This document shows positions 1 through 64,000 of a DNA stretch of 64,000 nucleotides, piece by piece (the first letter of the stretch is position 1; the number at the start of each line of letters is the position of its first letter). The stretch is from a candidate division TA06 bacterium (GTDB lineage: Bacteria; Edwardsbacteria; AC1; EtOH8), in the NCBI GenBank assembly GCA_016235665.1, contig JACRJI010000003.1, positions 160,061 through 224,060 of the forward strand, given 5' to 3'. The notes beneath the pieces are model-generated. The model made no database searches and was not told the DNA's origin. It worked only from the letters and a program-made list of their open reading frames with translations. Both the position numbers and the translations under genes were made by a program.

Positions 1-183
1 GATTTAGGAAGAGGTTTGAGTGACCGCCCCACGTCATTGCGAATGTGGCACCGTGCCTTACAAATGAAGCAATCTGACTTTAAGCAGGTGGATTGCTCCG
101 TTTGTCCGATGATGAGCCACCTTGCAATGACTGTCGACAGTAACCCAAAAAACCGGGACTTAAAGATTTAAGCCCCGGTTTTT

Positions 184-591
184 TTATCGTCCCTCCACCA
201 GCTTCACCCAGACCTCCCGTTTCCTGGGCCCGTCAAACTCGCAGAAATACAGCCCCTGCCAGGTTCCCAGGGCCAAACGTTCGTCTTTTATGATCAAGGT
301 CTTCTCACAGCCCATCAGGCTGGACTTGATGTGGGCGGCCGAATTGCCCTCGGAGTGGGCGTAGTTGTCGTCCCAGGGAAACCGCCTGTCCAAAGAGGCC
401 AGAATGTCCCGGACCACGTCGGGGTCGGCGTTTTCGTTGACGGTCAGCCCGGCGGTGGTGTGGGGCACCCAGACCAGGGCCAGTCCGTCCTTGACCTTTT
501 CCCGGGCAATTATCTCCTGCACCCGGCCGGTGATGTCCAGAAACTGGGAGCGGGACCCGGTGGAAAGGATTATTTTATGCAGTTTATCCAC
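184..591 (-). CDS. YjbQ/UPF0047 family protein (secondary thiamine-phosphate synthase-like), paralog 1
   Basis: 135 aa translation carries the conserved YjbQ core (HTTAGLTVNENADPDV ... SEGNSAAHIKSSLMG). A second copy sits at 5226-5645. Confidence 0.8.
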   Translation of the reverse strand: MDKLHKIILSTGSRSQFLDITGRVQEIIAREKVKDGLALVWVPHTTAGLTVNENADPDVVRDILASLDRRFPWDDNYAHSEGNSAAHIKSSLMGCEKTLIIKDERLALGTWQGLYFCEFDGPRKREVWVKLVEGR

Positions 592-612
592 GTTCTAGCG
601 TTTCAGCCATAT

Positions 613-1080
613 TTAACGGGCATTTTCAAAGCTCATTATGTGCCAAGCCGCCAATGCCAAGGCTCCGCCGTTGAAGAGCATAAGGTGAAGTTCATTGCGC
701 AGCAGGATGAAGAGAACGAAGCCGAAGATCCCGGGGATGGCGGCCAGGGCCACGGCTATTATCTGCATCGGCTTGACCACCGCCGGAATGGCCGGCTCGG
801 GCAGCTGCCCCGGCAAGGGCCTGGGCCGTCCGGACAGGGAGGCGAATTTGAAGGAAAGACCCGCCACCACCAGCGAAACCAGGGTAAAAACGGCAGTTAT
901 GATCTCTTCCGGGGCGCCGCTAACAGGCCGTCCAAAAGCCCCCTGCTGATTAAGAAAGTAGGCGATGCCGGCCAAAAACAGCGGCTCCGAGGCTACGGCC
1001 CAAAGGATGATCTTTTGGACTGGGGGATTTGTGCGGTTAATATTATTGTTTTCGCGTGTTTCGCGGGCAGGTAATATCAT
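613..1080 (-). CDS. hypothetical polytopic membrane protein
   Basis: 155 aa with 4 hydrophobic helices and no recognisable motif. Only a 21-nt gap separates it from the next minus gene. Confidence 0.45.
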   Translation of the reverse strand: MILPARETRENNNINRTNPPVQKIILWAVASEPLFLAGIAYFLNQQGAFGRPVSGAPEEIITAVFTLVSLVVAGLSFKFASLSGRPRPLPGQLPEPAIPAVVKPMQIIAVALAAIPGIFGFVLFILLRNELHLMLFNGGALALAAWHIMSFENAR

Positions 1081-1802
1081 TTAAATCTCCTTAACACCGG
1101 TGTTCCCAGGTCCATGTAATCTTTAAGATACCTGAAGTAACCCTCCACAGTGAACCAGCCATCCTTGCCGTAACCCTCCAGGGCCTTCTCGATATGGAAC
1201 TCCTGGGCCGGCATGTAGCTGAAGCCCAGCAGATAAAGCTTTTGTCCGGCAGAGTTCCGGCAGACATTCATCACCACCGAAACGTGGCCCACCCCGCCCC
1301 GCTCGTTCTGGACCACCATGTCGCCGGGGGCCAGGGCGGAGGTATCCACCACGGCGCAGCCTTTTTTAAGGGAATAGGAATTGCTGTTGGCAAAGGCCCG
1401 GCGCAAGAAATTCCGGTAACTCAGCCGGGAGGTGCTGTAATTCTGCCTCCTGCCGTTGTAGTCAAACAGGTAGAGCTTATCCAGCCGGTTGGTGTCCTTA
1501 TGATACTCGGCCCACAGCCGCATGGCGTAATCGGCGCACTGCTCCAGGTCTCCGGTGAACAAGAGGGGCAGGTCCAGCACAGCGTAAACGCTGTATGATC
1601 CGGCCGGGACCTTGCGTCCGGCATGGTCCGCTATCTCCAGACTGTTTTTCAGCGGCCGCCGGGTAAGCCAATAACTATAGCCTTCTGCGGGATATTCGAC
1701 CGCTTTGTAGCCGGCCGGGACGGGGATATCTTTGATCAGCTTCGGCTGCTGGGCGAATGCCAGCAAAGGCAAGGCTAAAAGGATGAATATTTTTTTCAAC
1801 AT
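1077..1802 (-). CDS. secreted hypothetical protein (DUF4846-like)
   Basis: 241 aa with an N-terminal signal peptide (MLKKIFILLALPLLAFAQQ). Its 4-nt overlap with the downstream gene suggests translational coupling. Confidence 0.5.
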   Translation of the reverse strand: MLKKIFILLALPLLAFAQQPKLIKDIPVPAGYKAVEYPAEGYSYWLTRRPLKNSLEIADHAGRKVPAGSYSVYAVLDLPLLFTGDLEQCADYAMRLWAEYHKDTNRLDKLYLFDYNGRRQNYSTSRLSYRNFLRRAFANSNSYSLKKGCAVVDTSALAPGDMVVQNERGGVGHVSVVMNVCRNSAGQKLYLLGFSYMPAQEFHIEKALEGYGKDGWFTVEGYFRYLKDYMDLGTPVLRRFK

Positions 1803-1845
1803 TCTGTGTTTCCGTGGTAAATCTGTTCCGGCGGGGTGAAGTCTG

Positions 1846-2109
1846 TTACTGTGTATTCTTGCCCACCGGGGCGTTCTTGGGCGGCCGTGTGATCAGGTAC
1901 ATCGGCAGGAAGAATATCAGCACCAGGAAGACCAGCATGGCCCAGAGCAATGGAGCCCAGGGCGCCCGGTAGCGCTGCCTGGCGTCGTAATACACCCAGA
2001 AGCAGACCGGCACCAGGATGGCCATGGCGATCACGGTGATCACCGGGTCCTGCTGGGCGAAGGGCGAACCCTGGGAAAGATCGAGGTTGTTGTCTAAATT
2101 AACGCGCAT
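1846..2109 (-). CDS. small membrane protein, hypothetical
   Basis: 87 aa with two predicted TM helices and an RYRAPW motif between them. Confidence 0.4.
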   Translation of the reverse strand: MRVNLDNNLDLSQGSPFAQQDPVITVIAMAILVPVCFWVYYDARQRYRAPWAPLLWAMLVFLVLIFFLPMYLITRPPKNAPVGKNTQ

Positions 2110-2514
2110 ACTTTTTTCTGAAAAATATTATTTACGGGATAGACAGGATTTACCTGAAATCACCATGTTCTTTTTCTTTTTTGTACCGCCAACTAAGAAA
2201 AAGAACCAAAAAGAAAAAAGCTCGTCGCTTAAAACTCTCCGGGCCACGCTTACGCTAAAGCTTCAGCGGGCCCGCGTTGCGCTTCTCGTTGCTGACGGGC
2301 TTGTCTGAACTCGGGCTTTGGCCAATCCCTCAAACATGCAGACAAGCTTTTTCCGCCATCAACTGCGATGCTCACTGATCGTTTTAACGCGACATACCGG
2401 GGTTGACACCGGTTATTCATACATAATCCCGAGCTAATTGGACAAATATCTTACAGGATTTCAACGTAGCAACATTAGTAAAAGAATCATGTTAATCCTG
2501 TCCAGGGAAAAGTA

Positions 2515-4149
2515 TTATCTTCCTCCTCCCGCGCAGGCGCAGGCGCACCCGGCGCAGGCGCAGGCACAGGCGCAGCCCCCGCCGCCGCTGGTTCTGCCGC
2601 TGCCGGAGCTTACCGGGACGGGGTTGGTCTTGTCGGTGATCTTGCCGGTGAAACTGTCCACCTTGCCCACCAGCCCGGCGGCAAAGCCCTCCATGCCGGT
2701 GGTCATCCTATTGGCAAAATCGGCGCCGGGAAGCTTGGGCATCTCAATGCTCGGCCCTTTTCCCACCGAGCCCCCGCCGCCGGTGGTCTGGCCGCCGCCG
2801 TATCCCCAGCGGCCCCACCAGCGGGGAAGGAACACATCACCCGTGCCGTACTGGCTGCGCATCCGGTCGTTGTAAGCGGGGTCCATGCTCATCCAGTCGA
2901 ACTGTTCCTCCAGCTCTTTGGTCTTAAGCTCCGGGGTCTGGGCCGCGGTGACCTGCTGCCAGGCCTGGCTGACGATGCTCTTATAATAGGCGATGGTCTC
3001 CTTGCGGGAAAAACCCTTCATCTTGGCGTTGGTCTCCTTGATGAGATCGATCATTAGGGCCTGCAGCTTGGCTTCGGGAGCAAGGCCCTGCTTGTCCAAA
3101 GACGCCAGGAATGTTTTTTCGTAGGGTTGGTCGGCCGTGGTTTCGTCCAGCACCTTGAACTTAAGCTGGGGCGAGCGGCTGGAAACCTCCAGCGCGCCTT
3201 TCTTGATCAGCCCGAACAGGATCATGGTCAGAACCTTGTCCAGAGGCATCTCCAGCAGCAGGCCGGCCTCGGGCGCGGTCAGGCCCCGCTTGATGCCCAC
3301 GCCCTCCACCGAGACCTCGGGCGGCAGGTATTTCATCTTGCGCTTCTTGTTCTGCCAGTATCCCAGGGCGATGATGGCGGGGAAGAACAGGAAGAAAATA
3401 TTTCCCAAAAGGAACCGGATCACCCACCAGATGGCTTTGAAGAACCCGCCCACTATCCGCACCAACAAAGGGGCCGGCCGGGAGACGGCCCCGGGGCTGA
3501 CGTATCTGGCCGGGAAGGAGGCCCCAAAGGTGTACTGTTCATCGGGTTCTGCTGATTCCATCACCCAGCGGTAGACCGGGGTATTGTCCACGGTATCGTA
3601 CCAGGCCTCGGTGAACTGATTTTCGTGATAGCGCGGCTCGTCCGCCTGAACGCCGGGCGGGAAGACGAAGTTGCATTCCAGGTAGGTGCTGCCGGAGACA
3701 TATTCCGAGCCGTACCAGGTGGGCGAGAACATGAAGGAGGCATAGGCCTCGTCCTGGGAATCCTGGTTCAGCATGCTGGTCAAATGCACCCAGAACTCCA
3801 GCGTCCCTGAATCGCCTGGGGCGATGGACATTTCGTCCAAATGCACCTCCACCCCGTAGGGCTTGACGTACTCCGAGACCCGGATGTCGGAAAGCACGGT
3901 CTCGCCGACCTTGGCCCGGGCCGATTCCAGCTGGTAGCTGCCGTTGGGCAGCCCTATGTCCACGATGTCTATGGCCTGGCCTTCGGGCAGACAGGTGAAG
4001 GTCAGGGCATAATACAGGTCAGCCTGTCCCGAGGGGTTTATGGTCACCCAGGAGACATTGCGGGGGAGCTCAAAGCGGTAGTCGGCCAGGGCGGTGGAGC
4101 CGACGGCCAGCAGGAGGCTTAGGGCCAGGAAGAATGGTTTATGTTTCAT
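2515..4149 (-). CDS. DUF2207-like membrane protein with Gly-rich C-terminus ending in a (Cys-Ala)n tail
   Basis: Signal peptide, an extracellular domain of ~220 aa, TM helices, a cytoplasmic region and a Gly-rich tail (GGGQTTGGGG...). The final residues read GGGGCACACACAGCACACAGGGR. The ATG at 4147-4149 (rc) with RBS AAGGG is preferred over the TTG at 4155. Confidence 0.6.
   Translation of the reverse strand: MKHKPFFLALSLLLAVGSTALADYRFELPRNVSWVTINPSGQADLYYALTFTCLPEGQAIDIVDIGLPNGSYQLESARAKVGETVLSDIRVSEYVKPYGVEVHLDEMSIAPGDSGTLEFWVHLTSMLNQDSQDEAYASFMFSPTWYGSEYVSGSTYLECNFVFPPGVQADEPRYHENQFTEAWYDTVDNTPVYRWVMESAEPDEQYTFGASFPARYVSPGAVSRPAPLLVRIVGGFFKAIWWVIRFLLGNIFFLFFPAIIALGYWQNKKRKMKYLPPEVSVEGVGIKRGLTAPEAGLLLEMPLDKVLTMILFGLIKKGALEVSSRSPQLKFKVLDETTADQPYEKTFLASLDKQGLAPEAKLQALMIDLIKETNAKMKGFSRKETIAYYKSIVSQAWQQVTAAQTPELKTKELEEQFDWMSMDPAYNDRMRSQYGTGDVFLPRWWGRWGYGGGQTTGGGGSVGKGPSIEMPKLPGADFANRMTTGMEGFAAGLVGKVDSFTGKITDKTNPVPVSSGSGRTSGGGGCACACACAGCACACAGGGR
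2531..2576. repeat. hexanucleotide tandem repeat (GCGCAG)n, ~7 units with 2 variants
   Basis: gcgcag gcgcag gcgcac ccg gcgcag gcgcag gcacag gcgcag. It encodes the Cys-Ala repeat at the 3' end of the minus-strand gene 2515-4149. Confidence 0.9.
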
Positions 4150-4322
4150 TTTCAAACCCTTTGTTTGGGTATGTCAAATTTCGGAAAACAGTCGAAATTT
4201 ACTTGTATTACAATCATCTTAATATATGTAAAATCAATTGTCAAGAAAATTTGAAACAAAAGACAGCGTCCATGCGTATTCAATCTAAACACAGCAAAAA
4301 ACCGCCAAAAGAGGGGAAAAAC

Positions 4323-5060
4323 ATGAATTTTTCATCGTTAAAAACAAGGATCGGCCAAATGCCGTATATGGTAACCATCCTGGTCTTTTTATGGACCGCT
4401 TTGGCCCGCGCGGCCGCGCCGGAGGTCCAGGTCAGGAACACCGGGGATTTCAGCAAATTGCATTTCGACGGGGCCTATACCGTGTTCGTTGAGCAGGGCC
4501 AAACCTGCTCGGTCAAGATCGAGGCCGAGCCCAAACTGCTGGCCAAGGTTACCACCGAGGTCAAGAACGGAACGTTGAGGGTGGACACCAAAGGCCGCGG
4601 CTGGTTCGGTTCCTGCCATAACGACCGGGAAGACATCAAGGTCTACATCACGGTCAAGGACTTGAAAGCCATTGACATAGACGGATCGGCCGACATCACC
4701 GGCAAGGGAAAGTTCGTCAGCGATACCATGGATCTTTCGATCTCCGGGTCCGGGGACATCATTCTGGAGCTGGAAACCAAGGTGCTGGAAACCGCCATCT
4801 CAGGAGCGGGATATGTCAAGCTTACCGGCATCGCCAAAACCTTCAGCGCCGCCATCGCCGGCTCGGGGGACATCAAGGCTTTGGAGCTGATCACGGAAAA
4901 ATGCGAGGTATCCATTGCCGGCTCGGGCGACTGCCAGGTGAACGCGTCACAGGAATTGGAGATCAGCATCGCCGGTAGCGGGGACGTGAGCTACAAGGGC
5001 AACCCGGCCAAGGTCAGCAACAGCGTCAGCGGGTCGGGCGAGGTGAAAAAGGTAGAGTGA
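4323..5060 (+). CDS. DUF2807 / head-GIN-domain putative adhesin (LiaG-like beta-helix)
   Basis: Signal peptide MNFSSLKTRIGQMPYMVTILVFLWTALARA, followed by repeated ~20-aa beta-strand units with recurring SGSGD/AGSGD motifs. An RBS GAGGGG lies 8 nt upstream of the ATG at 4323. The 4134 start in the ORF track was rejected. Confidence 0.65.
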   Translation: MNFSSLKTRIGQMPYMVTILVFLWTALARAAAPEVQVRNTGDFSKLHFDGAYTVFVEQGQTCSVKIEAEPKLLAKVTTEVKNGTLRVDTKGRGWFGSCHNDREDIKVYITVKDLKAIDIDGSADITGKGKFVSDTMDLSISGSGDIILELETKVLETAISGAGYVKLTGIAKTFSAAIAGSGDIKALELITEKCEVSIAGSGDCQVNASQELEISIAGSGDVSYKGNPAKVSNSVSGSGEVKKVE

Positions 5061-5166
5061 CCTGATGATTACCAAAACAGCGATAACATGAATGATATCG
5101 CTGGTAATCAACAAGGCTCTTTCGAGCCTCCAATATCAGGCCGCTTGTGCGGCCTTGATGATATCA

Positions 5167-5222
5167 AGCGATAGCCTTTAGGCTATCGCTTAATAAAGGG
5201 CGGGTTCATCGAACCCGCCCTT
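5167..5222. terminator. two tandem perfect hairpins between convergent genes
   Basis: aagcgatagcctttaggctatcgctt and aagggcgggttcatcgaacccgccctt. A further hairpin lies at 5079-5104. Confidence 0.6.
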
Positions 5223-5225
5223 TAT

Positions 5226-5645
5226 TTATTCCCCGATTATCTTCACCAGCACCCGCTTCTTCCGCCTGCCGTCGAACTCGCCGTAGAAGATCTGCTCCCA
5301 GGGTCCGAAGTCCAGCTTTCCCTTGGTCACCGCCGCCACGATCTCCCGGCCCATCACCTGCCGCTTGAGGTGGGCGTCGCCGTTGTCCTCGCCGGTCCTA
5401 TTGTGCAGGTATTGCGATACCGGCTCGTGCGGAGCCAGTTTCTCCAGCCATTTCTCGTAGTCCTGGTGAAGGCCGCCCTCGTCATCGTTGATGAAAACGC
5501 TGGCGGTGATGTGCATGGCGTTGACCAGGCACAGGCCCTCGGTAATGCCGCTATCCTTTAAGCATTTTTCCACCTGGGGCGTGATGTTCACAAATCCCCG
5601 GCGGCCTGGCAGGTTGAACCAAAGTTCCTGGCGGTAGGATTTCAT
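5226..5645 (-). CDS. YjbQ/UPF0047 family protein, paralog 2
   Basis: 139 aa from [10 protein letters not shown]. It has the same conserved blocks as 184-591 ([14 protein letters not shown] ... [15 protein letters not shown]). Start is the ATG at 5643-5645 (rc). Confidence 0.75.
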
Positions 5646-5752
5646 GGCAAGGATCCTTAAAAAATGTTTAGCATGTTCTCCGGGGCTGAGTCCTCCAATT
5701 ATAGGGCCAGGACGGCCCAAAATACAAGGGCCAAAAATAATTAAACCGGCTA

Positions 5753-5781
5753 TTGACAAATCCGGACATTTTATGTATAAT
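5753..5781 (+). promoter_or_regulatory. perfect-consensus sigma70 promoter TTGACA-N17-TATAAT upstream of the Rrf2 gene
   Basis: TTGACA at 5753-5758, a 17-nt spacer, TATAAT at 5776-5781, and a TG immediately upstream. Confidence 0.6.
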
Positions 5782-5803
5782 AGGACTAAATTAGTCTTAT
5801 AAT
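5777..5803. promoter_or_regulatory. 27-bp imperfect palindrome ATAATAGGACTAAATTAGTCTTATAAT overlapping the -10 and TSS (putative Rrf2 operator)
   Basis: 11 of 13 positions are symmetric. The core GACTAAATTAGTC matches the GACT..AGTC core of IscR type-1 sites. It lies 15 nt upstream of the rrf2 start codon. Confidence 0.5.
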
Positions 5804-5817
5804 AAAAAGGTTCGAAA

Positions 5818-6207
5818 ATGCTTCTGACCAAACGCAACGAGTACGCCCTGCAGGCCATGATCCTGCTGGCTCGCCAAAAGGAAGGAGAGCCAGTGCCGGC
5901 CTCGGCCCTGGCCAAAAAATTAAAGACCACTCCGGCCTTCATGTCCAAGATAGCCCAGCAGCTTTCCGGGGCCGGTCTGGTAAGGTCCCAAAAGGGCAAG
6001 AACGGGGGGCTGTTCCTGGGCCGGCCGGCCCAAAAGATACTGGTAAAACAGATCTTTTCGGCGGTGGACGGGACGCTTTTGGTCAGCGCCTGCCTGAACG
6101 AGGGCCGCTGTAAGCACCATGTCTGCCCGATCTATCCGGCCCTGACCAAACTACAGAAAGACCTGGACAACCAGCTTAATTCGGCCAAACTGTCAATCTT
6201 TGTTTGA
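5818..6207 (+). CDS. Rrf2-family transcriptional regulator with three Cys (NsrR/IscR-like Fe-S sensor)
   Basis: N-terminal wHTH typical of Rrf2 ([14 protein letters not shown] ... [22 protein letters not shown]), and a C-terminal [12 protein letters not shown] motif (Cx5Cx4C). Confidence 0.85.
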
Positions 6208-6208
6208 A

Positions 6209-6259
6209 CCCCACCCCATCCCTCCCCTCGAGGGGAGGGAAAGAGGGAGAGGTCAAAGG
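6209..6259 (+). repeat. palindromic intergenic repeat element, family 2, copy A
   Basis: A tccctcccctcGAggggaggga hairpin followed by the tail aagagggagaggtcaaagg. See the other copies at 9369, 12040, 22571, 26831 and 30458. Confidence 0.6.
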
Positions 6260-6264
6260 ATATC

Positions 6265-6969
6265 ATGAAACGCAAGATAGTCCAGATAGACCAGGAAAAA
6301 TGCAACGGCTGCGGAGAATGCATCCCCAACTGCGTGGAGGGCGCGCTGAAGATCGTGGACGGCAAGGCCCGGCTGGTGGGCGACAAATACTGCGACGGGT
6401 TGGGGGCCTGCCTGGGACATTGTCCCCAGGATGCCATCAGGGTGGTGGAGCGCGAGGCCGAGGCCTTCGATGAAAATATCGTAAGGGCGATTCATGAATC
6501 GCCCTTACGGGATAAAACAAATAATTCCCCGGCCTGCGCCTGTCCCGGATCGCAGATCCGGCAGAAACTTCCATCCCCGGCAACTGCAAACGTTACAACT
6601 GTAAACTCTCAACTGGCTCATTGGCCCATCCAACTGCACCTGGTGCCGGTCAACGTCCCGTTCTTCCAGGATGCCGATCTGCTTATCGCCGCCTCCTGCA
6701 CGCCTTTTTCCTACGGGGATTTTCACACCGTGATGCTGGCCGGTAAATCGCTGATAATAGCCTGCCCCAAACTGGACAAGACAGAGCCGTATCTGGAAAA
6801 GCTGACGGAGATATTCCGGCAGAACGACATCAAATCCGTTACCGTGGCCATCATGGAAGTGCCATGCTGCCAGGGTTTGCTGCGGCTGGTGCGCCAGTCG
6901 CTGAAGGACTCGGGGAAGAGAATGTCTATTACTGTAGAAACAATCACCGTAAAAGGCGAAAGGCTATGA
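6265..6969 (+). CDS. 2x[4Fe-4S] ferredoxin-domain protein with C-terminal Cys-containing domain (hcp-associated Fe-S protein)
   Basis: CNGCGECIPNC and CDGLGACLGHCP cluster motifs, a low-complexity linker, and a C-terminal domain with CTPF...CPKL...CCQG. Confidence 0.65.
   Translation: MKRKIVQIDQEKCNGCGECIPNCVEGALKIVDGKARLVGDKYCDGLGACLGHCPQDAIRVVEREAEAFDENIVRAIHESPLRDKTNNSPACACPGSQIRQKLPSPATANVTTVNSQLAHWPIQLHLVPVNVPFFQDADLLIAASCTPFSYGDFHTVMLAGKSLIIACPKLDKTEPYLEKLTEIFRQNDIKSVTVAIMEVPCCQGLLRLVRQSLKDSGKRMSITVETITVKGERL
6480..6509. repeat. 30-bp perfect palindrome CGTAAGGGCGATTCA|TGAATCGCCCTTACG inside the Fe-S protein linker
   Basis: Read directly from the sequence. A related copy lies at 6985-7010. 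Confidence 0.9.
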
Positions 6970-6984
6970 CCCCAACCTTAAAAA

Positions 6985-7010
6985 GTAAGGGCAATTCATG
7001 AATTGCCCCA
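6985..7010. repeat. palindrome GTAAGGGCAATTCATGAATTGCCC (20-bp perfect core), flanked by direct CCCCAACC octamers
   Basis: Lies between the Fe-S protein stop and the rubredoxin RBS. CCCCAACC occurs at 6970-6977 and 7007-7014. Confidence 0.85.
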
Positions 7011-7027
7011 ACCAGAAAGGAACCACC

Positions 7028-7189
7028 ATGAAAAAGTACCGCTGTACTATCTGCGATTACATCTACGATCCGGCCGCCGGTGATCCCGATTCCGGCATTG
7101 CCCCGGGGACCCCGTTCGAGAAGATCCCGGATACCTGGGTCTGCCCGATCTGCCAGGTGGACAAAAGCAACTTTGAACCTTTAGACTAA
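7028..7189 (+). CDS. rubredoxin
   Basis: 53 aa with [11 protein letters not shown] ... WVCPICQ (two CxxC pairs). An RBS GAAAGGAA precedes the ATG at 7028. Confidence 0.85.
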
Positions 7190-7264
7190 ACATGCCACAG
7201 AGACACAGAGATATTATTAAGGATATTTTATGCATAGTGTCTGGGTATTAAAAAGGAGTAAGCG

Positions 7265-7582
7265 ATGATAACCATAGAAACTTTGGATTTCAACACGGCG
7301 GAGAAGGCCTGCAAGGGCGTGTTCAGCCAACCGCAGGCTCTGGTCAACTATCTACATCTCAAGCAGGGCCAGGAAGTGGCCCGTCACCTGGCTAACGCCG
7401 ATATGGTCTACCTGATCGTACTGCAGGGCGAAGGGGTTTTCAACTTTGAGGAAAGGGATCATGTCATGAAACACGGCCAGCTGGCCGCGGTGACGCGGGG
7501 AACGCCGATGCACATAACAAATCGGGAGTCGGAAGACCTAAGTTTCATTGTGATAAAAACGCCCAATCCGGAGAACAAGTGA
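7265..7582 (+). CDS. cupin-domain protein
   Basis: 105 aa small beta-barrel with a cupin-like His/Glu pattern. RBS GGAG. Confidence 0.55.
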   Translation: MITIETLDFNTAEKACKGVFSQPQALVNYLHLKQGQEVARHLANADMVYLIVLQGEGVFNFEERDHVMKHGQLAAVTRGTPMHITNRESEDLSFIVIKTPNPENK

Positions 7583-7601
7583 CATAATTGACAAGATTTA
7601 A

Positions 7602-7641
7602 GCCCCGCCATACTTCGACACAGCTCAGTATCCGGCGGGGC
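7602..7641 (+). promoter_or_regulatory. stable 13-bp stem-loop in the cupin-hcp intergenic region, no U-tract
   Basis: GCCCCGCC-ATACT-[loop 12]-AGTAT-CC-GGCGGGGC. A TTGACA (7588-7593) lies upstream with a weak -10. Confidence 0.4.
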
Positions 7642-7694
7642 ATAAGCGTACGGGAATGAGAAACACAAAATGCCAAAAATAAGAAGGAGATAAA

Positions 7695-9368
7695 ATGACC
7701 ATGTTCTGTCATCAATGCCAGGAGACCGCCGGAAACAAGGGCTGCGCCGGGACCCGGGGCGTCTGCGGCAAGCCCGATCAGGTGGCGGTCCTGCAAGACC
7801 TCCTGATCCACACCCTGAAGGGGATTTCCTATTTCAATGTCAAGGCCAAGGACAGAGGCCAGTGCGATCCCAAAGCCTCGGAGTTCGTGATGGAACAGCT
7901 GTTCGCCACTATCACCAATGTCAATTTTGATCCGGAATATTTCGTCAAGCAAATAGACCGGGCCCGGGAGATCCGCGATCAGCTGAATAACACCGCCACC
8001 AAGGATTCCTCCGGTAAATTACCCGATGCCGCCACCTGGTCCGCCCAGAGCGGTCTGAACGAGTACCTGCTCAAGGGCGCCGGGGTGGGCATTCTGGCCA
8101 CAGCCAACGAGGACGTCCGCTCCCTGCGGTCGCTGATATTGTTCGGCCTCAAGGGTCTGGCGGCCTACACCCATCACGCCTATGTGCTGGATGCCAGGGA
8201 GGACGACATTCTGTTTTTCATGCAGAAGGCCCTGGCCGCCACTCTGGATGACGGCCTATCGGCGGACGAGTTGACAGGTCTGGTGCTTAAGTGCGGTGAG
8301 TACGGGGTAAAGGCCATGGCATTATTGGATAAGGCCAACACTGGCAAGTACGGGCATCCCGAGATCACCAGCGTCAAGCTGGACGTAGGCACCAACCCCG
8401 GGATCTTGATCAGCGGGCACGACCTGAGGGATCTGGAGGAATTATTGGAACAGACCAAGGGCCAGGGAGTGGACGTTTACACCCACGGCGAGATGCTGCC
8501 GGCCAACGCCTATCCGTTCTTCAAGAAGTATGACAACTTCCACGGCAACTACGGCGGCTCCTGGTGGCACCAGAACGAGGAATTTGAGAAGTTCAACGGT
8601 CCGGTGCTGATGACCACCAACTGCCTGGTCCCGCCCAAGGACAGCTACAAGGACCGGGTGTTTACCACCGGAGTGGTGGGCTTTCCGGAGGTCAAACACA
8701 TCGCCGATCGCAAAGAGGGTAAACAGAAGGATTTCTCCGCCGTCATCGCTATGGCCCAAAAGTCCAAGGCCCCGGAGAAACTGGAAGACGGCAATTTGAC
8801 CATCGGATTTGCCCACAACCAGGTGCTGGCCCTGGCTCCCAAGGTGATCGAGGCCGTGAAAAGCGGCGCCATCAAGCGTTTTGTGGTGATGGCCGGCTGC
8901 GACGGCCGGCACAAATCCCGGGAATATTTCACCGACATAGCCAAGGCACTGCCCAAGGATGCTGTCATTCTCACCGCAGGCTGCGCCAAGTACCGCTACA
9001 ACAAGCTGAATCTGGGCGACATCGGTTCGACTGGGCTCACCGGAACCGGGGGCATCCCGCGGGTGCTTGACGCCGGGCAGTGCAATGACAGCTATTCGCT
9101 GGTGCTGATCGCTTTGGCCCTTAAGGACGCTTTTGGCCTGAAGGACGTTAACGAACTGCCGCTTTCCTTCGACATTGCCTGGTACGAGCAGAAGGCGGTG
9201 CTGGTGCTTTTGGCCCTGCTGCATCTGGGGGTGAAGAACATCCACCTGGGGCCGACCCTGCCGGCCTTCGTGTCGCCCAATGTGCTGAAGGTGCTGGTGG
9301 AGAAGTTCAATGTCCAGCCCACGGCGGGGGTGGAGGAGGATATGAAGAAGTTGATGGCTGGACAGTAG
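7695..9368 (+). CDS. hcp: hybrid cluster protein / hydroxylamine reductase
   Basis: 557 aa with N-terminal [24 protein letters not shown] and the conserved Hcp body. RBS AAGGAG 7 nt upstream. TAG stop at 9366-9368. Confidence 0.92.
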
Positions 9369-9406
9369 ACCTCACCCCAACCCTCTCCTGATGAATCAGG
9401 AGAGGG
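9369..9406 (-). repeat. palindromic intergenic repeat element, family 2, copy B (inverted orientation)
   Basis: The rc reads ccctctcctgattcatcaggagaggg + ttggggtgaggtc. It directly abuts the hcp stop codon. Confidence 0.6.
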
Positions 9407-9435
9407 CGGCTGTCTCAGCGAAAAGAGAAAATATA

Positions 9436-9466
9436 AAGCCGTGGCATTATGCCCCGGCTTTTTTAT
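9436..9466. terminator. GCCGTGGC-type hairpin + T-tract (family 1 copy 1), hcp terminator
   Basis: aaagccgtggc-attat-gccccggctttttt, an 11-bp stem with one mismatch. Confidence 0.6.
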
Positions 9467-9501
9467 TGCATAACGGACAGGTTGTGTGTATAATAAATCC
9501 A

Positions 9502-10602
9502 ATGAATAGTAGTTCAGGCCATAGATATCATACAACCATCCTTTGGCTGCGGGAACTTAAAAAGGGCGGCGGAAATTATCTGCCGTACGACCTGCACCTA
9601 CGCCGGGCCGAGGTAAGGGAACTGGTGGGAATGTGGAGCGAAGCCCTGGGAACTTACCGGGATCTGGCAGGCATTACGGAAGGGGCCTCTTTGACAGTAC
9701 TGGCCGCCGCTCAGCTGGTAAACATCGGGAGGGTGCTGTACAAAATGGGCGACCATGCCGAAGCTGAAGAGAATCTGCTAAAAGCAGATGCTATCTTCCA
9801 GCAGCTGGGCGATCTGAAGCAACAGGCTGACGTATGCAATCTCTTGGGCAACATACGCCTGAACCAGACACGCTATCAGGAAGCCAGAATGCTTTTTGAA
9901 CGCCGTTTGGAGCTGAACACAAAAAGCAACGATGCCTCCGGACTTTGCGCCACCTACGGTAACCTGGGTAATTTGGAGTATGTCAGGGGAGATCTTGCCC
10001 TGGCCGAGGAATGGTACCGCCGCCAGGATGAAAATGCCAGAAAAGAAGACAGGAAGGATTTTCAAGCCATAGCCATGGGAGCCATGGGTTGCATCTATGC
10101 GCAAAGAGGCGAATACGACAAGGCCATAAAGTCTTTTAGCAAATTCCTGGATCTGTCAACCGCCATAGGCGACACCGGAAAAATAAGGGTGGCCTATGGA
10201 AACATTGGCAATTATTATGTACAATTTGAAAACTACCCGCTGGCCAGGGACAATTATCGCCGGCAACTTATCCTGGCAAAACGGATGGGGGAAAAGAAGG
10301 GAACCTGTCTGGCGCTTGGGAACCTGGGCAAGGTTAGTTATCACCTGGGGGAGTATGAAAACGCCCTTCGTGAAATCCAGGAAGCAATAATTATCGGTGA
10401 AAAGCTGGGTCTCAAGTATTTTCTTCCAGAGCAGTACCTTCTGCTGGCTGAAATTCAGATGGCCTTAAATAACCTGTCCGAAGCAGAACGGGCAGCCGCC
10501 AGGTCGCATCAATTAGCAGAAGAAAACGGTGATGCAGACGACGAAAAAAGCGCCAAAGAATTGCAAGAACGCATATCAAAGACCAAGGCCGTAGTAAGGT
10601 AA
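9502..10602 (+). CDS. tetratricopeptide-repeat protein
   Basis: Multiple 34-aa TPR units (LGN..Y..G.Y..A...Y). Start is set downstream of the hcp terminator. A promoter-like TTGCAT-N17-TATAAT with TGTG extension lies at 9466-9494, and the ATG sits at the predicted TSS (possibly leaderless). Confidence 0.6.
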   Translation: MNSSSGHRYHTTILWLRELKKGGGNYLPYDLHLRRAEVRELVGMWSEALGTYRDLAGITEGASLTVLAAAQLVNIGRVLYKMGDHAEAEENLLKADAIFQQLGDLKQQADVCNLLGNIRLNQTRYQEARMLFERRLELNTKSNDASGLCATYGNLGNLEYVRGDLALAEEWYRRQDENARKEDRKDFQAIAMGAMGCIYAQRGEYDKAIKSFSKFLDLSTAIGDTGKIRVAYGNIGNYYVQFENYPLARDNYRRQLILAKRMGEKKGTCLALGNLGKVSYHLGEYENALREIQEAIIIGEKLGLKYFLPEQYLLLAEIQMALNNLSEAERAAARSHQLAEENGDADDEKSAKELQERISKTKAVVR

Positions 10603-10642
10603 GGTGAAGAACTGTCTTAGATAAATTGGCCGTCTAAAAATA

Positions 10643-10673
10643 AAAAGCCGTGGCGTTATGCCACGGCTTTTTA
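10643..10673. terminator. GCCGTGGC-type perfect hairpin flanked by A/T tracts (family 1 copy 2), bidirectional terminator
   Basis: aaaaagccgtggc-gttat-gccacggcttttt, between the convergent TPR and OmpA genes. Confidence 0.7.
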
Positions 10674-10700
10674 TTTTCAACTATATTCAACCGACCCGTA

Positions 10701-11537
10701 TTACTGCTTGACCAATTCCACCCGGCGGTTCTTGGCCCTTCCCTCCTCCGTATCATTGGAAGTGACCGGCGAAAGGGAGGCCACCCCGTGGGGGCTCAAT
10801 CGGGCAGCGGCTATGCCGTATTTGCCGGTCAGCGACTTGACCACGGCATCTGCCCGGTCCAGCGACAGCTTGAGGTTGGAGTCAAGGGAGCCGACGTTGT
10901 CGGTGTGGCCGACCACGTACAGTTTAAGCGTTGGGTTGTTCTGAAGAAGCTTGGCGATCTCCGAGATGGCGGCGTCGGATTCGGGCTTGATCTCGGACTT
11001 GCCGGTATCAAAGTATATGCCGTAAACCGAAACATGGCCGGTAGCATTGATGCCGTTGCCCAGGGCCTCGGCATTGGCCACCATCTCCTGCTCCATGGCC
11101 TGCTTCTCGACGATGGTCAGCCGGTACCAGTTATTGAACGACGAAACCCCGACCCACGTCTCCCGGCCGTCCTTTTTAAGCACAATGGTGGAGGCCCGGT
11201 TGAAATTGTCGTCGAAGATCACCTTTCCCCCGATCTTTTTCAGGGCCTCCTGAATGTTCCTCCGGATCTTCAACTCTCCGGATTCCGGCAATCCCTTGTC
11301 CAGGCGGTATTCGATATAGTACTTGTGGCCCTCGATGACAACCGTCTTCTTGTCCTGGCCAATGAATTTATGGCTGTCGAATTCGGTGTCCTTGTAGTCC
11401 GAAATGTGGAATCCGGGCATCCGTGACAGCAGGGGATGGTCCTTGCCTCCGGTTACATCCGGATCGGCGGCCTGGGAAAGGCCGAAACTAGCCAGCACTA
11501 AGAACAGGCTGAAGATGAGAGCTATTGATCTTTTCAT
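10701..11537 (-). CDS. OmpA-family protein (C-terminal OmpA/peptidoglycan-binding domain)
   Basis: Signal peptide, and a C-terminal block YVVGHTDNVGSLDSNLKLSLDRADAVVKSL...GRAKNRRVELV typical of OmpA_C. Confidence 0.75.
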   Translation of the reverse strand: MKRSIALIFSLFLVLASFGLSQAADPDVTGGKDHPLLSRMPGFHISDYKDTEFDSHKFIGQDKKTVVIEGHKYYIEYRLDKGLPESGELKIRRNIQEALKKIGGKVIFDDNFNRASTIVLKKDGRETWVGVSSFNNWYRLTIVEKQAMEQEMVANAEALGNGINATGHVSVYGIYFDTGKSEIKPESDAAISEIAKLLQNNPTLKLYVVGHTDNVGSLDSNLKLSLDRADAVVKSLTGKYGIAAARLSPHGVASLSPVTSNDTEEGRAKNRRVELVKQ

Positions 11538-11558
11538 GTTACCTCTAAAATTAAGGAT

Positions 11559-11915
11559 TTATAGATTCTCAATTATTTCAAATGACGCATGTGATTCTAT
11601 CCATTCTCCCCGCTTACGGTCCTTCCATGCTTTTTCTTTAGGTATAAAATCACAGAGTTCCAGATGAACCGGCCCATCGGTGGTCCATGTTTGCCCTTCG
11701 TATCTAATCTCCATAATCAAAATGTCTCCGGTAATATTTTTCCCAGTTATCGGGAAATCTAATTTTACCACAAAAGCATCTTCTCCATTTTGCCCCGGTA
11801 TAGTTTTAATCACCTTTCCGGTTCGGGCTTTATTTGGGGGTTCTTTAAGAAATGTAGGGTCGTAGTCGTAACCACCTTTAAACCTGATCGTATCACCGAC
11901 GACAAGCTTTTTCAT
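11559..11915 (-). CDS. hypothetical protein, low-GC orphan
   Basis: 118 aa with no recognisable motif. Local GC is ~42% against ~60% in flanking DNA. It has its own consensus promoter. Confidence 0.45.
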   Translation of the reverse strand: MKKLVVGDTIRFKGGYDYDPTFLKEPPNKARTGKVIKTIPGQNGEDAFVVKLDFPITGKNITGDILIMEIRYEGQTWTTDGPVHLELCDFIPKEKAWKDRKRGEWIESHASFEIIENL

Positions 11916-11960
11916 TTCAGCTCATTATTTAACGGTTACTTCTCTTCTTTCGTAAAGTTT

Positions 11961-11989
11961 ATTATATATTACAAACATTTCATTGTCAA
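11961..11989 (-). promoter_or_regulatory. perfect-consensus sigma70 promoter TTGACA-N17-TATAAT on the minus strand
   Basis: The rc of 11961-11989 reads TTGACAatgaaatgtttgtaataTATAAT, about 45 nt upstream of the ATG at 11915. Confidence 0.6.
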
Positions 11990-12004
11990 ATGAAATGACG
12001 AAAA

Positions 12005-12036
12005 AAGAAGCCGTGGCATTTTGCCACGGCTTATTG
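12005..12036. terminator. GCCGTGGC-type hairpin (family 1 copy 3)
   Basis: gaagccgtggc-atttt-gccacggctt, lying downstream of the minus-strand msrAB gene. Confidence 0.6.
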
Positions 12037-12039
12037 CTT

Positions 12040-12079
12040 CCCTTCCCTTGTGGGGAAGGGATTGAGGGTTGGGTCAAAA
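12040..12079 (+). repeat. palindromic intergenic repeat element, family 2, copy C
   Basis: cccttccc-ttgtg-gggaaggg + attgagggttgggtcaaaac. The tail overlaps the msrAB stop codon. Confidence 0.55.
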
Positions 12080-13114
12080 CAGTCTCTTGTACTCTCCGTA
12101 ACCCTCCTTGTCCAGATCCTCCGCCGGGATGAACCTCAGCGAAGCAGAATTGATGCAGTAACGCAGGCCGGTGGGCTGGGGGCCGTCATCGAACACATGG
12201 CCCAGGTGGGCGTCGCCGGCCTGGCTGCGCACTTCGGTCCTTACCCGGCCGAAACTGGAATCCTTCTTCTCCAAAACCAGGCTTGTCTCCAAGGGCTTGG
12301 TAAAGCTGGGCCAGCCGCATTCAGAATCGAACTTGTCCTTTGAGCTGAACAGGGGCTGGCCGGTGGTGATGTCCACGTAGATGCCGTCGCGCTTCTCGTT
12401 CCAGTACTTGTTGGCAAAGGGCGGCTCGGTGGCGCTCTTCTGGGTCACCTGGTATTCCAGGGACGAGAGCTTTTTCTTTAGCTCCTTGTCGCTGGGTTTT
12501 GTATAGGTCTTGACGGCGGGGGAATCCTTCCAGATCTTCTTTAGCGCCGCCTCGCGGCCGGACATCACCTTGTAGGTGCTGTAACGGGCCGGGCATTTCT
12601 GGTAATACTTCTGGTGGTATTCCTCGGCCGGATAGAAGTTCTTGTAGGCCAGAATGGCCGTGGCTATTGGTTCTTTGAACTTGCCCGAGTTCTGCAGGGC
12701 TGTCTTGGATGCTTCGGCCAGTTTCTTCTGCTCTTCGTTTTGATAGAAAATGGCGGTCTGGTACTGGGGTCCCTTGTCGGCGAACTGCCCGGTAAGGTCG
12801 GTGGGGTCTATCTGCCGCCAGAAGTGGTCCAGCAACTGGGCGTAACCGATCTTGGCCGGGTCGTAAGTGATGCGCACCGCCTCGTAGTGCCCGGTCTCGC
12901 CGGAGCAGACGTCCCGGTAGCTGGGGTCCTTCATGTGGCCGCCGGAATAGCCGGGCATCACTTCTATCACACCGGGCAGGGAGTCAAAGGGGTGTTCCAG
13001 GCACCAGAAACAGCCTCCGGCGAAGATGGCGGTCTCGGTCTTATTGCCGGTGTCGGCGTCAATCATAGCCAGTCCTCCCGCCAGCAAGAGCAGAGCCAGG
13101 TAAATATATCTCAT
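12074..13114 (-). CDS. msrAB: bifunctional peptide-methionine (S)-S-oxide reductase MsrA / (R)-S-oxide reductase MsrB, secreted
   Basis: Signal peptide; the MsrA active site GCFWC; a C-terminal MsrB domain (CGWPSF ... RYCINSASL). Confidence 0.88.
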
Positions 13115-13205
13115 TCATGTTTCCTCCTTCATATATCAATGTAACCATGAAAAGGGGCAAAGTCAAGGGGTGAGGCAATGGGTAAATTTATGTCTGTAGT
13201 AACAT

Positions 13206-13235
13206 TAAAAAGGCTCTTTTAAAAGAGCCTTTTTA
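13206..13235. terminator. perfect 14-bp palindrome AAAAAGGCTCTTTT|AAAAGAGCCTTTTT
   Basis: Lies just downstream of the ABC ATPase stop on the minus strand. Confidence 0.7.
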
Positions 13236-13238
13236 AAT

Positions 13239-13961
13239 CTAAGCGCAGCCTTCATCCGGTTTGCAGGCCTGGGCCCCGGTATAGATCATCCCGTCCCGCA
13301 GTTCCACCGAGCGGTGGGCCATCTGGGCCAGGTTGGGGTTGTGGGTCACCAGGATCACGGTCAGGCCCTCCCATTTGTTGAGCTCCCCCAGCAGCACCCC
13401 GATCTCACTGCTTCTCCGGGTATCCAGGTTGCCTGTGGGCTCGTCGGCCAGCAGGATCCTTGGCTTGTTGACCAGGGCCCGGGCGATGGCCACCCGCTGC
13501 ATCTCTCCGCCTGAGATCTGCCCCGGCAGGTGATGTTTGCGGTGGTCAATGCCCAGCATCTTCAGGATCTCGTCCACCCCTTTTTCGGCACCGGGCTTCT
13601 TGTAAAAGGTGAAGGGCAGCACCACGTTCTCCAGCACGGTCAGGGTAGGGATCAGATAGAACTTCTGGAACACGTAGCCGAACAAGTCGCGCCTTATCCT
13701 GGTCAGATCGGCCTCGGACAGGGTCCTGCCCTCGGTGAAGATGTCGCGGCCGTCCACTCGCAGGCGCCCGGAGCTGGGGTTGTCCAGGCAGCCCAGGATG
13801 TTGATCAGCGTGGTCTTGCCGCTGCCCGAGGGCCCGACAAAGGAGATGAACTCGCCTTGGCTGATGTTGAGCGAAACGCCGTTGACGGCCGGGATCTCCT
13901 CGCTGCCGCGGCGGTAGATCTTTTTCAGATCGTGGGCTTCGATGGAAAATTTATCTGTCAT
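13239..13961 (-). CDS. ABC transporter ATP-binding protein (MacB/LolD-type)
   Basis: Walker A GPSGSGKTT, signature LSGGEMQRVAIARAL, Walker B ILLADEPT. Confidence 0.88.
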   Translation of the reverse strand: MTDKFSIEAHDLKKIYRRGSEEIPAVNGVSLNISQGEFISFVGPSGSGKTTLINILGCLDNPSSGRLRVDGRDIFTEGRTLSEADLTRIRRDLFGYVFQKFYLIPTLTVLENVVLPFTFYKKPGAEKGVDEILKMLGIDHRKHHLPGQISGGEMQRVAIARALVNKPRILLADEPTGNLDTRRSSEIGVLLGELNKWEGLTVILVTHNPNLAQMAHRSVELRDGMIYTGAQACKPDEGCA

Positions 13962-13974
13962 GCTTCTTCCTTGA

Positions 13975-15192
13975 TTAATCCGTTTCGCTTCTAATGGCTT
14001 CCAGCGGCCGGACCCGGCCGGCCCGCCAGGAGGGATAGATGCCGGAGAGCAAGCCGATCAGGGTCACCACCCCGAAGGTCAAAAGCACCAGCGGGGCATC
14101 GATCCGCACCAGACCGCCGGTGGGGGTGTAGGGCAACAGGCCCCGGATCAGGGCCTCGGTCAGCCTGGCGGTCAGCAGGGCCAACAGGGTCCCGATGAAC
14201 CCCCCGGAAACGCAGAGGATCAGGGTCTCCAGCCAGATCAACTTGAAGATGTCCGAGGCCATGGCCCCCATGGATTTCAGGATCCCGATCTCCTGCAGGC
14301 GCTCCATCACCGACATCAGAATGGTGTTGATCACCCCCACGATGGCTATCAATATGGCGATCACCGCGATGGAGAAGACCATCACCTTGGCGGTGGAGAC
14401 CAGAGACATGATGGTCTGCTTCACCTGGGCCAGGCTGACCACCTGGACATCGGGCAGTTTGTACATCCGCTCCTCGAACTTGGCGATGTCGGCGTCCTTT
14501 TTGACCTTGATGCCGATGCCGGTCAGCTCTCCCGGCTGGTTGAAGATCTTTTGTACCGCCCCGATGGGAAGGAAGATGGTCCCGTCGTCCTGGGTGCCGG
14601 AGCGCTTGAGGATGCCGACCACGGTCATCTCGACCTCCTTCTCCGGGATCAGGTACTTGTCGCCGACCTCGCGCTGTTCCAGTTCGGCCGCCTCGTAGCC
14701 CAGCACCGCTTCATAAGCGTTGGGATCGGTGAACCAGGCGCCCTGCTTGAACTCCAACACTTTCTTCATGGCCGGGAAGGTCATAGGATCCACCCCCAGA
14801 AAGGCGGAGATGCCGCCGCTCTCGCCCTTGTTGGGGTCGAACACCGCCTGCATCAGCATGGGGGTCACCTTGTCCACCTCGGGCTGCTTGGCGATGGAGT
14901 CGGCGATGTCGGCCTTCATGTAGCGCAGTCCGGTGCCGCCCTTGAGCATCAAGGTGGCCGCCTCGTAGGGGCAGCCCTTGGCGGTGACCAGCATCTGGAA
15001 GCCAAGGTTGTCGATGTCCGAATTGAGCGAGGCCTCGTATCCCTTGTTAAAGCCCAGCAGGCTGATCAGCACCCAGGCGGCCAGGGCGATGCCCACGATG
15101 GTCAGCCCGCTGCGGGATCTCTTGCGCAGCAAATTCTTGTAGGCGACTTGGAAGATGTTTATCATAGGATTGTCCTTTGTGCTTGGTGTCAT
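13975..15192 (-). CDS. ABC transporter permease, FtsX/MacB family (large periplasmic domain + 4 TM)
   Basis: FtsX-like topology and C-terminal TM bundle. It overlaps the ATPase gene context. Confidence 0.8.
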   Translation of the reverse strand: MTPSTKDNPMINIFQVAYKNLLRKRSRSGLTIVGIALAAWVLISLLGFNKGYEASLNSDIDNLGFQMLVTAKGCPYEAATLMLKGGTGLRYMKADIADSIAKQPEVDKVTPMLMQAVFDPNKGESGGISAFLGVDPMTFPAMKKVLEFKQGAWFTDPNAYEAVLGYEAAELEQREVGDKYLIPEKEVEMTVVGILKRSGTQDDGTIFLPIGAVQKIFNQPGELTGIGIKVKKDADIAKFEERMYKLPDVQVVSLAQVKQTIMSLVSTAKVMVFSIAVIAILIAIVGVINTILMSVMERLQEIGILKSMGAMASDIFKLIWLETLILCVSGGFIGTLLALLTARLTEALIRGLLPYTPTGGLVRIDAPLVLLTFGVVTLIGLLSGIYPSWRAGRVRPLEAIRSETD

Positions 15193-15295
15193 CGCGAGGA
15201 AGGCTTCCGATATTTAACGACGAAGCGATCTGACAAGGCCCGGTTGATTGCTTCGTTAGTGCAGGAGGAATAGTCGGACTCGCAAAGACGACCGC

Positions 15296-15961
15296 TTAGT
15301 TTGGTTTGTAGTATCTCAGATACCTGTTTCCCAGCAAAAACTCGTCCACCAGTATCAGGTTCTTCTTGACCGCCCGCAGGGCGGCCCGGAAGTCCGGAGC
15401 TGCGTCGGGAGCGGGATTCTTGATGGCCGTGATCATATCGGATCCGCTTTCCCTGCCGCTAACCACGTCGTACTGGTAGAAATCCCGCAGGGTCAGCCCG
15501 GCGAACTGTTTGCCGAAAGAGGGTTCCCGCATTTTGTTTGCGGCTTTGGAGGTTAGCTTCTGAAAGTACAGGGTCTTGATCACGCCGGCGGTGTCCAGCG
15601 CCAGAAACACCTGAATGCCGCCGTACTGGCCTTTCTGATTCACCCCGTGGATGAAGCCCACCAACTCCTTCTTCCTGAATACCCGGTACATGGTGTAGGG
15701 CACGTCGCCGGTCTCGAACAGGCCCTGGAACTTGTTGCCCAGCCGATGCTCAATAGCCGCCAGCAGGGAATCACCGCCCTTCTGGGCGATGGAGACGTAC
15801 TCGGTCTTGTAGCCGGTGGAGCCGGGGAACAGGTGTTTGACGTCCTTGTCCGGATCGTTCAGGTCGCAGCCCACCGCGGCGAAAAGCAAACGGGGGACGG
15901 ACAGGGACAAAATGATCAATGGGATTATTTTATTTAAAAACGGCACTAAAACATCTCCCAT
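15296..15961 (-). CDS. hypothetical lipoprotein
   Basis: Lipobox LFAAVGC. No catalytic motif was recognised. Confidence 0.4.
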   Translation of the reverse strand: MGDVLVPFLNKIIPLIILSLSVPRLLFAAVGCDLNDPDKDVKHLFPGSTGYKTEYVSIAQKGGDSLLAAIEHRLGNKFQGLFETGDVPYTMYRVFRKKELVGFIHGVNQKGQYGGIQVFLALDTAGVIKTLYFQKLTSKAANKMREPSFGKQFAGLTLRDFYQYDVVSGRESGSDMITAIKNPAPDAAPDFRAALRAVKKNLILVDEFLLGNRYLRYYKPN

Positions 15962-15965
15962 CCCT

Positions 15966-16385
15966 TTAAAGTTTCTCGGCCCGGAAGTTAAGCGTGCCCG
16001 AATAGTTCGTCAGCGTCAGGGTGACCGACCAGGTGCCGGGAACACCGACAGCTGTCGGCTCATTCAAGCTGGGCACAAGGGCTTTTGAGTACAAGGTTGT
16101 TCCCAGGGAATCCCTGATGGTCAGTAAAGTCGAGCCCGCGGTGGTCGTGGTTGAATGATTTATTGTTGCCCGGGTGCCGGAGTTCTTCCAGGCATATACC
16201 AGGGTGGTCGAAACGGTGGTAACACCGGTGGCTTGAAGCTGGAAGGCGTCCTGATTGTTGACGATCTGCGGCTCAAATGGAGCGAGTGTGGAAGTAGGGC
16301 TTTTGCCGCAACCGACCAGCCAGGCGGACAGGATCACCAGGAACACGAAGGAAAGGATGTTCTTTATGCCGTAAATATGTTGCAT
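15966..16385 (-). CDS. hypothetical lipoprotein, Thr/Ser-rich
   Basis: Lipobox WLVGCG, a beta-rich composition, 139 aa. Confidence 0.4.
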   Translation of the reverse strand: MQHIYGIKNILSFVFLVILSAWLVGCGKSPTSTLAPFEPQIVNNQDAFQLQATGVTTVSTTLVYAWKNSGTRATINHSTTTTAGSTLLTIRDSLGTTLYSKALVPSLNEPTAVGVPGTWSVTLTLTNYSGTLNFRAEKL

Positions 16386-16416
16386 TTTGAGCCTCCTTGA
16401 TTATAAATTCTGGCGA

Positions 16417-17397
16417 TCACAATTTGTGGTACCAGTACAGCTGGGCGGTAATATGATCCAGGTCACGGTTGATATCGCCAGTCAGCCTTAAGGTCAGGTC
16501 CGGCGTTACTGAATAAGTCAAGCCAGGAGAGAGCCTATGATCATACCCATCGTAGACATATTGCAGTTCCAGCTTCAAACGGTTGTCTTCAAGCACATTG
16601 GCGGTCATCCTGAAAAAACATCCCCAGAGGTCATTCCGCCAGTTGTTCATCAAAGTGGTCTTTCGTATCAGCTCGGTCCGGTATTCAAACCGGTCACTGT
16701 TGACCGCGGCATCGGCTCCGAACATTGCTGTTTCCATGGGGGTTTCATATATTAGATGATAGCCCATGGTCTCAAGGTTCTTTCCGTAGGAGGCCGAAAA
16801 CCCGATATTGTAATTCTGCTGGTTCAGGTCGCTCTTTGATATCCGGCCCGAAACCTGATAATTCCCTTTTAGGTACAGCGGCATTCCCGATCCCGAAGTA
16901 ACCGATAATCCGGCATTGCCCCAGTCGAAGTCCCGGTAGTATCCTGCGCCCCAGTCCCGGTCATATCCGTAACCATACATGGACAAGGATTGTAGCAAGA
17001 TGCCGTGATTGTCCAGATACGACGCCAGTCCGAAGGCCGGCTTGTTGTGGCCCAGCAAAATGTCCCCGAAGCCCGGCTTGACCTTAAGATAAGCGTTGTA
17101 CAGCTGGGGCTCCACATCATGCTTTGCCGTCGAATCGTAAGCCAGACGGGCCTGGACGGCCAGCATCCCCCAGTCTCCGCCGGCGCCGGAGAACCGCTGG
17201 ATGTAGTCGAACCCCAGGCTGGGCTTCTGCATCACATCCATCTGGTCCATGGAATACCATTGGAAGGTTCGGTCATCCCCGGAAAAGGGAAATCCTGCCA
17301 CCGCCTGGGCCTCCAGATAAAATAAGCGGCTGGAAGCCAATGATTGCGATACTGCCAGCGTCAGTAGTCCCAGAATTATAAAAGTATTTTTAAACAT
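16417..17397 (-). CDS. putative outer-membrane beta-barrel protein
   Basis: Signal peptide, alternating amphipathic beta-strands rich in Y/G/D, 326 aa. Confidence 0.45.
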   Translation of the reverse strand: MFKNTFIILGLLTLAVSQSLASSRLFYLEAQAVAGFPFSGDDRTFQWYSMDQMDVMQKPSLGFDYIQRFSGAGGDWGMLAVQARLAYDSTAKHDVEPQLYNAYLKVKPGFGDILLGHNKPAFGLASYLDNHGILLQSLSMYGYGYDRDWGAGYYRDFDWGNAGLSVTSGSGMPLYLKGNYQVSGRISKSDLNQQNYNIGFSASYGKNLETMGYHLIYETPMETAMFGADAAVNSDRFEYRTELIRKTTLMNNWRNDLWGCFFRMTANVLEDNRLKLELQYVYDGYDHRLSPGLTYSVTPDLTLRLTGDINRDLDHITAQLYWYHKL

Positions 17398-17890
17398 TCA
17401 GTTTGAAATTACCCAGATAGACTACATTCCCGTCCTTCTTAAATGTCAATTTGATCTCCCACTCCCCGGGCATCACAAAAGTGACCGGCAGCAGGTAGTC
17501 GCCTTTCTTGTTAAGTTTAAAGACCGCCTCGGCGTCGTGGGCTCCGCTCATGGAAGGCATGCCGGACCTTCCCAGGATCTCCCAGCCCGGGGCCTTTTTG
17601 CCGTCCTTTGAGAACAGCTGGACCTTTAGCACGGCCGGGCCCATCTTGGGCTTTTTGTCGAAGTTGTAGGTGAAGTAAAAATCCTGTCCGATCCAGGCCT
17701 TTTTGCCGTAGCCGGGAAGCTGATTGTAGACTGGCGCTTTGACGGCTGACGGCTCGGCCGCATTTGCCTGGATTCCGCCGTTGGCAGCGGCTTTGGCCGA
17801 TGGACAGTTGGCGCAGTCGTGCTGGGCCAAAGCGGGCGCGGCGGCCAGCGACAGCAGGGCCAGGACCAGCAGGCTCTTTATGTAGAACAT
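17390..17890 (-). CDS. secreted Cys/Met-motif protein (possible periplasmic metal-binding beta-sandwich)
   Basis: Signal peptide, HDCANCP (CxxC) and MPSMSGAH (MxxM-like) motifs. An 8-nt overlap with the next gene suggests operon membership. Confidence 0.4.
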   Translation of the reverse strand: MFYIKSLLVLALLSLAAAPALAQHDCANCPSAKAAANGGIQANAAEPSAVKAPVYNQLPGYGKKAWIGQDFYFTYNFDKKPKMGPAVLKVQLFSKDGKKAPGWEILGRSGMPSMSGAHDAEAVFKLNKKGDYLLPVTFVMPGEWEIKLTFKKDGNVVYLGNFKLNV

Positions 17891-18250
17891 GTCTCTCCTT
17901 TGGGTAGGTTTTAACGGATGCTTAATAAGACTAATATAATCCTATTTAAGCGCTTTGTCAATATGAGGGCGGAAATAAACTTCGGGCCTTCCCCGGTCTT
18001 ATGCCAGGCCCGTGACGTCCGATCTTCCCGGGCCGCGGAAATGTGATTTTTTGCTTGAATTACCCCTAAAAAGTGGTAAAATAAGAGGTTAGTTGTTAAC
18101 ATGTTAAATTCCGTACATTTAGTATGGAATATTTTGAACCGCCAAGACGCCAAGGCCGCCAAGATTCTTTATAATTATACCCTTCGCGCTCTTTGCGCCT
18201 TTGCGGTTAGGTAGTCCCGGTTTATCCGGGTAGGCAATAAAGGAGCAAGC

Positions 18251-18616
18251 ATGCCATTCAAACGATCAAGCCAGGTGGGCCAGCAGATGAAGCGGGAACT
18301 TTCGGAGATAATCGCCGGGCAGCTCAAGGATCCCCGGCTGGGTTTTGTCACGGTCACCGACGTGGAGCTGGCCGACGACCTGCGTTATGCCAAGGTGTTC
18401 ATCAGCATCTACGGCGACCCGGATAAGCAGAAGCAGACCCTGAAGGGGCTGAAGAGCGCCAAGGGCTACATCCGGCGGGAGCTGGGACAGCGCCTGCAGC
18501 TGCGCAACTGCCCGGATTTCGATTTCAGGATAGACGAGTCCATAGCCCAGGGCGACAAGATAGACCATCTGTTGAACCAGATAGCCAAAGAAAAGAAGCC
18601 CGATGCCGATCAATGA
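18251..18616 (+). CDS. rbfA: ribosome-binding factor A
   Basis: 121 aa with the RbfA KH-like core (RLGFVTVTDVELADDLRYAKVFIS). Confidence 0.85.
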   Translation: MPFKRSSQVGQQMKRELSEIIAGQLKDPRLGFVTVTDVELADDLRYAKVFISIYGDPDKQKQTLKGLKSAKGYIRRELGQRLQLRNCPDFDFRIDESIAQGDKIDHLLNQIAKEKKPDADQ

Positions 18617-19571
18617 CGTAACCGAGGCGCTGGTTAGGCACCGACGTTTTCTTTTAACCAGCCACTACAACCCGGACGGCGACAACATCGCATCCCAGCT
18701 GGCCCTGGCCTCGATCCTGAGATCGCTCAACAAGCAGGTCTCGATCGTCGACCAGGACCCGGTGCCGGGGCGCTACCGCTTTCTGCCCGGCTGGGAATCG
18801 ATAAGCAACCAGATTGTCCCCCAGAACGCCAGCTGTGCCGTGGTGCTGGACTGCGGCAACATCGACCGGATAGGAAGGGCGGCGGACCTCATCACCCCGG
18901 CCACCATGGAGCTGGTCAACATAGACCATCACGTCTCCAACACACTTTACGGGCATTTCCACTACGTGGACCCGGAAGCCTCGTCCACCTGCGAGCTGGT
19001 CCTGCGCCTGTGCCAGAAGCTGAGGGTGAAGCCTACTCCGGAGCAGGCCCAGACCATTCTGACCGGGATGATGTCCGACACCGGGGGCTTCCGCTACGCC
19101 AGCACATCGGCCGACACTTTGAGGGCGGCCGGGCTTCTGTCGGACTACGGCGCTAAAATAGCCGAGGTGGCCGAACAGCTCTATTACCAGCAGCCCATCA
19201 ACCAGCTTAAGATACTGGGGGAACTGCTGAGCCGTTTAAAGACCGGGGCTAACGGCCAGCTGGCCTATATGTCGCTGACCCAGGAGCTGATTAAAAGATA
19301 CGATTTCGACCTGTCGGAGAGCGAGGAGTTCGTCAAATACGCCCTGGCGGTGAAGGGGGCCGAGGTGGCCATATTGTTCAAGGAGCAGGGCGACGGCATC
19401 ATCCGGGTCTCCTTTAGGGCCAAGGGCCGGGTGGATGTCAACCAGCTGGCCGGCAAGTTCGGCGGCGGGGGGCACATCTCGGCGGCCGGGGCCCGGCTGA
19501 ACACCACGCTGGAGGACGCGGTGCAGAAGGTGGTGCAGATAACGGAAGCGGAGCTGAGTGCCACGGATTAA
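18603..19571 (+). CDS. nrnA: DHH-family phosphoesterase, NrnA-like (oligoribonuclease/pAp phosphatase)
   Basis: DHH motif NIDHH, a DHHA1-like C-terminal domain with GGGGH, and a 14-nt overlap with rbfA. Confidence 0.8.
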   Translation: MPINDVTEALVRHRRFLLTSHYNPDGDNIASQLALASILRSLNKQVSIVDQDPVPGRYRFLPGWESISNQIVPQNASCAVVLDCGNIDRIGRAADLITPATMELVNIDHHVSNTLYGHFHYVDPEASSTCELVLRLCQKLRVKPTPEQAQTILTGMMSDTGGFRYASTSADTLRAAGLLSDYGAKIAEVAEQLYYQQPINQLKILGELLSRLKTGANGQLAYMSLTQELIKRYDFDLSESEEFVKYALAVKGAEVAILFKEQGDGIIRVSFRAKGRVDVNQLAGKFGGGGHISAAGARLNTTLEDAVQKVVQITEAELSATD

Positions 19572-19725
19572 CGGGGCTTACCACAAAGGCACAAAGACAC
19601 AAATAACTTTTGATTTCTTTACATACCATAAATAGACCAAAACACTAGAGTGTAAACCAGATATTATTAAAGACGTATTTTTAGTGCCTTTGTGTCTTAG
19701 TGGTTAAGTTAAAAAGGGAATAAAT

Positions 19726-20568
19726 ATGAAGAACTGGGGAATCATTTACAATCGCCAGCGGCCCGGGGCCGAGAACGTGATCCGGGAGCTCTCCACTTGG
19801 CTCAAGGACCACGGCATCGCCCCGGTCATCGAGCAGGGCATCCAGCTGGAAGGCTTTCAGTGCGCGGAGGAAAGCGAGGTGGTCCAAAGCTGCGAGCTGC
19901 TTTTGGCCCTGGGCGGCGACGGCACCATGCTGCGCTCGGTCCATCTGATGGGCTCTCAGCAAAAGCCCATCCTGGGCATCAACCTGGGCTCGCTGGGCTT
20001 TTTGACCGAGACCTCGCAGGACCAGATGTGGCAGAGCCTGGAGCAGGTGGCCCGGGGACAGTACCAGATAGAAGAGAGGGCCATCATCAAAGGCCGGACC
20101 GAGGGGCAGGAATACTACGCCCTGAACGACTTTGACATCCGGGTGCCCACCCGGCTGGTGGAGCTTTCGGTCTCGGTGGGCGGAGAGTTCCTGAGCCGCT
20201 ACTATGCCGACGGGATGCTGATCTCCACCCCCACCGGCTCCACCGCCTATTCCCTTTCGGCCGGCGGGCCCATCGTGGAGCCCACCATGGAGGTGATGGT
20301 GATCACTCCCATCTGCCCCCACACCCTGTCCATCCGGCCGATGATCGTACCCATGGACCGGACGGTGGAGGTGACCGTCCACGGCAAGAGGGAGGAGGCC
20401 ATCATGGTGGTGGACGGCCAGCAGAGGCTTTCCTTTAAGGCCGGCCAGCAGATAGTCTTCGAGAAGGCCGGGATCAAGGCCAAGCTGGTGAAGACCCAGA
20501 AATCCTCGTTCTACAACATCCTCCGCACCAAGCTCAAATGGGGGGCCCGGGGCGAGGACGGAAAGTAA
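19726..20568 (+). CDS. nadK: NAD(+) kinase
   Basis: GGDGTML motif and the NGxGSTAYS-like block TPTGSTAYSLSAGGPIV. Confidence 0.88.
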   Translation: MKNWGIIYNRQRPGAENVIRELSTWLKDHGIAPVIEQGIQLEGFQCAEESEVVQSCELLLALGGDGTMLRSVHLMGSQQKPILGINLGSLGFLTETSQDQMWQSLEQVARGQYQIEERAIIKGRTEGQEYYALNDFDIRVPTRLVELSVSVGGEFLSRYYADGMLISTPTGSTAYSLSAGGPIVEPTMEVMVITPICPHTLSIRPMIVPMDRTVEVTVHGKREEAIMVVDGQQRLSFKAGQQIVFEKAGIKAKLVKTQKSSFYNILRTKLKWGARGEDGK

Positions 20569-20701
20569 ACCGGGGCCCTTATGGGACGAGGATTTTCGCA
20601 GATCGATCTCAAAATATCACACTTATTTTTCCAACTGGTCCCGTAGCACGAACCAACAGGAGGTCATTAAAATGAGAAGACACTTTTAGGCCATCGCGGC
20701 C

Positions 20702-22561
20702 ATGGTGCTCATCACTGCCATCAGTGGTTGCGGAAAGAAGGGGGAAGAGATCATACCAGTACCAACTCCTATTTATCCGGTAGTTACCGCCAGCTACCCT
20801 CCGGGCGACACTCTTCACCTGTTCGTTCGCAATCATGCCATCATCATCGTTTTCAGCACGGCCATGGACCGGTCGTCGGTGCAAAGCGCCTTTTCAGCAA
20901 ATGGCGCAGCGGGCAACTTTTACTGGCAGGGCAATGAGATGACCTTTGTGCCCGATACCGCATTTTCCGCCGACACGACAGTGACGGTGTCCATTACCGG
21001 CAATGCCCTGGACCTGGCAGGAACGGGTTTAAATCCGGCTTTTTCCAGCTGGTACCGGACCTCGGACTCTCTGGATTCCAAGGCCCCCACGGTCTGGGCC
21101 CAAAACCCCCTGCCGGATTCCCAGAATATATCCATCGGCACCGATGTGATGGCCTATGCTTCGGAGGAGCTAATAGACTGGTCCACGAACTCCCTGACCT
21201 TGACTGATTCCGCCGGGGTCAAGGTAACCGGAAATACAGCCCTGGCCCTTTCCGCCACGGCCCTGAATTTCATGCCCAGTTCGGCCCTTAAATATAATAC
21301 CCGTTATTATGTGACCATAGACACGACCCTGCGCGACATGTGCTGGAACCGTTTGGCGGCGCAATACACCTGGACGTTCCGGACCGAGAAAGATCTGGTC
21401 AAGCCAACAGTGGTCTCCGTTTCCCCGGCGGCCGGCGACACCAATGTCACGGTGAATACTTCCATAACGGTCTGTTTCTCCGAGCCCATGGATCATAACA
21501 CGGCCCAGGCAGCGCTATCCCTGACCCCGGCCGTCGCCTTCTACGGTTACAGCTGGCAGGGAGACACTTTGATGACCGCCACCCTAGCCGACACCCTTTC
21601 CTTCAAAAAACAGTATCGCATCAACATCAGCACCGCTGCCCTGGATGTAAGCGGCAACCAATTGGCTTCATCGTACTCGGCCGGTTTCTCCACTTTGCGC
21701 GGACTGTTGGTGCTGTGCAATACCGCCAACGAGATCTACAGCTACCAGCAGGCCGACCTGAAGTTCGAAGGATACTTAAGGCCCTATTCGTCGCCCCGTC
21801 AGATCCGGATCTCGGCCGACGACAGCCTGGCTTATGTCCTGACCCAGAACGGGGTGGAGTTCATCCAGCTGAAGAATCAGAACAACCATCTGGGCACCGT
21901 CAACCTGCCCCAGACCTGCTACGGCCTGGCTCTTTCGCCCAACGGGTTGCAGCTGGCCGTGACCGACACCACGAATGACAGCCTGTACATCATCAGCACC
22001 GCCACCATGCAAAAAACCGGATCCGTGAAAACCGGCGGAATTCCCAAAGGTGTCTGTTTCAATCAGGGCGGAAAAGTTGCCGTTCTGTGCTGGGGTAAAG
22101 TGGAGATATACACTTCCAGCCTGGCGCTGCAGTACACAACCATTGTGCCCAACAACGGGGAAGAATTGGTCAAAGGCAACGGGGATACTCTTTACGCGGC
22201 ATCAGGCACCGGGATCTCGGCCATAAGTTTTGGCGACGGTTCCAAAGTATTCAACGACCTGACCGGCCTCAGCAACCATCCCTTCGGTCTGGCGTTTTCG
22301 CCGGACGGCGCGCATCTGGCCCTGGCCTGTTATGACGAGAATGCAGTCAAGGTATACACCACTTCCGGGACATATGTTACCACCGCCGCCGCAGGCACCC
22401 GGCCCAAGGGGCTTTGCTACAGCCCGGACGGAACCAAGCTCTATGTCTTAAATTCCGGCAGCAGCAATGTATCAGTTATCACCCGCAGTGGGAACACCTA
22501 CACCTTGTTAAGCACCGTTACGGTTGGCTCCGGGCCCTGGGGGATAGCGGTCACCCCGTGA
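20702..22561 (+). CDS. lipoprotein with N-terminal Ig-like (SbsA/Big-type) domains and C-terminal YVTN-type beta-propeller repeats
   Basis: Lipobox ITAISGC. Repeats of the pattern SP(D/N)G..L.V.. are present. A likely true start is the ATG at 20672, which has a strong AGGAGG RBS but is followed by an in-frame TAG at 20687 (see findings). Confidence 0.6.
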   Translation: MVLITAISGCGKKGEEIIPVPTPIYPVVTASYPPGDTLHLFVRNHAIIIVFSTAMDRSSVQSAFSANGAAGNFYWQGNEMTFVPDTAFSADTTVTVSITGNALDLAGTGLNPAFSSWYRTSDSLDSKAPTVWAQNPLPDSQNISIGTDVMAYASEELIDWSTNSLTLTDSAGVKVTGNTALALSATALNFMPSSALKYNTRYYVTIDTTLRDMCWNRLAAQYTWTFRTEKDLVKPTVVSVSPAAGDTNVTVNTSITVCFSEPMDHNTAQAALSLTPAVAFYGYSWQGDTLMTATLADTLSFKKQYRINISTAALDVSGNQLASSYSAGFSTLRGLLVLCNTANEIYSYQQADLKFEGYLRPYSSPRQIRISADDSLAYVLTQNGVEFIQLKNQNNHLGTVNLPQTCYGLALSPNGLQLAVTDTTNDSLYIISTATMQKTGSVKTGGIPKGVCFNQGGKVAVLCWGKVEIYTSSLALQYTTIVPNNGEELVKGNGDTLYAASGTGISAISFGDGSKVFNDLTGLSNHPFGLAFSPDGAHLALACYDENAVKVYTTSGTYVTTAAAGTRPKGLCYSPDGTKLYVLNSGSSNVSVITRSGNTYTLLSTVTVGSGPWGIAVTP

Positions 22562-22570
22562 TTTATAACC

Positions 22571-22632
22571 GAACTCATCCCCAGCCGCCCCTTCTCTTAA
22601 AAAGAGAAGGGGATCAAGGGGTTGAGTTCAAG
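22571..22632 (+). repeat. palindromic intergenic repeat element, family 2, copy D (extended ~60-nt imperfect palindrome)
   Basis: gaactcatcccc ... ccccttctctt-aaaaa-agagaagggg-atcaaggggttgagttcaag. Confidence 0.65.
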
Positions 22633-22674
22633 ATAAGTCCTTTGAAAGTTAGCGTCTAACCAAGAATTTTACCT

Positions 22675-24387
22675 ATGCTCACCAAACTAACCGTAAAAGA
22701 CTACGCCCTGATAGAATCGCTGGAAGTGGATTTTGCCCCCGGCCTCAACATCCTGACCGGAGAGACCGGCGCGGGAAAATCCATTTTAATAGGCGCCCTG
22801 GGTCTGGCCCTGGGCGAGAGGGCCGGCATCGACAGCGTCCGCACCGGGGCCAAGGCGGCGGTGGTGGAGGCCGAGTTCCAGGTCAAGGCTTACCGCCCGG
22901 CGGCCGAATTGCTGAAGGAGCTGGAGACAGAGCCTTCAGTTGACCCTTTGATCCTGCGCCGGGAGGTGAACGCCGCCGGCAAGAGCCGGGCCTTTGTCAA
23001 CGACAGCCCGGTGAACCTGGCCGGCCTGAAGCGCCTGGGCGACATCCTGCTGGATATGCACGGCCAGCACCAGCACCAGTCGCTGCTCTACGAGGAGCGG
23101 CACCTGGATTACCTGGACGCCTTCGGGCATCTGGAATCATTGCAGGGGCAGGTGTCCCAGCTGTTCTCGGATTACCACAAGACCAAAAAACAGCTGGACG
23201 AGCTGGTCCACAAGGAACAGCTGACCCGGGAGAAGATAGACCTGTACCAGTTCCAGCTGAAGGAGATCACTGACGCCGGCCTGCAGGCCGGGCAGGAGGA
23301 GGAGCTGGAGAAGGAAAAGTTCATCCAGGAGAACACCGAAAAACTTTTTGCTTCGGCCAGCCAGGCCTACGAACTTTTGTACGACGGAGAGGGCTCCATA
23401 ATCGAACGGCTGGGGACGCTGGAGAACCTTTTCTCCGACCTGTCCTCCATAGACGAGCGCCAGAACGAAAGCCGGGACGCGGTCCAAAACTCGCTGGCAC
23501 AGCTGGAGGAGACCGTCCGGTCCTTGCGCCAATACCGGGACAAACTGCAGTTCGATCCCGAGCGGCTGGAGGTGATCCGGGACCGGCTGGACCTGATCAA
23601 GACGCTGAAGAAGAAATACGGCCAGAAACAGGGGACCATAGAGGCGGTGCTGGAGCATGCCCAGCGGGTCAAGCTGGAACTGGACAGCGTGGAGCACGGC
23701 GAGGAGATCATTGCCAAGTTAAGGGCGGAAATGGAAAACGAAAGGCTGGAGCTGGAAAAGCAGGCCCTGTCGCTTTCCTCCAAACGGGCCGAGGCCGCCA
23801 AGAAGCTTTCCAAGGAAGTGATCGGGCAGTTGAAGGACCTGGGGATGGAGAAGGCCGTGTTCAAGACCGAGGTCGCTCAGACGCCGGATGCAGACGGACT
23901 GGTGGAAGTCAAAAAGCAAAGGCAGAAAACGGAGTCGTGGGGCATTGACCAGGTGCGGTTCCTGATCTCACCCAATCCCGGGGAAGACCCCAAGCCTTTG
24001 GCCAAGATAGCTTCGGGCGGCGAGATCTCCCGGGTGATGCTGGCCATCAAGACCATACTGGCCGAGGCCGATGCCGTGCCGGTGCTGGTGTTCGACGAGA
24101 TCGACGCCGGGATAGGCGGCCGGGTGGCCGAGGCGGTGGGCCATAAGTTGAAGGAGATCGGCAATAAGCGCCAGGTGCTGTGCATCACCCATCTGCCGCA
24201 GATCGCGGCCCTGGGCGATTCCCATTACGTGGTCAGCAAGCAGGAGAACAGGGGCCGGACCATCACCAATGTGCAGCAACTGGACCAGAAGCAGCGGGTG
24301 GACGAGCTGGCCCGGATGCTGGGGGGGAGCAAGGTGACCGAGACCACGGTCAAGCATGCGAAAGAGATGCTGGGAGTGAAAGACTGA
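22675..24387 (+). CDS. recN: DNA repair protein RecN
   Basis: Walker A GETGAGKS, a long coiled-coil, C-terminal SGGE signature and DEIDAGIGG. Confidence 0.9.
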   Translation: MLTKLTVKDYALIESLEVDFAPGLNILTGETGAGKSILIGALGLALGERAGIDSVRTGAKAAVVEAEFQVKAYRPAAELLKELETEPSVDPLILRREVNAAGKSRAFVNDSPVNLAGLKRLGDILLDMHGQHQHQSLLYEERHLDYLDAFGHLESLQGQVSQLFSDYHKTKKQLDELVHKEQLTREKIDLYQFQLKEITDAGLQAGQEEELEKEKFIQENTEKLFASASQAYELLYDGEGSIIERLGTLENLFSDLSSIDERQNESRDAVQNSLAQLEETVRSLRQYRDKLQFDPERLEVIRDRLDLIKTLKKKYGQKQGTIEAVLEHAQRVKLELDSVEHGEEIIAKLRAEMENERLELEKQALSLSSKRAEAAKKLSKEVIGQLKDLGMEKAVFKTEVAQTPDADGLVEVKKQRQKTESWGIDQVRFLISPNPGEDPKPLAKIASGGEISRVMLAIKTILAEADAVPVLVFDEIDAGIGGRVAEAVGHKLKEIGNKRQVLCITHLPQIAALGDSHYVVSKQENRGRTITNVQQLDQKQRVDELARMLGGSKVTETTVKHAKEMLGVKD

Positions 24388-24418
24388 GCCGGGCACTTCG
24401 ACAAGGCTTCGGCAAGCT

Positions 24419-24739
24419 TTGGAGCATTCCCCTGGCAGTTATTATACCGGGAGCACAAAGGATCTGGCAAAAAGGTTAAATGAGCACGACAATCTTCTTG
24501 GTGCAAACTATACAAAGAAGAAACATCCGGTTCGGTTGGTTTATTACGAAGAGTATCCAAGAATTGACACTGCTTTTTATCGGGAAAAACAGGTTCAAGG
24601 CTGGAACCATGCCAAGAAGAAAGCATTGATTGAGGGGAAAAAGAATAAACTGCCGTTGTTGGCTAAAAATTATACGCAGTTTGGGAAGTATGAAGAGCCG
24701 GTTGTTTCGACAAGCTCAACAACCGGAGATGATGTCTGA
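24419..24739 (+). CDS. GIY-YIG nuclease-family small protein, N-terminally truncated or TTG-initiated, low GC
   Basis: YYTGSTKDLAKRLNEHD ... VRLVYYEEY ... REKQVQGW matches the GIY-YIG core, but the usual YVYIL N-terminal strand is missing. GC is ~43%. Confidence 0.55.
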   Translation: MEHSPGSYYTGSTKDLAKRLNEHDNLLGANYTKKKHPVRLVYYEEYPRIDTAFYREKQVQGWNHAKKKALIEGKKNKLPLLAKNYTQFGKYEEPVVSTSSTTGDDV

Positions 24740-24844
24740 GTCTTGTTTGTTGGTGGCTGAGCCTGGTTCGTCGGTGGCCGAGCCTGTCGAAGCCACCGCA
24801 CTCATGTAAATAGAATTATAAATTAAATAAACTCGGAGAGCTTC

Positions 24845-25528
24845 ATGTTCCACACTTTCGCCAAGGGCTCCGTCTGGGGCCTGATCCTGGGCTACGACGT
24901 ATTCACCAACCTGATCATGTTCTCGCTGGTCTACCTCTCGGTCTATTCCTGGTCGGTGATAATATACAAGCATCGCTATTTCAAGAAAATAAAACAGGCC
25001 AACAAGAAGTTCATGGAATCCTTCCGCCGGCGCAAGACCTTCAACGACCCCTTCAAGTCCGCCAACCCCGATTCCGCCAGCTTCTCCGTGCTGGCCGAGG
25101 GCCTGGCCGAGGCCCACCGCCTTTCCGGCGGCGAGCAGGTCTCCTTTCCGCTGGAGGTGCTGCCCAACATCCAGGCGGCCATGGAGCGGTCCATCGGCCA
25201 GCAGGAGGAGGACCTTTCCGGCAAGCTGATCTCGCTGGCCTCCATCACCAGCATCTCCCCGCTGCTGGGCCTGCTGGGAACGGTCTGGGGCATCATGATC
25301 GCCTTTGTGGACATCAAAAATTTCGGGTCGTCAAGCATTCAGGTGGTGGCCCCGGGGATAGCCGAGGCCCTGGTGACCACCATCGCCGGGCTGGTGGTGG
25401 CCATCCCGGCCTCCATGGCCTACAACGCCTTCAACACCAACATCCGCCAGATGACGCTGGAGATGGAGAACCTGTCCTCGGAATTTTTGGGCGACCTGAG
25501 GATGCACTCGGTCTACGGAGGAAAGTAA
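24845..25528 (+). CDS. tolQ: MotA/TolQ/ExbB proton-channel protein (TolQ by context)
   Basis: 3 TM helices and the conserved C-terminal TM2-TM3 hairpin. Confidence 0.8.
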   Translation: MFHTFAKGSVWGLILGYDVFTNLIMFSLVYLSVYSWSVIIYKHRYFKKIKQANKKFMESFRRRKTFNDPFKSANPDSASFSVLAEGLAEAHRLSGGEQVSFPLEVLPNIQAAMERSIGQQEEDLSGKLISLASITSISPLLGLLGTVWGIMIAFVDIKNFGSSSIQVVAPGIAEALVTTIAGLVVAIPASMAYNAFNTNIRQMTLEMENLSSEFLGDLRMHSVYGGK

Positions 25529-25529
25529 G

Positions 25530-25937
25530 ATGCGGCGCCCGCGCACCGGCCTGCAGCCCATGGCTGCCATCAACATGACCAATCTGATCGACGTCTGCAT
25601 GGTGCTGCTGATAACCTTTATGATCACCGCCCCCATGATGCGCTCCGGGGTGGACGTGGCCTTGCCCAAGTCGTCGTCCACCAAGCCCCAGGAGGAGGAG
25701 GGCCTGACCATCACTTTGACCTCGGGCGGCAAGATCGTCGTCTCCAACCAGACCGTGTCCCAAAGCGCTTTTCCCAAGGTCATTAGCGGCCTGCTGGCGG
25801 CCAACCCCGGCCAGCCGGTCTACCTGAAGGCCGACAAGACCGTGCCCTACGGGCTGGTGGTGGAGGTGATCGGGCAGCTGAAGGAGCTGAAGGTCACCAA
25901 CCTGGGCTTGGTGACAGAACCCAAGCTGGGGAAATAG
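25530..25937 (+). CDS. tolR: ExbD/TolR biopolymer transport protein
   Basis: INMTNLIDVCMVLLITFM TM helix plus a periplasmic domain. TAG stop. Confidence 0.8.
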   Translation: MRRPRTGLQPMAAINMTNLIDVCMVLLITFMITAPMMRSGVDVALPKSSSTKPQEEEGLTITLTSGGKIVVSNQTVSQSAFPKVISGLLAANPGQPVYLKADKTVPYGLVVEVIGQLKELKVTNLGLVTEPKLGK

Positions 25938-25946
25938 GGCACTATC

Positions 25947-25975
25947 CGCAGATTACGCAGATTTACGCAGATTTA
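25947..25975. repeat. three tandem copies of CGCAGATT(T)A, period 9-10 bp
   Basis: cgcagatta cgcagattta cgcagattta, lying immediately after the tolR stop. Confidence 0.85.
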
Positions 25976-26038
25976 TTCTTTAATGGAAAACATTAATGGA
26001 ATCACGGGAACACAAATAAGACAATAGAATATTTTGTT

Positions 26039-26809
26039 TTGAACGCAGATATTAAAAGATATCAATTATTCGGCTGGGATTACGAGCATTTCAGCCCGTT
26101 GAATGAAAATGAGGTCAATTGGTATAAGAACTATGCCCGCAAGGCCGGAGGCCCAATTTTGGAGTTGGCCTGCGGCACTGGCCGTCTGTTAACCAAGTTG
26201 GCTGAAAATGGTTTTGATGTTACCGGGATCGATCTCTCCGACAAAATGATTGAGGTGGCTGGCAACAACATAGGAAAACTGCCAAAGGAAATAAGGAATA
26301 GGATCAAGCTTGTCAAAGGCGACATAAGGGATTTTGGCATGGAACAAAAATTCGGGCTAATAGTTGTCGCTGATAATTCTTTTCGCGAGCTTCGCACCAG
26401 GGAAGATCAAACAACTTGTTTAAAAACCGTCCTCAAGCATTTATCGCCCAAAGGTGCATTTTTACTGACTGTCAGGCGTTTTGATCTTTCAAGTTATACT
26501 GATAGCACAAGAGAAATTCCCTGGTCAAAACCGATCAGTGATCCTTCAAATAGTCATAAAGTATCACGAAAGGTGAAGTTTACATTATCGGATGACAAAA
26601 GGCGGGTAAATGGGATCTACATTTATAGGATAGTCGATTCGCAGGGCACAACGCGGTTTGAGGAATGTCCCTTTGTTTCTCCGGTTTTGCAGGAAGAAGA
26701 TTATTTTGCACTTTTAACAGAAGCAGGTTTTAAGCCGGAATTGTTTTATGATTTTAACGATCAGAAAAACAACACTGGTCAGACTCTTTGCTTTGTGTGT
26801 GGTAAATGA
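26039..26809 (+). CDS. class I SAM-dependent methyltransferase, low-GC insertion in the tol-pal operon
   Basis: Motif I LELACGTGR. TTG start with no obvious RBS. GC is ~43% against ~60% in tolR/tolA. Confidence 0.7.
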   Translation: MNADIKRYQLFGWDYEHFSPLNENEVNWYKNYARKAGGPILELACGTGRLLTKLAENGFDVTGIDLSDKMIEVAGNNIGKLPKEIRNRIKLVKGDIRDFGMEQKFGLIVVADNSFRELRTREDQTTCLKTVLKHLSPKGAFLLTVRRFDLSSYTDSTREIPWSKPISDPSNSHKVSRKVKFTLSDDKRRVNGIYIYRIVDSQGTTRFEECPFVSPVLQEEDYFALLTEAGFKPELFYDFNDQKNNTGQTLCFVCGK

Positions 26810-26830
26810 GAATTATGTAAAATGGAACCG

Positions 26831-26884
26831 GACCGATCCCCTTCCCTCTCCTAAAGCATTAGGAGAGGGAAGGGTGAGGTCAAA
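26831..26884 (+). repeat. palindromic intergenic repeat element, family 2, copy E
   Basis: gaccgatcccc ... ccccttccctctcct-aaagcatt-aggagagggaaggg + tgaggtcaaaag. Confidence 0.65.
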
Positions 26885-26891
26885 AGTATAC

Positions 26892-27530
26892 ATGAAAAAA
26901 GCCTTCGTCATATCATTCTTCATCCACCTGGCATTTTTGCTGGGCATCTTCGGCGCTTCCTACATCCTTAAAGCGTCGGCCAAGCCCATCTATCCCCAGA
27001 TCTACCAGGTCAGCCTGGTCTCATTGCCGGCCGCGGTGTCCGAGGGTTCCGAGGAATCAGGAGCCAGGGAAATGGTGGGACCGCAGCTACCGGATGACAA
27101 GGCCATGAAAGAACCTTCGGCCAAAAAGGAAAAGCCCAAGGCTGACAAGAAAGCCAAAGACACCACAAAGGCCAAAGCAGCATCCCCAAAATCCAATACC
27201 ACCGGGCTGGCCAAGGGCATGAAGATACTGTCCTCAGAGGGTGGCGTACCGTCAGACAACTATTACTTGGCGCTGATCCTGTCCAAGATCAGCCAGAACT
27301 GGAACAACCCCTACCAGGGAAAAAGGGAAACGGTACGGGCCCAGGTCTATTTTAGGATAGACAAGAACGGGAAACTGCAGGAGGTGAAGATCGAGAACTC
27401 CTCCGGGGACGCCATCTTCGACCAGTCGGCTCTGCGGGCGGTGTACGAGGCCAAAGTGTTTCCGCCGCTACCCGAGGAGATGAAACTGGCCACCTTGGGG
27501 GTGCATTTTGAGTTTGAGTACGTGAAGTGA
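26892..27530 (+). CDS. tolA: TolA-like protein (N-terminal TM anchor, Lys/Ala-rich linker, TonB_C-like C-terminal domain)
   Basis: MKKAFVISFFIHLAFLLGIFG anchor, a KEKPKADKKAKDTTKAKAA linker, a C-terminal domain, and its position between tolR and tolB. Confidence 0.6.
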   Translation: MKKAFVISFFIHLAFLLGIFGASYILKASAKPIYPQIYQVSLVSLPAAVSEGSEESGAREMVGPQLPDDKAMKEPSAKKEKPKADKKAKDTTKAKAASPKSNTTGLAKGMKILSSEGGVPSDNYYLALILSKISQNWNNPYQGKRETVRAQVYFRIDKNGKLQEVKIENSSGDAIFDQSALRAVYEAKVFPPLPEEMKLATLGVHFEFEYVK

Positions 27531-27570
27531 CCGCCCGCGAAACACGCGAAAGAAGAGACACCATTTATAT

Positions 27571-28863
27571 ATGAAAACGAAAATTCTTCTCCTTTTCCTG
27601 ACACCATTGATAATCTGCCAGAGTGCATTTGGCCAGGCCGACGTCTATCTGAAACTTTCCACCTCGGAGCGGCGGCAGCTGGAGTTGGGCATCGCGCCTT
27701 TGCAGACCCTGGATACCAAAGCTTCTCCCGATGCCGCGTTTAACGCCCAGAAGATGCTGGACATCATCGGCGACGACCTGGCCTTTTCCCTGTACTTCAA
27801 GATGGTCTACCCGCCGTCATTGCTGGAAGGCTACGGGCTGAAGAAGGGCCAGCTGGACATCGGGGCCTGGCAGATGCTGGGGGCCAGGCAGGTGCTGATC
27901 CCGGAGCTGAAACAGGAGAAGAAGAAGGTCATTCTTAAACTCTCGGTCTTCGACCTTGGCATCCAGCGCCAGGTATTCAGCAAGGCCATCGAGCCGGACG
28001 GCTCAAGGGCCACGGCCCACGCCGCCAGCGACCAGATCATCAAGAACCTGAGCGGCGAGAACGGCGTCTCCTCCACCAAGATAGCCTTCAGCCTGAAAAG
28101 CGGAAAGAACAAGGAACTGATGCTGGCCGATTACGACGGCGGCGGGTTCAGGGCCCTCACCAACTTCAACTCCATCAACATCTCACCCGACTGGCAGCCG
28201 GGCGGCGGGGCGCTGGCCTTCGTCTCCTTCTACCGCAACCGTACCGACATTGTTTCCCTGAACCTGGCCAGCGGCAAAACGGCCATCATCTCCCAGACCG
28301 AGGGGCTTAACACCTCTCCGGCCTGGTCCCCGGACGGAAAGTCCCTGGCTCTTACATTGTCCAAGGACGGCAACGCCGAGATCTACCTGCTGTCGCCGGA
28401 AACCAAGGAACTGCGCCGCCTCACCAATACCTGGGCCATAGACTGCTCGCCGGCCTGGTCGCCCAACGGGCGGGAACTGGTCTTCAATTCCGACCGGCCC
28501 GGCTCGCCCCAACTTTATATCATGGACACGGAAGGGGCTAACATCCGGCGGCTGACCTACCAGGGCGGCTACAACACCTCTCCCAGCTGGTCTCCCCGGG
28601 GCGACAAGATCGCTTTCGTCTCCCGGATCGACGGGAAATTCCAGGTCTGCACCATAGACATCACCGGGGACAACTTCGCCCAGCTGACCTACGAGGGCGA
28701 CAACGAGGACCCCAGCTGGTCGCCGGACGGCCTGCACCTGTGCTTCTCCTCCAGCCGCACCGGCAGTCACCAGGTCTGGCGGATGCACTGGGACGGCAGC
28801 GCCCAGCAGGCCATCACCAACAACGGCGGCTCGTACATGCCTGCCTGGGGCCCGGCCCAGTAA
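27571..28863 (+). CDS. tolB: Tol-Pal system beta-propeller protein TolB
   Basis: Signal peptide, an N-terminal TolB domain, and repeated ...SP.WSPDG... propeller blades. Confidence 0.88.
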   Translation: MKTKILLLFLTPLIICQSAFGQADVYLKLSTSERRQLELGIAPLQTLDTKASPDAAFNAQKMLDIIGDDLAFSLYFKMVYPPSLLEGYGLKKGQLDIGAWQMLGARQVLIPELKQEKKKVILKLSVFDLGIQRQVFSKAIEPDGSRATAHAASDQIIKNLSGENGVSSTKIAFSLKSGKNKELMLADYDGGGFRALTNFNSINISPDWQPGGGALAFVSFYRNRTDIVSLNLASGKTAIISQTEGLNTSPAWSPDGKSLALTLSKDGNAEIYLLSPETKELRRLTNTWAIDCSPAWSPNGRELVFNSDRPGSPQLYIMDTEGANIRRLTYQGGYNTSPSWSPRGDKIAFVSRIDGKFQVCTIDITGDNFAQLTYEGDNEDPSWSPDGLHLCFSSSRTGSHQVWRMHWDGSAQQAITNNGGSYMPAWGPAQ

Positions 28864-28961
28864 GGCGTTTCCGGTTGAATAAATAAGTGATTTAGTATAT
28901 AATCAAGGCTGACCTTTTTTGGGCACCAATAATCAGTTCAAAATTAAATCTGAGGAAATCA

Positions 28962-29468
28962 ATGAACAAATATTTTACCGTAATTGCGATGTGCCTGATC
29001 CTGGCGCTTGGTTTTGGCTGTACCAAAAAGCAGACCGTGAAACAGGAAGAACCCATCAAACAACCGGAGGTGGCTATTCAAACACCGCCTGTGGCCACCC
29101 CGCCGGCCGAGGCCCAGCCGGTGGTTCCTAAGATAGAATTCAAGACGATATTCTTCGCCTTTGATTCCTATTCCCTGAACGAAGAGGGCAAGGCTTTGCT
29201 TAACCAGGCCGGCGGCCTGCTGCGCAGTTATCCCGATGTCGCCCTGCGGCTGGAAGGCCACTGCGACGAGCGGGGCACGGCCGAATATAACCTGGCCCTG
29301 GGCGAAAAGCGGGCCAACGCCGTCCGGGAGTACCTGGAGAACCTGGGCGTCAGCCGCTCCCGGCTGTCCACCGTCAGCTTCGGCAAGGAAAAACCCGCCG
29401 TAGCAGGCAACGATGAAGCCAGCTGGGCCAAGAACCGCAGGGTGGAGATCGTTCCGGCAGCCAAATAG
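28962..29468 (+). CDS. pal: peptidoglycan-associated lipoprotein Pal
   Basis: Lipobox LGFGC and the OmpA_C domain (FAFDSYSL...LEGHCDERGTAEYNLALGEKRA...NRRVEIV). Confidence 0.88.
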   Translation: MNKYFTVIAMCLILALGFGCTKKQTVKQEEPIKQPEVAIQTPPVATPPAEAQPVVPKIEFKTIFFAFDSYSLNEEGKALLNQAGGLLRSYPDVALRLEGHCDERGTAEYNLALGEKRANAVREYLENLGVSRSRLSTVSFGKEKPAVAGNDEASWAKNRRVEIVPAAK

Positions 29469-29587
29469 TATTTCCCGGGAAGGACAGGATTTACATGATC
29501 GACAGGATCACTTAAAATACCGGGAACCACGAAGGCCAACAAACCTTTGACAATTTTATCTTACAACAATAATTTCAAAAATACATC

Positions 29588-30298
29588 ATGAAAAAAACAT
29601 TGCTCTTGGTCTCACTATCCCTGGCTGTCTTCATGGGCTGCGGGATGAAGAAGGAATACATCCGGGTCACCGATCAGCTGGATTCCATCGAAGTGCGGGA
29701 GAAGAAGATCGACCGCCGGACCGCGGTGATGGACAGCCTGATCCAGGTGCAGATGGGGATGATCTACGAACTGCGGGCCGAGCTTAAAAGCCTTTCCTCC
29801 ACCGCCGGGGAGAAGTGGAGCATAGCCGAGCAGCAGCAGGAGGACAACAAGTACCGCCCCCTGCCCATCGGCCCCAGTCAGCCGGACCCCAAGGGGCCGG
29901 CCCCGGAGCCGAAAGCTGAAGTTCCCGCCGAGACCAACCCCAAGAAACTTTACGATGCTTCGTATCTGGACATCACCAAGGGCAACTACGACCTGGCTTT
30001 GGCCGGGTTCAACGAGTTCATCAAGCGGTTCCCCAAGCACGACCTGGCCGACAACGCCCAGTACTGGATCGGCGAAGGGTATTACGCCCAGAAGAAGTAT
30101 GAGCCGGCTTTGACCGAGTTCGAAAAAGTGGTGGGAAACTATCCGGGCAAGGACAAGGAACCGGCCGCGCTTTACAAGATGGGCCTGTGCCTCCAGGAGA
30201 TGGGCGACAAGGCCAAGGCCCGGCAATACTGGCAGCTGCTGGTTAAAAAATACCCCAAAAGCCCCGAAGCCGCCCTGGCCAAGGACAAGCTGAAATAA
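29588..30298 (+). CDS. ybgF: Tol-Pal system protein YbgF/CpoB (coiled coil + TPR)
   Basis: N-terminal coiled coil, C-terminal TPR block (YWIGEGYYAQKKYEPALTEF...), and its position after pal. Confidence 0.75.
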   Translation: MKKTLLLVSLSLAVFMGCGMKKEYIRVTDQLDSIEVREKKIDRRTAVMDSLIQVQMGMIYELRAELKSLSSTAGEKWSIAEQQQEDNKYRPLPIGPSQPDPKGPAPEPKAEVPAETNPKKLYDASYLDITKGNYDLALAGFNEFIKRFPKHDLADNAQYWIGEGYYAQKKYEPALTEFEKVVGNYPGKDKEPAALYKMGLCLQEMGDKAKARQYWQLLVKKYPKSPEAALAKDKLK

Positions 30299-30329
30299 AG
30301 GTTCTCCCGGGAAATGTAGAAATCAATGA

Positions 30330-30364
30330 AAAAGGCCCTTCCCTTTGGGAAGAGGCCTTTTTGC
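30330..30364. terminator. rho-independent terminator of the tol-pal operon
   Basis: aaaaaggcccttccc-ttt-gggaagaggccttttt. Confidence 0.65.
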
Positions 30365-30457
30365 ATCATTTTTTTGTTGACTTTGAAATATGGCGGGGTT
30401 AAACTTATAAGTTATGGTAAAACGGTTCAACAAACCGTTTTAAGTTCTATAAGCTGT

Positions 30458-30518
30458 AAACTCAACCCCTATATCCCCTTCTCTTTTAAAGAGAAGGGGA
30501 CGGGGGATGAGTTCAAAC
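30458..30518 (+). repeat. palindromic intergenic repeat element, family 2, copy F (extended imperfect palindrome)
   Basis: aaactcaacccc ... ccccttctctt-ttaa-agagaagggg-acgggggatgagttcaaac. Confidence 0.65.
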
Positions 30519-30577
30519 AGGTACCTGAATTACTAAATTTAAAATAAATCTTTAACCATCATATAGCAAGGAGCAAT

Positions 30578-31924
30578 ATGCCGGTCAATCCAAAAATATT
30601 CAAGGCCTACGACATCCGCGGGGTCTATCCCAATGAGCTGGACGAGGCCCAGGCCAAGGAGATCGGGCGGGCTTTGGTGGACCACCTGAACTGCAAGACC
30701 GTGGCCGTGGGCCGGGACATGCGGACCTCGTCCCAGCCGCTGTTCACCGCCCTGGCTGAGGGCATCACCATGCAAGGGGCTCAGGTGATAGACGTGGGGC
30801 TGGTCTCCACCGACGGCCTGTATTTTGCGGTGGGCAAGTTCGGCTTTGATGCCGGGGTGATGATCACCGCCAGCCACAATCCGGCCCAGTACAACGGCCT
30901 GAAGATCTGCCAGGCCAACGCCATCCCGCTTTCCGGGGACGAGGGCCTGAACCAGATGCGGGACCTGATAAACCAGGGCAAGCTGAAAACGGGGGCCTCC
31001 AAGGGAACGATAATATCCCGGGACATAGACCTGGATTACATCAGCCACTGTCTGTCGTTTGTGGACCACAAGAAGATCTGGGGATACAAGATAGCGGTGG
31101 ACGCCGGCAACGGCATGGCCGGGCGCACCATCCCGCCCATTTTCCGCCAGCTGCCGGGCACCCTGGTGCCGATGTTCTTTGACCTGGACGGGACCTTCCC
31201 CAACCACCCGGCCAGTCCCATAGAGCCGGAGAACATCGCGGCCCTGCAGGAGACGGTGGTCAAGGAACACTGCGACTTTGGGGCGGCTTTTGACGGCGAC
31301 GCCGACCGGATGTTCTTAGTGGACGAGAAGGGCCGGGGCCTGGCCGGCTCGGACGTGGCGGCCCTGGTTTCCAAAATGCTGTTGAAGAAGAACCCCGGCT
31401 CGGCCATATTGTACAACGCCATCTGTTCCCGCTGCGTCAAGGAGACTGTGGAGAAATACGGGGGCAAGGCCGTGCGCAGCAAGGTGGGCCACGCCCTGAT
31501 CAAGCCGCTGATGCGGGAACACAACGCCATTTTCGGCGGCGAGCACTCCGGGCATTTCTACTTTAGGGACAACTGGTTCGCCGATTCCGGGCTGATAGCC
31601 TTCCTGGTCTGCTGGCAGTTGATCTCCGAGGAGAACAAGCCGCTGTCCCAGCTGGTGGACGAGATAGACCGCTATGTGCGCATTCCCGAGACCAACACCA
31701 CCGTGCAGGACATCCCGGGGAAACTGGCCGAGCTGGAGAAGATCTATTCCGCCAAAGGCGCCCAGCTGGACCATTTGGACGGTTTGACCATTTCCTATCC
31801 CGACTGGTGGGCCAACATCCGGCCCTCCAACACCGAGCCTCTGCTGAGGCTGAACGTGGAGGCGGAGTCGCAGTCACTTTTAGATCAAAAGTCAGAAGAA
31901 TTGTTGAAAACAATAAGATCTTAA
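30578..31924 (+). CDS. phosphomannomutase/phosphoglucomutase (alpha-D-phosphohexomutase)
   Basis: Active-site loop TASHNP, the metal-binding DGDADR motif, and a sugar-binding GEHSGH-like block. Confidence 0.88.
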   Translation: MPVNPKIFKAYDIRGVYPNELDEAQAKEIGRALVDHLNCKTVAVGRDMRTSSQPLFTALAEGITMQGAQVIDVGLVSTDGLYFAVGKFGFDAGVMITASHNPAQYNGLKICQANAIPLSGDEGLNQMRDLINQGKLKTGASKGTIISRDIDLDYISHCLSFVDHKKIWGYKIAVDAGNGMAGRTIPPIFRQLPGTLVPMFFDLDGTFPNHPASPIEPENIAALQETVVKEHCDFGAAFDGDADRMFLVDEKGRGLAGSDVAALVSKMLLKKNPGSAILYNAICSRCVKETVEKYGGKAVRSKVGHALIKPLMREHNAIFGGEHSGHFYFRDNWFADSGLIAFLVCWQLISEENKPLSQLVDEIDRYVRIPETNTTVQDIPGKLAELEKIYSAKGAQLDHLDGLTISYPDWWANIRPSNTEPLLRLNVEAESQSLLDQKSEELLKTIRS

Positions 31925-31931
31925 AACACAT

Positions 31932-33602
31932 TTGTTGCAATTTGATTATCAAAAAATATTTCTAAAAAGCTTCCGGCCCTATCTATGGATCATGGGCCTG
32001 GGGTTCCTCCTCTATTTCCGGGCCTTGGGCCTGGGCTATGTTTCCCTGGACGACGAACATCTGATCGTCCAAAACTACCCTCACATCTCAAATCATGCCA
32101 ACCTGCCCCAGGCCTTTCTCAAAGACGTCTACTGGCGCAACCCCGGAACCTACTACCGTCCGCTGTTGAACGTATCGCTGATGCTGGACGCCGCCTGGGG
32201 CGGCACGAAGCCCTTTGCCTATCACTTTACCAACATCCTGCTGCACCTGGCTTGCGGCCTGCTTATATTTGCTTTTTTCCAGAAGCTTGGGTTTGGCCGG
32301 TTGCGGTCTTTCGCCGACTCGTTGTTCTACATAGCCCACCCGGCGCTGGTCCAGGCTGCGGCCTGGATCCCCGGACGCAACGATACCCTGCTGACCCTGA
32401 TGATCCTGGCCGGGTTCATATTTCTGATCCGCTATCTTGAGAAACACAAGGTCTACGATCTTTTTGGACACTTTATTTTCTTCGGGCTGGCCTGCCTGAC
32501 CAAGGAAGCAGCCGTGGTCTTTCCGGTCATGGGGCTCGTTTTTATCTGGGCCGGTTTCAAAGAAAATCTGTCTTTAAAAAAACTGACCCCATTGATCACT
32601 GGTTGGGTCATCATACTGGCCGGTTGGTACGGGATGCGGTGGCTGGCTATCTCTCCGGCGGTCAACGCCCACGAAAGACAGTTCGCCAACTTTAAGGAAA
32701 TTCTGATAGGTTTGGTCTCCTACACCGGCAAAGTCTTTTTCCCCTTCAATCTATCAGTCCTGCCGCTGGCCGGGGACGTCAAGATATTCTGGGGTCTGAT
32801 GGCAATAGCGCTGATGCTTGCCTTGGCGCTGGTCAAAGGGATCCACAATCGTAAAATGTTCTTCTTTGGGTTAGGCTGGTACCTGCTGTTCCTGCTGCCC
32901 ACCTTCGTCAAACTGGCCGGGCAGATCAACTACCTGGAACACAGGCTCTACCTGCCGCTGACCGGCGTGGTGGTAATGCTGCTGGAAACGAACCTCGTCC
33001 GAAAAATCACCCTGAAACCAGCGCTGATGGCCGGATTGCCCGTCCTTATTGTCTTCGGGGTGCTTGCGACAAGGCACATTGCCGACTTTAAAAGTGACCA
33101 GACATTCTGGGGCAACGCCGCCCGAACCTCGCCCAACTCAGGCCTGGCCCACCAAATGCTGGGAAGGGCATGGGTAAGGGCACAGCAGCCGGCTTTGGCC
33201 GAGTGGGAATTCCTGCGGGCCGCGCAACTGGATCCCAAAGGGCCGTCGATACCCAACGACCTGGCCCTGCTGTACCTGGATTATGGCAGATTTCAAAAGG
33301 CGGGGGAGCAATTCCAGAAAGTGCTGCAGCTTGACCCTAACTACGCCAATGTCCGCAACAACCTGGCGCTGGTATATTTCAACCTGGGGATGCTGGATTC
33401 TTCGCGACATCAGCTTCAGGAGGCCATCAGGCTTGATCCTTCGGCCCCCCAGCCGTACGACAATCTGGGCGTGCTTTTAATGCAGGCAGGCAAACTGGAT
33501 TCTGCCGAATATCATTTGAAGAAAGCACTTTCCCTGAACCCCGCTGACTCGGCGGCCCGACAGCATTTTTCCCAACTCCAACAATTAAAAGGAAGCAGAT
33601 AA
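31932..33602 (+). CDS. polytopic membrane protein with first-loop DD/DE motif (GT-C-fold, PMT/TMTC-like) and C-terminal TPR repeats, paralog 1
   Basis: An SLDDEHL loop after TM1, the YYRPL motif, ~11 TM helices, then 5-6 TPR units. TTG start. Confidence 0.5.
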   Translation: MLQFDYQKIFLKSFRPYLWIMGLGFLLYFRALGLGYVSLDDEHLIVQNYPHISNHANLPQAFLKDVYWRNPGTYYRPLLNVSLMLDAAWGGTKPFAYHFTNILLHLACGLLIFAFFQKLGFGRLRSFADSLFYIAHPALVQAAAWIPGRNDTLLTLMILAGFIFLIRYLEKHKVYDLFGHFIFFGLACLTKEAAVVFPVMGLVFIWAGFKENLSLKKLTPLITGWVIILAGWYGMRWLAISPAVNAHERQFANFKEILIGLVSYTGKVFFPFNLSVLPLAGDVKIFWGLMAIALMLALALVKGIHNRKMFFFGLGWYLLFLLPTFVKLAGQINYLEHRLYLPLTGVVVMLLETNLVRKITLKPALMAGLPVLIVFGVLATRHIADFKSDQTFWGNAARTSPNSGLAHQMLGRAWVRAQQPALAEWEFLRAAQLDPKGPSIPNDLALLYLDYGRFQKAGEQFQKVLQLDPNYANVRNNLALVYFNLGMLDSSRHQLQEAIRLDPSAPQPYDNLGVLLMQAGKLDSAEYHLKKALSLNPADSAARQHFSQLQQLKGSR

Positions 33603-33603
33603 C

Positions 33604-35394
33604 ATGTCCGGTAAGAATGCGGCAGCGGCCGGAAATATTTTTCGCTCTATGACAGCTTCCTGGCGGCCGTATGTCCTGTTGGCTCTGGTGGTAGCGGGTC
33701 TTTATGCCCAGACCCTGCGCTTTGATTTTTCCGGCCACGACGACTACCAGCTCATCAAGGAAAAGGCCGGGATGCTTACCAACCTGGCCAATGTCCTGAA
33801 AGCCTTTGAAACAGACGTGGTCTGGGGACATCAGGAGATGTATTATCGCCCGGTGCTGACGCTTTCCTTCATGGCCGACGCCATCTGGGGCGGGATGAAA
33901 CCCTTCGCCTTTCATCTGGGCAACCTGCTGCTGCACCTGCTGGCGGTGCTTTTACTGTTCCGGTTCCTGTCGCGGCTGGGAATACCTCCCGGGCGGGGCT
34001 TGGTGGCCTCCCTGTTCTTTGCCGTGCACCCGCTGCTGGCCCAGGGGGTGGGCTGGATCCCCGGCCGGAACGACCCGCTTTTGACAGTATTGGTTTTGGG
34101 TTCGTTCCTGGCTTTCATTGAATACCTCCAAAAAGGAAGTAATTGGGTTTTGGACGCCCATTTAGTGCTCTTCCTCCTGGCACTGCTTAGCAAAGAGACC
34201 GCGGTTTTCCTGCCGGTCATGGCTTTTGTCTATTGGCTGCTTTCAAGGAAGAATGACAAAAATGACGGCGGCGTGAATATCATTTTGCCGATAGCGGGAT
34301 GGATAATGATGGCTGCGGTCTATTATTTATTAAGGATGAACGCAATTAAGCCCGGGGCCGGCGTGGCCGCCGCCAGGGTCAATACCTTATCCCAGAACCT
34401 GACGGGGTTTGTAAGCTATATCGGCAAAGTGTTCTTCCCCTTTAAACTATCCGGGGACCCGATCCCGGCCGATCTGCCGGTAGGCTACGGCTTGTTCTCT
34501 CTGGCCGGGCTGGCCGCCGTATTTATCCTGGGAGGCATCAGGGACCGGAAGCTGTTCTGGTTCGGTCTGTCGTGGTTCATCTTGTTCCTGGTGCCGACCT
34601 TTTTGGGCAACACCTCCTATGCCAATTTTGCCGAGCACCGGATGTACCTTCCCCTGTGCGGTTTTGCAGTGATGCTGCTCCAGTCGGGCCTGAAGCTGTC
34701 AAGCCGCCCGGAGCGAACGGCTGCGGCCGCCGTCGTTACGATCTGGCTGCTGGCTTTTGTCCTGCTGAATGTTCTTCACACAAGAAACTATGCCAATCGG
34801 TTCAGCTACTGGGGCAACACCGTAAAGAATTCCCCCCATTCCTATCATGCCCATAACATGCTGGGCCGGTGCTATGCCCAGGAGGGGTCCTACGCCAGGG
34901 CGGAGGAGGAATTCATCATTTCCTGGAAGATGAATCCGCAGCACACCACAGCCTATAACGATCTGGGGCTGCTGTATCTGGGCCAGGGCCGGGCCGGCGA
35001 GGCCGAGGCGGTCTTCCGGGAACTGCTGGCCAGGGAGCCTTCCAATGCCGGGGCCCGCAATAATCTGGGCCTGCTTTACCTGCAGCAGAACCGGCTGGAC
35101 GAAGCCGAACGGGAGTTTCTGGAGTCGGCAAAATTGAACCCCGGCAAGGCGGAGATTTACGATAACCTGGGGGTGGTCCATTTTAAACGGGGATCGCTTC
35201 CCCAGGCCGAACAATATTTTCTGCAGGCGGCGGCGCTTGATCCCGAAGACATAAAAGTGAACTTTCATCTGGCCTCGCTGTACTACCGGGCCCGGGAATA
35301 TCCAAAAGCCATTGATCATTATGACAAAGCGATAAGTCTGGGGATGACCCCTGATGCCAGGGTGGAGGAGGCTCTGAGGCCCCACCGGCGTTGA
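33604..35394 (+). CDS. GT-C-like membrane protein with C-terminal TPR repeats, paralog 2
   Basis: Same architecture as 31932-33602 (GHDDYQL, YYRPVLTLS, HLLAVLLLF), in tandem with a 1-nt gap. Confidence 0.5.
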   Translation: MSGKNAAAAGNIFRSMTASWRPYVLLALVVAGLYAQTLRFDFSGHDDYQLIKEKAGMLTNLANVLKAFETDVVWGHQEMYYRPVLTLSFMADAIWGGMKPFAFHLGNLLLHLLAVLLLFRFLSRLGIPPGRGLVASLFFAVHPLLAQGVGWIPGRNDPLLTVLVLGSFLAFIEYLQKGSNWVLDAHLVLFLLALLSKETAVFLPVMAFVYWLLSRKNDKNDGGVNIILPIAGWIMMAAVYYLLRMNAIKPGAGVAAARVNTLSQNLTGFVSYIGKVFFPFKLSGDPIPADLPVGYGLFSLAGLAAVFILGGIRDRKLFWFGLSWFILFLVPTFLGNTSYANFAEHRMYLPLCGFAVMLLQSGLKLSSRPERTAAAAVVTIWLLAFVLLNVLHTRNYANRFSYWGNTVKNSPHSYHAHNMLGRCYAQEGSYARAEEEFIISWKMNPQHTTAYNDLGLLYLGQGRAGEAEAVFRELLAREPSNAGARNNLGLLYLQQNRLDEAEREFLESAKLNPGKAEIYDNLGVVHFKRGSLPQAEQYFLQAAALDPEDIKVNFHLASLYYRAREYPKAIDHYDKAISLGMTPDARVEEALRPHRR

Positions 35395-35461
35395 TCCTGT
35401 TCCGGTAATAATTCCGGCTGCCGGGACAAAGAAATCATCATATTGTGAATAATTCGCCATC

Positions 35462-36262
35462 ATGAATTCTGAAATCCTAAAATATCCCCTGGACGCTATA
35501 GATACCCACCTTCACAGCCGGATCTCCTGCGATTCCGAGATGGGCATGCAGGCCGCCTGCCGCCAGGCCCTTAAGCTGGGGCTGAAGGCACTGGTCTTTA
35601 CCGAGCACGCTGACTTTGACCCTTCGGATCAGGGCTGCGGTTTTTATGATGACCGGAAGTACAATGAAGAGCTAACCGAGGCCCGGGTGGCCATGGGCCG
35701 CTCGCTTAAAATCTACAAGGGCATAGAGATCACCTACCAGCCCCGGCGGCGCCAGCAGATCCTGGACTTCATCCACCGGCACCAGTTCGACTTCACCATC
35801 GGTTCGGTGCACATGGTGGGCTCCAAGGATATCTCGAGACCGGAGCTGGCCAAAAAACATTACAGCGCCATCGAGGAGGAACAGGCCTACGGCGAGTATT
35901 TTCAGGAAGTGGAGAAGCTGACAGACAGCCGGCTGTTCGACTGCCTGGGCCACCTGGACCTGTGCAAAAGATACGGGCATCTGCATTACGGTCCGCTGGT
36001 CTACAAAAAGTACGAGAAGAATTATAAGAAAATATTGAAGCATCTGATCCAGGCCGGCATGATGCTGGAGGTCAACACCTCCGGCCTGCGCCAGCAGGTG
36101 AAGGAGACCTTTCCCCCCTACCCGGCGGTGCTGGAATACCTGAAAATGGGGGGCACCAGGCTGACCCTGGGCAGCGACGCCCACCGGGTCCAGGACATAG
36201 GCCATGATTTCGGAACAGTGCTGTACGACATCCCCCAACTCAACCAGATAAAGCGCAAATGA
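35462..36262 (+). CDS. histidinol-phosphatase, PHP family (HisJ/HisK-like)
   Basis: PHP-domain metal ligands DTHLHS ... FTEH ... GSVH ... GSDAH. Confidence 0.72.
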
Positions 36263-37050
36263 AAATTGCTTTGACCATCGCCGGCTCCGACAGCGGGGCC
36301 GGGGCCGGGATCCAGGCCGATCTCAAGACCTTCGCCGCCTGCGGGGTCTACGGCATCAACGTCATCACCGCCCTGACCGCCCAAAACACCCAGGGCGTGT
36401 TCGGCATCTTTCCGGTCAAGCCCGAGTTCATCAGCCGGCAGCTGGAGGTTCTGCTTAAGGACATGGGCTGCCAGGCCGTCAAGACCGGGATGCTTTTCAA
36501 CCGCCAGGTGATAGAGACCGTGGCCCACGACCTCCGCAAGCACAAGATGGGACCTCTGGTAGTGGACCCGGTGATGGTGGCCAAGGGCGGCCATTCGCTG
36601 CTGCAGCCCGAGGCCGAAGCGGCCCTGGTATCCTGCCTTTTCCCCCTGGCCTTTTTGGTGACCCCCAACCTGGACGAAGCCAAGCGGATATCCAAGATGA
36701 AGACCATCGCCAATCTGGACCAGATGAAGGAGGCGGCCTTCAAGATCTCGGTGCTTGGTCCGCGCCACGTGCTGATCAAGGGCGGGCATCTGCCGGGCAA
36801 TGCCACCGATCTTTTGTTCGACGGCCACAAGTTCACCGTGCTGGAGGCCCCGCGCATCAACACCTCCAACACCCACGGCACAGGCTGCACTTATTCGGCG
36901 GCCATCACAGCCTTTCTGGCCAGGGGAGAGAAGATCGACAGCGCCGTGGCCCGGGCCAAGCGCTATGTGACCGGGGGGATAAAGAATTCCCTGTCCATCG
37001 GCCACGGCCACGGCCCTCTGGATCATTTCTGGGAGACCGAAATAAAATAA
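36259..37050 (+). CDS. thiD: hydroxymethylpyrimidine/phosphomethylpyrimidine kinase
   Basis: [19 protein letters not shown]-terminus and the ribokinase-like fold. A 4-nt overlap with the upstream gene. Confidence 0.85.
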
Positions 37051-37090
37051 TCCCGCCGTCCTCGTTATCAACTTTTCAGGTAAGCACGCC

Positions 37091-37894
37091 ATGCACTCTC
37101 CTTCATTTTTAATGGCCTTCGTCCTGACCGCTTTGGCCGGCCTTTCCACCATGGTGGGCAGTTTTCTGGTGCTGTTCACCAAAAAAACCAGCACCAGGGT
37201 GCTGTCGGTCTCCCTGGGTTTTTCGGCCGGGGTGATGGTCTATGTCTCGTTCATGGAATTACTGCCCGAGGCCCGCTTAAGGCTGGTCTCCCATTTCGGC
37301 AACCTGGCCGGAAGCTGGTATGCGGTGGCCGCCTTCTTCGGCGGGGTGCTGCTGATCGGGATCATAGACAAGCTGGTGCCGGCCATAGAAAACCCCCACG
37401 AGACCCACGCCGCCAAGGAACTGAAAGACAAGAAGAACATAGACCTGCTGCGGATGGGAACCTTCACCGCTTTGGCCATCGCCATCCACAACTTCCCCGA
37501 GGGCATGGCCACGTTCACCGCCACGCTCAAGGACCCCACCCTGGGGCTGTTCATCGCCCTGGCCATCGCCATACACAACGTACCCGAGGGGATCGCCGTG
37601 GCGGTCCCCATCTATCACGCCACCGGCAGCAAGCGCAAGGCTCTTTGGTATTCATTCCTGTCGGCGGTGGCCGAGCCGCTGGGGGCGGTGGCGGCCTACC
37701 TGCTGTTCCATGAATTCCTGACCGATGCTGTCTTCGGGGTCCTTTTGGCGGCGGTGGCCGGGATCATGGTGTTCATCTCCTTCGACGAGCTTTTCCCCAC
37801 CGCCCGGGAGTGCGGACAGCATCACCTGGCCATCTACGGGCTGCTGGCCGGCATGGCGGTGATGGCGGTGAGCATGCTGATGTTTGTGAGGTAG
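37091..37894 (+). CDS. zupT: zinc transporter ZupT (ZIP family)
   Basis: 8 TM helices and the HNFPEG/HNVPEG signature motifs. Confidence 0.85.
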   Translation: MHSPSFLMAFVLTALAGLSTMVGSFLVLFTKKTSTRVLSVSLGFSAGVMVYVSFMELLPEARLRLVSHFGNLAGSWYAVAAFFGGVLLIGIIDKLVPAIENPHETHAAKELKDKKNIDLLRMGTFTALAIAIHNFPEGMATFTATLKDPTLGLFIALAIAIHNVPEGIAVAVPIYHATGSKRKALWYSFLSAVAEPLGAVAAYLLFHEFLTDAVFGVLLAAVAGIMVFISFDELFPTARECGQHHLAIYGLLAGMAVMAVSMLMFVR

Positions 37895-37896
37895 AA

Positions 37897-37950
37897 GAAG
37901 GTGGCTTCGATACAACCGCCAGAGGCGGTCACTCAGCCACCTTTCAGTTT
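37897..37950. terminator. long hairpin with nested mini-hairpin after zupT
   Basis: aaggtggct ... [ccgccagaggcgg] ... agccacctt, followed by tttcagttt. Confidence 0.45.
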
Positions 37951-38041
37951 GCGGCCAGGGGCTGAGTAGTCCGTAAGGGCGTATCGAATCCCCATGTTCA
38001 GGTAGTTTCAAAACCAGCGCACACTTTCAATTTTTCAAACG

Positions 38042-39922
38042 ATGCCCTTTCTCTCTTTCGCCAATCCCGCCGGCCTCTGGTTTCTGCCCCTGGCCGGGCT
38101 GCCGCTGTTGATCCACCTGTTCCGGAGGCGGCGGGCCGGAGTGATCCCTTTCCCCGACATCCGGCTGCTTCAGCAGGTCCAGAACGCCGCGGTCCGGCCC
38201 AGCCGGATCAGGGAATACCTGCTGCTGGCGGTGCGCACCCTGATCATCGTTCTTCTGGCATTATCCCTGGCCCGGCCCGCAGTTAACCTGGATCTGCCGG
38301 GCTGGCTCTCCGGGTCTTTGCAAACCTGCGCTCTGGTCATAGACAACTCGGCCAGCATGGGGGCCGTCAGCCGGGATACCACTATGCTGGAAAGGGCAAA
38401 ACAGAGAGCCCGGCAGGTACTTAAAGGGCTGGGGCCCAACGCCAGAGCGGCGGTGGTTTCGGCCGTGCCGGGCAGCCCGGTGGTCTGCGGGCTGTCTGCT
38501 GCCCTGACGGCCGAACGCGCGGTGGCCGCGCTGCCCCAGACCGAGCTCGGCACCGACCTGGAGGGTTCGATCCAGACGGCAGCCAGGATACTTGAGGCCG
38601 CAGGGGTTTCCGGAGTAAGGATCATAGTTTTTTCAGACCTGCAGCGAACGGCCTTTGGCCCCAGCCTTTCGCCCCTTGGCAAACTGCCAGGCGCCCCACC
38701 GGTCACGGTATATCAGATAAAACCCTCCCGGAGCCTGAACAACCTGATCTGGGAAAAGATCCAGGTAAAACCTTTGATCAAAAAGATCATCGTCAGGGCC
38801 AGGACCCTGGGCGGGCAGACGCCCCAGATCGGACTGGCGGCCGGCGGCAAGACAATATATCAGGCAAGCTCCCGGCCAGCCCCGGACGGAACGATCTCCT
38901 TAAGCTTTGGCCTGCCGGACCGGGACTCTCTTTTCCTGTATACCTCCGGGGATGACCTGCCGCTGGACGACAAGTATTACCTGGCGGCTGCGGTCACGGG
39001 CATTAAAAAGGTCCTGCTGTTTTCGGATGATACGGATAACGGAGGCGAGCATCTCTACCGGGCCTTTGCGGCCATGGCCCGGGCCGGTTACGAAATAAAA
39101 CGGGCCAACATCTGGAATAGCCAGTATTCTAAGGGCTTTGATTTGGTGGTGGTGGCCAAAGCCACAATTAACAAGGCTTTGCTGGCCGGAATCATGAATT
39201 CAGTGCATAACGGCGCGGGTTTGCTGGTTGCCCCGCCGCTCAATTCCGACCGGGAACAATATCAGGAGCTGCTAAAACAGTTTTCCGACATCACTCTTTC
39301 GGGCCTGGCGGACTCGTTGTCCCATAACCTCTATCGCCTGAACAAAACCGGCAGTGATGAAGGCATCTTAAGCGATCTCAGTCCGGCCGAGCTGGAGGCG
39401 GTTAAAATAAAAACATACTGGAAGGCCTTCACCCGGCAAAACACAGTTTTGGCCATCAACCGGTCCGACCCGGCGCTGATCTTTGGCACCGGTCAGAAAT
39501 TTAAGACGGCGGTTCTCCTGACCGGCGGGCAAACTGGCTTTGGCGATATGGTTTTTAAACCGGCCTTTCTGGTAATGCTGTTGCAAACCGCAGACCATTT
39601 GACCCAAAAAACCGGCCGGCAGTCGGTGACCGGATCAGAAGGAACCAGCTCCGGCGGAAACCCGGGAGCAAGGCAAGGATCCGGCTGGGCCCAAACAGAA
39701 GAGGGGGTACCGGAAGCGTTGAACATAGCGGCTGAGGAGTCCGATCTGACGCCGGTTTCAAACCAGGAACTAAAGGCTATCATGCAAAACATTACGTGGC
39801 AGTCATCCGGATCAGGCCCTGGGGCTTTTCCGGCTCAAAGTCCGGCAGCCAGGCTGTTCCTTTTTTTAGCCGGGTTGATGCTGATTTTGGAGATGGCTTT
39901 ACGGACAGCCCCAAAAATATAA
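38042..39922 (+). CDS. BatA-like N-terminal double-TM / VWA-domain membrane protein
   Basis: LIHLFRRRR after TM1, a second TM, and the VWA MIDAS motif DNSAS. Confidence 0.6.
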   Translation: MPFLSFANPAGLWFLPLAGLPLLIHLFRRRRAGVIPFPDIRLLQQVQNAAVRPSRIREYLLLAVRTLIIVLLALSLARPAVNLDLPGWLSGSLQTCALVIDNSASMGAVSRDTTMLERAKQRARQVLKGLGPNARAAVVSAVPGSPVVCGLSAALTAERAVAALPQTELGTDLEGSIQTAARILEAAGVSGVRIIVFSDLQRTAFGPSLSPLGKLPGAPPVTVYQIKPSRSLNNLIWEKIQVKPLIKKIIVRARTLGGQTPQIGLAAGGKTIYQASSRPAPDGTISLSFGLPDRDSLFLYTSGDDLPLDDKYYLAAAVTGIKKVLLFSDDTDNGGEHLYRAFAAMARAGYEIKRANIWNSQYSKGFDLVVVAKATINKALLAGIMNSVHNGAGLLVAPPLNSDREQYQELLKQFSDITLSGLADSLSHNLYRLNKTGSDEGILSDLSPAELEAVKIKTYWKAFTRQNTVLAINRSDPALIFGTGQKFKTAVLLTGGQTGFGDMVFKPAFLVMLLQTADHLTQKTGRQSVTGSEGTSSGGNPGARQGSGWAQTEEGVPEALNIAAEESDLTPVSNQELKAIMQNITWQSSGSGPGAFPAQSPAARLFLFLAGLMLILEMALRTAPKI

Positions 39923-40162
39923 AAATAATTAAAAAATTTATTTGACAAAACGATTAAAATATGTTAATAATTATGTTCTTGACGTCTAAAAGCTTACCCA
40001 GTTAGCGAAACCTTCTGGTTCAATAAAAAAACAACGTAGAACCATAGGCGTAAAATAGCCGATATCAAAGCAAACCCGCCTAAGACAGTTTCGTCCTTCC
40101 CTGGAAAAATGTCCTGTAGTTTCAGAATATTTCAAGCAATCATAAATTAAGGGGATAACGTT

Positions 40163-41182
40163 ATGGCTGGCAATAAAAGCCCTAATTTGGGCATTATGAT
40201 CATGGTGCTGGCTCTTTCCGCTTTGCTGACGGTGGGAGCGGTGCTGGGAGTGGCTTTGGCTACTTGGCCCGGAAGTGCTGCCCCTGCCAAGCCCGGTGCG
40301 GCCGACACCAAGCTGGAGATGTTTGCCTCTACTGCCAGCCGTCTGACGGGCTTCATATTTTTTACCTATCCAGACGAGGTCAAAGATTACATGAGTCCGG
40401 TGCTGGCCGACCTGAAATCAAAGCTTCCGGCCATCAAGTCCATCACAGTCACCGATCCCGCCGGCCTGATAGTGGGCTCTGACATTGAAGATCAGATAGA
40501 TAAAACTTACCAGCTGCCCAAGGGGGCCAAGCCCCCGGCCGGCGACAAACTGGACATACAGGAGATAACCCCGGGCCAGCTTTTGGTGGCCGTGCCCTCG
40601 GTCTATAATAACAAGATCAAGGGCGGGCTCCGGATGCTGGTGGAATTGCCACAGGCCAAAAGCTCCGGCGGCGGCAAAAGCATGGTGATCATAATAGGGC
40701 TGGTGGCCATGCTGATCGGATTGATCGTTCCCATTGCGGCAGTACCGGCCATGACCAAACAATTGTCTGCTGCTTCGGCAGCCCCGGTTGGTGCGGGAAA
40801 AGCCCAGGCCATGAAGGCCGAAGAATCATCCATCAACACCAGGCTGGAATCCCTGCGCCGGGAGCTGGGCAAGGCCGAAGAGTTGAAGTCAGCGCAGGAC
40901 GGGCTGGCGGCCGAAGTGGAATCATTGCGCAAACAACAGATAGAGGAGAATTACAAACTGGAAGGGCTGAAGAGGGAAGTGACCGAGCTGGGGGTGCAGA
41001 TGGAACAGAGGCGGAAAATGCTGGAGGCCACTCCTGAAGAGCGGCATACCCAGCTGACCCAGGAGGACCGCGACCTGATGCAGAAGATTATCAATCACAA
41101 AAAAGAAGAACTGGCCCTGGCTCAGAAGATCCAGGACATCCGGCGCAAGGTGATAGAGTTGGAAAAACGCACCAAGGCCTAA
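40163..41182 (+). CDS. two-TM membrane protein with long C-terminal coiled coil (possible chain-length/assembly factor)
   Basis: TM1 at residues ~10-35, a 140-aa periplasmic segment, TM2 at ~175-195, and a 140-aa heptad-rich tail. Confidence 0.4.
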   Translation: MAGNKSPNLGIMIMVLALSALLTVGAVLGVALATWPGSAAPAKPGAADTKLEMFASTASRLTGFIFFTYPDEVKDYMSPVLADLKSKLPAIKSITVTDPAGLIVGSDIEDQIDKTYQLPKGAKPPAGDKLDIQEITPGQLLVAVPSVYNNKIKGGLRMLVELPQAKSSGGGKSMVIIIGLVAMLIGLIVPIAAVPAMTKQLSAASAAPVGAGKAQAMKAEESSINTRLESLRRELGKAEELKSAQDGLAAEVESLRKQQIEENYKLEGLKREVTELGVQMEQRRKMLEATPEERHTQLTQEDRDLMQKIINHKKEELALAQKIQDIRRKVIELEKRTKA

Positions 41183-41215
41183 ATAACCACCAAAGCCGGG
41201 ACTACGGAAATATTA

Positions 41216-41251
41216 AAAGACGGGGCAGAGTTAAAATCTCCCCGTCTTTTG
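41216..41251 (+). terminator. rho-independent terminator
   Basis: aaagacgggg-[loop]-ccccgtcttttt. Confidence 0.65.
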
Positions 41252-41342
41252 CTAAAGATTATTTAAGTGGGAATTGGTTTTCCATGGGGACAGAACGATC
41301 CGCACCGGACATTATCCGGCAATAAATCACCATGATGCTTTA

Positions 41343-42635
41343 ATGAAAAAATTAGGCGCCCAAAGTTTGCAGACTTTTTTATACCAGGCCCTGAACATGG
41401 TGCTGGGCCTGGGGTGCGGGGTGATAGTGGCCCGGTACCTGGGCCCTACCGCCAAAGGGGCCATAGCCCTGTACGGGCTGATAGCCGGCTTTTTGGCGCT
41501 GGCTGGCAATCTGGGCCTGGGCCTGGCCAATGTCCATCTGGTCGGCAGCGGCCAGATACTGCCGGGGCGGGCCTGGGCCAATTCCCTTTATATGTCGGTG
41601 CTGACCGGATCCATGTTGGCCGTACTGACCATATTTCTTTTCCCGGTCCTGGGGATCATCGTGAAAAGGCCGGTGGATATGGGCCTTTTGGGCATCGTGT
41701 TGTGCGGGCTTCCATTGCTGCTGCTGTTGGACTACCAGATAAACCTGCTGCGAGGCCTGGGAGATCTGGCGGGATTCAATCAAGCTGGCCTGATGCGACA
41801 GCTTGGCCGGCTACTGGCACTGGGCCTGCTGGTGGCGGCCTTAGGCGGTTTTGTGGCCTCGGCCCTTTGGGCGGCCAATATTTCGATCTTACTGGCGGCG
41901 CTTTGGAGCGGTTTTAGACTTATAAAAAAAACAGCTTTGTCGCTGGTCCCGTCATGGAGCGGTTTAAAAAAATCATTAAGTTATGGGCTGAAGGGCCAGC
42001 CGGGCCAGATAATCCAGTTCTTCAACTACCGGCTGGACCTGATCCTGCTGGCGCTGTTCTGGACCAACCGCGAAGTGGGCATTTATGCCACCGCGGTTTT
42101 TTTAGCCGAGTTGATCTGGTACATTCCGGCGGCGGTCTCCACCGTTTTGTTACCAGCGGTTTCTTCGGCAGATTCGGAGTCCAGGGCCAAAGAGATCAGC
42201 CTTAAGGCCATCCGTCATACCGTATTTTTAAGCCTGACCGCCGCGATCGTCTTGGCGCTTTCGGCCCAGGGGTTGATCAGAGTTCTTTATGGGCCAGCCT
42301 TTGATCCGGCCGTCAGGGCGCTGCAGGTGCTTCTTTTCGGGGTGGTGATGCTGGCTCCAGCCAAGCTGATAGTCAGCCATCTGGCCGGGGTGGGAAAATC
42401 GCAATACGTCAGTTACTTGGCCTTAAGCGGCCTGGGCCTGACCCTGCTGCTGGATGTTATCCTGATCCCCAGGTTCGGGATGATAGGCGCGGCCTGGGCC
42501 TCGGCCGCCGCCTACAGCTGCTCCGGCTTGTTGTCGCTGTTCTGGCTCAAGCGCCATTTAAGGGTGGAGATAGTTCCCAGCCTGATATTGAATAAAGAAG
42601 ACTGGCAGGAATACCGGGAGCTGATCAATCTATGA
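41343..42635 (+). CDS. Wzx-type oligosaccharide flippase (MOP superfamily), copy 1
   Basis: 12-14 TM helices in the polysaccharide-biosynthesis-protein family pattern. Start is the ATG at 41343. Confidence 0.72.
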   Translation: MKKLGAQSLQTFLYQALNMVLGLGCGVIVARYLGPTAKGAIALYGLIAGFLALAGNLGLGLANVHLVGSGQILPGRAWANSLYMSVLTGSMLAVLTIFLFPVLGIIVKRPVDMGLLGIVLCGLPLLLLLDYQINLLRGLGDLAGFNQAGLMRQLGRLLALGLLVAALGGFVASALWAANISILLAALWSGFRLIKKTALSLVPSWSGLKKSLSYGLKGQPGQIIQFFNYRLDLILLALFWTNREVGIYATAVFLAELIWYIPAAVSTVLLPAVSSADSESRAKEISLKAIRHTVFLSLTAAIVLALSAQGLIRVLYGPAFDPAVRALQVLLFGVVMLAPAKLIVSHLAGVGKSQYVSYLALSGLGLTLLLDVILIPRFGMIGAAWASAAAYSCSGLLSLFWLKRHLRVEIVPSLILNKEDWQEYRELINL

Positions 42636-43900
42636 AAAAGGTGCTGCTGCTGACCTCGCTGGAAGTGCCTTTCCGCGGAAATCTGATTGAGGGGCAGTTC
42701 CTGTCTCCGATACTGGGCTCCGGAAATAGCGGGCCCGGACCGGAATTCAGGTATCTGTCTTTGGCTCCGTTCATGTTCTACACCGGGCGCCGCCGGCCTT
42801 TTAAAACATATCTGGCTGGACTGGCCAAGCGGAAGGCGGTAAGATCATTCACCTCCGGCCTGGGCTGCCGGACCGACATCTGGCCGATAGGATTCCCGTT
42901 GTTTCCCCGTGATTTCAATCTGACCCGGGCAAAATATTACCTTTATATGGCATCGGCGCTGGGGCCGTTCTTGGTTTATCTTTTGTTATTTCGTCCTGGT
43001 CTGGTGGTCGCCCGCAGTTATCCGGCGGCGTCGCTGGCCCGGCTGGCCAAGAGATACTTCGGCATCCCATACATCTTTGACCTGAGGGGGATGTACCCCG
43101 AAGAATCGGTCAATGCCGGGATATTTGCCGCCGGCTCGCAGGACCACCGGTTCTGGAAAGGACAGGAAATATCCCTGATATCTCAGGCGGCTTTGAACGT
43201 AGTGGTATCGGAGCCGTTCGCTGAATATCTGAAGACCATTGATCCAGATGCGCCTTCCCTGGTCATCCCCTGCTGCGTGGATCAGCATAAAATAAAATTC
43301 GATCCAGCCCGCCGGGAAGCAGTAAAAAATCAATACGGCCTTAAGGACCGGTTCGTGCTGCTGCACCTGGGATCATTCGGCGCTCCCGGGGACCGGGGGT
43401 TGGTGGCCGCCTACCTGCAGCGCTTTAAAAAAGCAAGGCCGGAAGCTTTTCTGGCGGTGGCTTCGGGCACTCCGGCTTTCGCCCCCTCTATACACCAGGC
43501 ATTCGGGGCCGCCGGACTGAAAGAGGGAGATTACCTGCTGGTCAATCCTTCTTCGACGGAGCAGCTTTCCCAGATGCTGGCTTTGGGAGACGCCGGGCTG
43601 ATCCTGGAACGTAAAGCGTCCAACACCAGGGTCTGCCTGTCGGTCAAGCTGGGGGAATACCTGGCCGCCGGACTGCCGGTGATCTGCACCCCGTTTGTGG
43701 AAGGCGCGGTCCGGCTGGTCAGAGAATATGATTGCGGGCTGGTGGTGGACCCCGAGGCCGGGGAACCGCTGGAAAAGGAAAAGAAATTCATAGAGGATCA
43801 TCCCCGTCTGCGGAAGAACGGTTTTAAACTGGTGGACGAAGTGCTTTCCCTCAACCGCTGCCATGATCTGTGGCGGCAGGCCATCAAACAGACAACATAA
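42632..43900 (+). CDS. GT-B glycosyltransferase (GT4-like C-terminal domain)
   Basis: ATGA overlap with the flippase gene. The C-terminal half matches the Glycos_transf_1 pattern. Confidence 0.5.
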   Translation: MKKVLLLTSLEVPFRGNLIEGQFLSPILGSGNSGPGPEFRYLSLAPFMFYTGRRRPFKTYLAGLAKRKAVRSFTSGLGCRTDIWPIGFPLFPRDFNLTRAKYYLYMASALGPFLVYLLLFRPGLVVARSYPAASLARLAKRYFGIPYIFDLRGMYPEESVNAGIFAAGSQDHRFWKGQEISLISQAALNVVVSEPFAEYLKTIDPDAPSLVIPCCVDQHKIKFDPARREAVKNQYGLKDRFVLLHLGSFGAPGDRGLVAAYLQRFKKARPEAFLAVASGTPAFAPSIHQAFGAAGLKEGDYLLVNPSSTEQLSQMLALGDAGLILERKASNTRVCLSVKLGEYLAAGLPVICTPFVEGAVRLVREYDCGLVVDPEAGEPLEKEKKFIEDHPRLRKNGFKLVDEVLSLNRCHDLWRQAIKQTT

Positions 43901-43912
43901 AAGGGTTGCCTC

Positions 43913-44542
43913 ATGTTCAAAAAAGTGCTGGTGCTGGCGCCCCACACCGACGACGGGGAGTTCGGCTGCGGGGGGTTCATGGCCAAACTGCTGAAGCAGA
44001 AGGCCCAGGTGCATTATGCCGCGTTCTCCTCGGCCGAAAAATCGCTGCCCAAAGGGGCCGATCCCGGCACCCTTAAAAAGGAGCTGCAGGCGGCCCTGGA
44101 CAGCCTGGGGCTTAAGAAACAGCACCGGTACATTTATGATTATCCGGTGCGTGATTTTCCCCAGCACCGCCAGGCCATTCTGGACGACCTGATAAAGTTG
44201 AAAAGAAAGATCGATCCCGGTCTGGTGCTGATGCCCTGTTTCAACGATACCCATCAGGACCATCTGACCATTGCCCAGGAGGGTTTCCGGGCCTTCAAGG
44301 ACCGCACCATCCTGGGTTACGAGATCCCATGGAACAACAAGACCTTCGAGACCCAGTCCTTCGTTCTGCTGGAGCCGAAGCATATCGAAGCCAAGATCCG
44401 GGCCCTCAAGTGCTATAAGTCACAGCTGGGGCGGTTTTACGCCAATCCGGAATTCATCAGGGCGCTGGCCACAACCAGGGGGACCCAGATCGGGGCCAGA
44501 TACGCCGAGGCATTTGAGGTTATACGCTGGGTTCTCAAGTAA
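43913..44542 (+). CDS. PIG-L/LmbE-family N-acetylglucosaminyl deacetylase
   Basis: N-terminal VLVLAPHTDDGEFGCGG and the HxDH motif THQDH. Confidence 0.8.
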   Translation: MFKKVLVLAPHTDDGEFGCGGFMAKLLKQKAQVHYAAFSSAEKSLPKGADPGTLKKELQAALDSLGLKKQHRYIYDYPVRDFPQHRQAILDDLIKLKRKIDPGLVLMPCFNDTHQDHLTIAQEGFRAFKDRTILGYEIPWNNKTFETQSFVLLEPKHIEAKIRALKCYKSQLGRFYANPEFIRALATTRGTQIGARYAEAFEVIRWVLK

Positions 44543-44580
44543 CTTCAATCGGGTTATCTGATGCCAACCACAATAAAAAC

Positions 44581-45267
44581 ATGATCGTCGCCGCTCATCA
44601 ACCGAATTACCTGCCGTGGGCGGGCTATTTTTATAAAATGGCCCGCTGCGATGTCTTTGTGTTCCTGGACAGCGTCCAATACTCACGCACCTCTTACACC
44701 GCCCGCTGCTCCGTCAAACAATGCGACGGTCGGGCCAGCTGGCTTTCGGTGCCGGTGCTCAAAAAGGGCCGGTATTTTCAAAACGTCAACCAAGTGGCCA
44801 TAGACAATCAACGGCCGTGGCAGGCCGAGCACCTGAAAACCCTGGAATCATGCTATTCCCGGACGCCTTATTTCAAAGAATGCTCCTGGCTGCTGGATAT
44901 GGTTTATCGGCAAAATTGGGAGAACCTTTCGCAGTTGAACCGGACGGTGATAGTAAGGCTGGCTGAGTATCTGGGTATAAAAACAAAATTCATAAATTTA
45001 TCCGAATTGAAAATCGAAGGAAAATCCACCGAGATGCTGGTCTCGGCCTGTCTGGCGCTTAAGGCCCGGGAATATATCTCAGGGTCCGGCGGCCAGAACT
45101 ACCTTGATAAGGAACAGTTCCAGCGGGCCGGCATAGGGCTTACCTATACAAAATACCAGCCCCAGCCCTATCCCCAGCTTTGGGGAGAATTCGTGCCCGG
45201 TCTGTCAGTAATGGATATGCTGTTCAACTGCGGTTCGGAAGAAATCAAGAATTTTATCCTCCTTTGA
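44581..45267 (+). CDS. WbqC-like family protein
   Basis: IVAAHQPNYLPWAGYFYKMARCDVFVFLDSVQY is the signature N-terminus of the WbqC-like family. Confidence 0.7.
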   Translation: MIVAAHQPNYLPWAGYFYKMARCDVFVFLDSVQYSRTSYTARCSVKQCDGRASWLSVPVLKKGRYFQNVNQVAIDNQRPWQAEHLKTLESCYSRTPYFKECSWLLDMVYRQNWENLSQLNRTVIVRLAEYLGIKTKFINLSELKIEGKSTEMLVSACLALKAREYISGSGGQNYLDKEQFQRAGIGLTYTKYQPQPYPQLWGEFVPGLSVMDMLFNCGSEEIKNFILL

Positions 45268-45274
45268 GTCTGAT

Positions 45275-46258
45275 ATGAAAATCATCCTGGCCGGAGTGTT
45301 CAATGTTCCCTGGTCCACCAACCATTTCATGAAGAAGCACCTGGAACGGCTGGGGCATCAGGTATTGCCGTTAGAGCTGGACTGGTCGCACCCCCGCCCT
45401 TTGGACATGAACGAAAGGTTGTGGTTCAAACTATCCTCCTCAGTCAAAGCTCAAGCCCTCGGCAAAAAACTGCTGGGACTGGCCCGGTCCCAAGTACCTG
45501 ATGCCGTGATCGTAGTCAAAGGAAAGCGCCTGGACCCGGGGATCACAGAACAACTGGCCCGGCAGATGCTGGTGGCCTACCGGTACATGGATGCTCCGCT
45601 CCACCAATATGTGGCAGGCCATTCCAAAGCCAGCCATCTTGTCTTTGTCACCGGCAAACATCTGGTAGAACCATTATCACTGATCACCGGACAGAACAAT
45701 GTTCACCACCTGCTTGAAGGCTGTGACCCCGAGGTCCATAAACCCGCAGGTTATGATGGCAACTATGCCTGCGATGTGGCTTTTGCGGGGGCTCCGGCTC
45801 CCGACAGGATAAATCTCCTCAGAGCCTGTCGCCAGGCGGGGTATAAGGTAAGGATCTGGGGCCAGCCGGGCTGGCCTCGGGATCTGGGTTACACCGGGAA
45901 TTTCGCCTACGGCGAAGTATTAGCCAAGGTCTGCGCCTCGGCCAAGATCGTCCTGGGAGTCAACAACCGCAACGATCATCCCGGCTACTTTTCCGACCGG
46001 GCTTTGCTGGTACTGGCCTGCCGGGGTTTTCACCTATCCCACTATGTTCCGGGGCTGGAAGACTATTTTGACAACCTCAAACACCTGGCGTGGTTCAAGG
46101 ATCAATCAGAAATGCTGAGAATCATAAAAGAATATATTCATAATGATTCCGGCCGGGCAGGTATTGCCGCCGCCGGGCAGGCATTGGTCTATCAAAAACA
46201 TACCTGGGAAAGATCCATGATATCCATGATGGAAATCATAGAACAGAAGAAACGCTGA
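45275..46258 (+). CDS. CgeB-family glycosyltransferase-like protein
   Basis: CgeB/DUF3880-like N-terminal region plus a GT1-like C-terminal region. Confidence 0.45.
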   Translation: MKIILAGVFNVPWSTNHFMKKHLERLGHQVLPLELDWSHPRPLDMNERLWFKLSSSVKAQALGKKLLGLARSQVPDAVIVVKGKRLDPGITEQLARQMLVAYRYMDAPLHQYVAGHSKASHLVFVTGKHLVEPLSLITGQNNVHHLLEGCDPEVHKPAGYDGNYACDVAFAGAPAPDRINLLRACRQAGYKVRIWGQPGWPRDLGYTGNFAYGEVLAKVCASAKIVLGVNNRNDHPGYFSDRALLVLACRGFHLSHYVPGLEDYFDNLKHLAWFKDQSEMLRIIKEYIHNDSGRAGIAAAGQALVYQKHTWERSMISMMEIIEQKKR

Positions 46259-47229
46259 TGCGCCGGCAACTGCTGGAAATACTGCAATGCCCAAGCTGCC
46301 GTAAAAGCGACTGGCGGCTTGAGTCACTAAAGGAGGACGGCCGGGAGATCCGCCGGGGAAGCGTGGTTTGTCTGGTCTGCCGCAATATCTATCCCATAAA
46401 CAACGGAATTCTGGATTGTCTGGTTAGGTCCCATCCCTGGATAGAGAGCGCTCAAAGAAGCTATCGCCGCTCAAAGGTCTCTACCGCCGATAAATGGAGC
46501 CGGGAACAGCTGGCCCGCCGGGAGCATCTTGAAAATACTTACACCAGCGACAGCCGGATCAACTTTGCCCAGTTGATCGATCGACTGCCGGCCGGAGGTG
46601 GCTGGGCCCTGGACCTGGGCGCCGGGACCGGTTGGACCACTTCTCGGATAGCGGCCCTGGGCTATAAGGGCATTGCCCTGGACATCAGCACAGACAACAA
46701 GCTGGAGCTGGGAGAATGTTTTTTCAGCCCCAATATTTATTTCGACCGGATACTGGCCGACATGAACCGGCTTCCATTCAAAACCCAGTCGCTGTCCCTG
46801 ACGGCCGCCTCGGCCGCTTTGCACCACAGCTATGACCTGAGCGGAGCGGTCCGGGAAATAAGCCGGACGCTGATCCCCGGGGGCCGGCTGGAGCTGGCCA
46901 ATGAGCCGGTGAAGGGGCTGGCCGAGGCCTTTTTGCCCAAGCCCGCCATCGAGGACGAGGATGTCAAGGAAGCCAGCTATTCCCTGGCCGCCTGGCGGGG
47001 GGTCTTGGCCAGTTGCGGATTTGAAAGCAGGGTGTTTTTCCCCCAGAGTATTCAAATGCGGTTGGAGAAAAACAATTTTAATCCCCGGCACAAATTTCTC
47101 GTTGCCGCCCGGGCGGTTTCCGGCCTGGCCAGATCGGCTCCGGGACTGCTGTTCGGTGGATTAAGCCTTAAACTGGGCCATCTGCTGTTCGGACTGCCCT
47201 TGTCGCTTTCGGCCAGAAAGGTTAAATGA
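46258..47229 (+). CDS. Trm112-like zinc-ribbon fused to class I SAM methyltransferase (MTase 1)
   Basis: CPSC ... CLVC ... YPINNGILD zinc ribbon followed by LDLGAGTGW (motif I). TGATG overlap with the upstream gene. Confidence 0.72.
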   Translation: MRRQLLEILQCPSCRKSDWRLESLKEDGREIRRGSVVCLVCRNIYPINNGILDCLVRSHPWIESAQRSYRRSKVSTADKWSREQLARREHLENTYTSDSRINFAQLIDRLPAGGGWALDLGAGTGWTTSRIAALGYKGIALDISTDNKLELGECFFSPNIYFDRILADMNRLPFKTQSLSLTAASAALHHSYDLSGAVREISRTLIPGGRLELANEPVKGLAEAFLPKPAIEDEDVKEASYSLAAWRGVLASCGFESRVFFPQSIQMRLEKNNFNPRHKFLVAARAVSGLARSAPGLLFGGLSLKLGHLLFGLPLSLSARKVK

Positions 47230-49040
47230 AGCCAGGCTTTTCCATAATAATTCCCACCTACAATACTCTTCCTTATCTGAAACTTTGTCTTAAAAGTTTT
47301 AAGGAACACTCGGCATATCCCCACCAGATAATAGTCTGCGCCGACGGCTGCAGCGACGGCACCAATGAATATCTTAAAAACTATCCTGGGATCGACAAGG
47401 TCATCCTCGGTAAAAACCAGGGCATCTGCAGCGCCACCAACCAGGCCGCCCGCCTGGCCGACCGCGAGTATCTGTTCCTGGCCAACGATGACCTGGTTGC
47501 CTCCCCCGGATGGGATGAAGCCTTGATGTCCATGGCCGCGTCTGACCGGGTCTTAAGCGGGGTCCAGGTAGAGCCGGGGTGGGTGCCGGTGGCGCCCTGT
47601 CATATCAAACGGGATTTTGGGCAGACCTTCGAAGAATTCCGGGAACAGGAATTCTTAACCTATGCCGGGGCCGAAAACCGGCAGAAACAGGGGGCTTTTG
47701 AACCGGGGGTCAATTATCCCTTTTTGATCCACCGGAGATTATGGGAGCAGCTGGATGGATTGGACGAGCGCTTCAATCCGGGCCCCGGATCGGATCCCGA
47801 TCTGTTCTACCGTCTGGCGCTGAAAGAGACGGAATTATTAAGGGTCCGCTCCAGCCTGTTCTACCACTTCGGCGGCCGGGCCTCGCGCTTTGCCGGAGAG
47901 ATGGGCCGCCAGTCCGATGCCTGGAAACAGGCCGCCGCCGCCAGCCGCAGGGTTTTTACCAAAAAATGGGGAAGGCCCTGGGATTTTGGATTTGGACAGG
48001 CGCCAAAAATAAAAAGGCCGGGGTCGCTGGCCTTTTTCGTCTGGGGAGGCATCGGCAACATGATCATGGCACTGCCGGCCATCGAGGCCGCCAGGGAGGA
48101 ACTGCCCAACACCAAGATCACGGTCATCTCTCAAAAGCAAGCCATGCTCTCGTTGCTTCCTTCCGGGATGCAAAAAAAACTGGCGATAGATGATCCACAA
48201 TACCGGGGTTTGAAGGGAACCTGGAAATTGATCCGAGACATCAGAAAACTAGATCCGGAGATCACCTTTACCAGCTCGCCTTTTCCAGGTATCAGATACT
48301 GCCTGGCTGCCCTTGTTTCCGGTGCCCGTGACAGGGTGTCGCCGGAGCAGAGGAAATATGATCTTTGCAACCTGAAAATACAAGCCGCATCCCGGCATTA
48401 TCTGGAACGCAATCTGGAAATGCTGCGGGCGGCGGGCATCGACCGGAAATTTCAGGGCTACGGCCTTTCTCTTGCCCCGGAGGAGATAAAACAGGCAAAG
48501 GGATCGCTGCTCCGGCTGAAAATTGAACCATCTAAATTGATCGGCCTGCACCCGGGGGCAGGGAATTCCCAAAAAAGATGGTCCAAAGAGAACTTCATTA
48601 TCTTGGGAAAATCCCTGACTGACCGGGGATTATCCCTGATGGTCTTTGGCGGCCCGGAGGAAAAGGGATTGGCGGAAGATGTGGCTTTAAAGGTCGGACC
48701 TGGCGCAGTTTCCATGGTTGGCGGGCAGGATATTAGGGCCACGCTGGCCCTGATCAAACACTGCCGAGCCTTTGTTTCCAATGACAGCGGGCTGGCCCAC
48801 TGCGCTGCAGCGTTGCAGGTTCCCACACTGACAATCTTCGGTCCCACCGACACGGCCTTAAGCCGCCCTTACGGTCCGTCAGCCAAGACCGTTAAAAGCC
48901 AGGCAGAATGCAGTCCCTGCTATCGCCCAGCCAACAAGTACGGCTGCCGGGAACCTGTTCCGGTATGCCTTTCCCGGCTCTCCCCGGATAATGTTTTCAT
49001 TGAATTCCAAAAATTGTATAAATCCTTCAGGGCCTGGTAA
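47226..49040 (+). CDS. bifunctional GT2 (N-terminal) - GT9 heptosyltransferase-like (C-terminal) fusion glycosyltransferase
   Basis: N-terminal SIIIPTYN ... DGCSDGT ... NDD. C-terminal GAGNSQKRWSKE ... NDSGLAHCAAAL ... FGPTD. 604 aa. Confidence 0.7.
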   Translation: MKPGFSIIIPTYNTLPYLKLCLKSFKEHSAYPHQIIVCADGCSDGTNEYLKNYPGIDKVILGKNQGICSATNQAARLADREYLFLANDDLVASPGWDEALMSMAASDRVLSGVQVEPGWVPVAPCHIKRDFGQTFEEFREQEFLTYAGAENRQKQGAFEPGVNYPFLIHRRLWEQLDGLDERFNPGPGSDPDLFYRLALKETELLRVRSSLFYHFGGRASRFAGEMGRQSDAWKQAAAASRRVFTKKWGRPWDFGFGQAPKIKRPGSLAFFVWGGIGNMIMALPAIEAAREELPNTKITVISQKQAMLSLLPSGMQKKLAIDDPQYRGLKGTWKLIRDIRKLDPEITFTSSPFPGIRYCLAALVSGARDRVSPEQRKYDLCNLKIQAASRHYLERNLEMLRAAGIDRKFQGYGLSLAPEEIKQAKGSLLRLKIEPSKLIGLHPGAGNSQKRWSKENFIILGKSLTDRGLSLMVFGGPEEKGLAEDVALKVGPGAVSMVGGQDIRATLALIKHCRAFVSNDSGLAHCAAALQVPTLTIFGPTDTALSRPYGPSAKTVKSQAECSPCYRPANKYGCREPVPVCLSRLSPDNVFIEFQKLYKSFRAW

Positions 49041-49121
49041 AAAAATGTGCATAACCAGGCCTATTTTATTGACTTTATAAGCATCTTATGTTAACATAAT
49101 CTGTTATAATTCAAGGTTATA

Positions 49122-50273
49122 GTGAAAGTTTTATTTTTTGATCATTCTCAGGTTTACGGCGGCGCCGAGAAAAGTCTGCTGGCATTTTTGCCTCTTTTAA
49201 TTGAGCCGGTAGAACCTATTCTATTACTGGCGGAAAACAGCAGGATAGTTCCCGAAGCGGCCAAACTAAAGATCAAATGCCGCACTATAAGCATTGGTCC
49301 CAGACTAGCCAATATAACCCAGAGTAAGGCTTTATTCCAAGCATTGGATCCAAGGTTCTGGATGGAATTGGCCAAAGCCCAGGCAGAATTCTCGGAGATA
49401 TGCCGGATTGAAAATCCGGATATTTTATACGCCAATACATTCAAGGCTGCAGTATTCATTGGATTTTATAAAAACAAACAAAAACGGCAGCTGTTTTGGC
49501 ACATCCGCGATATATTTGCCGGTATAGGGGGGATACTGCTATGGTGCCTTGGGCTGTTGACACACCCTAAAATCATAGCCGTGTCCCGGGCCGCCTCCGT
49601 CCAGCCTTTTTTGTCCTGGCCGGGATGCCGGCCGCAGGTGGTATATAACGGGATCGATCATCTGCAGTGGCGCCAGGAAAGCGAAGAAACAAGCGGTCTG
49701 GATACAAAGGCAAAGCTCAAAGTTGCGCCTGGTGAGATTCTGATAGCCTGCTTTGGGCAGCTGACCCCATGGAAGGGCCAGGAACATGCGATAACCGCGC
49801 TGGCTGTTCTCATAAAAAAGGGGATACTCTGTAAGTTACTGTTGGTGGGAGACGCCGTATTTGCTGACAAGTCATATCCCCAGAAACTCAGGGTTCTATC
49901 CAGCCGCCTTGGGGTTAGCGGCAGCGTGGTTTTCAGTGGTTGGATGGATAACCCCGCTCCCTACATGACGGTGGCCGATATAGTGGTGCACATGCCGGTC
50001 AAGCCCGAGCCTTTTGGCCGGGTGCTGGTGGAAGCCATGTCCCTGGGCAAGCCGGTGGTGGCTGTCAGGTCCGGGGCCATACCCGAGATCATAGAAGACG
50101 GCAAGACCGGGATTCTATGCACTCCGGGTGAGTTGCCGTTCATATTGGAAAAACTGATCTACGACCCCGGCAAGGCCAAGGTCATGGGGGAAAAAGCCCG
50201 GCAAAGAGCGGAGCGGCACTTCGGAATTGCTGAAACAGCAAAAGGCATCCAAAAAATATTGACGGAGATTTGA
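49122..50273 (+). CDS. GT4 (group 1) glycosyltransferase
   Basis: N-terminal GGAEK motif and C-terminal E...E motif (EPFGRVLVEAM). GTG start. Confidence 0.75.
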   Translation: MKVLFFDHSQVYGGAEKSLLAFLPLLIEPVEPILLLAENSRIVPEAAKLKIKCRTISIGPRLANITQSKALFQALDPRFWMELAKAQAEFSEICRIENPDILYANTFKAAVFIGFYKNKQKRQLFWHIRDIFAGIGGILLWCLGLLTHPKIIAVSRAASVQPFLSWPGCRPQVVYNGIDHLQWRQESEETSGLDTKAKLKVAPGEILIACFGQLTPWKGQEHAITALAVLIKKGILCKLLLVGDAVFADKSYPQKLRVLSSRLGVSGSVVFSGWMDNPAPYMTVADIVVHMPVKPEPFGRVLVEAMSLGKPVVAVRSGAIPEIIEDGKTGILCTPGELPFILEKLIYDPGKAKVMGEKARQRAERHFGIAETAKGIQKILTEI

Positions 50274-50276
50274 GCG

Positions 50277-51305
50277 ATGAGGGAATTCGTCAAAGGAAAG
50301 ACAATTCTGGTAACCGGAGGCACCGGCTCATTTGGGCACCAGATAGTGTCCACCATCCTGAAGTTTTCTCCGCGCGAGGTCCGGATATACAGCCGGGACG
50401 AGAAGAAGCAGGACGACATGCGGTACTGGTTCAACAACGACCCCCGGCTGCGCTTTATCATCGGCGATGTCCGGAACAGAAAAACGCTGGTATCCGCCAG
50501 CGCCGGGGTGGAGCTGTTATTCCATGCCGCGGCGCTGAAACAGGTGCCTTCCTGCCAGCACAATGTGATGGAAGCGGTGATGACCAACACCCTGGGGGCC
50601 GCCAACGTGATCGAAGCCTGCGTGCAGAATAAAATACCGGAAGCGGTGGCCATCTCCACCGACAAGGCGGTGAAGCCGGTGAATGTGATGGGTATGACCA
50701 AAGCGCTGCAGGAACGGTTGTTCATTACCGCCAATATCAGACCGGATGCCGCCAGCACTGAATTTCAGATCGTGCGCTACGGAAATGTGCTGGGCAGCCG
50801 GGGAAGCGTGGTGCCCTTGTTCAAAAAACAACTGCAGGCCGGAAAGCCCCTGACCATTACCGAGCCGGAGATGACGCGTTTTATCATAACATTAAAAGAG
50901 GCCATTTGGCTGGTTTTTACGGCCATGCGCGACGGGGTAGGAGGCGAGATCTTTGTATTAAAATCCAAAGCCCTAAGTATAGGGGATCTGGCGACAGTAA
51001 TGGCCGGCGCCAGCGGTCAAAAGCTTAGGTCCAGGCAATTGGGGATGCGTTCCGGGGAAAAAATGCATGAGATCCTGATCTCCGAAGAAGAATCGCTGAG
51101 ATGCCTGGAGCACAAGGATCACTTCATTGTGATTCCGGAAGTGAAAAATGAGAAGGCCGGGCGGCACTATAGCAAAGCAAAGTATTTCAAAAAGCCGTTT
51201 GAATACAGTTCCGATGCGGCGGCCCGGATGAGCCGGACAGCGATACAAAAGCTTTTGGGGCAGGAAGGATGGCTGGACTTAAAAGATAAGGACGGGGAGA
51301 TATAA
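50277..51305 (+). CDS. UDP-N-acetylglucosamine 4,6-dehydratase, PseB/FlaA1/CapE family
   Basis: Block-by-block match to FlaA1/PseB/CapE: ILVTGGTGSFG, YSRDE.KQ, HAAALKQVP, STDKAV.PVN..G.TK, VRYGNVLGSRGSVVPLFKKQ, MTRFIITL, GGEIFV, GEK.HE. Confidence 0.8.
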   Translation: MREFVKGKTILVTGGTGSFGHQIVSTILKFSPREVRIYSRDEKKQDDMRYWFNNDPRLRFIIGDVRNRKTLVSASAGVELLFHAAALKQVPSCQHNVMEAVMTNTLGAANVIEACVQNKIPEAVAISTDKAVKPVNVMGMTKALQERLFITANIRPDAASTEFQIVRYGNVLGSRGSVVPLFKKQLQAGKPLTITEPEMTRFIITLKEAIWLVFTAMRDGVGGEIFVLKSKALSIGDLATVMAGASGQKLRSRQLGMRSGEKMHEILISEEESLRCLEHKDHFIVIPEVKNEKAGRHYSKAKYFKKPFEYSSDAAARMSRTAIQKLLGQEGWLDLKDKDGEI

Positions 51306-51308
51306 CGA

Positions 51309-52160
51309 TTGAAGGTTCTGATCACCGGAGGCTCAGGCATGCTGGGGAGGGCCGTAGTCCGCAGACTTTCCCGGGAATGTCAGGTAAGCTATACCGTGCA
51401 TCGTACCGGCTTCGAATTCAAAGGAGCCACGGCCATTCCCTGTGATCTGGCCGCCGGTGATCTGACTTTGCCGGCTTTTGATGCCGTAGTGCACACCGCT
51501 GCCCAAACCGACGTGGATTTCTGCCAGAGCAATCCCGAAGAAGCTTATAAGGCGAATGTCCTGGCCACCAGGAACCTGGTTGCGGCCTGCCCCGGCGCAT
51601 ATTTTATCTATATCTCCACCGACTTCGTATTCGACGGACAAAAAGGACTTTACCGGGAAATTGACCAGGCCAGTCCTATTTCGGAATATGGCCGCACTAA
51701 ATATCTGGGGGAAAAGGAGATTCCCGTTTCGGGTTGCGCCGTAAGAACCAGCATTTACGGAATCCTGGGAAATGAAAAAAAACCGACCTTCATTGAAAGA
51801 TCACTGGAAGGGTTGGGGAACGGCCGGGAAATATACGGCTTTGAGGATCAATGGTTCTCGCCAGTATCCATTTACAATCTGGCCGAGATGCTGACCGAGA
51901 TCGTTGAACAAAGGCCAAATGGCATCCTGCACCTGGGGGGACCGGAAAGGATTTCCAAATATCAGTTCCTGCGGCAGCTGGCCGCAAGCTTCGGGTATCC
52001 AGAATCGCTGGTAAAGGCCAATTCATTCTCCAACCATAAATTCCTGGCTCCCCGGCCCAGGGATGCTTCCCTGGATATTTCAAGGGCCAGGTCATTTCTG
52101 AAGACCGGATTTTGCAGCCCTGCCGAAAGCTTCGAACAGATTAGGGACAAGTTAAAATGA
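51309..52160 (+). CDS. SDR-family NAD(P)-dependent sugar-nucleotide reductase (RmlD/CapF-N-domain-like)
   Basis: VLITGGSGMLG Rossmann motif and the ISTDFVFDG block typical of RmlD-like reductases. Confidence 0.65.
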   Translation: MKVLITGGSGMLGRAVVRRLSRECQVSYTVHRTGFEFKGATAIPCDLAAGDLTLPAFDAVVHTAAQTDVDFCQSNPEEAYKANVLATRNLVAACPGAYFIYISTDFVFDGQKGLYREIDQASPISEYGRTKYLGEKEIPVSGCAVRTSIYGILGNEKKPTFIERSLEGLGNGREIYGFEDQWFSPVSIYNLAEMLTEIVEQRPNGILHLGGPERISKYQFLRQLAASFGYPESLVKANSFSNHKFLAPRPRDASLDISRARSFLKTGFCSPAESFEQIRDKLK

Positions 52161-52170
52161 GGGCTGTAAA

Positions 52171-52572
52171 ATGAATTCCAGGAAACTTGACATAAAGACC
52201 GACGAGCGCGGTTGGCTGGCAGAGATTCTAAGGCAAGAGGACCTCCATCCCGGCAAAGAAGCGTTCGGGCAATTCTTCATCACCACCGCCCACCCCGGTA
52301 TCTCCAAGGGCCATCATTACCATCTGCGCAAACACGAGTGGTTCTGCGTCATCAAGGGGCGGGGGCTGCTGGTGTTCGAGGATATCGAAACCGGGCTAAG
52401 GCGGGAACTGGAGATCGGCGAGAACAACCTGGCGACAGTGGAGATCCCTCTGCGTACAGCTCATGCCATCAAGAACATCGGAGATGAGATGATGTATTTG
52501 CTGGCCTACACCGACGAGCCGCACGACCCAAACGATCCGGACACTTACGCCAGAAAGGTGGAATTTAGATGA
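52171..52572 (+). CDS. cupin-fold sugar-nucleotide epimerase/isomerase (CapF-C-domain / WxcM-C-like)
   Basis: 133-aa cupin (GISKGHHYHLRKHEWFCVIKG). Confidence 0.55.
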   Translation: MNSRKLDIKTDERGWLAEILRQEDLHPGKEAFGQFFITTAHPGISKGHHYHLRKHEWFCVIKGRGLLVFEDIETGLRRELEIGENNLATVEIPLRTAHAIKNIGDEMMYLLAYTDEPHDPNDPDTYARKVEFR

Positions 52573-53288
52573 GCGGAATCAGTCCCTGGGAAAAAACTGC
52601 GCCAGCGTTTCTGGCCACAGAAGGATTTCTTTCACCGGAGGAAGGTGAGTTCCTGTACCGCCGGGCCGGAGCATGCCAAGGACAGGGAGCGGTAGTGGAG
52701 ATCGGATCCTGGAAGGGGCGGTCCACGGTCTGCCTGGCTGCCGGAGCCCGGGAGGGCGTCAAAATATACGCCATAGATCCCCACTCCGGTTCCAGCGAGC
52801 ACAAGCAGCAAATGGGCTTGGTCAATACTTTGGACGAATTCAAGAACAATATCAAAAAGGCCGGAGTTGATCGGGAAGTGATTCCTTTGGTGCAAACTTC
52901 GGAACAGGCGGCCCGGGAATGGAAGGGTCCAATAGATCTCTTGTTCATAGACGGAGCCCACGAGTATGAACTGGTAAAACAGGATTTTGAACTTTGGAGC
53001 CCTTTCTTGAATGAGGGGGGGACCATAGCTTTCCATGATTCCGTAGACTGGCTTGGTCCAAAGAGGCTGGTCCGCGATGAGATCTTCCTGAAACCGCAAT
53101 ATGCCGAGGTGGGCGTGGTGGGGTCAATCACCTACGCGAAAAAAGTGAAGAACTGCGGCCCGTGGCAGATGCTGAAAAAAAGATGGAAACTATTCCTGAA
53201 ACACTTTTACGATTACGGGCGCACCCACACTCACTCAGTTCCTGGTTGGATCAGGTTTTTGGGAAAAAGAGTTCTATCAAGGATTTGA
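52569..53288 (+). CDS. class I SAM-dependent O-methyltransferase, CmcI/TylF-like (MTase 2)
   Basis: VVEIGSWKGRST ... IYAIDPH ... LFIDGAHEYE ... IAFHD. Confidence 0.65.
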   Translation: MSGISPWEKTAPAFLATEGFLSPEEGEFLYRRAGACQGQGAVVEIGSWKGRSTVCLAAGAREGVKIYAIDPHSGSSEHKQQMGLVNTLDEFKNNIKKAGVDREVIPLVQTSEQAAREWKGPIDLLFIDGAHEYELVKQDFELWSPFLNEGGTIAFHDSVDWLGPKRLVRDEIFLKPQYAEVGVVGSITYAKKVKNCGPWQMLKKRWKLFLKHFYDYGRTHTHSVPGWIRFLGKRVLSRI

Positions 53289-54439
53289 TGCCTATTCCAA
53301 AACCCATAAATATACTTTTCTTTTCCCGGGTGCCTAAGATCGGAGGAGGGGAAACAAGCCTTTTGGCCATTCTTAAAGGGCTTGATAAAATCAGGGAAAT
53401 TCCGGTATTTGCCGCCGTTGAGGATGGCCCGTTGACCCAGGAAGTTAAAAAGCTTGGGGTTAAGGTAAGATTTTGCGGTCCGGTTCCAACCGGTTTATTG
53501 AGCATAAGACCTAAGAGTGTCTTCCGGAAAATCATATATGTTCTTGGCGTCGGACCGGCTTTGTGGCGGTTGTATAGAATATTAAAGGATGAAGAGATAG
53601 AAATCGCCCATGCCAATGAAGCGTTGGAAGCCGCTTTCTTATGTCTGCCCTGTTTTGCGGCCGGCGTACCCCTGATCTGGACGGTGAGGAACCTGTTCAC
53701 CATGAGACCGCTCTACAGGTTTCTCTATTTTTGGAGTGCGGCAGTTATGTCGGTATCACAGGCTGCCGCAGCTCCTTTGGCATTTCTGGAACAAAAAAGA
53801 GCAGTTGGCGGGCTTAAACCAAAGGTCAAGGTGATCTACGAGGGGATAGATGTTCCTTCCCTGACAAAACCACCTTTTGGAAGAAAGCCATACACCTCGG
53901 CCATCATTGGCCGGCTGTCGCCCGACAAAGGCCAGGAATTATTTTTAAAGGCCGCGGCATTAGTGTCGCAAAAAACCGATCAGGTAAAGTATTTGATTGT
54001 CGGCGACACACATTTGGGAGACCCGGAATATGCCGGGTTTTTGAAAAGGCTGGCCCCGGATCTAGGTTTAAGGGATAATCTTCGATTCACCGGCTTTGAA
54101 TCCGACATTTGGAAATTGTTGTCTCAAGTTGATGTAGTAGTCATGGCCTGCCCCATTGAGGCATTCGGCCGGGCCACCATCGAAGCCATGGCTGCCGCCC
54201 GCCCGGTAATTGGCATCAGAGCCGGCGGGACCGCAGAGATCATTGTGGATGATGTGACGGGGAGGCTGATAGCCAACGATCCGGAAGAACTGGCCCGGGC
54301 CATGCTGGAGCTGTTGGGCGATCCGCAAAAGGCAGCGGCTATGGGCCAAAACGGCCGGAAAAGAGTTGAAGAAATATTTACCATCCAAAGTATGGTGGCC
54401 CAAATCACGGAATTATATCGGGAGATTTTAAAAGCATGA
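53288..54439 (+). CDS. GT4 glycosyltransferase
   Basis: ATGA/TGATG overlap with the upstream gene. GGGE near the N-terminus and a C-terminal EAFGRATIEAMAA motif. Start is the ATG at 53288. Confidence 0.7.
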   Translation: MPIPKPINILFFSRVPKIGGGETSLLAILKGLDKIREIPVFAAVEDGPLTQEVKKLGVKVRFCGPVPTGLLSIRPKSVFRKIIYVLGVGPALWRLYRILKDEEIEIAHANEALEAAFLCLPCFAAGVPLIWTVRNLFTMRPLYRFLYFWSAAVMSVSQAAAAPLAFLEQKRAVGGLKPKVKVIYEGIDVPSLTKPPFGRKPYTSAIIGRLSPDKGQELFLKAAALVSQKTDQVKYLIVGDTHLGDPEYAGFLKRLAPDLGLRDNLRFTGFESDIWKLLSQVDVVVMACPIEAFGRATIEAMAAARPVIGIRAGGTAEIIVDDVTGRLIANDPEELARAMLELLGDPQKAAAMGQNGRKRVEEIFTIQSMVAQITELYREILKA

Positions 54440-55257
54440 ACCAAAACACCCCTCAATTGTGGGACCATCTTTGGAAGATAAATACTCCCGAAGAGGATAT
54501 TTATTGTCTGACCAAAGAGGAGTATACGGTTCGATGGAGAAAGATCAAAGACCGGGTAGAAAAAGTTTTTGGATCATTTTCCGGCCTTAAAGTGATAGAA
54601 ATTGGCGCCGGGGCCGGCACGTATGCCGCCTTAATGGCCAGACAGGGAGCCGAGGTTACCATACTGGATTATTCTGCAAGAGCATTGGATAAAGCCAAAA
54701 TATTTTTCGAGCGAAATCAGGTAAAGGCCAATTTCATTTTACAGGATGCCCTGAATCTTCCTTCCGGGTTGCTGGGCAAGTATGATGTTTCCATGTCCTT
54801 CGGCCTGACCGAGCATTTTTTGGGAGAGCAGAGGCTGGCCATCAACCGGATACATTTAGATGTTTTAAAACCAGGCGGCGTAACTTTTATTTCGGTTCCC
54901 AATAAATACAGCCCGCCATACCGGCTCTATAAATTTGTGGCCCAGCTTACCGGAAAATGGCTGGTGGGCGAAGAATATCCATATTCCCGGCGCGAATTGT
55001 TTGCGCTATGCCGTAAACTGAAAACAGAAGAAGGCCAGGTTTTCGGAGAGTCTTTGAGACAATCCGGATATTTTATGGGGCTTTTAAATCCCTGGCGGCT
55101 GGTCAATAAATTCCTGCTGAAGCGTGAAACCGTTGAAAGTCCTGCAAAAGCAGATATCTCTGACATCAAGCCGGAACGGCCGACCATTTGGGACGATCAT
55201 TTAAGCTATGCGCTGGTGCTGTATGCCAGAAAACCCGCCGCAGCGGCAGACGCATGA
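54436..55257 (+). CDS. class I SAM-dependent methyltransferase (MTase 3)
   Basis: VIEIGAGAGTY motif I and D/E-rich post-I/II motifs. Confidence 0.7.
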   Translation: MNQNTPQLWDHLWKINTPEEDIYCLTKEEYTVRWRKIKDRVEKVFGSFSGLKVIEIGAGAGTYAALMARQGAEVTILDYSARALDKAKIFFERNQVKANFILQDALNLPSGLLGKYDVSMSFGLTEHFLGEQRLAINRIHLDVLKPGGVTFISVPNKYSPPYRLYKFVAQLTGKWLVGEEYPYSRRELFALCRKLKTEEGQVFGESLRQSGYFMGLLNPWRLVNKFLLKRETVESPAKADISDIKPERPTIWDDHLSYALVLYARKPAAAADA

Positions 55258-56357
55258 TGTTTGAAGCCCAGAATAAGGATATCTGGTTCATAATAATGGG
55301 CGACGAATCTTCGTCCGATGCCCAGCGAGCAATAAATCTGGCCGGCCACTGGCTTCGGCTTAAACCGGTTTTTGTGTTCTGTCATCCGGGTGGGGCAAGA
55401 TTAAGAGATATCTGGTTTTCGATCTGGAAAAAGAGGCCGGCAGCGGTTTATTGTTTTAGCTATAACTATTTCATTTTAATGCTGGCCCTGGGGTGCAGGA
55501 TATTTTGGCCCCGGCTAAAATTTGTGTTCGATACCGGAGATCTGGCTTATAAATTATCCAAGCTATTTTTTTATACCCGTCTTCAAACCCATCTGCTCGG
55601 TATATATGAATGGCTGATCCTGCGGCTTGCCAGCGCTGTGGTGGTAAGGGGTCGCTGGCATGTTGAGTATTTGAAAAAAGGGGGACTTAAGAATATTCTG
55701 TTGATCCCTGACGGGGTGGATCTGGCAGAAGTGCGGGAGACGAATTCCAGTGCGCTTAAGGAAAAATTGTTTGGCCCCGGTTCTTTTGTGGTAGGGCTGG
55801 TAGGCTTTTTGCTTTGGCCAAATAATCTGGGTGTGATATGGTATGGGTGGGACCTGCTGGAAGCAGCCCGGCTATTAAAAGATACCCCTATAAAATTCGC
55901 TTTGGCGGGTTACGGGCCGGGACAAAATGAATTTGAGACAAAGATTAAAGAATACGGGCTGGAAGATAACGTGCGTTATCTGGGCAGGATGTCCCGGGAA
56001 CAAACTTCGGAATGGATTTCCATGTTCGATATAGCGCTTAACACCCAGCCTAACGCGGATGCCTTTTGGGTGCGCACCACCGGCAAGTTGCCGCTGTATC
56101 TGGCGGCCAACCGTTATATTTTAACCAGCGACGTGGGCGAGGCCCATTATATTTTGCCCCAAGAAATGCTGATCCCATACCAAGGTCTTGTGGATTTAGA
56201 TTATCCGCCCCGGTTGGCTCAGAAAATATTGGAATTGTACAATAACCGCCAAAAACTATTTTTGGGGGATGGCGGCCGGAGATTGGCCGACGCACTGTTT
56301 TCCTATGAAAAACTTTCCGTTTTATTGGAAGAGGAATTAATAACTTCAGTACTATGA
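55254..56357 (+). CDS. GT1/GT4-like glycosyltransferase, low GC
   Basis: C-terminal GT1-like domain. ATGA overlap. GC ~45%. Confidence 0.5.
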   Translation: MMFEAQNKDIWFIIMGDESSSDAQRAINLAGHWLRLKPVFVFCHPGGARLRDIWFSIWKKRPAAVYCFSYNYFILMLALGCRIFWPRLKFVFDTGDLAYKLSKLFFYTRLQTHLLGIYEWLILRLASAVVVRGRWHVEYLKKGGLKNILLIPDGVDLAEVRETNSSALKEKLFGPGSFVVGLVGFLLWPNNLGVIWYGWDLLEAARLLKDTPIKFALAGYGPGQNEFETKIKEYGLEDNVRYLGRMSREQTSEWISMFDIALNTQPNADAFWVRTTGKLPLYLAANRYILTSDVGEAHYILPQEMLIPYQGLVDLDYPPRLAQKILELYNNRQKLFLGDGGRRLADALFSYEKLSVLLEEELITSVL

Positions 56358-57262
56358 CCTCACCGGTGTCAGACGGCTACAATACCGGAGAAAGGGCCAC
56401 CCTAGTGGTTACTTATATTTGTCCCCGTTGCCGGGAAGGGCTTGAAATTGGGAAAATGGAACTTAAATGCAATCGCTGTCTCGTAAGTTACAGGATCGAA
56501 GAGGGAGTGCCGATCTTATTGGATGAGGAGGGCTGCGGACAATACTATCAATTCTACCAGCAAGATGCCCAAAGGATAGACCATGTTGTTCTGGAAGAAC
56601 TATCCTTTTTCAGGCAAAAGCTGGAAACAGTGGTGGAGCGAATGTTACGGGTAAGCGCCGAAAAAAACGCCGCTATTCTTGACGCCGGATGCGGTGACGG
56701 GGTGTTGTTGAAGATGCTCAAAGAAGCCGGTTTTACAAATGTATGGGGAGCGGATATCTCTCCAAACAGAGCCCGCCGGGCTTGTACGTTAAACGGGGGG
56801 CGGGTGGTGGTCACCGACCTGGAGAAGACCGGCCTAGGCCCGGGTAGTTTCAAAGTTATCATCGCTTCGGAGATACTGGAGCATGTTCCGGATGTGCAGA
56901 TATTTTTGTCCAATTGCCGGGCCATGCTTTGCCCCGGAGGATCGCTGATCATAACCACGCCCTCGGCCATAAGATGGAAGGATTGGCCCCGGAGGCTATG
57001 GTCGGGAAAAAAACTGAAAGACTTTTCAAAGGACCCGGGACACCTGAGGTTTTTGGATAGAAGTGAGCTTTTCAAAATGTGCCGTGCAGCCGGCTTTGAA
57101 AAAACATGGTCGTCAAGCGCATCGATCTTGCCGGAAAGGATCTGGGAATACCTGGAAAGGGATATTCCCGGGGCTTATAGAACCTGCGACCGGTTTTTGC
57201 GCTCCGTGCCGGTGGTAAACCAAGGAGGATCTTTTATCATAGCCCAATTCGCGAAAAAGTAA
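56354..57262 (+). CDS. Trm112-like zinc-ribbon fused to methyltransferase type 11 (MTase 4)
   Basis: CPRC ... CNRC ... EGVPILL zinc ribbon, then ILDAGCGDG (motif I). Confidence 0.72.
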   Translation: MTSPVSDGYNTGERATLVVTYICPRCREGLEIGKMELKCNRCLVSYRIEEGVPILLDEEGCGQYYQFYQQDAQRIDHVVLEELSFFRQKLETVVERMLRVSAEKNAAILDAGCGDGVLLKMLKEAGFTNVWGADISPNRARRACTLNGGRVVVTDLEKTGLGPGSFKVIIASEILEHVPDVQIFLSNCRAMLCPGGSLIITTPSAIRWKDWPRRLWSGKKLKDFSKDPGHLRFLDRSELFKMCRAAGFEKTWSSSASILPERIWEYLERDIPGAYRTCDRFLRSVPVVNQGGSFIIAQFAKK

Positions 57263-57517
57263 ACCCGGCCGGTTTCATTATGAATGTCAGCTAATCCATG
57301 GGCACCCAGGGAAGTGTTTGAGATGTTTTTGATATCGATTTTGCAGATATTACCAAGTCCTGTGCCGCAGAAAACTTGAATGTTCAGCGGAGCAAATAGA
57401 TTCCGATTAGACCACAACGATCAGAATAAACCATGACAGCACATAACACGGATTCGATTTCCCATGCCGGACCGAAGTGTGCTACTGCCATTATCACAGC
57501 CCGATGGGAGAAATCAG

Positions 57518-58270
57518 ATGCCACTGACATTTGAAGAACAACGCTACGAGGTTGAGCATAATCTGGGTTCTCAATATACCCGTCACCAGCTTTCAAAACT
57601 GGCGGCTCTTAGAGGCGGCCGGGTGCTGGACATTGGCTCCCAGACGGCGGATAATTTGGAACCCTTTGAACGGCACGTTCTGTTCGGATTTGACATAGAG
57701 TTTACCAGGGAAGCCAGCCAGCGCAAGAAAAACGTAATATTTGCCAGCGCCACCGTCACCGCCATACCTTTCAAGGATTGTTCTTTTGATGTGATATTGA
57801 TGAACCATGTGCTGGAGCATATCCCTGATGAGGATCTGGCCCTGCAAGAGGCCAAAAGGGTCCTAAAGAATGACGGTTTGCTTTGGCTGGCTTGCCCCAC
57901 CTCATACTCCGGAAAGCTAAAGCCCGGCGAAGCCGAGAGGCACGGGCACGTCAGGGCCTATAACCGAAGATCGCTGATCATGGCGGCTCAAAAGCATTTG
58001 GCCGTTTGCGGCGCTCAAAACCCCGGCAGGGTATTGTGGGCATATCACCATCTGCTGCTGCCGTTTTTTGTATACGTCAACCGGGTCCAAATGAAACTGC
58101 TGGGCGATAAAAAACTGCTTTGGCAAAGATGGTGGATGATAAAAGTGATGAACCCTTTGGTAAGGTGGGTGTCTTTTCCTCTTGAAGACCTGATGGCACC
58201 TATTCCTTGGTGGCCCGGAGACTTATTTTTTGACGGCAATACGGCCTTGATTCTGCGTAAAAATGAATAA
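57518..58270 (+). CDS. class I SAM-dependent methyltransferase type 11 (MTase 5)
   Basis: VLDIGSQ ... VILMNHVLEHIPD. Start is the ATG at 57518 with RBS GGGAGA. An alternative upstream ATG lies at 57464. Confidence 0.62.
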   Translation: MPLTFEEQRYEVEHNLGSQYTRHQLSKLAALRGGRVLDIGSQTADNLEPFERHVLFGFDIEFTREASQRKKNVIFASATVTAIPFKDCSFDVILMNHVLEHIPDEDLALQEAKRVLKNDGLLWLACPTSYSGKLKPGEAERHGHVRAYNRRSLIMAAQKHLAVCGAQNPGRVLWAYHHLLLPFFVYVNRVQMKLLGDKKLLWQRWWMIKVMNPLVRWVSFPLEDLMAPIPWWPGDLFFDGNTALILRKNE

Positions 58271-59276
58271 TCGCAAAAAAGATAAATCTCAGCAGGAGTG
58301 GCTGGGACAACTCCTCCCCCAATATTTAACCCGTCGTTTAGCCTGTACCAATTGTCTGGGCAAGCTCCGGAGCAATTTGGGCAAGTTTGAGTGCCTGGAA
58401 TGCGGCCAAAAATTTGAAATTCAAGACAGCGTGCCGGTATTTTGGAATTCTTCCGACGAGTTCAAACACTTGGAATCAGATTATTATGGACGTGAGGCTA
58501 TTTCCCCCAGCGAATCAAGCGTCTTCAGAAATTATTACCGCTTTACTAAATATGAACGGAAGATAAAAGAAAAAGCCATCTCTTTTTTAAAGCCGCACAG
58601 CCTGATACTTACCCTGGGCGGCGGGGACGGCAGGCACGGGGTATCTTTATGTCAAATGGGGCATGAGGTTTTGGAAACTGATCTAGCTCCCAGGGCCGGT
58701 TTTGCGGCCGCAGTAAAATTCCGGGAAGCTAATTGTAAGCATCCCTGGGCGGTGGCGGCTATTGACGCTGAACAGATACCGTTTGAAGCTGAGACCTTTG
58801 ATGCCGTATACATCTGCGCCGCTCTGCACCAGATGCCGGAGCGGTATAAAGTGGCGGAACAGGTTGGCAGGGTTTTGAAAAAAGGCGGCGTGTTTATTAT
58901 GGCGGCCGAACCCAATGCCTGGTTTTACAAGATCCTCAGGCCATTGGCTCAATTGATGGGGATACGCTCCAAGCAGTTGTGGGGCCAATCAGTGGGCGAT
59001 GAGGCCAACCGGGGAGTGAGTTATATCGATATCGTGAGGTTCTGCGAGAGGGCCGGGCTTGAGCCGTTATATATTCAGCCCAAGTTTTTTTTAACCGGAT
59101 TGCTGTATCAAAGCACCGAAGCTTTTTACAGGTTGCTTCATAAAGATCACCGGGATCGTCTTGGCACCAGGCAGTGGGAAGTGGAACTGTTGACCAGGAT
59201 GGATTTTATAATCGGGCTTTTGCCGGGTATTCAAAGGTATCCGTTTTACTGGACAGTGGTGGCAAAAAAAACATAA
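58263..59276 (+). CDS. Trm112-like zinc-ribbon fused to class I SAM methyltransferase (MTase 6)
   Basis: CTNC ... CLEC ... DSVPVF zinc ribbon, then LTLGGGDG (motif I). Confidence 0.7.
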   Translation: MNNRKKDKSQQEWLGQLLPQYLTRRLACTNCLGKLRSNLGKFECLECGQKFEIQDSVPVFWNSSDEFKHLESDYYGREAISPSESSVFRNYYRFTKYERKIKEKAISFLKPHSLILTLGGGDGRHGVSLCQMGHEVLETDLAPRAGFAAAVKFREANCKHPWAVAAIDAEQIPFEAETFDAVYICAALHQMPERYKVAEQVGRVLKKGGVFIMAAEPNAWFYKILRPLAQLMGIRSKQLWGQSVGDEANRGVSYIDIVRFCERAGLEPLYIQPKFFLTGLLYQSTEAFYRLLHKDHRDRLGTRQWEVELLTRMDFIIGLLPGIQRYPFYWTVVAKKT

Positions 59277-59292
59277 AGAGGTTGAACGCAAC

Positions 59293-59916
59293 ATGCCGTC
59301 GAGCCGATACGAACACATCTCGGATGTCATCTCCATTATTTCCCATCTGGGCTACCAGAGCTTTCTGGATATTGGCTGCGGCTTTGGCCGCTGGGGTTTT
59401 TTGGCCCGGGAGTTCGGAGACATTTATCACGGCCGCTACCAAAAACAAAATTGGCTGGTTAGGATAGAAGGGGTGGAGGTTCACCGGGATTATCTTTGCC
59501 CCCAGCACGAGCATGTTTACGATAAGATACACTTGGGCAAGATTGAGGATAAGCTTCCGGAGCTTCCCAATTATGACATAATATTTGCCGGCGATGTCCT
59601 GGAGCATCTGGAGAAAAGTGCGGCCAGCAATGTCATCGGAGATCTTTTCAGTAAGGCCAACAAAGCGTTACTGGTAGCCATTCCACTGGGTGAGGACTGG
59701 GGCCAGGGCGAGGTTCTGGATAATCCGCATGAGAGGCATAGGTCTGTTTGGAGCGAAAGCGATCTGAAAAAACTCGGGGCCAGGATGGTAAAAATATACT
59801 ACCTTCCTCAAGGATCGCTTTATGCCCTGGCGGTGTGGGCAAAACCAGGATTCAAACTGCTGCCGGCGGTCCGGCTGCAGAACAGAATTAAATGCAAGAT
59901 GGGAATAAGATCTTGA
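59293..59916 (+). CDS. class I SAM-dependent methyltransferase, small (MTase 7)
   Basis: LDIGCGFGRWG motif I and the ..FAGDVLEHLE.. block. Confidence 0.6.
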   Translation: MPSSRYEHISDVISIISHLGYQSFLDIGCGFGRWGFLAREFGDIYHGRYQKQNWLVRIEGVEVHRDYLCPQHEHVYDKIHLGKIEDKLPELPNYDIIFAGDVLEHLEKSAASNVIGDLFSKANKALLVAIPLGEDWGQGEVLDNPHERHRSVWSESDLKKLGARMVKIYYLPQGSLYALAVWAKPGFKLLPAVRLQNRIKCKMGIRS

Positions 59917-61097
59917 GGAATGTTCCGCTGGAGCAATTGAAAAAAGTCATATTGGCCACATCCAGTCCGCTGGGGCAGGAGGCGATAGGCAAAGTGGCTC
60001 AGCATCTCGCCGAAGGGCTGGCCCAGGCCGGCTTACTGTTGAGGTTTTTTCATATCGATGGCCAGCCATTAAAAAATAGCATCAAAAATTCCCGGGCCAT
60101 TGCACCAGTCCGCATTCCCGTTTTGGGCCGGTTTGACTGGGGCCGGAAACTGTTGCTTTCCAGACAAGAGGCATTTTATCAAAAGAAAGTGGCACAGGAG
60201 ATTTGCAGGGGAGAGTCTGGTCTTTATTACGGTTGGGTATTGCAGTCCCAGAAATCATTAGAAGCCTGCCGCTCCCAGGGAATAAAATCAGTACTGGAAT
60301 GCGGCATGATCTATCCCCCCGCCTTTCGGGATCTGCTGGCAGCCGAATTCCAAAGATACAACATTCCGCTTCCCTGGCACCTCGGACCAAAAAGAGTGAC
60401 AGACAGCCTGTACGAACTTGGCTTGGCCGATATCATAGCCGCACCGTCACAATTGGTGGTGGATTCATTCATCGCCAGCGGTTTCGAACCGGATAAATTT
60501 CTGATAATGCCGCCGGGTGTTGATTGCGATTACTTTCATCCTTCAGCTGTTCAGGGAACCAAGGAACCCTGGGCCCTGTACATCGGCCGTTTGGAACTGG
60601 CCAAGGGTGTCCATCATCTGATTACGGCCTGGCAGAGGGTTAAAAAGCCGGGTCGCAGGCTGGTACTCATTGGCAATTTGCAGCCTTGCTTAAAAAACTG
60701 GCTGGACGCTAATCAGCAGATGTTGGATGCCAGCGTGGAGTTGGCAGGGGTTAAAACCGACCTCAGACCATACTTTGAAAAGGCCAGGTTTACAGTGCTG
60801 CCCTCGCTGGCCGATGGATTTGGGATGGCTGTCATGGAAGGAATGGCGGCCGGCCTTCCCGCCATCGTCACTGAAAACTGCGGGGTGAAATCTGCCATTG
60901 ATGATGGCAAAAGCGGGTGGATAGTGCCGGTGGCCGACACGGGCTTATTGGCCCAGAAAATGGGGGTTTTGTTTTCGGATGCAGAACTTTGTTTGCATCT
61001 GGGGAAAAATGCCCGGACTCGGGCGCTGGATTATTCCTGGCACAATTTCAAGGATAAAGCAGTGGAGCTTATCCTTCCGTATCTCCGCAAAAAATAA
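59892..61097 (+). CDS. GT4 glycosyltransferase
   Basis: C-terminal GT1 motif (DGFGMAVMEGMAAGLP). The ATG start overlaps the upstream gene by 25 nt; an in-frame TTG at 59913 is an alternative. Confidence 0.65.
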   Translation: MQDGNKILRNVPLEQLKKVILATSSPLGQEAIGKVAQHLAEGLAQAGLLLRFFHIDGQPLKNSIKNSRAIAPVRIPVLGRFDWGRKLLLSRQEAFYQKKVAQEICRGESGLYYGWVLQSQKSLEACRSQGIKSVLECGMIYPPAFRDLLAAEFQRYNIPLPWHLGPKRVTDSLYELGLADIIAAPSQLVVDSFIASGFEPDKFLIMPPGVDCDYFHPSAVQGTKEPWALYIGRLELAKGVHHLITAWQRVKKPGRRLVLIGNLQPCLKNWLDANQQMLDASVELAGVKTDLRPYFEKARFTVLPSLADGFGMAVMEGMAAGLPAIVTENCGVKSAIDDGKSGWIVPVADTGLLAQKMGVLFSDAELCLHLGKNARTRALDYSWHNFKDKAVELILPYLRKK

Positions 61098-61287
61098 TAG
61101 ATGAGTCATAATAGTTGCCGGACTGATAACCGGGCCGGGCAGCATCTGGTAAGCCAGGGCTTTGACACCGGGCGAATAATACACGCTTAGAGGAAAAATG
61201 CAATCTGTATGGGAACAGGGATTTTGTCTGGCTATAAAAAACAGCTAAAGACGATTTGATGCTGAAAACCGAAAATAATTATATCCA

Positions 61288-62745
61288 ATGAGCAGAGCGA
61301 TTGCCCAGAAAGCCGTGAGCGGCACATTGTGGGTGGCCGGGGCCAACTATATCCGCTTTGCGGTGACGGCAGTAGCCTCGATCATTACCGCCAGGCTGGT
61401 GGCGCCGGAGGCTTTCGGCCAGTATGCCATGGCCGGAGTATTCGTTTTTTTTGCGGCCCGTTTTCAGATGCTGGGATTTGACGAAGCCTTGGTGCACCAG
61501 CCCAACCCTGTTGCCGCCCATTACTCCACCCACCGGCTTTTGAACCTAGGCATTTATTCGGCCATATTATCACTGGCTGTGCCAGGCACCTGGCTGGTGG
61601 CAAAATTCTACGGCCAGACCGTGGGACTGATATTCATCGCCTTAATGGCTGCCAGCGGATCGGCCATATTTTCCCTGACGCCCAGTGTCATATTGCAAAA
61701 AACGATGATGTACAAGGAGATCGCCCTAATCGCCCTGGCTTCCTGTTTGATTTCATCCGGGCTGATGGTTTTTACCGCCTGGTTGGGATGGGGACCCTGG
61801 GCATTAGTGGCGGGAACCGTATCCGGTATTGTGGTAGGATTGGTTGGGAACCTGCTGGTCTGCCCTTTTTCCATAGGGTGGGAATACGACAAAAATATTA
61901 AGAACTGGTTCTTAAGTTACGGCCCTTACTGGCGCTGGTTTTTGGGAATGAGCGCCCAGTCCCTGTCACAGCAGTTTGACAGTTTTACGGTGGGAACAGT
62001 CCGGGGCAACACCGAGCTTGGTTTCTACAGTAAAGCCCTGAATTGGGCGAACCTGCCGACCACCCAGGTGGCCCACGTAATCGCCTCCACAGCCTTTCCC
62101 ACCTATTCCCGCCTGCAAAATAACAGGCCGGCGCTTTCCCAGGCATATCAGAAAGTGCTCTCAGCTGTTTTTCGCATCTCGCTGTGGATCGGACTGGGGA
62201 TGGTGTTTTGCGCCCATGAGGGAACCATTGTTCTGATCGGTGAACGTTGGTTGCCCATAGTAAATATTTTACGCTGGCTGGCTCTGATGATGCTGCTGCG
62301 GCCATTCTACGATCTGGCCGGCGGTTTGCTGGCGGCAGTGGGCCGTCCCAAGGCGGCCATGGATGCCCTGATCTGGCAGGGGGGCTGGATGGTACTGACC
62401 TGTTTTCCCTTTGTTTATCTTTGGGGTAAAGAGGGCGTGGCCATGTGTGTGGCAGTTTCTTCGGCCGTCGGGATCATAGTGGTTTACCGCCAAGTGGTGA
62501 AGGAAGTGGATCTGAATTTCGGTAAAATATTATTAAATCCGGCCCTGGCCGCCGGTGCCGGGCTGGCACTTTCGATGTTGGCGTATCTTCCCAAAACAGA
62601 TTCTCTATTGGTGTTGCTGATATTAAAGGCTGGTTTTTTGTCAATAGGGTACTTGCTTGTCATCTGGCTTTTGGAAAAAGACGAATGGATGGATTTTTGG
62701 CACAAATACATCAGGCCGGCTAAGGCCGAAATGGAGAGTGCTTGA
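61288..62745 (+). CDS. Wzx-type oligosaccharide flippase (MOP superfamily), copy 2
   Basis: 485 aa with ~12-14 TM helices and the polysaccharide-biosynthesis-protein family layout. Confidence 0.7.
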   Translation: MSRAIAQKAVSGTLWVAGANYIRFAVTAVASIITARLVAPEAFGQYAMAGVFVFFAARFQMLGFDEALVHQPNPVAAHYSTHRLLNLGIYSAILSLAVPGTWLVAKFYGQTVGLIFIALMAASGSAIFSLTPSVILQKTMMYKEIALIALASCLISSGLMVFTAWLGWGPWALVAGTVSGIVVGLVGNLLVCPFSIGWEYDKNIKNWFLSYGPYWRWFLGMSAQSLSQQFDSFTVGTVRGNTELGFYSKALNWANLPTTQVAHVIASTAFPTYSRLQNNRPALSQAYQKVLSAVFRISLWIGLGMVFCAHEGTIVLIGERWLPIVNILRWLALMMLLRPFYDLAGGLLAAVGRPKAAMDALIWQGGWMVLTCFPFVYLWGKEGVAMCVAVSSAVGIIVVYRQVVKEVDLNFGKILLNPALAAGAGLALSMLAYLPKTDSLLVLLILKAGFLSIGYLLVIWLLEKDEWMDFWHKYIRPAKAEMESA

Positions 62746-63860
62746 TGCGTATCCTTTTTATAAATTGGAGCCGGGTGGAATACGGGGGGGGCGAAAAACA
62801 TCTGCTGGCCTTGGTCAAGGAAATGAAAAATATGGGGATTGAACCAAGGCTGCTTTGCCCCCCTCAAAGCCCATTAGCGCAAAAGGCTGCTGAAGCTGGA
62901 ATTAATGTATCGGAGATCTGTCTGGATTTTTTTAAAAAAGGCGAACCCCTGCCATATATACGCTCGGTGATTTCGATATCTAAGGAAGTAAAGAAGTTTA
63001 AGCCTGACCTGATACACGCTCAAGGAGCCAACTCACTGCATTGGCTGATGCCTTTTGCTTTATTTGGCAAGATTCCCATATGCTGCAAGCTCCAGGATTT
63101 TGAAGTATCTAACCGGTTTTCCCTTTGGGCCTTGCGTAAGATCCCCGTGGTTTTTACAGATTCGGAGGCTCTAAGAAAACGCGTCATTCTGACTTACAAA
63201 ATCAATGGAAATAAATGCTTGACCATAAGGCCGGGCATTGAACCTTTGACGGAAGCCGCTGCTGAACCGGTCCGGGCCATGCGGAAACGTCTGGGTTTGG
63301 GTCCAAGCGATATTGCCGTTGGCATCTGTAGCCGCATCCATCCCCGTAAGGGCCAGCATCTGTTCCTAAAAGCCGTGGATATTTTGAAGGAAGAAACCTC
63401 CATCAAATGGATCATAGCCGGGGACCGGGAAACGGCCGATCTCAATTACTTGGAGGAACTGGACACATTGATAAATAATTACAGGTTGGATTCCAGGGTG
63501 AGCTTCACTGGTTTTATTTCCGACCTGCCCGTATTCTTAAGCGCCTTGGACATAGTTACGGTTCCCTCGCAGGAAGAACCTTTTGGTTTGATCTCGATTG
63601 ATGCCCAAGCCCAATCCCGCCCGGTGATCGTTTCTAACCAGGGCGGATTGCCGGAGTCGGTGGAAGACGGCCTGACAGGGATCGTCATGCGGAAACTGGA
63701 TGCCATTGAACTGGCCCGCCAGGTGATGGTGCTGGCCAGCGATCCGGAGTATCGGCGCCGCATGGGGCGGGCCGGGCAGAAACGTATCGCCCAGGGGTTC
63801 ACCATCCGGCAAAATGCCTTGAAAATTATTGAGCAGTATAAAATATTGGCCGGGCCATGA
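62742..63860 (+). CDS. GT4 glycosyltransferase
   Basis: GGGEKH N-terminus and a C-terminal EPFGLISIDAQA motif. Confidence 0.75.
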   Translation: MMRILFINWSRVEYGGGEKHLLALVKEMKNMGIEPRLLCPPQSPLAQKAAEAGINVSEICLDFFKKGEPLPYIRSVISISKEVKKFKPDLIHAQGANSLHWLMPFALFGKIPICCKLQDFEVSNRFSLWALRKIPVVFTDSEALRKRVILTYKINGNKCLTIRPGIEPLTEAAAEPVRAMRKRLGLGPSDIAVGICSRIHPRKGQHLFLKAVDILKEETSIKWIIAGDRETADLNYLEELDTLINNYRLDSRVSFTGFISDLPVFLSALDIVTVPSQEEPFGLISIDAQAQSRPVIVSNQGGLPESVEDGLTGIVMRKLDAIELARQVMVLASDPEYRRRMGRAGQKRIAQGFTIRQNALKIIEQYKILAGP

Positions 63861-64000
63861 AAGTTCTTTTTGTTTGTCCGGCTTTCCCACCCAAGGTATG
63901 CGGAGTGGGAAACTATGCCGCTTTGTTGATCAAGGCCTTGACCGGCATGGGACTGGAGATTTCCCTTTTGACCGGAGACGATCCGGTGGATGCTAAGCAG
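63857..64000 (+). CDS. glycosyltransferase, 5' partial (runs off window)
   Basis: MKVLFVCPAFPPKVCGVGNYAALL is a GT4-like N-terminus. ATGA overlap with the upstream gene. Confidence 0.5.
   Translation, partial: MKVLFVCPAFPPKVCGVGNYAALLIKALTGMGLEISLLTGDDPVDAKQ

Follow-up and report, generated by a model that had tools for sequence, protein, structure and literature searches.

Small palindromic repeats resembling REP/MITE-like elements suggest a repeat type tied to DUF559 genes

Our analysis of the window, the whole 64-kb stretch of DNA under study, suggests from sequence comparison a repeat type that is tied to DUF559 genes and that resembles REP/MITE-like elements yet differs from them in its gene and tag. 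The repeat family is real, is spread over many bacterial phyla and is tightly associated with DUF559, and its copies have been gained, lost or swapped between close relatives of the window organism. We favor, with moderate confidence, the reading that the window elements are solitary, gene-less derivatives of a DUF559-cassette family of small inverted-repeat elements, the unit of which is a pyrimidine-arm/purine-arm hairpin within the arms CCTCAnCCCC and GGGGnTGAGG.

The original prediction had placed six copies in the window, and all six lie where it put them. They are 38 to 61 nt long and are found in spacers or overlapping stop codons. In the nested palindromes A, D, E, and F, an outer inverted repeat, (T)TGAACTCAnCCCC...GGGGnTGAG(G/T)TCAA, surrounds the hairpin; the upstream mirroring of the tail, claimed for D, E, and F, held and extends to A as well. 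Copies B and C are half elements made of one outer arm plus the hairpin. Copy A (6204..6257, unstranded) comprises a degenerate outer arm TTGAACCCCACCCC, the perfect hairpin TCCCTCCCCTC/GAGGGGAGGGA (6219-6240, 11-bp stem, loop of 0), and the outer arm GGGAGAGGTCAAA, with the gene of an Rrf2-family regulator (stop at 6207) on one side and that of an Fe-S protein (ATG at 6265) on the other. Copy B (9366..9406, minus strand) consists of the outer arm TAGACCTCACCCC, which includes the hcp stop TAG, the hairpin CCCTCTCCT/AGGAGAGGG (9381-9406, 9-bp stem, 8-nt loop), and a degenerate far arm, and is followed by a separate terminator at 9437-9462. Copy C (12039..12077, plus strand), formed by the hairpin TCCCTTCCC/GGGAAGGGA (12039-12061, 9-bp stem, 5-nt loop) and the outer arm GGGTTGGGTCAA, the complement of which provides the minus-strand TGA stop of msrAB, is placed between that stop and a separate terminator at 12008-12032. 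Copy D (22571..22631, plus strand) is a complete nested palindrome that reads GAACTCATCCCC, spacer, CCCCTTCTCTT AAA AAGAGAAGGGG, spacer, GGGGTTGAGTTCAA; its hairpin (22588-22612) has an 11-bp stem and a 3-nt loop, and it occupies the spacer between a Big_5 protein gene and recN, the ATG of which is 43 nt downstream. Copy E (26831..26883, plus strand) is a nested palindrome whose 14-bp stem, CCCTTCCCTCTCCT/AGGAGAGGGAAGGG (26839-26874, 8-nt loop), runs on into the arm GGGTGAGGTCAA; 8 nt separate the end of this copy from the ATG (26892) of a tolA/TonB-like gene downstream. Copy F (30458..30516, plus strand), also complete, reads AAACTCAACCCC, spacer, (T)CCCCTTCTCTT(T) T (A)AAGAGAAGGGG(A), spacer, GGGGATGAGTTCAA, with a 13-bp stem and a 1-nt loop (30474-30500), and has ybgF (TPR) on one side and glmM on the other, with the glmM ATG about 60 nt downstream. 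None of the window copies is itself intragenic.

The copy ends read (T)TGAAC/TAGAC and GTTCAA/GGTCAA. The hcp stop (TAG, 9366-9368) and the msrAB stop (TGA, complement of 12074-12076) fall within the terminal T(A/T)GAC of copies B and C, respectively, so that C overlaps its stop as described and B, said to abut its stop, contains it. Copies D and F, which had been called nearly identical, are identical in their paired segments but differ in the spacers, the loop, and the central N.N mismatch, for an overall identity of 76% (48/63). They are also the only copies in which the hairpin is followed by an exact match to the proposed tail, GGG(T/A)TGAG(G/T)TCAA. The tail motif alone is weak evidence, with 11 matches in the window at two mismatches or fewer versus 5.9 expected from shuffles. 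Copies do occur in either orientation relative to neighboring genes, and the earlier view that they are not simply ribosome-binding-site or promoter context is supported. Since a pyrimidine-first hairpin reads pyrimidine-first on either strand, arm order carries no information on the inversion of copy B, which is shown solely by the position of its outer arm.

We scanned the window exhaustively for perfect hairpins that pair a 5' arm of only C and T with a 3' arm of only A and G. Exactly these six were found, with stems of 9 to 14 bp; the sole further match was a trivial 7-bp hairpin at 13214. Among the 18 perfect hairpins of the window with a stem of at least 9 bp, six had a pyrimidine 5' arm and none a purine 5' arm. 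Folding was strongest for copies D (-37.9 kcal/mol, z -7.7), E (-37.8 kcal/mol, z -6.4), and F (-36.3 kcal/mol, z -7.6) and weaker for A (-29 kcal/mol, z -2.4), B (-23.8 kcal/mol, z -3.6), and C (-17 kcal/mol, z -3.0). We trained a covariance model on D, F, and ten copies from other genomes and scored it on the entire 64 kb with filters off. The training members D and F reached 76 and 75.7 bits. The model independently recovered copy A (35.6 bits on the minus strand, E = 2e-7; 29.4 bits on the plus strand) and copy E, which was outside the training set (23.4 bits, E = 5e-4). Copy C was marginal (16.7 bits, E = 0.04) and copy B below significance (10.2 bits, E = 2.7). No seventh copy was scored anywhere in the window, so the predicted "at least six" copies become exactly six at that sensitivity.

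The family extends well beyond the window. A strict pattern derived from D and F matched at least 120 stretches in species-representative genomes versus about 17 expected by our own estimate, and homologous copies elsewhere number in the hundreds. Six groups, namely, Ignavibacteria, Zixibacteria, Bacteroidota, Cyanobacteria, Chloroflexota, and Spirochaetota, share these outer arms and this inner stem, the latter conserved in the form CCCC(C)T(T)CTC(C/T)(T). Covariation is seen in the outermost pair, where ACCTCA goes with TGAGGT and AACTCA with TGAGTT. The proposal that the element is specific to this genome thus failed, with matches in at least six phyla.

The association with DUF559 was seen from both directions. 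In about 1 Mb of sequence fetched via the hairpin pattern alone, there were four DUF559 genes (three from a motif scan and one from ORF clustering), all directly adjoining elements. Conversely, we sampled 80 metagenomic loci fetched via DUF559 alone. Perfect pyrimidine-first hairpins numbered 129 in the 31 kb lying within 200 bp of DUF559 versus 61 in the other 330 kb, a 22-fold enrichment (Poisson p = 5e-123). At least one hairpin was present within 200 bp of the gene at 64 of the 80 loci, an 80% figure that describes a subfamily and not all of PF04480, because the loci were the best matches to queries found beside elements. Hairpins flanked the gene on both sides at 43 of the 80 loci, with reverse complementary loops at 26 of these 43, and near the gene the order was pyrimidine-first in 109 cases and purine-first in none. 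Five loci read directly (L140, L137, L174, L160, and L205) have the order CCTCAnCCCC, hairpin, DUF559, hairpin, GGGGnTGAGG; in the usual cassette, the window-type arms are outermost. At L116, from Ignavibacteriales, arms and stem of the D/F type stand at both sides of the gene. Architectures vary: L116 and L073 have direct flanking copies, the arms point inward in Sphingomonas, and L010 and L116 carry complete palindromes beside the gene, not around it. The outer-arm motif in its strict form was found at 15 of the 80 loci on each side, and the arms are more variable than the hairpin chemistry.

The DUF559 reading frame is intact at 78 of the 80 loci and the motif DF..ExDGxxH is kept at 77. The DUF559 profile matched PDB entry 3hrl (E = 2e-25) and the homing endonuclease I-Bth0305I (3r3p; E = 6e-5), and DUF559 is a Vsr-like PD-(D/E)XK endonuclease with an E-D-H-D catalytic signature. 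Such hairpins also accompany DUF559 in a small sample of cultured organisms read by hand, namely, Pseudanabaena, Deinococcus, Sphingomonas, Azospirillum, Synechocystis, and E. coli (ycjD). No DUF559 gene occurs in the window or in about 50 kb from its closest relatives (L126 to L128 included), so the link to the window organism is by sequence family only.

More than intergenic DNA is occupied by the cassettes: 44 of the 80 lie in-frame within large genes, with hosts that include LeuRS, IleRS, MetH, RecG, and HsdR. Inteins, too, are typically found in hosts of this kind (tRNA synthetases, RecG, restriction subunits, and B12 enzymes). Eight in-frame fusions contain host domains together with PF04480, and Pfam revealed no Hint/intein splicing domain or intron in any of the eight. 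When translated, the hairpin repeats give Pro/Ser/Leu and then Gly/Glu/Arg linkers. Solitary hairpins are also found in-frame inside host genes, two-hairpin units without a gene occur at L149 and L198, and half elements occur at L140. A graded series of gene-less derivatives exists.

Filled and empty sites differ between relatives, which bears out insertion polymorphism, a point that the original prediction had proposed to check. The LeuRS gene contains a 30-nt in-frame half element in L140 that is absent from L137. The tolA-tolB spacer carries an element in L128 and L124 but none in the window and L126. The site upstream of tolA is occupied by an E-type copy in both the window and L124 and by an A-type copy in L126; in L127 it is empty. 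The spacer orthologous to the site of copy D is empty in L124, and a relative whose TolB is 95% identical carries the 40-nt variant of copy A, with one mismatch, at another locus. Together, the gene-less derivatives and these clean presence/absence differences indicate turnover. No target-site duplication was seen at D, at F, or at the L137, L140, and L205 cassettes, nor was there one beyond a shared CCC in the filled/empty LeuRS pair. The divergence of the window copies (D versus F) makes them a poor fit to very recent bursts, and the retention of a copy at the E position upstream of tolA in three of four relatives could mean host use.

Under the derivative reading that we favor, the autonomous form would be a cassette of arm, hairpin, DUF559, hairpin, and arm, from which the two-hairpin, one-hairpin, and half forms would have arisen by internal deletion. 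The DUF559 nuclease, as the putative mobilizer, would cut at or near the elements, and repair by copying or recombination would then spread, replace, or delete copies; such a mechanism would be homing-like, not cut-and-paste. The window copies are probably passive and are probably cotranscribed; in the RNA they would be strong hairpins that lie in a 5' untranslated region (UTR) (E), between cistrons (A, D, and F), or in 3' UTRs (B and C), and they may have an incidental effect on mRNA stability or translation. The combination of hairpins, DUF559, and in-frame sites suggests a little-described kind of selfish DNA. More tentatively, the hairpins could be the ends and miniature derivatives of a new class of selfish elements with a DUF559 core, which would occupy intergenic sites and the coding regions of essential genes without an intron or intein, a step for which we would put the chances at somewhat below even. 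The arms, which lack stop codons and are read as flexible linkers, would then be tolerated inside essential genes. If this is true, the strict pyrimidine-first order seen near DUF559 is a design rule of the element, and long-known orphan repeats (whalefall-1 and possibly E. coli Box C) are its relics.

The gene lies exactly between the halves of a window-type palindrome, which would also be expected if palindromes that were host derived or otherwise mobilized came first, DUF559 being a homing-like passenger and the window copies unoccupied targets. The complete palindromes beside the gene at L010 and L116 fit this order of events, as do the presence of the same pyrimidine/purine hairpin as a module within unrelated larger MITEs of Cyanobacteria and Zixibacteria and the known role of Vsr-like nucleases as homing enzymes (PMC3239194). 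However, simple insertion into a loop would not yield the duplication of the hairpin around the gene (43/80 loci), and the graded gene-less forms are the expected product of internal deletion. We consider a palindrome-first origin rather unlikely, although it and the derivative reading are compatible with each other.

All six copies lie in transcribed spacers or UTRs and their hairpins are very stable, as would suit RNA structures selected by the host to stabilize the ends of mRNAs, keep cistrons apart, or adjust translation (that of tolA, for instance), with spread being secondary. In the window, L124, and L126, a distance of 7 to 14 nt separates the copy at the E site from the tolA ATG; the GAGG of copy E is about 12 nt upstream of the tolA start; copies B and C each have a stop codon on one side and a terminator on the other; and whalefall-1 of Rfam was judged a likely RNA (PMC2864571). 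Against this, gene orientation at about 90 related sites was close to random, with 17 (-,-), 16 (+,+), 13 divergent, and 8 convergent pairs. Moreover, the hairpin unit is also found in-frame within coding regions, L127 has no copy at the tolA site and L126 has another variant there, and no window copy is followed by a T-run. Sequence identity across phyla is poorly explained by local regulatory needs, and we regard host selection as the primary cause as improbable.

The original classification as dispersed small palindromes of the REP/MITE type is supported. The six copies are short, imperfect, dispersed, mostly extragenic palindromes, as REPs are (20 to 40 nt); MITE-like terminal inverted repeats shared with a gene-bearing element were found in other genomes (the D/F arms and stem at L116), and presence/absence polymorphism was found at orthologous sites, but target-site duplication was not. 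As in REPs and REPINs, the repeats are mainly extragenic with some intragenic copies, bracket a small nuclease-type gene, and occur far more often alone than with that gene. Mobilization by a RAYT tyrosine transposase from another part of the genome, suggested by the original prediction and by the REP-like size, form, and location of the copies (PMC3733652), is nevertheless very unlikely. One end of a REP bears an unpaired tag, GTAG or CGTC (PMC3733652), which is present at neither end of any window copy. No RAYT was seen in the analysis, which covered 64 kb of this genome; at about 90 related sites from the genome scan, the 2.5 kb around the elements held no transposase-like ORF that recurred, and the gene that recurs is the Vsr-like PD-(D/E)XK DUF559 and not an HUH tyrosine transposase. 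Further differences from REPs are the strict order of pyrimidine and then purine arms, a nearly constant sequence across phyla, and the frequent in-frame translation of gene-bearing units within host proteins. Chance or generic GC-rich terminator composition, for which only the roughly 2-fold excess of the tail motif over shuffles speaks, is rejected as having practically no probability, since 100 first-order Markov simulations gave no pyrimidine-first hairpin versus six observed, copies A and E emerged independently from the covariance model, homologs elsewhere number in the hundreds, and a terminator scan called none of the six, the canonical terminators near B and C being separate and beyond them.

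Other known systems share part of these features. Rickettsia palindromic elements (RPEs) likewise enter coding regions with the frame intact and add a peptide to the host protein; they are about 150 bp long, restricted to Rickettsia, and without a known associated enzyme (review, PMC10969869), whereas the units described here measure 30 to 65 nt, cross phyla, and are linked to DUF559, with the window copies outside genes. Compared with Vsr-like (EDxHD) homing endonucleases and intein- or intron-borne homing genes (PMC3239194; PMC3424549), DUF559 matches the catalytic domain of I-Bth0305I and keeps E, D, H, and D, but its cassettes lack an intron or Hint/intein domain and the gene is bracketed by hairpin repeats. 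No Rfam family matched the window copies at threshold. Whalefall-1 (RF01762), a candidate small RNA described only from whale-fall metagenomes (PMC2864571), has the consensus GUAUCuCuCCUuGGGGaGaGA, a 24-nt insert, and AGgGuGAGGAC, that is, a pyrimidine/purine hairpin followed by a AGGGUGAGG arm, and its two stem-loops resemble the gene-less two-hairpin units. It differs in that only copy A matches it, at 27.1 bits versus a gathering score of 37; the other window copies gave no match at E <= 10, and copies from other genomes also fall short.

In E. coli K-12, ycjD is a DUF559 gene, and the ycjD-fabI spacer directly behind it contains CCCTCACCCCAACCCTCTCCC..GAGCGAGGGGG and CCCCTCGCCCCTCTGGGGAGAGGGTTAGGGTGAGGGGA, with arms and a hairpin style as in the window. 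These repeats may be E. coli Box C units, intergenic repeats whose name and history reportedly go back to Bergler in 1992 and Bachellier in 1999; we know of no report that links Box C to ycjD. The suggestion of triplex (H-DNA) formation found no support, since the two arms form an inverted repeat and an intramolecular triplex requires a mirror repeat. With only two letters in use, short stretches of mirror symmetry are to be expected inside any one arm.

An exhaustive search of the window for perfect hairpins with an all-C/T 5' arm recovered six, with stems of 9 to 14 bp, at 6219-6240 (copy A), 9381-9406 (B), 12039-12061 (C), 22588-22612 (D), 26839-26874 (E) and 30474-30500 (F); the sole extra match was a trivial 7-bp hairpin. 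This search, together with direct reading, bore out the six copies of the original prediction. Perfect hairpins with a stem of at least 9 bp number 18 in the window, and six of them have an all-C/T 5' arm and an all-A/G 3' arm (pyrimidine-first) whereas none has the reverse, purine-first order. No pyrimidine-first hairpin appeared in 100 first-order Markov simulations of the window, compared to the six observed. RNA folds of D, E and F reached about -37 kcal/mol (z of -6.4 to -7.7), those of A, B and C being weaker. Four copies (A, D, E and F) have an outer inverted repeat around the hairpin, (T)TGAACTCAnCCCC ... GGGGnTGAG(G/T)TCAA, and the upstream mirroring of the tail, predicted for D, E and F, is thus also present in A; B and C have a single outer arm. 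The supposedly conserved tail occurs by itself at only about twice its frequency in shuffled sequence but holds as part of this outer repeat, and the evidence for a family is the whole architecture, not the tail motif alone. D and F, described as nearly identical, do share all their paired segments but differ in the spacers, the loop and the central N.N position, with 48 of 63 positions identical overall. The start codon of an Fe-S protein gene comes 8 nt after copy A and that of a tolA-like gene 8 nt after copy E, D lies 43 nt upstream of recN and F 60 nt upstream of glmM, and the hcp and msrAB stop codons fall within the T(A/T)GAC at the end of B and C. We then scored the whole window, with filters off, using a covariance model trained on D and F plus ten copies found in other genomes. 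The model recovered A (35.6 bits) and E (23.4 bits) independently of training, C was marginal and B fell below significance; since no further copy scored in the entire 64 kb, the predicted minimum of six is also the number found.

The elements had also been thought specific to this genome, which was not borne out. TolB and its neighbors place the window organism near Candidatus Edwardsbacteria, and a two-arm pattern (CTCANCCCC, 15 to 45 nt, GGGGNTGAGKTCAA) searched in a one-genome-per-species collection matched at least 120 stretches across several phyla, versus about 17 by chance according to our own estimate. Among the distinct matches listed, about one-third contained a perfect pyrimidine/purine inner hairpin with a nearly constant stem, CCCC(C)T(T)CTC(C/T)(T). 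Hairpin-bearing matches came from Ignavibacteria, Melioribacter, Zixibacteria, Bacteroidota (Hymenobacter, Saprospiraceae), Cyanobacteria (Anabaena azotica, Leptolyngbyaceae), Chloroflexota, Spirochaetota and Caldithrix. The G/T choice within the right arm and the C/A of the left flank covary, lengthening the paired region. The covariance model detected many more copies in these loci, often several per 1 to 2 kb, and dozens of copies in Anaerolineales combine these outer arms with a different interior. Viral contigs gave no pattern match and thus no sign of phage carriage.

The proposed kinship with REP elements and their RAYT transposases likewise found no support. The window elements lack the defining feature of REPs, an unpaired GTAG or CGTC tag, and all-against-all clustering of 1,870 nearby open reading frames (ORFs) returned generic families only, with no transposase-like ORF recurring near the elements. 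Neither the window nor 18 related loci gave a gathering-level Rfam match. At relaxed stringency, the matches were limited to generic microRNA-precursor hairpins and, as the sole meaningful sub-threshold match, copy A against whalefall-1 (27.1 bits, threshold of 37). Whalefall-1 has been described from whale-fall metagenomes alone, as a likely RNA whose function is unknown, and its consensus consists of a CUCUCC/GGAGAG hairpin with AGGGUGAGG after it. Our literature search found no description of these elements or of the gene link reported below.

Some bigger MITEs of Cyanobacteria and Zixibacteria, with unrelated terminal repeats, contain the hairpin as a module. One MITE of ∼150 to 190 bp, with terminal repeats TTAACGTGAGTTCGA and two pyrimidine/purine hairpin modules inside, occurs in Anabaena azotica (loci L096, L066, L083, L057, L064, L029 and L108) and Leptolyngbyaceae (L087 and L062); its ends have GTGAGTTCGA in common with the window-element arm GTGAGTTCAA. 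The Zixibacteria loci (L084, L118, L093 and L094) contain a ∼270-bp repeat with termini GGTTCT(T/A)CTCCAA and the hairpin element in its middle, and in one of the copies (L084, 1757-1847) the hairpin loop is interrupted by 23 inserted nt. At another locus (L051, 5229-5770), four hairpin elements in ∼157-bp tandem units come directly after a terminator.

DUF559 (PF04480) is a very widespread domain of unknown function. We noticed a degraded DUF559 gene among the ORFs lying between paired copies in an Ignavibacteriales locus (L116). A motif scan of ∼1.03 Mb of fetched DNA found three DUF559-type genes (L010, L116 and L119) and ORF clustering a fourth (L073); Pfam confirmed PF04480 for each, and elements directly abut all four. 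In L116, TTGAACTCATCCCC..CCCCCTTCTCTT..AAGAGAAGGGGG..GGGGTTGAGTTC flanks DUF559 on both sides, with the same arms and stem as window copies D and F. We then analyzed 80 metagenomic loci fetched by DUF559 alignment alone, a sample biased to one DUF559 subfamily, in which perfect pyrimidine-first hairpins occurred at 4.15/kb within 200 bp of DUF559 versus 0.18/kb elsewhere (129 near versus 61 far; Poisson p 5e-123). At least one hairpin lay within 200 bp in 64 of the 80 loci, and 43 had hairpins on both sides. In 26 of these 43, the loops of the two flanking hairpins are reverse complements, showing that the copies are inverted. Near DUF559, we counted 109 pyrimidine-first and 0 purine-first hairpins, and the pyrimidine-first share of all perfect hairpins was 68% there versus 12% farther off. 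Five loci (L140, L137, L174, L160 and L205) display the order CCTCAnCCCC, spacer, hairpin, DUF559, hairpin, spacer, GGGGnTGAGG, which is a window-type nested palindrome opened by the DUF559 gene. The architecture varies, with direct copies in L116 and L073 and inward-facing arms on a Sphingomonas plasmid; the strict arm motif was present in only 15 of the 80 loci on each side, and the covariance model, built from solitary copies, also matched flanking sequence at about 15 of these genes. The DUF559 frames are intact in 78 of the 80 loci and DF..ExDGxxH is kept in 77. Matches to the DUF559 profile include PDB 3hrl and I-Bth0305I, a Vsr-like homing endonuclease.

A protein search of a plasmid collection, some records of which are chromosomes labeled as plasmids, extended DUF559 to cultured organisms (Pseudanabaena, Picosynechococcus, Synechocystis, Deinococcus, Sphingomonas, Azospirillum, Neisseria and E. 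coli), and pyrimidine/purine hairpins adjoin the gene in most of them. The DUF559 gene of E. coli K-12 is ycjD, and the ycjD-fabI spacer of MG1655 (L217, 3041-3420) contains two half elements after ycjD, CCCTCACCCCAACCCTCTCCC... and ...GGGAGAGGGTTAGGGTGAGGGGA; we take this spacer to be the site at which "Box C" repeats were first described. On a Sphingomonas parapaucimobilis plasmid (L212, 1442-1872), DUF559 sits between sufB and sufC and is flanked by 10-bp CCCCTCCCCT/AGGGGAGGGG hairpins whose G-rich and C-rich arms point inward, the reverse of the usual layout.

Of the 80 loci, 44 have their DUF559 frame within an open frame of 400 to 1332 codons. Pfam identified the hosts as LeuRS, with the insert at more than one position, IleRS, MetH, an IcmF-like mutase, RecG and HsdR, and detected a Hint/intein domain in none of the identified hosts. 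The 1119-residue LeuRS of metagenome contig Ga0154020_10003120 (L140, 2077-5436) carries three in-frame insertions: its frame is continuous across hairpin, DUF559 and hairpin, and two solitary half elements within it encode SPLLGRGAMGEA and SPLERAGGEV. In a close relative of this LeuRS (L137), exactly 30 nt (10 codons) of one half element are missing, which provides a clean filled/empty pair. In a Myxococcales MAG (L119, 2979-7982), an ORF for a 1667-residue helicase/methylase-type restriction enzyme accommodates a DUF559 cassette and several solitary hairpins, all in frame (for example, the motifs SPSPIGRGGQGGEV and GEGDLGGEV). These insertions indicate a route for a nuclease gene to live within essential proteins without splicing machinery. 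A further LeuRS ORF (L135, 2176-5601) contains, besides its DUF559 insert, a NUDIX domain (residues 542 to 657) that may be another in-frame inserted domain.

Gene-less units of arm, hairpin, short spacer, hairpin and arm were found at L149 2102-2162 and at L198 2040-2135, 3125-3215 and 3530-3615. They resemble whalefall-1, a two-stem-loop motif that may itself be a version of the hairpin family specific to one lineage. Two-hairpin units, nested palindromes and half elements form a series of the kind that internal deletion yields. The main rival reading is that the solitary elements are targets and not derivatives. The window and the DNA fetched from its relatives contain no DUF559 gene. We compared the window with contigs of relatives at 95, 91, 84 and 74% TolB identity. 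The site upstream of tolA holds an E-type copy in the window and L124, an A-type copy in L126 (with 41 of 42 positions matching window copy A) and is empty in L127. An A-type copy occupies the spacer between tolA and tolB in L128 and L124, this spacer is empty in the window and L126, and the D site is empty in L124. One variant is thus found at different loci in sister genomes, and the filled, empty and swapped sites show that copies are gained, lost or replaced over a short time. The window and L124 also differ in gene content: a GIY-YIG nuclease gene lies between recN and exbB in L124 (7636-7983) and is absent from the window, and a methyltransferase gene lies between exbD and tolA in the window (26039-26809) and is absent from L124.

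Altogether, our results establish a real repeat family that crosses phyla, is tightly linked to DUF559, has gene-less derivatives and in-frame insertions in host genes, and turns over between relatives. From these sequence comparisons, we infer that DUF559 drives the copying, replacement or loss of the elements. The likely route would be homing-like, with a break at or near an element and repair from another copy; such repair would account for the different variants at one site in sister genomes and for our finding no target-site duplication. Small palindromic repeats are common in bacterial genomes and the origin of most is unknown, and this family now has a concrete, testable partner gene. 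The link would account for the odd low-complexity ends frequent on DUF559 proteins. [quoted passage not shown] As for the strict pyrimidine-first order, we can guess that it gives stop-free arms read as Pro/Ser/Leu and then Gly/Glu/Arg linkers or, equally a guess, that the Shine-Dalgarno (SD)-like purine arm emerges in the RNA only after its masking partner. For annotation, the hairpins are a source of spuriously extended ORFs and of broken contigs in metagenome assemblies. In the window organism, a relative of Candidatus Edwardsbacteria, the elements mark fast-evolving spacers, including the one upstream of tolA.

Individual copies may have a host function, above all E upstream of tolA; we looked for an orientation bias of the elements relative to genes and found none. 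Three further ideas were set aside. As an SD site, the tail has long and variable spacing and A has its own AAGGA nearer the start: GGGGGUGA is able to pair with the anti-SD, possibly as a side effect, and at both A and E the ATG follows ∼12 nt after GAGG, the distance after TCAA being 8, 7 and 14 nt in three relatives. An opposite-strand terminator is disfavored because the window copies lack the left A-run (a U-run on the reverse strand) that many copies of other phyla possess. Freedom from stop codons in six frames was rejected, as window copies have 1 to 4 of 6 frames open, no more than shuffles or random segments, and stop-free stretches are limited to the arms themselves as a consequence of their composition.

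The window also contains other hairpins. The intrinsic terminators at 9437-9462, 10637-10677 and 12000-12040 have one sequence in common, AAGCCGTGGCA(N3-4)TGCCACGGCTT, and look like a second small repeat family, one of terminator hairpins; in that at 10637-10677, the 18-bp arms are perfect and A- and T-runs flank it on either side. Two minus-strand genes are separated at 13205-13236 by a perfect 32-nt palindrome, TTAAAAAGGCTCTTTTAAAAGAGCCTTTTTAA, which is probably a bidirectional terminator.

Follow-up and report, generated by a model that had tools for sequence, protein, structure and literature searches.

What are seven class I SAM methyltransferase (MTase) genes doing in one cluster of surface-glycan genes? 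The window analysed here is a 64,000 nt stretch of DNA from an uncultured bacterium labelled candidate division TA06 by NCBI, and its positions 40163-64000 are a genuine surface-glycan gene cluster. Gene content and domain identities were observed directly. The locus encodes 23 genes, all co-directional on the forward strand: seven MTases, two Wzx flippases, a PIG-L and a WbqC gene, eight complete glycosyltransferase genes (including a GT2+GT9 fusion) and a ninth, of the GT4 family, that is cut by the window end. The first-pass annotation had named the flippases, PIG-L and the WbqC-like gene, all of which have Pfam matches, and its count of roughly nine glycosyltransferases holds when the interrupted gene is included. 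MTases make up 7 of the 23 locus genes, as against at least one (26039-26809) in a scan of the 40 kb upstream, which covered the 21 larger ORFs there, and the enrichment of the locus relative to these ORFs is far above chance.

The GC content is 55.8% in window positions 1-40000, 54.5% in 40163-53000 and 50.0% in 53000-64000, with 48.6% in 53300-56300 and 49.3% in 58300-59300. The mosaic pointed out earlier is real, but its size was overstated; the drop is a modest one of about 5-6 points, from 55-56% to about 50%, and not from 60% to 42-47%. Overlaps of the ATGA, TGATG and similar kinds occur at 11 of the 22 gene junctions, as had been noted, but the locus is composite rather than a single unit: a conserved module 1 (40163-50273) is joined to a swappable cassette, module 2 (50277 to past the window end).

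Genes of the two modules

The module 1 lead gene (40163-41182) is preceded by a promoter-like sequence at 39942-39971 (TTGACA-18-AATAAT). Its product is a conserved protein of 339 aa that combines two TM segments with a coiled-coil tail. Searches of Pfam and NCBIfam gave zero family matches for this protein; counterparts in the same position are 90% identical in TA06 locus L002 and 42-43% identical in L004, L011 and L014, which are Edwardsbacteria-like loci. The Wzx1 flippase follows (41274-42635; Polysacc_synt_3 61.8 bits, Polysacc_synt 35.8 bits), with its true start probably at the ATG at 41343; the L002 homolog is called at 430 aa. Further along are GT4a, a GT4-family glycosyltransferase (42632-43900; Glyco_trans_4_4 and Glyco_transf_4 matches; 50-52% identity in L004, L011 and L014), the PIG-L family de-N-acetylase (43913-44542; PF02585 62.5 bits), which is the most conserved module 1 gene with 77-80% identity in distant relatives, the WbqC-like gene (44581-45267; PF08889 260 bits) and a Glyco_trans_1_2 glycosyltransferase-like gene (45275-46258; PF13524 81 bits), in whose place a GT2 gene stands in the Edwardsbacteria-like loci. 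After the first MTase, the module is completed by the GT2+GT9 (heptosyltransferase-like) fusion (47226-49040; Glycos_transf_2 69.8 bits over residues 6-109, Glyco_transf_9 105.6 bits over residues 384-572) and GT4b (49122-50273; Glycos_transf_1 99.6 bits). Wza/SLBB and Wzc genes come after GT4b in relatives, where they separate the modules, and are absent in the window locus.

Module 2 starts with a PseB/FnlA/CapE-like UDP-GlcNAc 4,6-dehydratase (50277-51305; Polysacc_synt_2 327 bits), which scores 345 bits with the TIGR PseB model and 294 bits with FnlA, both under the equivalog cut-offs. Next are an RmlD-like sugar-nucleotide reductase (51309-52160; RmlD_sub_bind 158 bits) and a stand-alone cupin (52171-52572; Polysacc_synt_C 100.7 bits), which corresponds to the C-terminal domain of WbjC/CapF and aligns to positions 254-368 of the 372 in NF047837 (E 3e-21). 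The MTase genes of this module are interleaved with GT4 genes, namely GT4c (53288-54439; Glycos_transf_1 124 bits; start as in the Logan gene call, with a TGATG overlap), GT4d (55254-56357; Glyco_trans_1_4 38 bits; 63-83% identity in relatives), GT4e (59892-61097; Glycos_transf_1 100 bits) and GT4f (62745-63860; Glycos_transf_1 108 bits). The Wzx2 flippase (61288-62745; Polysacc_synt_3 168 bits) is 94% identical at the aa level to its counterpart in L012 and 79% identical to that in L010. GT4g, 386 aa in all according to the L001 gene calls, enters the window with its 5' end (63857-64000). The earlier remark that no Wzy was recognised holds for the window itself. About 1 kb beyond the window end, however, downstream of GT4g, there is a membrane protein of the Wzy_C type that is 70% identical to an L010 gene bearing PF04932 (Wzy_C). 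Neither the locus genes nor the 21 larger upstream ORFs nor the 20-kb stretches of relatives yielded an initiating phosphoglycosyltransferase (WbaP/WecA type).

Methyltransferases and their zinc knuckles

The MTase genes, here M1 to M7, start at 46258, 52569, 54436, 56354, 57518, 58263 and 59293. Six of the seven that had been proposed are above Pfam gathering cut-offs (Methyltransf_11/23/24/25), and the seventh, at 59293, was confirmed at family level. M1 (46258-47229) fuses a Trm112-like zinc knuckle (residues 1-55) to Methyltransf_11 (53.6 bits), and its 41 orthologs found are all from TA06 or Edwardsbacteria-like sources or metagenomes. M2 (52569-53288; PF13578 97 bits) is a Methyltransf_24 O-methyltransferase with 66-80% identity in L008, L011 and L014, while M3 (54436-55257; 53 and 46.8 bits; 67-81% identity in relatives) matches Methyltransf_25/23 and M5 (57518-58270, in an ORF that opens at 57464; 61.7 and 57 bits; 54-85% identity) matches Methyltransf_23/11. 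A zinc knuckle precedes Methyltransf_23 (82.7 bits) in M4 (56354-57262; CPRC...CNRC, residues 23-42) and Methyltransf_11 (52.5 bits) in M6 (58263-59276; C28, C31, C44 and C47); in the NCBI annotation both are truncated, to 251 and 299 aa respectively.

M7 (59293-59916) is a small class I enzyme that belongs to a Hen1-like subfamily and has LDIGCGFG as motif I. Alone it reaches 24.7 bits with Methyltransf_12, under the cut-off of 30; its family comprises 2007 cluster representatives, Methyltransf_23 is matched by 28 of the 41 members sampled, and the family profile matches the Hen1 MTase domain structures 3jwi and 3jwg (E 4e-9). Residues G28, G30, G32, E104, H105 and H149 are invariant in the family, which with its E-H...H resembles the Hen1 ribose 2'-O-MTase domain. 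Among themselves the MTases of the locus are at most 30% identical over short segments, except for one 48-residue stretch at 33%. The class I Methyltransf families of Pfam found here also act on lipids, small molecules, proteins and RNA.

The three genes put forward as Trm112-like fusions (46258, 56354 and 58263, i.e. M1, M4 and M6) all carry CxxC...CxxC in their N-terminal ribbons, and in each the second CxxC is followed by the strand '(Y/F)xI..G(V/I)P', a Trm112 signature. The M1 ribbon scores 30.7-35.5 bits with Pfam Trm112p (cut-off 22), and the M1 N-terminus matches the solved Trm112 chains 6zxw_H (E 1.8e-8) and 6f5z_C. Trm112p is the best match of the M4 ribbon as well, yet under the cut-off (18.5 bits, E 0.0019), and searching M6 alone against Pfam gave no Trm112p match, only generic zinc-ribbon models. 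In hhalign comparisons of ribbon pairs, M6 matched M1 at 95.8% (E 7e-9), M4 matched M1 at 93.5% and M4 matched M6 at 97.8%; further, the M6 family profile matches the bacterial Trm112-like structures 2kpi and 2js4. Conservation of the zinc ligands was directly visible: the four Cys, P58 and the start at residue M1 are invariant in 17 M6 homologs with identities down to 46%, and M6 residues 11-60 have an AF2 pLDDT of 85-93. The M4 ribbon is under purifying selection, with eight synonymous and three non-synonymous changes relative to an 82%-identical copy. Judged from these sequences, the three ribbons are real, conserved and homologous to one another, and of the Trm112 zinc-knuckle type.

Bacterial Trm112-MTase fusions and a conserved MTase-binding face are noted in section 3 of a Trm112 review (PMC5372719). 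Most likely the knuckle of M1, M4 and M6 plays in cis the part that Trm112 plays in trans for its partner MTases, which would be to stabilise the Rossmann domain and SAM binding. We find it fairly unlikely that the ribbons act instead as targeting modules for substrate or membrane, in the manner of the Cys4 domain of RlmA(I), or are simply structural zinc fingers. In Foldseek the full-length M6 model, with its ribbon, did align to RlmA(I) 1p91 (339 columns, TM 0.43), which likewise joins an N-terminal zinc domain to an MTase domain, and the purely generic Pfam matches of M6 would fit such a module; but the Trm112p score and Trm112 chain matches of M1, the profile homology of the M4 and M6 ribbons to it, the similarity of the M6 family to 2kpi and 2js4 and the signature strand in all three argue for a Trm112-like activator.

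Synteny and identity of the two modules

Module 1 adjoins BatA in the TA06 locus L002 (70-92% aa identity) and also in the Edwardsbacteria-like L004, L011 and L014 (30-80%). Synteny of module 2, including M2, M3, M5, M6 and M7, was observed in L008/L009 (82% nt), L010 (54-79% aa) and L012 (49-94% aa); these five MTases form the conserved core of the cassette, which also has a variable MTase slot. Against one distant genome, with both modules on the same 1.21-Mb contig, mean identity is 46% for module 1 and 73% for module 2, with Wzx1 35% and Wzx2 94% identical; all sequences compared are MAGs or metagenome contigs, where binning errors could inflate apparent taxonomic distance, and the module discordance was measured within single contigs. 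At the corresponding site in a closer relative, module 2 is missing from the 8 kb seen after module 1. This absence and the observed discordance together indicate lateral exchange, and hence the data point to about half of the locus being a cassette swapped between distantly related bacteria; any direction assigned to the transfer would be a matter of interpretation. The modular acquisition proposed earlier thereby gains far stronger support from the comparative data (73% versus 46% identity) than from GC, which is 48.5-51% in the Edwardsbacteria-like loci, 50.0% in module 2 of the window and 55.8% upstream.

M4 stands in the variable slot and has only one close homolog; L010 and L012 have other MTases there, that of L010 being a TylF-family gene. 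Across cassettes the slot holds M4, M4 together with a Methyltransf_21 (MT21) gene, TylF, or MT21. The 255-bp spacer at 57263-57517 had been read as a possible sub-operon boundary, but it is an indel site, a variable slot that is empty here and filled by a Methyltransf_21 or TylF gene in relatives, with Methyltransf_21 in L008 and L009. The blastn alignment ends exactly at 57268/57524, L008 holds 965 bp at the site including a 270-aa MT21 gene, and no remnant of such a gene was detectable in the spacer. With 6-8 MTases per cassette copy the density is routine within the cassette family, but at this site it is not found in all relatives. It is genuine and selectively maintained: the MTase core is kept in at least three other genomes.

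Proposed pathway and its alternatives

The locus is probably of the Wzx/Wzy surface-polysaccharide type, with two modules and a heavily O-methylated repeat unit. Module 1, a lineage-conserved unit fixed beside batA, would probably make a conserved oligosaccharide with one methyl group, and module 2 would be a laterally exchanged, serotype-like cassette. Here the CapE/FnlA-like dehydratase, the RmlD-like reductase and the CapF-type cupin would give UDP-2-acetamido-2,6-dideoxy-L-hexose, five GT4 enzymes would assemble the lipid-carried repeat unit on the cytoplasmic side of the membrane, and six soluble SAM MTases would add O-methyl groups at sugar hydroxyls, either in the growing unit or in nucleotide-sugar precursors. 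The MTase and glycosyltransferase genes of module 2 may be translationally coupled, and the expected load would be roughly one methyl per sugar. Once flipped by Wzx2, the unit would be polymerised by the Wzy encoded shortly beyond the window end. We infer that the substrates are sugars, in what order the steps run and which deoxy-hexosamine is made; that the glycan is heavily O-methylated is a prediction. Counted against the pathway were the negative search for an initiating transferase, the absence of Wza/Wzc between the modules, the broad substrate range of these MTase families and the scores of M4 and M6 alone under the Trm112p cut-off. The M2 relative 6g7d, taken to be MeT1, also counts against it: this enzyme methylates a free reducing-end 1-OH, which cannot apply to a lipid-linked unit.

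Another reading, which we hold to be unlikely, is that several MTases modify groups other than hydroxyls: amino sugars freed by PIG-L (N-methyl), uronic acid methyl esters, methyl-phosphate/phosphoramidate, or the lipid anchor. The de-N-acetylase and M1 do share one co-directional module, the former lying three genes upstream, Methyltransf_11, 12, 23 and 25 leave the substrate unspecified, and among the PDB neighbours are N-MTases for phosphoethanolamine (4krh and 5wp5) and for sarcosine/dimethylglycine (2o57). However, the nearest solved relatives of the MTases are O-MTases of sugars or small molecules, for M1 and M6 AtmM/RebM ('D-glucose O-methyltransferase'), and these sugar O-MTases are also the top Foldseek matches of the M6 model; M2 and TylF, the alternative occupant of the slot, are members of O-MTase families, the M7 family resembles a 2'-O-MTase, and no uronic-acid or phospho-substituent genes were found in the locus.

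It is very unlikely that the methyl groups are chain-terminating caps as with WbdD of E. coli O8/O9a, the MTase density then reflecting chain-length control. WbdD-type capping belongs to ABC-transporter-dependent pathways and uses a kinase-MTase, whereas the locus has no Wzm/Wzt transporter and no kinase or coiled-coil ruler domain on any of its seven MTases, and has two Wzx and Wzy instead; the methyl-capped termination first suggested was not borne out. In its favour is the nearest solved structure to M2, 6g7d (E 3e-22), which we take to be MeT1, the terminal (reducing-end) 1-O-methyltransferase of mycobacterial methylmannose polysaccharide. The function of the mycobacterial enzyme is set out in PMC9883506. 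Moreover, one cap needs no six or seven divergent MTases.

That the locus is a conflict/defence island or a glycosylated natural-product cluster is scarcely credible: GT4c, GT4e and GT4f match Pfam 'GT4-conflict' (E 3e-6 to 5e-12) but always much more weakly than Glycos_transf_1, the MTase domains match the PADLOC model mad2 (E down to 8e-20) only over its Rossmann MTase core, with no glycosyltransferase or other defence component matched, the M6 structural neighbours RebM, AtmM, MitM and TleD are natural-product enzymes but the locus holds no PKS, NRPS or terpene genes, and a polysaccharide pathway is defined by two Wzx, Wzy_C and nucleotide-sugar genes, with Wza/Wzc in syntenic relatives.

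The observation in the first-pass annotation is partly confirmed and its interpretation partly supported. Set beside known systems, this Wzx/Wzy-type locus is an unusual example of a known locus type and not a new kind of system.

Layout and gene content of the locus

The locus at 40163-64000 is densely packed, with 23 genes and the beginning of a 24th on the + strand, and falls into module 1 (40163-50273) and module 2 (50277 to beyond the window end). Overlapping junctions (ATGA, TGATG and overlaps of 8 bp and 25 bp) account for 11 of the 22, and only five gaps exceed 40 bp: one of 240 bp 5' of the first gene, then 91, 81, 255 and 190 bp. The locus proteins were assigned with Pfam and NCBIfam. 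The two Wzx flippases reported earlier were recovered on the + strand, Wzx1 at 41274 and Wzx2 at 61288 (Polysacc_synt_3, 61.8 and 168.3 bits), and the estimate of about nine glycosyltransferases agrees with eight complete genes (six GT4, one Glyco_trans_1_2 and one GT2+GT9 fusion) and a ninth, a GT4 gene interrupted by the window end. Further assignments are seven class I SAM methyltransferases (MTases), here called M1-M7 (46258, 52569, 54436, 56354, 57518, 58263 and 59293), one gene each for PIG-L and WbqC, and deoxy-hexosamine genes for a PseB/FnlA/CapE-like 4,6-dehydratase, an RmlD-like reductase and a stand-alone cupin protein matching the C-terminal domain of WbjC/CapF.

The reported lack of a Wzy polymerase is true within the window, but the 29-kb Logan contig L001, which overlaps the window and reaches 1.8 kb past its end, encodes a Wzy-type polytopic protein approximately 1 kb beyond it (L001 13699-14490). 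This protein is 70% identical to a gene with PF04932 Wzy_C in L010, another copy of module 2, and its ortholog in the copy L012 matches Wzy_C with 45 bits. In agreement with the earlier statement that the window contains no WbaP/WecA, no initiating phosphoglycosyltransferase (Bac_transf or Glycos_transf_4, PF00953) was found in the 24 locus genes or the 21 larger upstream ORFs, nor among the precomputed annotations of the related loci L002, L004, L010, L011 and L014; it may be encoded elsewhere in the genome. Neither Wza/OPX nor Wzc/PCP was detected within the window, and none of the locus genes carries an ABC-transporter or kinase domain according to Pfam and NCBIfam. The 339-aa product of the first gene (40163-41182) combines two TM segments with a long coiled-coil tail and matches no Pfam or NCBIfam family. 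It occupies the same position in every related locus (42-90% identity) and may be a chain-length or scaffold protein.

Promoter and terminator scans of the locus did not rise above shuffled expectation. The only near-consensus promoter match lies at 39942-39971, and the gaps at 57263 and 61098 contain no terminator. The lowest-GC 500-bp window of the region (49000-49499, 39%) falls where 81 bp separate the GT2-GT9 fusion from the GT4 gene GT4b, and the same gap holds a promoter-like TTGACT-17-TAACAT sequence (TG-extended, 49069-49097).

Upstream lie, among others, genes for a hybrid-cluster protein, BatA and PMT_2/TPR proteins as well as a Tol-Pal-like cluster, a set that fits an anaerobic diderm. 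The Tol-Pal-like cluster (24845-30298; MotA/ExbB-type TolQ, PD40 TolB and a YfiO/TPR protein) has an additional class I methyltransferase inside it at 26039-26809. A phosphogluco/phosphomannomutase gene (30578-31924) precedes two tandem large proteins (31932-35394), each with an N-terminal PMT_2 domain (dolichyl-phosphate-mannose-type glycosyltransferase) and C-terminal TPR repeats, and this group near the glycan locus, mutase included, may be a system that glycosylates proteins or lipids.

Relatives of the two modules and probable exchange of module 2

Module 1 is found in synteny next to batA in the TA06 MAG L002 (70-92% amino acid identity) and in three Edwardsbacteria-like genomes (L004, L011 and L014; 30-80%). 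In these relatives Wza/SLBB and Wzc genes come after module 1, as SLBB and GNVR/AAA_31 genes between the modules in L011 and L014, and as Poly_export after module 1 in L002 and L004. Two genes missing from the TA06 versions occur in the Edwardsbacteria-like ones (L004-L006, L011 and L014): a radical-SAM/SPASM gene that separates Wzx from GT4 and, in L014, an asparagine-synthase-like gene. The L002 version has an inserted PMT_2-like membrane protein and a 23S_rRNA_IVP gene.

Copies of module 2 were detected in L008 and L009 (82% nucleotide identity over window 52824-57268 and 57524-60726), on a 706-kb JGI contig (L010) and on a 1.21-Mb contig (L012). Gene order is conserved and runs deoxy-hexosamine genes, M2, GT4, M3, GT4, a variable slot, M5, M6, M7, GT4, Wzx, GT4s and Wzy. 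The slot, between GT4d and M5, is occupied by M4 in the window, by M4 and a Methyltransf_21 gene (MT21) in L008/L009, by a TylF-family gene in L010 and by MT21 in L012, which also has two extra MTases 5' of its Wzx gene. The number of MTases per cassette is six in the window, at least seven in L008, six in L010 and eight in L012. This conserved five-MTase core with a swappable slot goes beyond the routine for such loci. The 255-bp gap in the window (57263-57517) is exactly the empty indel site of MT21 and not, as had been proposed, a divider of sub-operons. It contains no gene remnant and no similarity to the L008 MT21 gene; the idea of a decayed gene was consequently dropped in favour of a clean indel. 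The L009 copy (GCA_003486825.1, DNFY01000358.1, 6.4 kb, approximately 82% nucleotide identity) is binned as 'Desulfobacterales bacterium', which is either a binning error or another lateral transfer of the cassette. A homolog of M6 (54% identity) adjoins a GT4 gene in a UBP2 MAG (L013).

The two modules were compared against one contig that carries both module 1 (L014) and module 2 (L012). Mean protein identity was 46% for module 1 versus 73% for module 2, with 35% for Wzx1 versus 94% for Wzx2. Other module 2 identities were 85% for M7, 83% for M5, 81% for M6, M3 and GT4c, 55% for FnlA, 54% for GT4e and 49% for RmlD. In the closer TA06 relative L002 a different gene set follows module 1 (Wza, AsnB, MT21 and MT23). 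This strong discordance between modules, which likewise goes beyond the routine, indicates, on protein identities, a probable transfer of the cassette between deeply divergent lineages. The suggested GC mosaic is present, module 2 having about 50% against 55.8% in the first 40 kb of the window (48.5-51% in Edwardsbacteria-like loci), but the values quoted for it were exaggerated. Modular acquisition, also proposed in the first-pass annotation, is therefore supported by the module identities and the L002 gene set rather than by those values.

The seven methyltransferases and their zinc knuckles

The count of seven class I MTases was upheld. M1 to M6 each score above the curated Pfam gathering cut-offs for MTase domains; M7 alone is below (Methyltransf_12, 24.7 bits versus a cut-off of 30) and was placed at the family level. 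An exhaustive HMMER search gave a family of 2007 cluster representatives, 28 of 41 sampled members match Methyltransf_23 (best E 2e-10), and the family profile matches the MTase domain of bacterial Hen1 (E 4e-9). Residues G28, G30, G32, E104, H105 and H149 are invariant and D101 nearly so. The E-H...H triad appears to be like the metal site of Hen1, which binds a vicinal diol, and suggests that M7 may be a metal-dependent MTase gripping such a diol. Many members of the family are fused into proteins of 600-1200 aa.

SAM-binding motif I was read from the translations as LDLGAGTG (M1), IEIGAGAG (M3), LDAGCGDG (M4), LTLGGGDG (M6) and LDIGCGFG (M7). Pairwise identities among M1-M7 are at most 30% over short partial alignments, except for one 48-residue stretch at 33%, hence we regard them as seven distinct enzymes; the same values rule out a recent paralog expansion. 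The MTase domains of M1, M4 and M6 are at most 24% identical. Among solved structures, those closest to these MTases are sugar or small-molecule O-methyltransferases, which speaks against the alternative, also considered, that some of the MTases methylate groups other than hydroxyls. M2 is closest to PDB 6g7d (E 3e-22), which we take to be MeT1, the mycobacterial MMP 1-O-MTase, and the two have the Methyltransf_24 fold in common. The function of MeT1 as MMP 1-O-methyltransferase is described in PMC9883506. For M1 and M6 the closest solved relatives are AtmM/RebM, MitM and TleD.

M1, M4 and M6 had been described as fusions to a Trm112-like zinc ribbon. All three have an N-terminal CxxC...CxxC segment followed by a (Y/F)xI..G(V/I)P strand, and the Cys4 ribbons are real and mutually homologous by hhalign (M6 versus M1 95.8%, E 7e-9; M4 versus M1 93.5%, E 2e-7; M4 versus M6 97.8%, E 1e-12), but only M1 passes the 22-bit cut-off of Pfam Trm112p (PF03966), with 30.7 bits for the full protein and 35.5 bits for the domain alone. 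Two Trm112 chains of known structure, 6zxw_H (E 1.8e-8) and 6f5z_C, are likewise matched by the M1 ribbon. Trm112p is the best match of M4, under the cut-off (18.5 bits, E 0.0019); M6 alone matches generic zinc-ribbon models only and not Trm112p, one of its homologs reaching 12.4 bits. The M6 family profile matches the bacterial Trm112-like NMR structures 2kpi and 2js4, the two entries given as bacterial orthologs in a Trm112 review (PMC5372719).

The M1 motif CPSC...CLVC is present in most of 38 aligned homologs and missing from N-terminally truncated calls, P0013 having CSVC. The M4 motif CPRC...CNRC is identical in L008 and L009, and against the 82%-identical copy the codon changes in the M4 ribbon are 8 synonymous and 3 non-synonymous, every Cys being kept. 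In 17 M6 homologs, the most distant of which has 46% identity, the start Met, C28, C31, C44, C47 and P58 are invariant. Judged from such conservation, the ribbons are translated and under selection. An AF2 model of M6 (pLDDT 78, pTM 0.81; residues 11-60 pLDDT 85-93) places a short helix at 18-23 and short strands at 34-38, 41-44, 50-54 and 57-60 in the knuckle region, compatible with a Zn-knuckle fold of one short helix and a small antiparallel sheet. In the NCBI annotation M4 starts at a GTG 51 codons downstream (residue 52; 251 aa), which removes the conserved knuckle (56354-56506), and M6 starts 38 codons downstream (residue 39; 299 aa), which removes half of it (58263-58376); Logan and JGI gene calls retain the longer forms for some copies. 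With two of the three knuckles trimmed in public annotation, any survey that relies on deposited proteins will count too few such fusions.

The combination of a Trm112-type knuckle and an MTase is already known. An archaeal subfamily has an N-terminal Trm112-like Zn-knuckle fused to an MTase (PMC5372719, section 3), and the function of bacterial Trm112-type zinc knuckles is given as unknown in this 2017 review. Three divergent knuckle MTases in a glycan context do go beyond the routine, and no glycan context for Trm112-MTase fusions was found in the literature accessible to search. By analogy, the knuckles would probably act in cis as Trm112 acts in trans, as activators; an RlmA-like role for the ribbon, in place of a Trm112-like activator role, was also considered. 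In E. coli K-12 the stand-alone Trm112-like gene ycaR (PF03966; NC_000913.3 970673-971598, L015) shares 4 bp with the start of the CMP-Kdo synthetase gene kdsB and is found downstream of msbA-lpxK, an envelope-glycolipid neighbourhood that echoes the glycan context of the fused knuckles. We take this as a weak, anecdotal pointer to an envelope-glycan role of bacterial Trm112 knuckles.

Predicted assembly pathway and comparison with known systems

We find it fairly probable that the locus serves Wzx/Wzy-type assembly of an O-methylated surface polysaccharide. The CapE-like enzyme, the reductase and the cupin protein would make a 2-acetamido-2,6-dideoxy-L-hexose donor, and the GT4 enzymes would assemble the repeat unit on a lipid. 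The cytoplasmic MTases, whose genes are interleaved and translationally coupled with the glycosyltransferase genes, would O-methylate this unit with roughly one methyl per sugar, after which Wzx2 would flip it and Wzy polymerise it. Module 1 would make a separate, lineage-conserved oligosaccharide with one methylation.

Other explanations were weighed against this assembly pathway. A natural-product cluster, in line with the small-molecule enzymes among the nearest solved relatives but not with the flippases and the Wzy-type protein, was considered very unlikely. The methyl-capped chain termination suggested earlier found no support, with no Wzm/Wzt and no kinase/MTase terminator with a coiled-coil ruler, and WbdD-like capping was rejected as the main explanation since the locus genes include neither a Wzm/Wzt ABC transporter nor a kinase domain. 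A defence island was dismissed, as PADLOC detected only the generic Rossmann core of mad2, matched by five MTases, with no GT matches and no other system-specific component. Overall the first-pass annotation was largely correct, with two corrections.

A broader reading would join these points: bacterial Trm112 knuckles as built-in or partner activators of envelope-glycan MTases and not of translation-related enzymes, a near-permethylated, hydrophobic surface polysaccharide as the cassette product, and a cassette moving between deeply divergent uncultured lineages into one fixed batA-adjacent site. Taken jointly we consider this rather unlikely. If the predicted pathway holds, uncultured sediment and groundwater bacteria would be coated with a polysaccharide bearing about one methyl ether per sugar, a surface whose hydrophobicity, and whose recognition by phages and grazers, would be markedly unlike those of ordinary O-antigens. 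The cassette also offers glyco-engineering a compact set of five conserved and several interchangeable predicted glycan O-MTases paired with glycosyltransferases, and the three Trm112-knuckle fusions put a family with no assigned role in bacteria into a concrete biochemical setting that can be tested. To our knowledge, no glycan chemistry is known for the uncultured candidate phylum to which the host belongs.

CapE/CapF/CapG of S. aureus, WbjB/WbjC/WbjD and FnlA/B/C form the pathway to UDP-L-FucNAc. The locus is alike in its Polysacc_synt_2 dehydratase, SDR reductase and cupin domain matching the C-terminus of WbjC/CapF, but here reductase and cupin are separate genes. The dehydratase falls short of both equivalogs (FnlA 294 bits versus an equivalog cut-off of 730; PseB 345 versus 408), the WbjC match is confined to the cupin part, and the resemblance to FnlA/B/C is at family level only. 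With no UDP-2-epimerase gene (CapG/FnlC) in the locus, synthesis may end at the 6-deoxy-L-talose configuration (L-PneNAc) or lead to another product.

Trm112-MTase holoenzymes of eukaryotes and archaea likewise have a beta-strand motif after a Cys4 zinc site, and Trm112-like fusions place the knuckle N-terminal to a class I MTase, with partners from different MTase families (PMC5372719). The substrates of the known Trm112 partners are tRNA, rRNA and release factors, whereas the genomic context of M1, M4 and M6 is polysaccharide synthesis. In structure the M6 model is nearest to RebM/AtmM, which are sequence neighbours of M1 as well, and TylF-type sugar O-MTases are represented in the M4 slot of L010; these enzymes differ in acting on glycosylated small molecules and in having no zinc knuckle, and identity to them is 15-21%. 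The mycobacterial system of polymethylated polysaccharides (MMP/MGLP; PMC9883506) resembles the product predicted here, a glycan with methyl groups on most residues. It differs in being cytoplasmic, not lipid-carrier-linked and without need of Wzx/Wzy, the remaining gene set is unrelated, and MeT1 acts on the free reducing end.

We see in the locus a well-known type of system, in a variant that is rich in MTases and made of two modules. Methylated glycans of this kind include the Rhizobium etli CE3 O-antigen, whose wre genes provide 2-O-methyl- and 2,3,4-tri-O-methylfucose and 3-O-methyl-6-deoxytalose, and mycobacterial glycopeptidolipid loci have 4-5 MTases. Wzx/Wzy clusters for O-antigen, capsule or EPS with several O-MTases share the co-directional, translationally coupled genes for glycosyltransferases, Wzx, Wzy and nucleotide sugars, among which class I MTases are embedded, and their cassettes also vary between relatives at a fixed chromosomal site. 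Compared with these, the window is without an initiating transferase, Wza and Wzc, and the cassettes described here carry 6-8 MTases, approximately one per glycosyltransferase; three MTases of the locus are of the Trm112-knuckle type.
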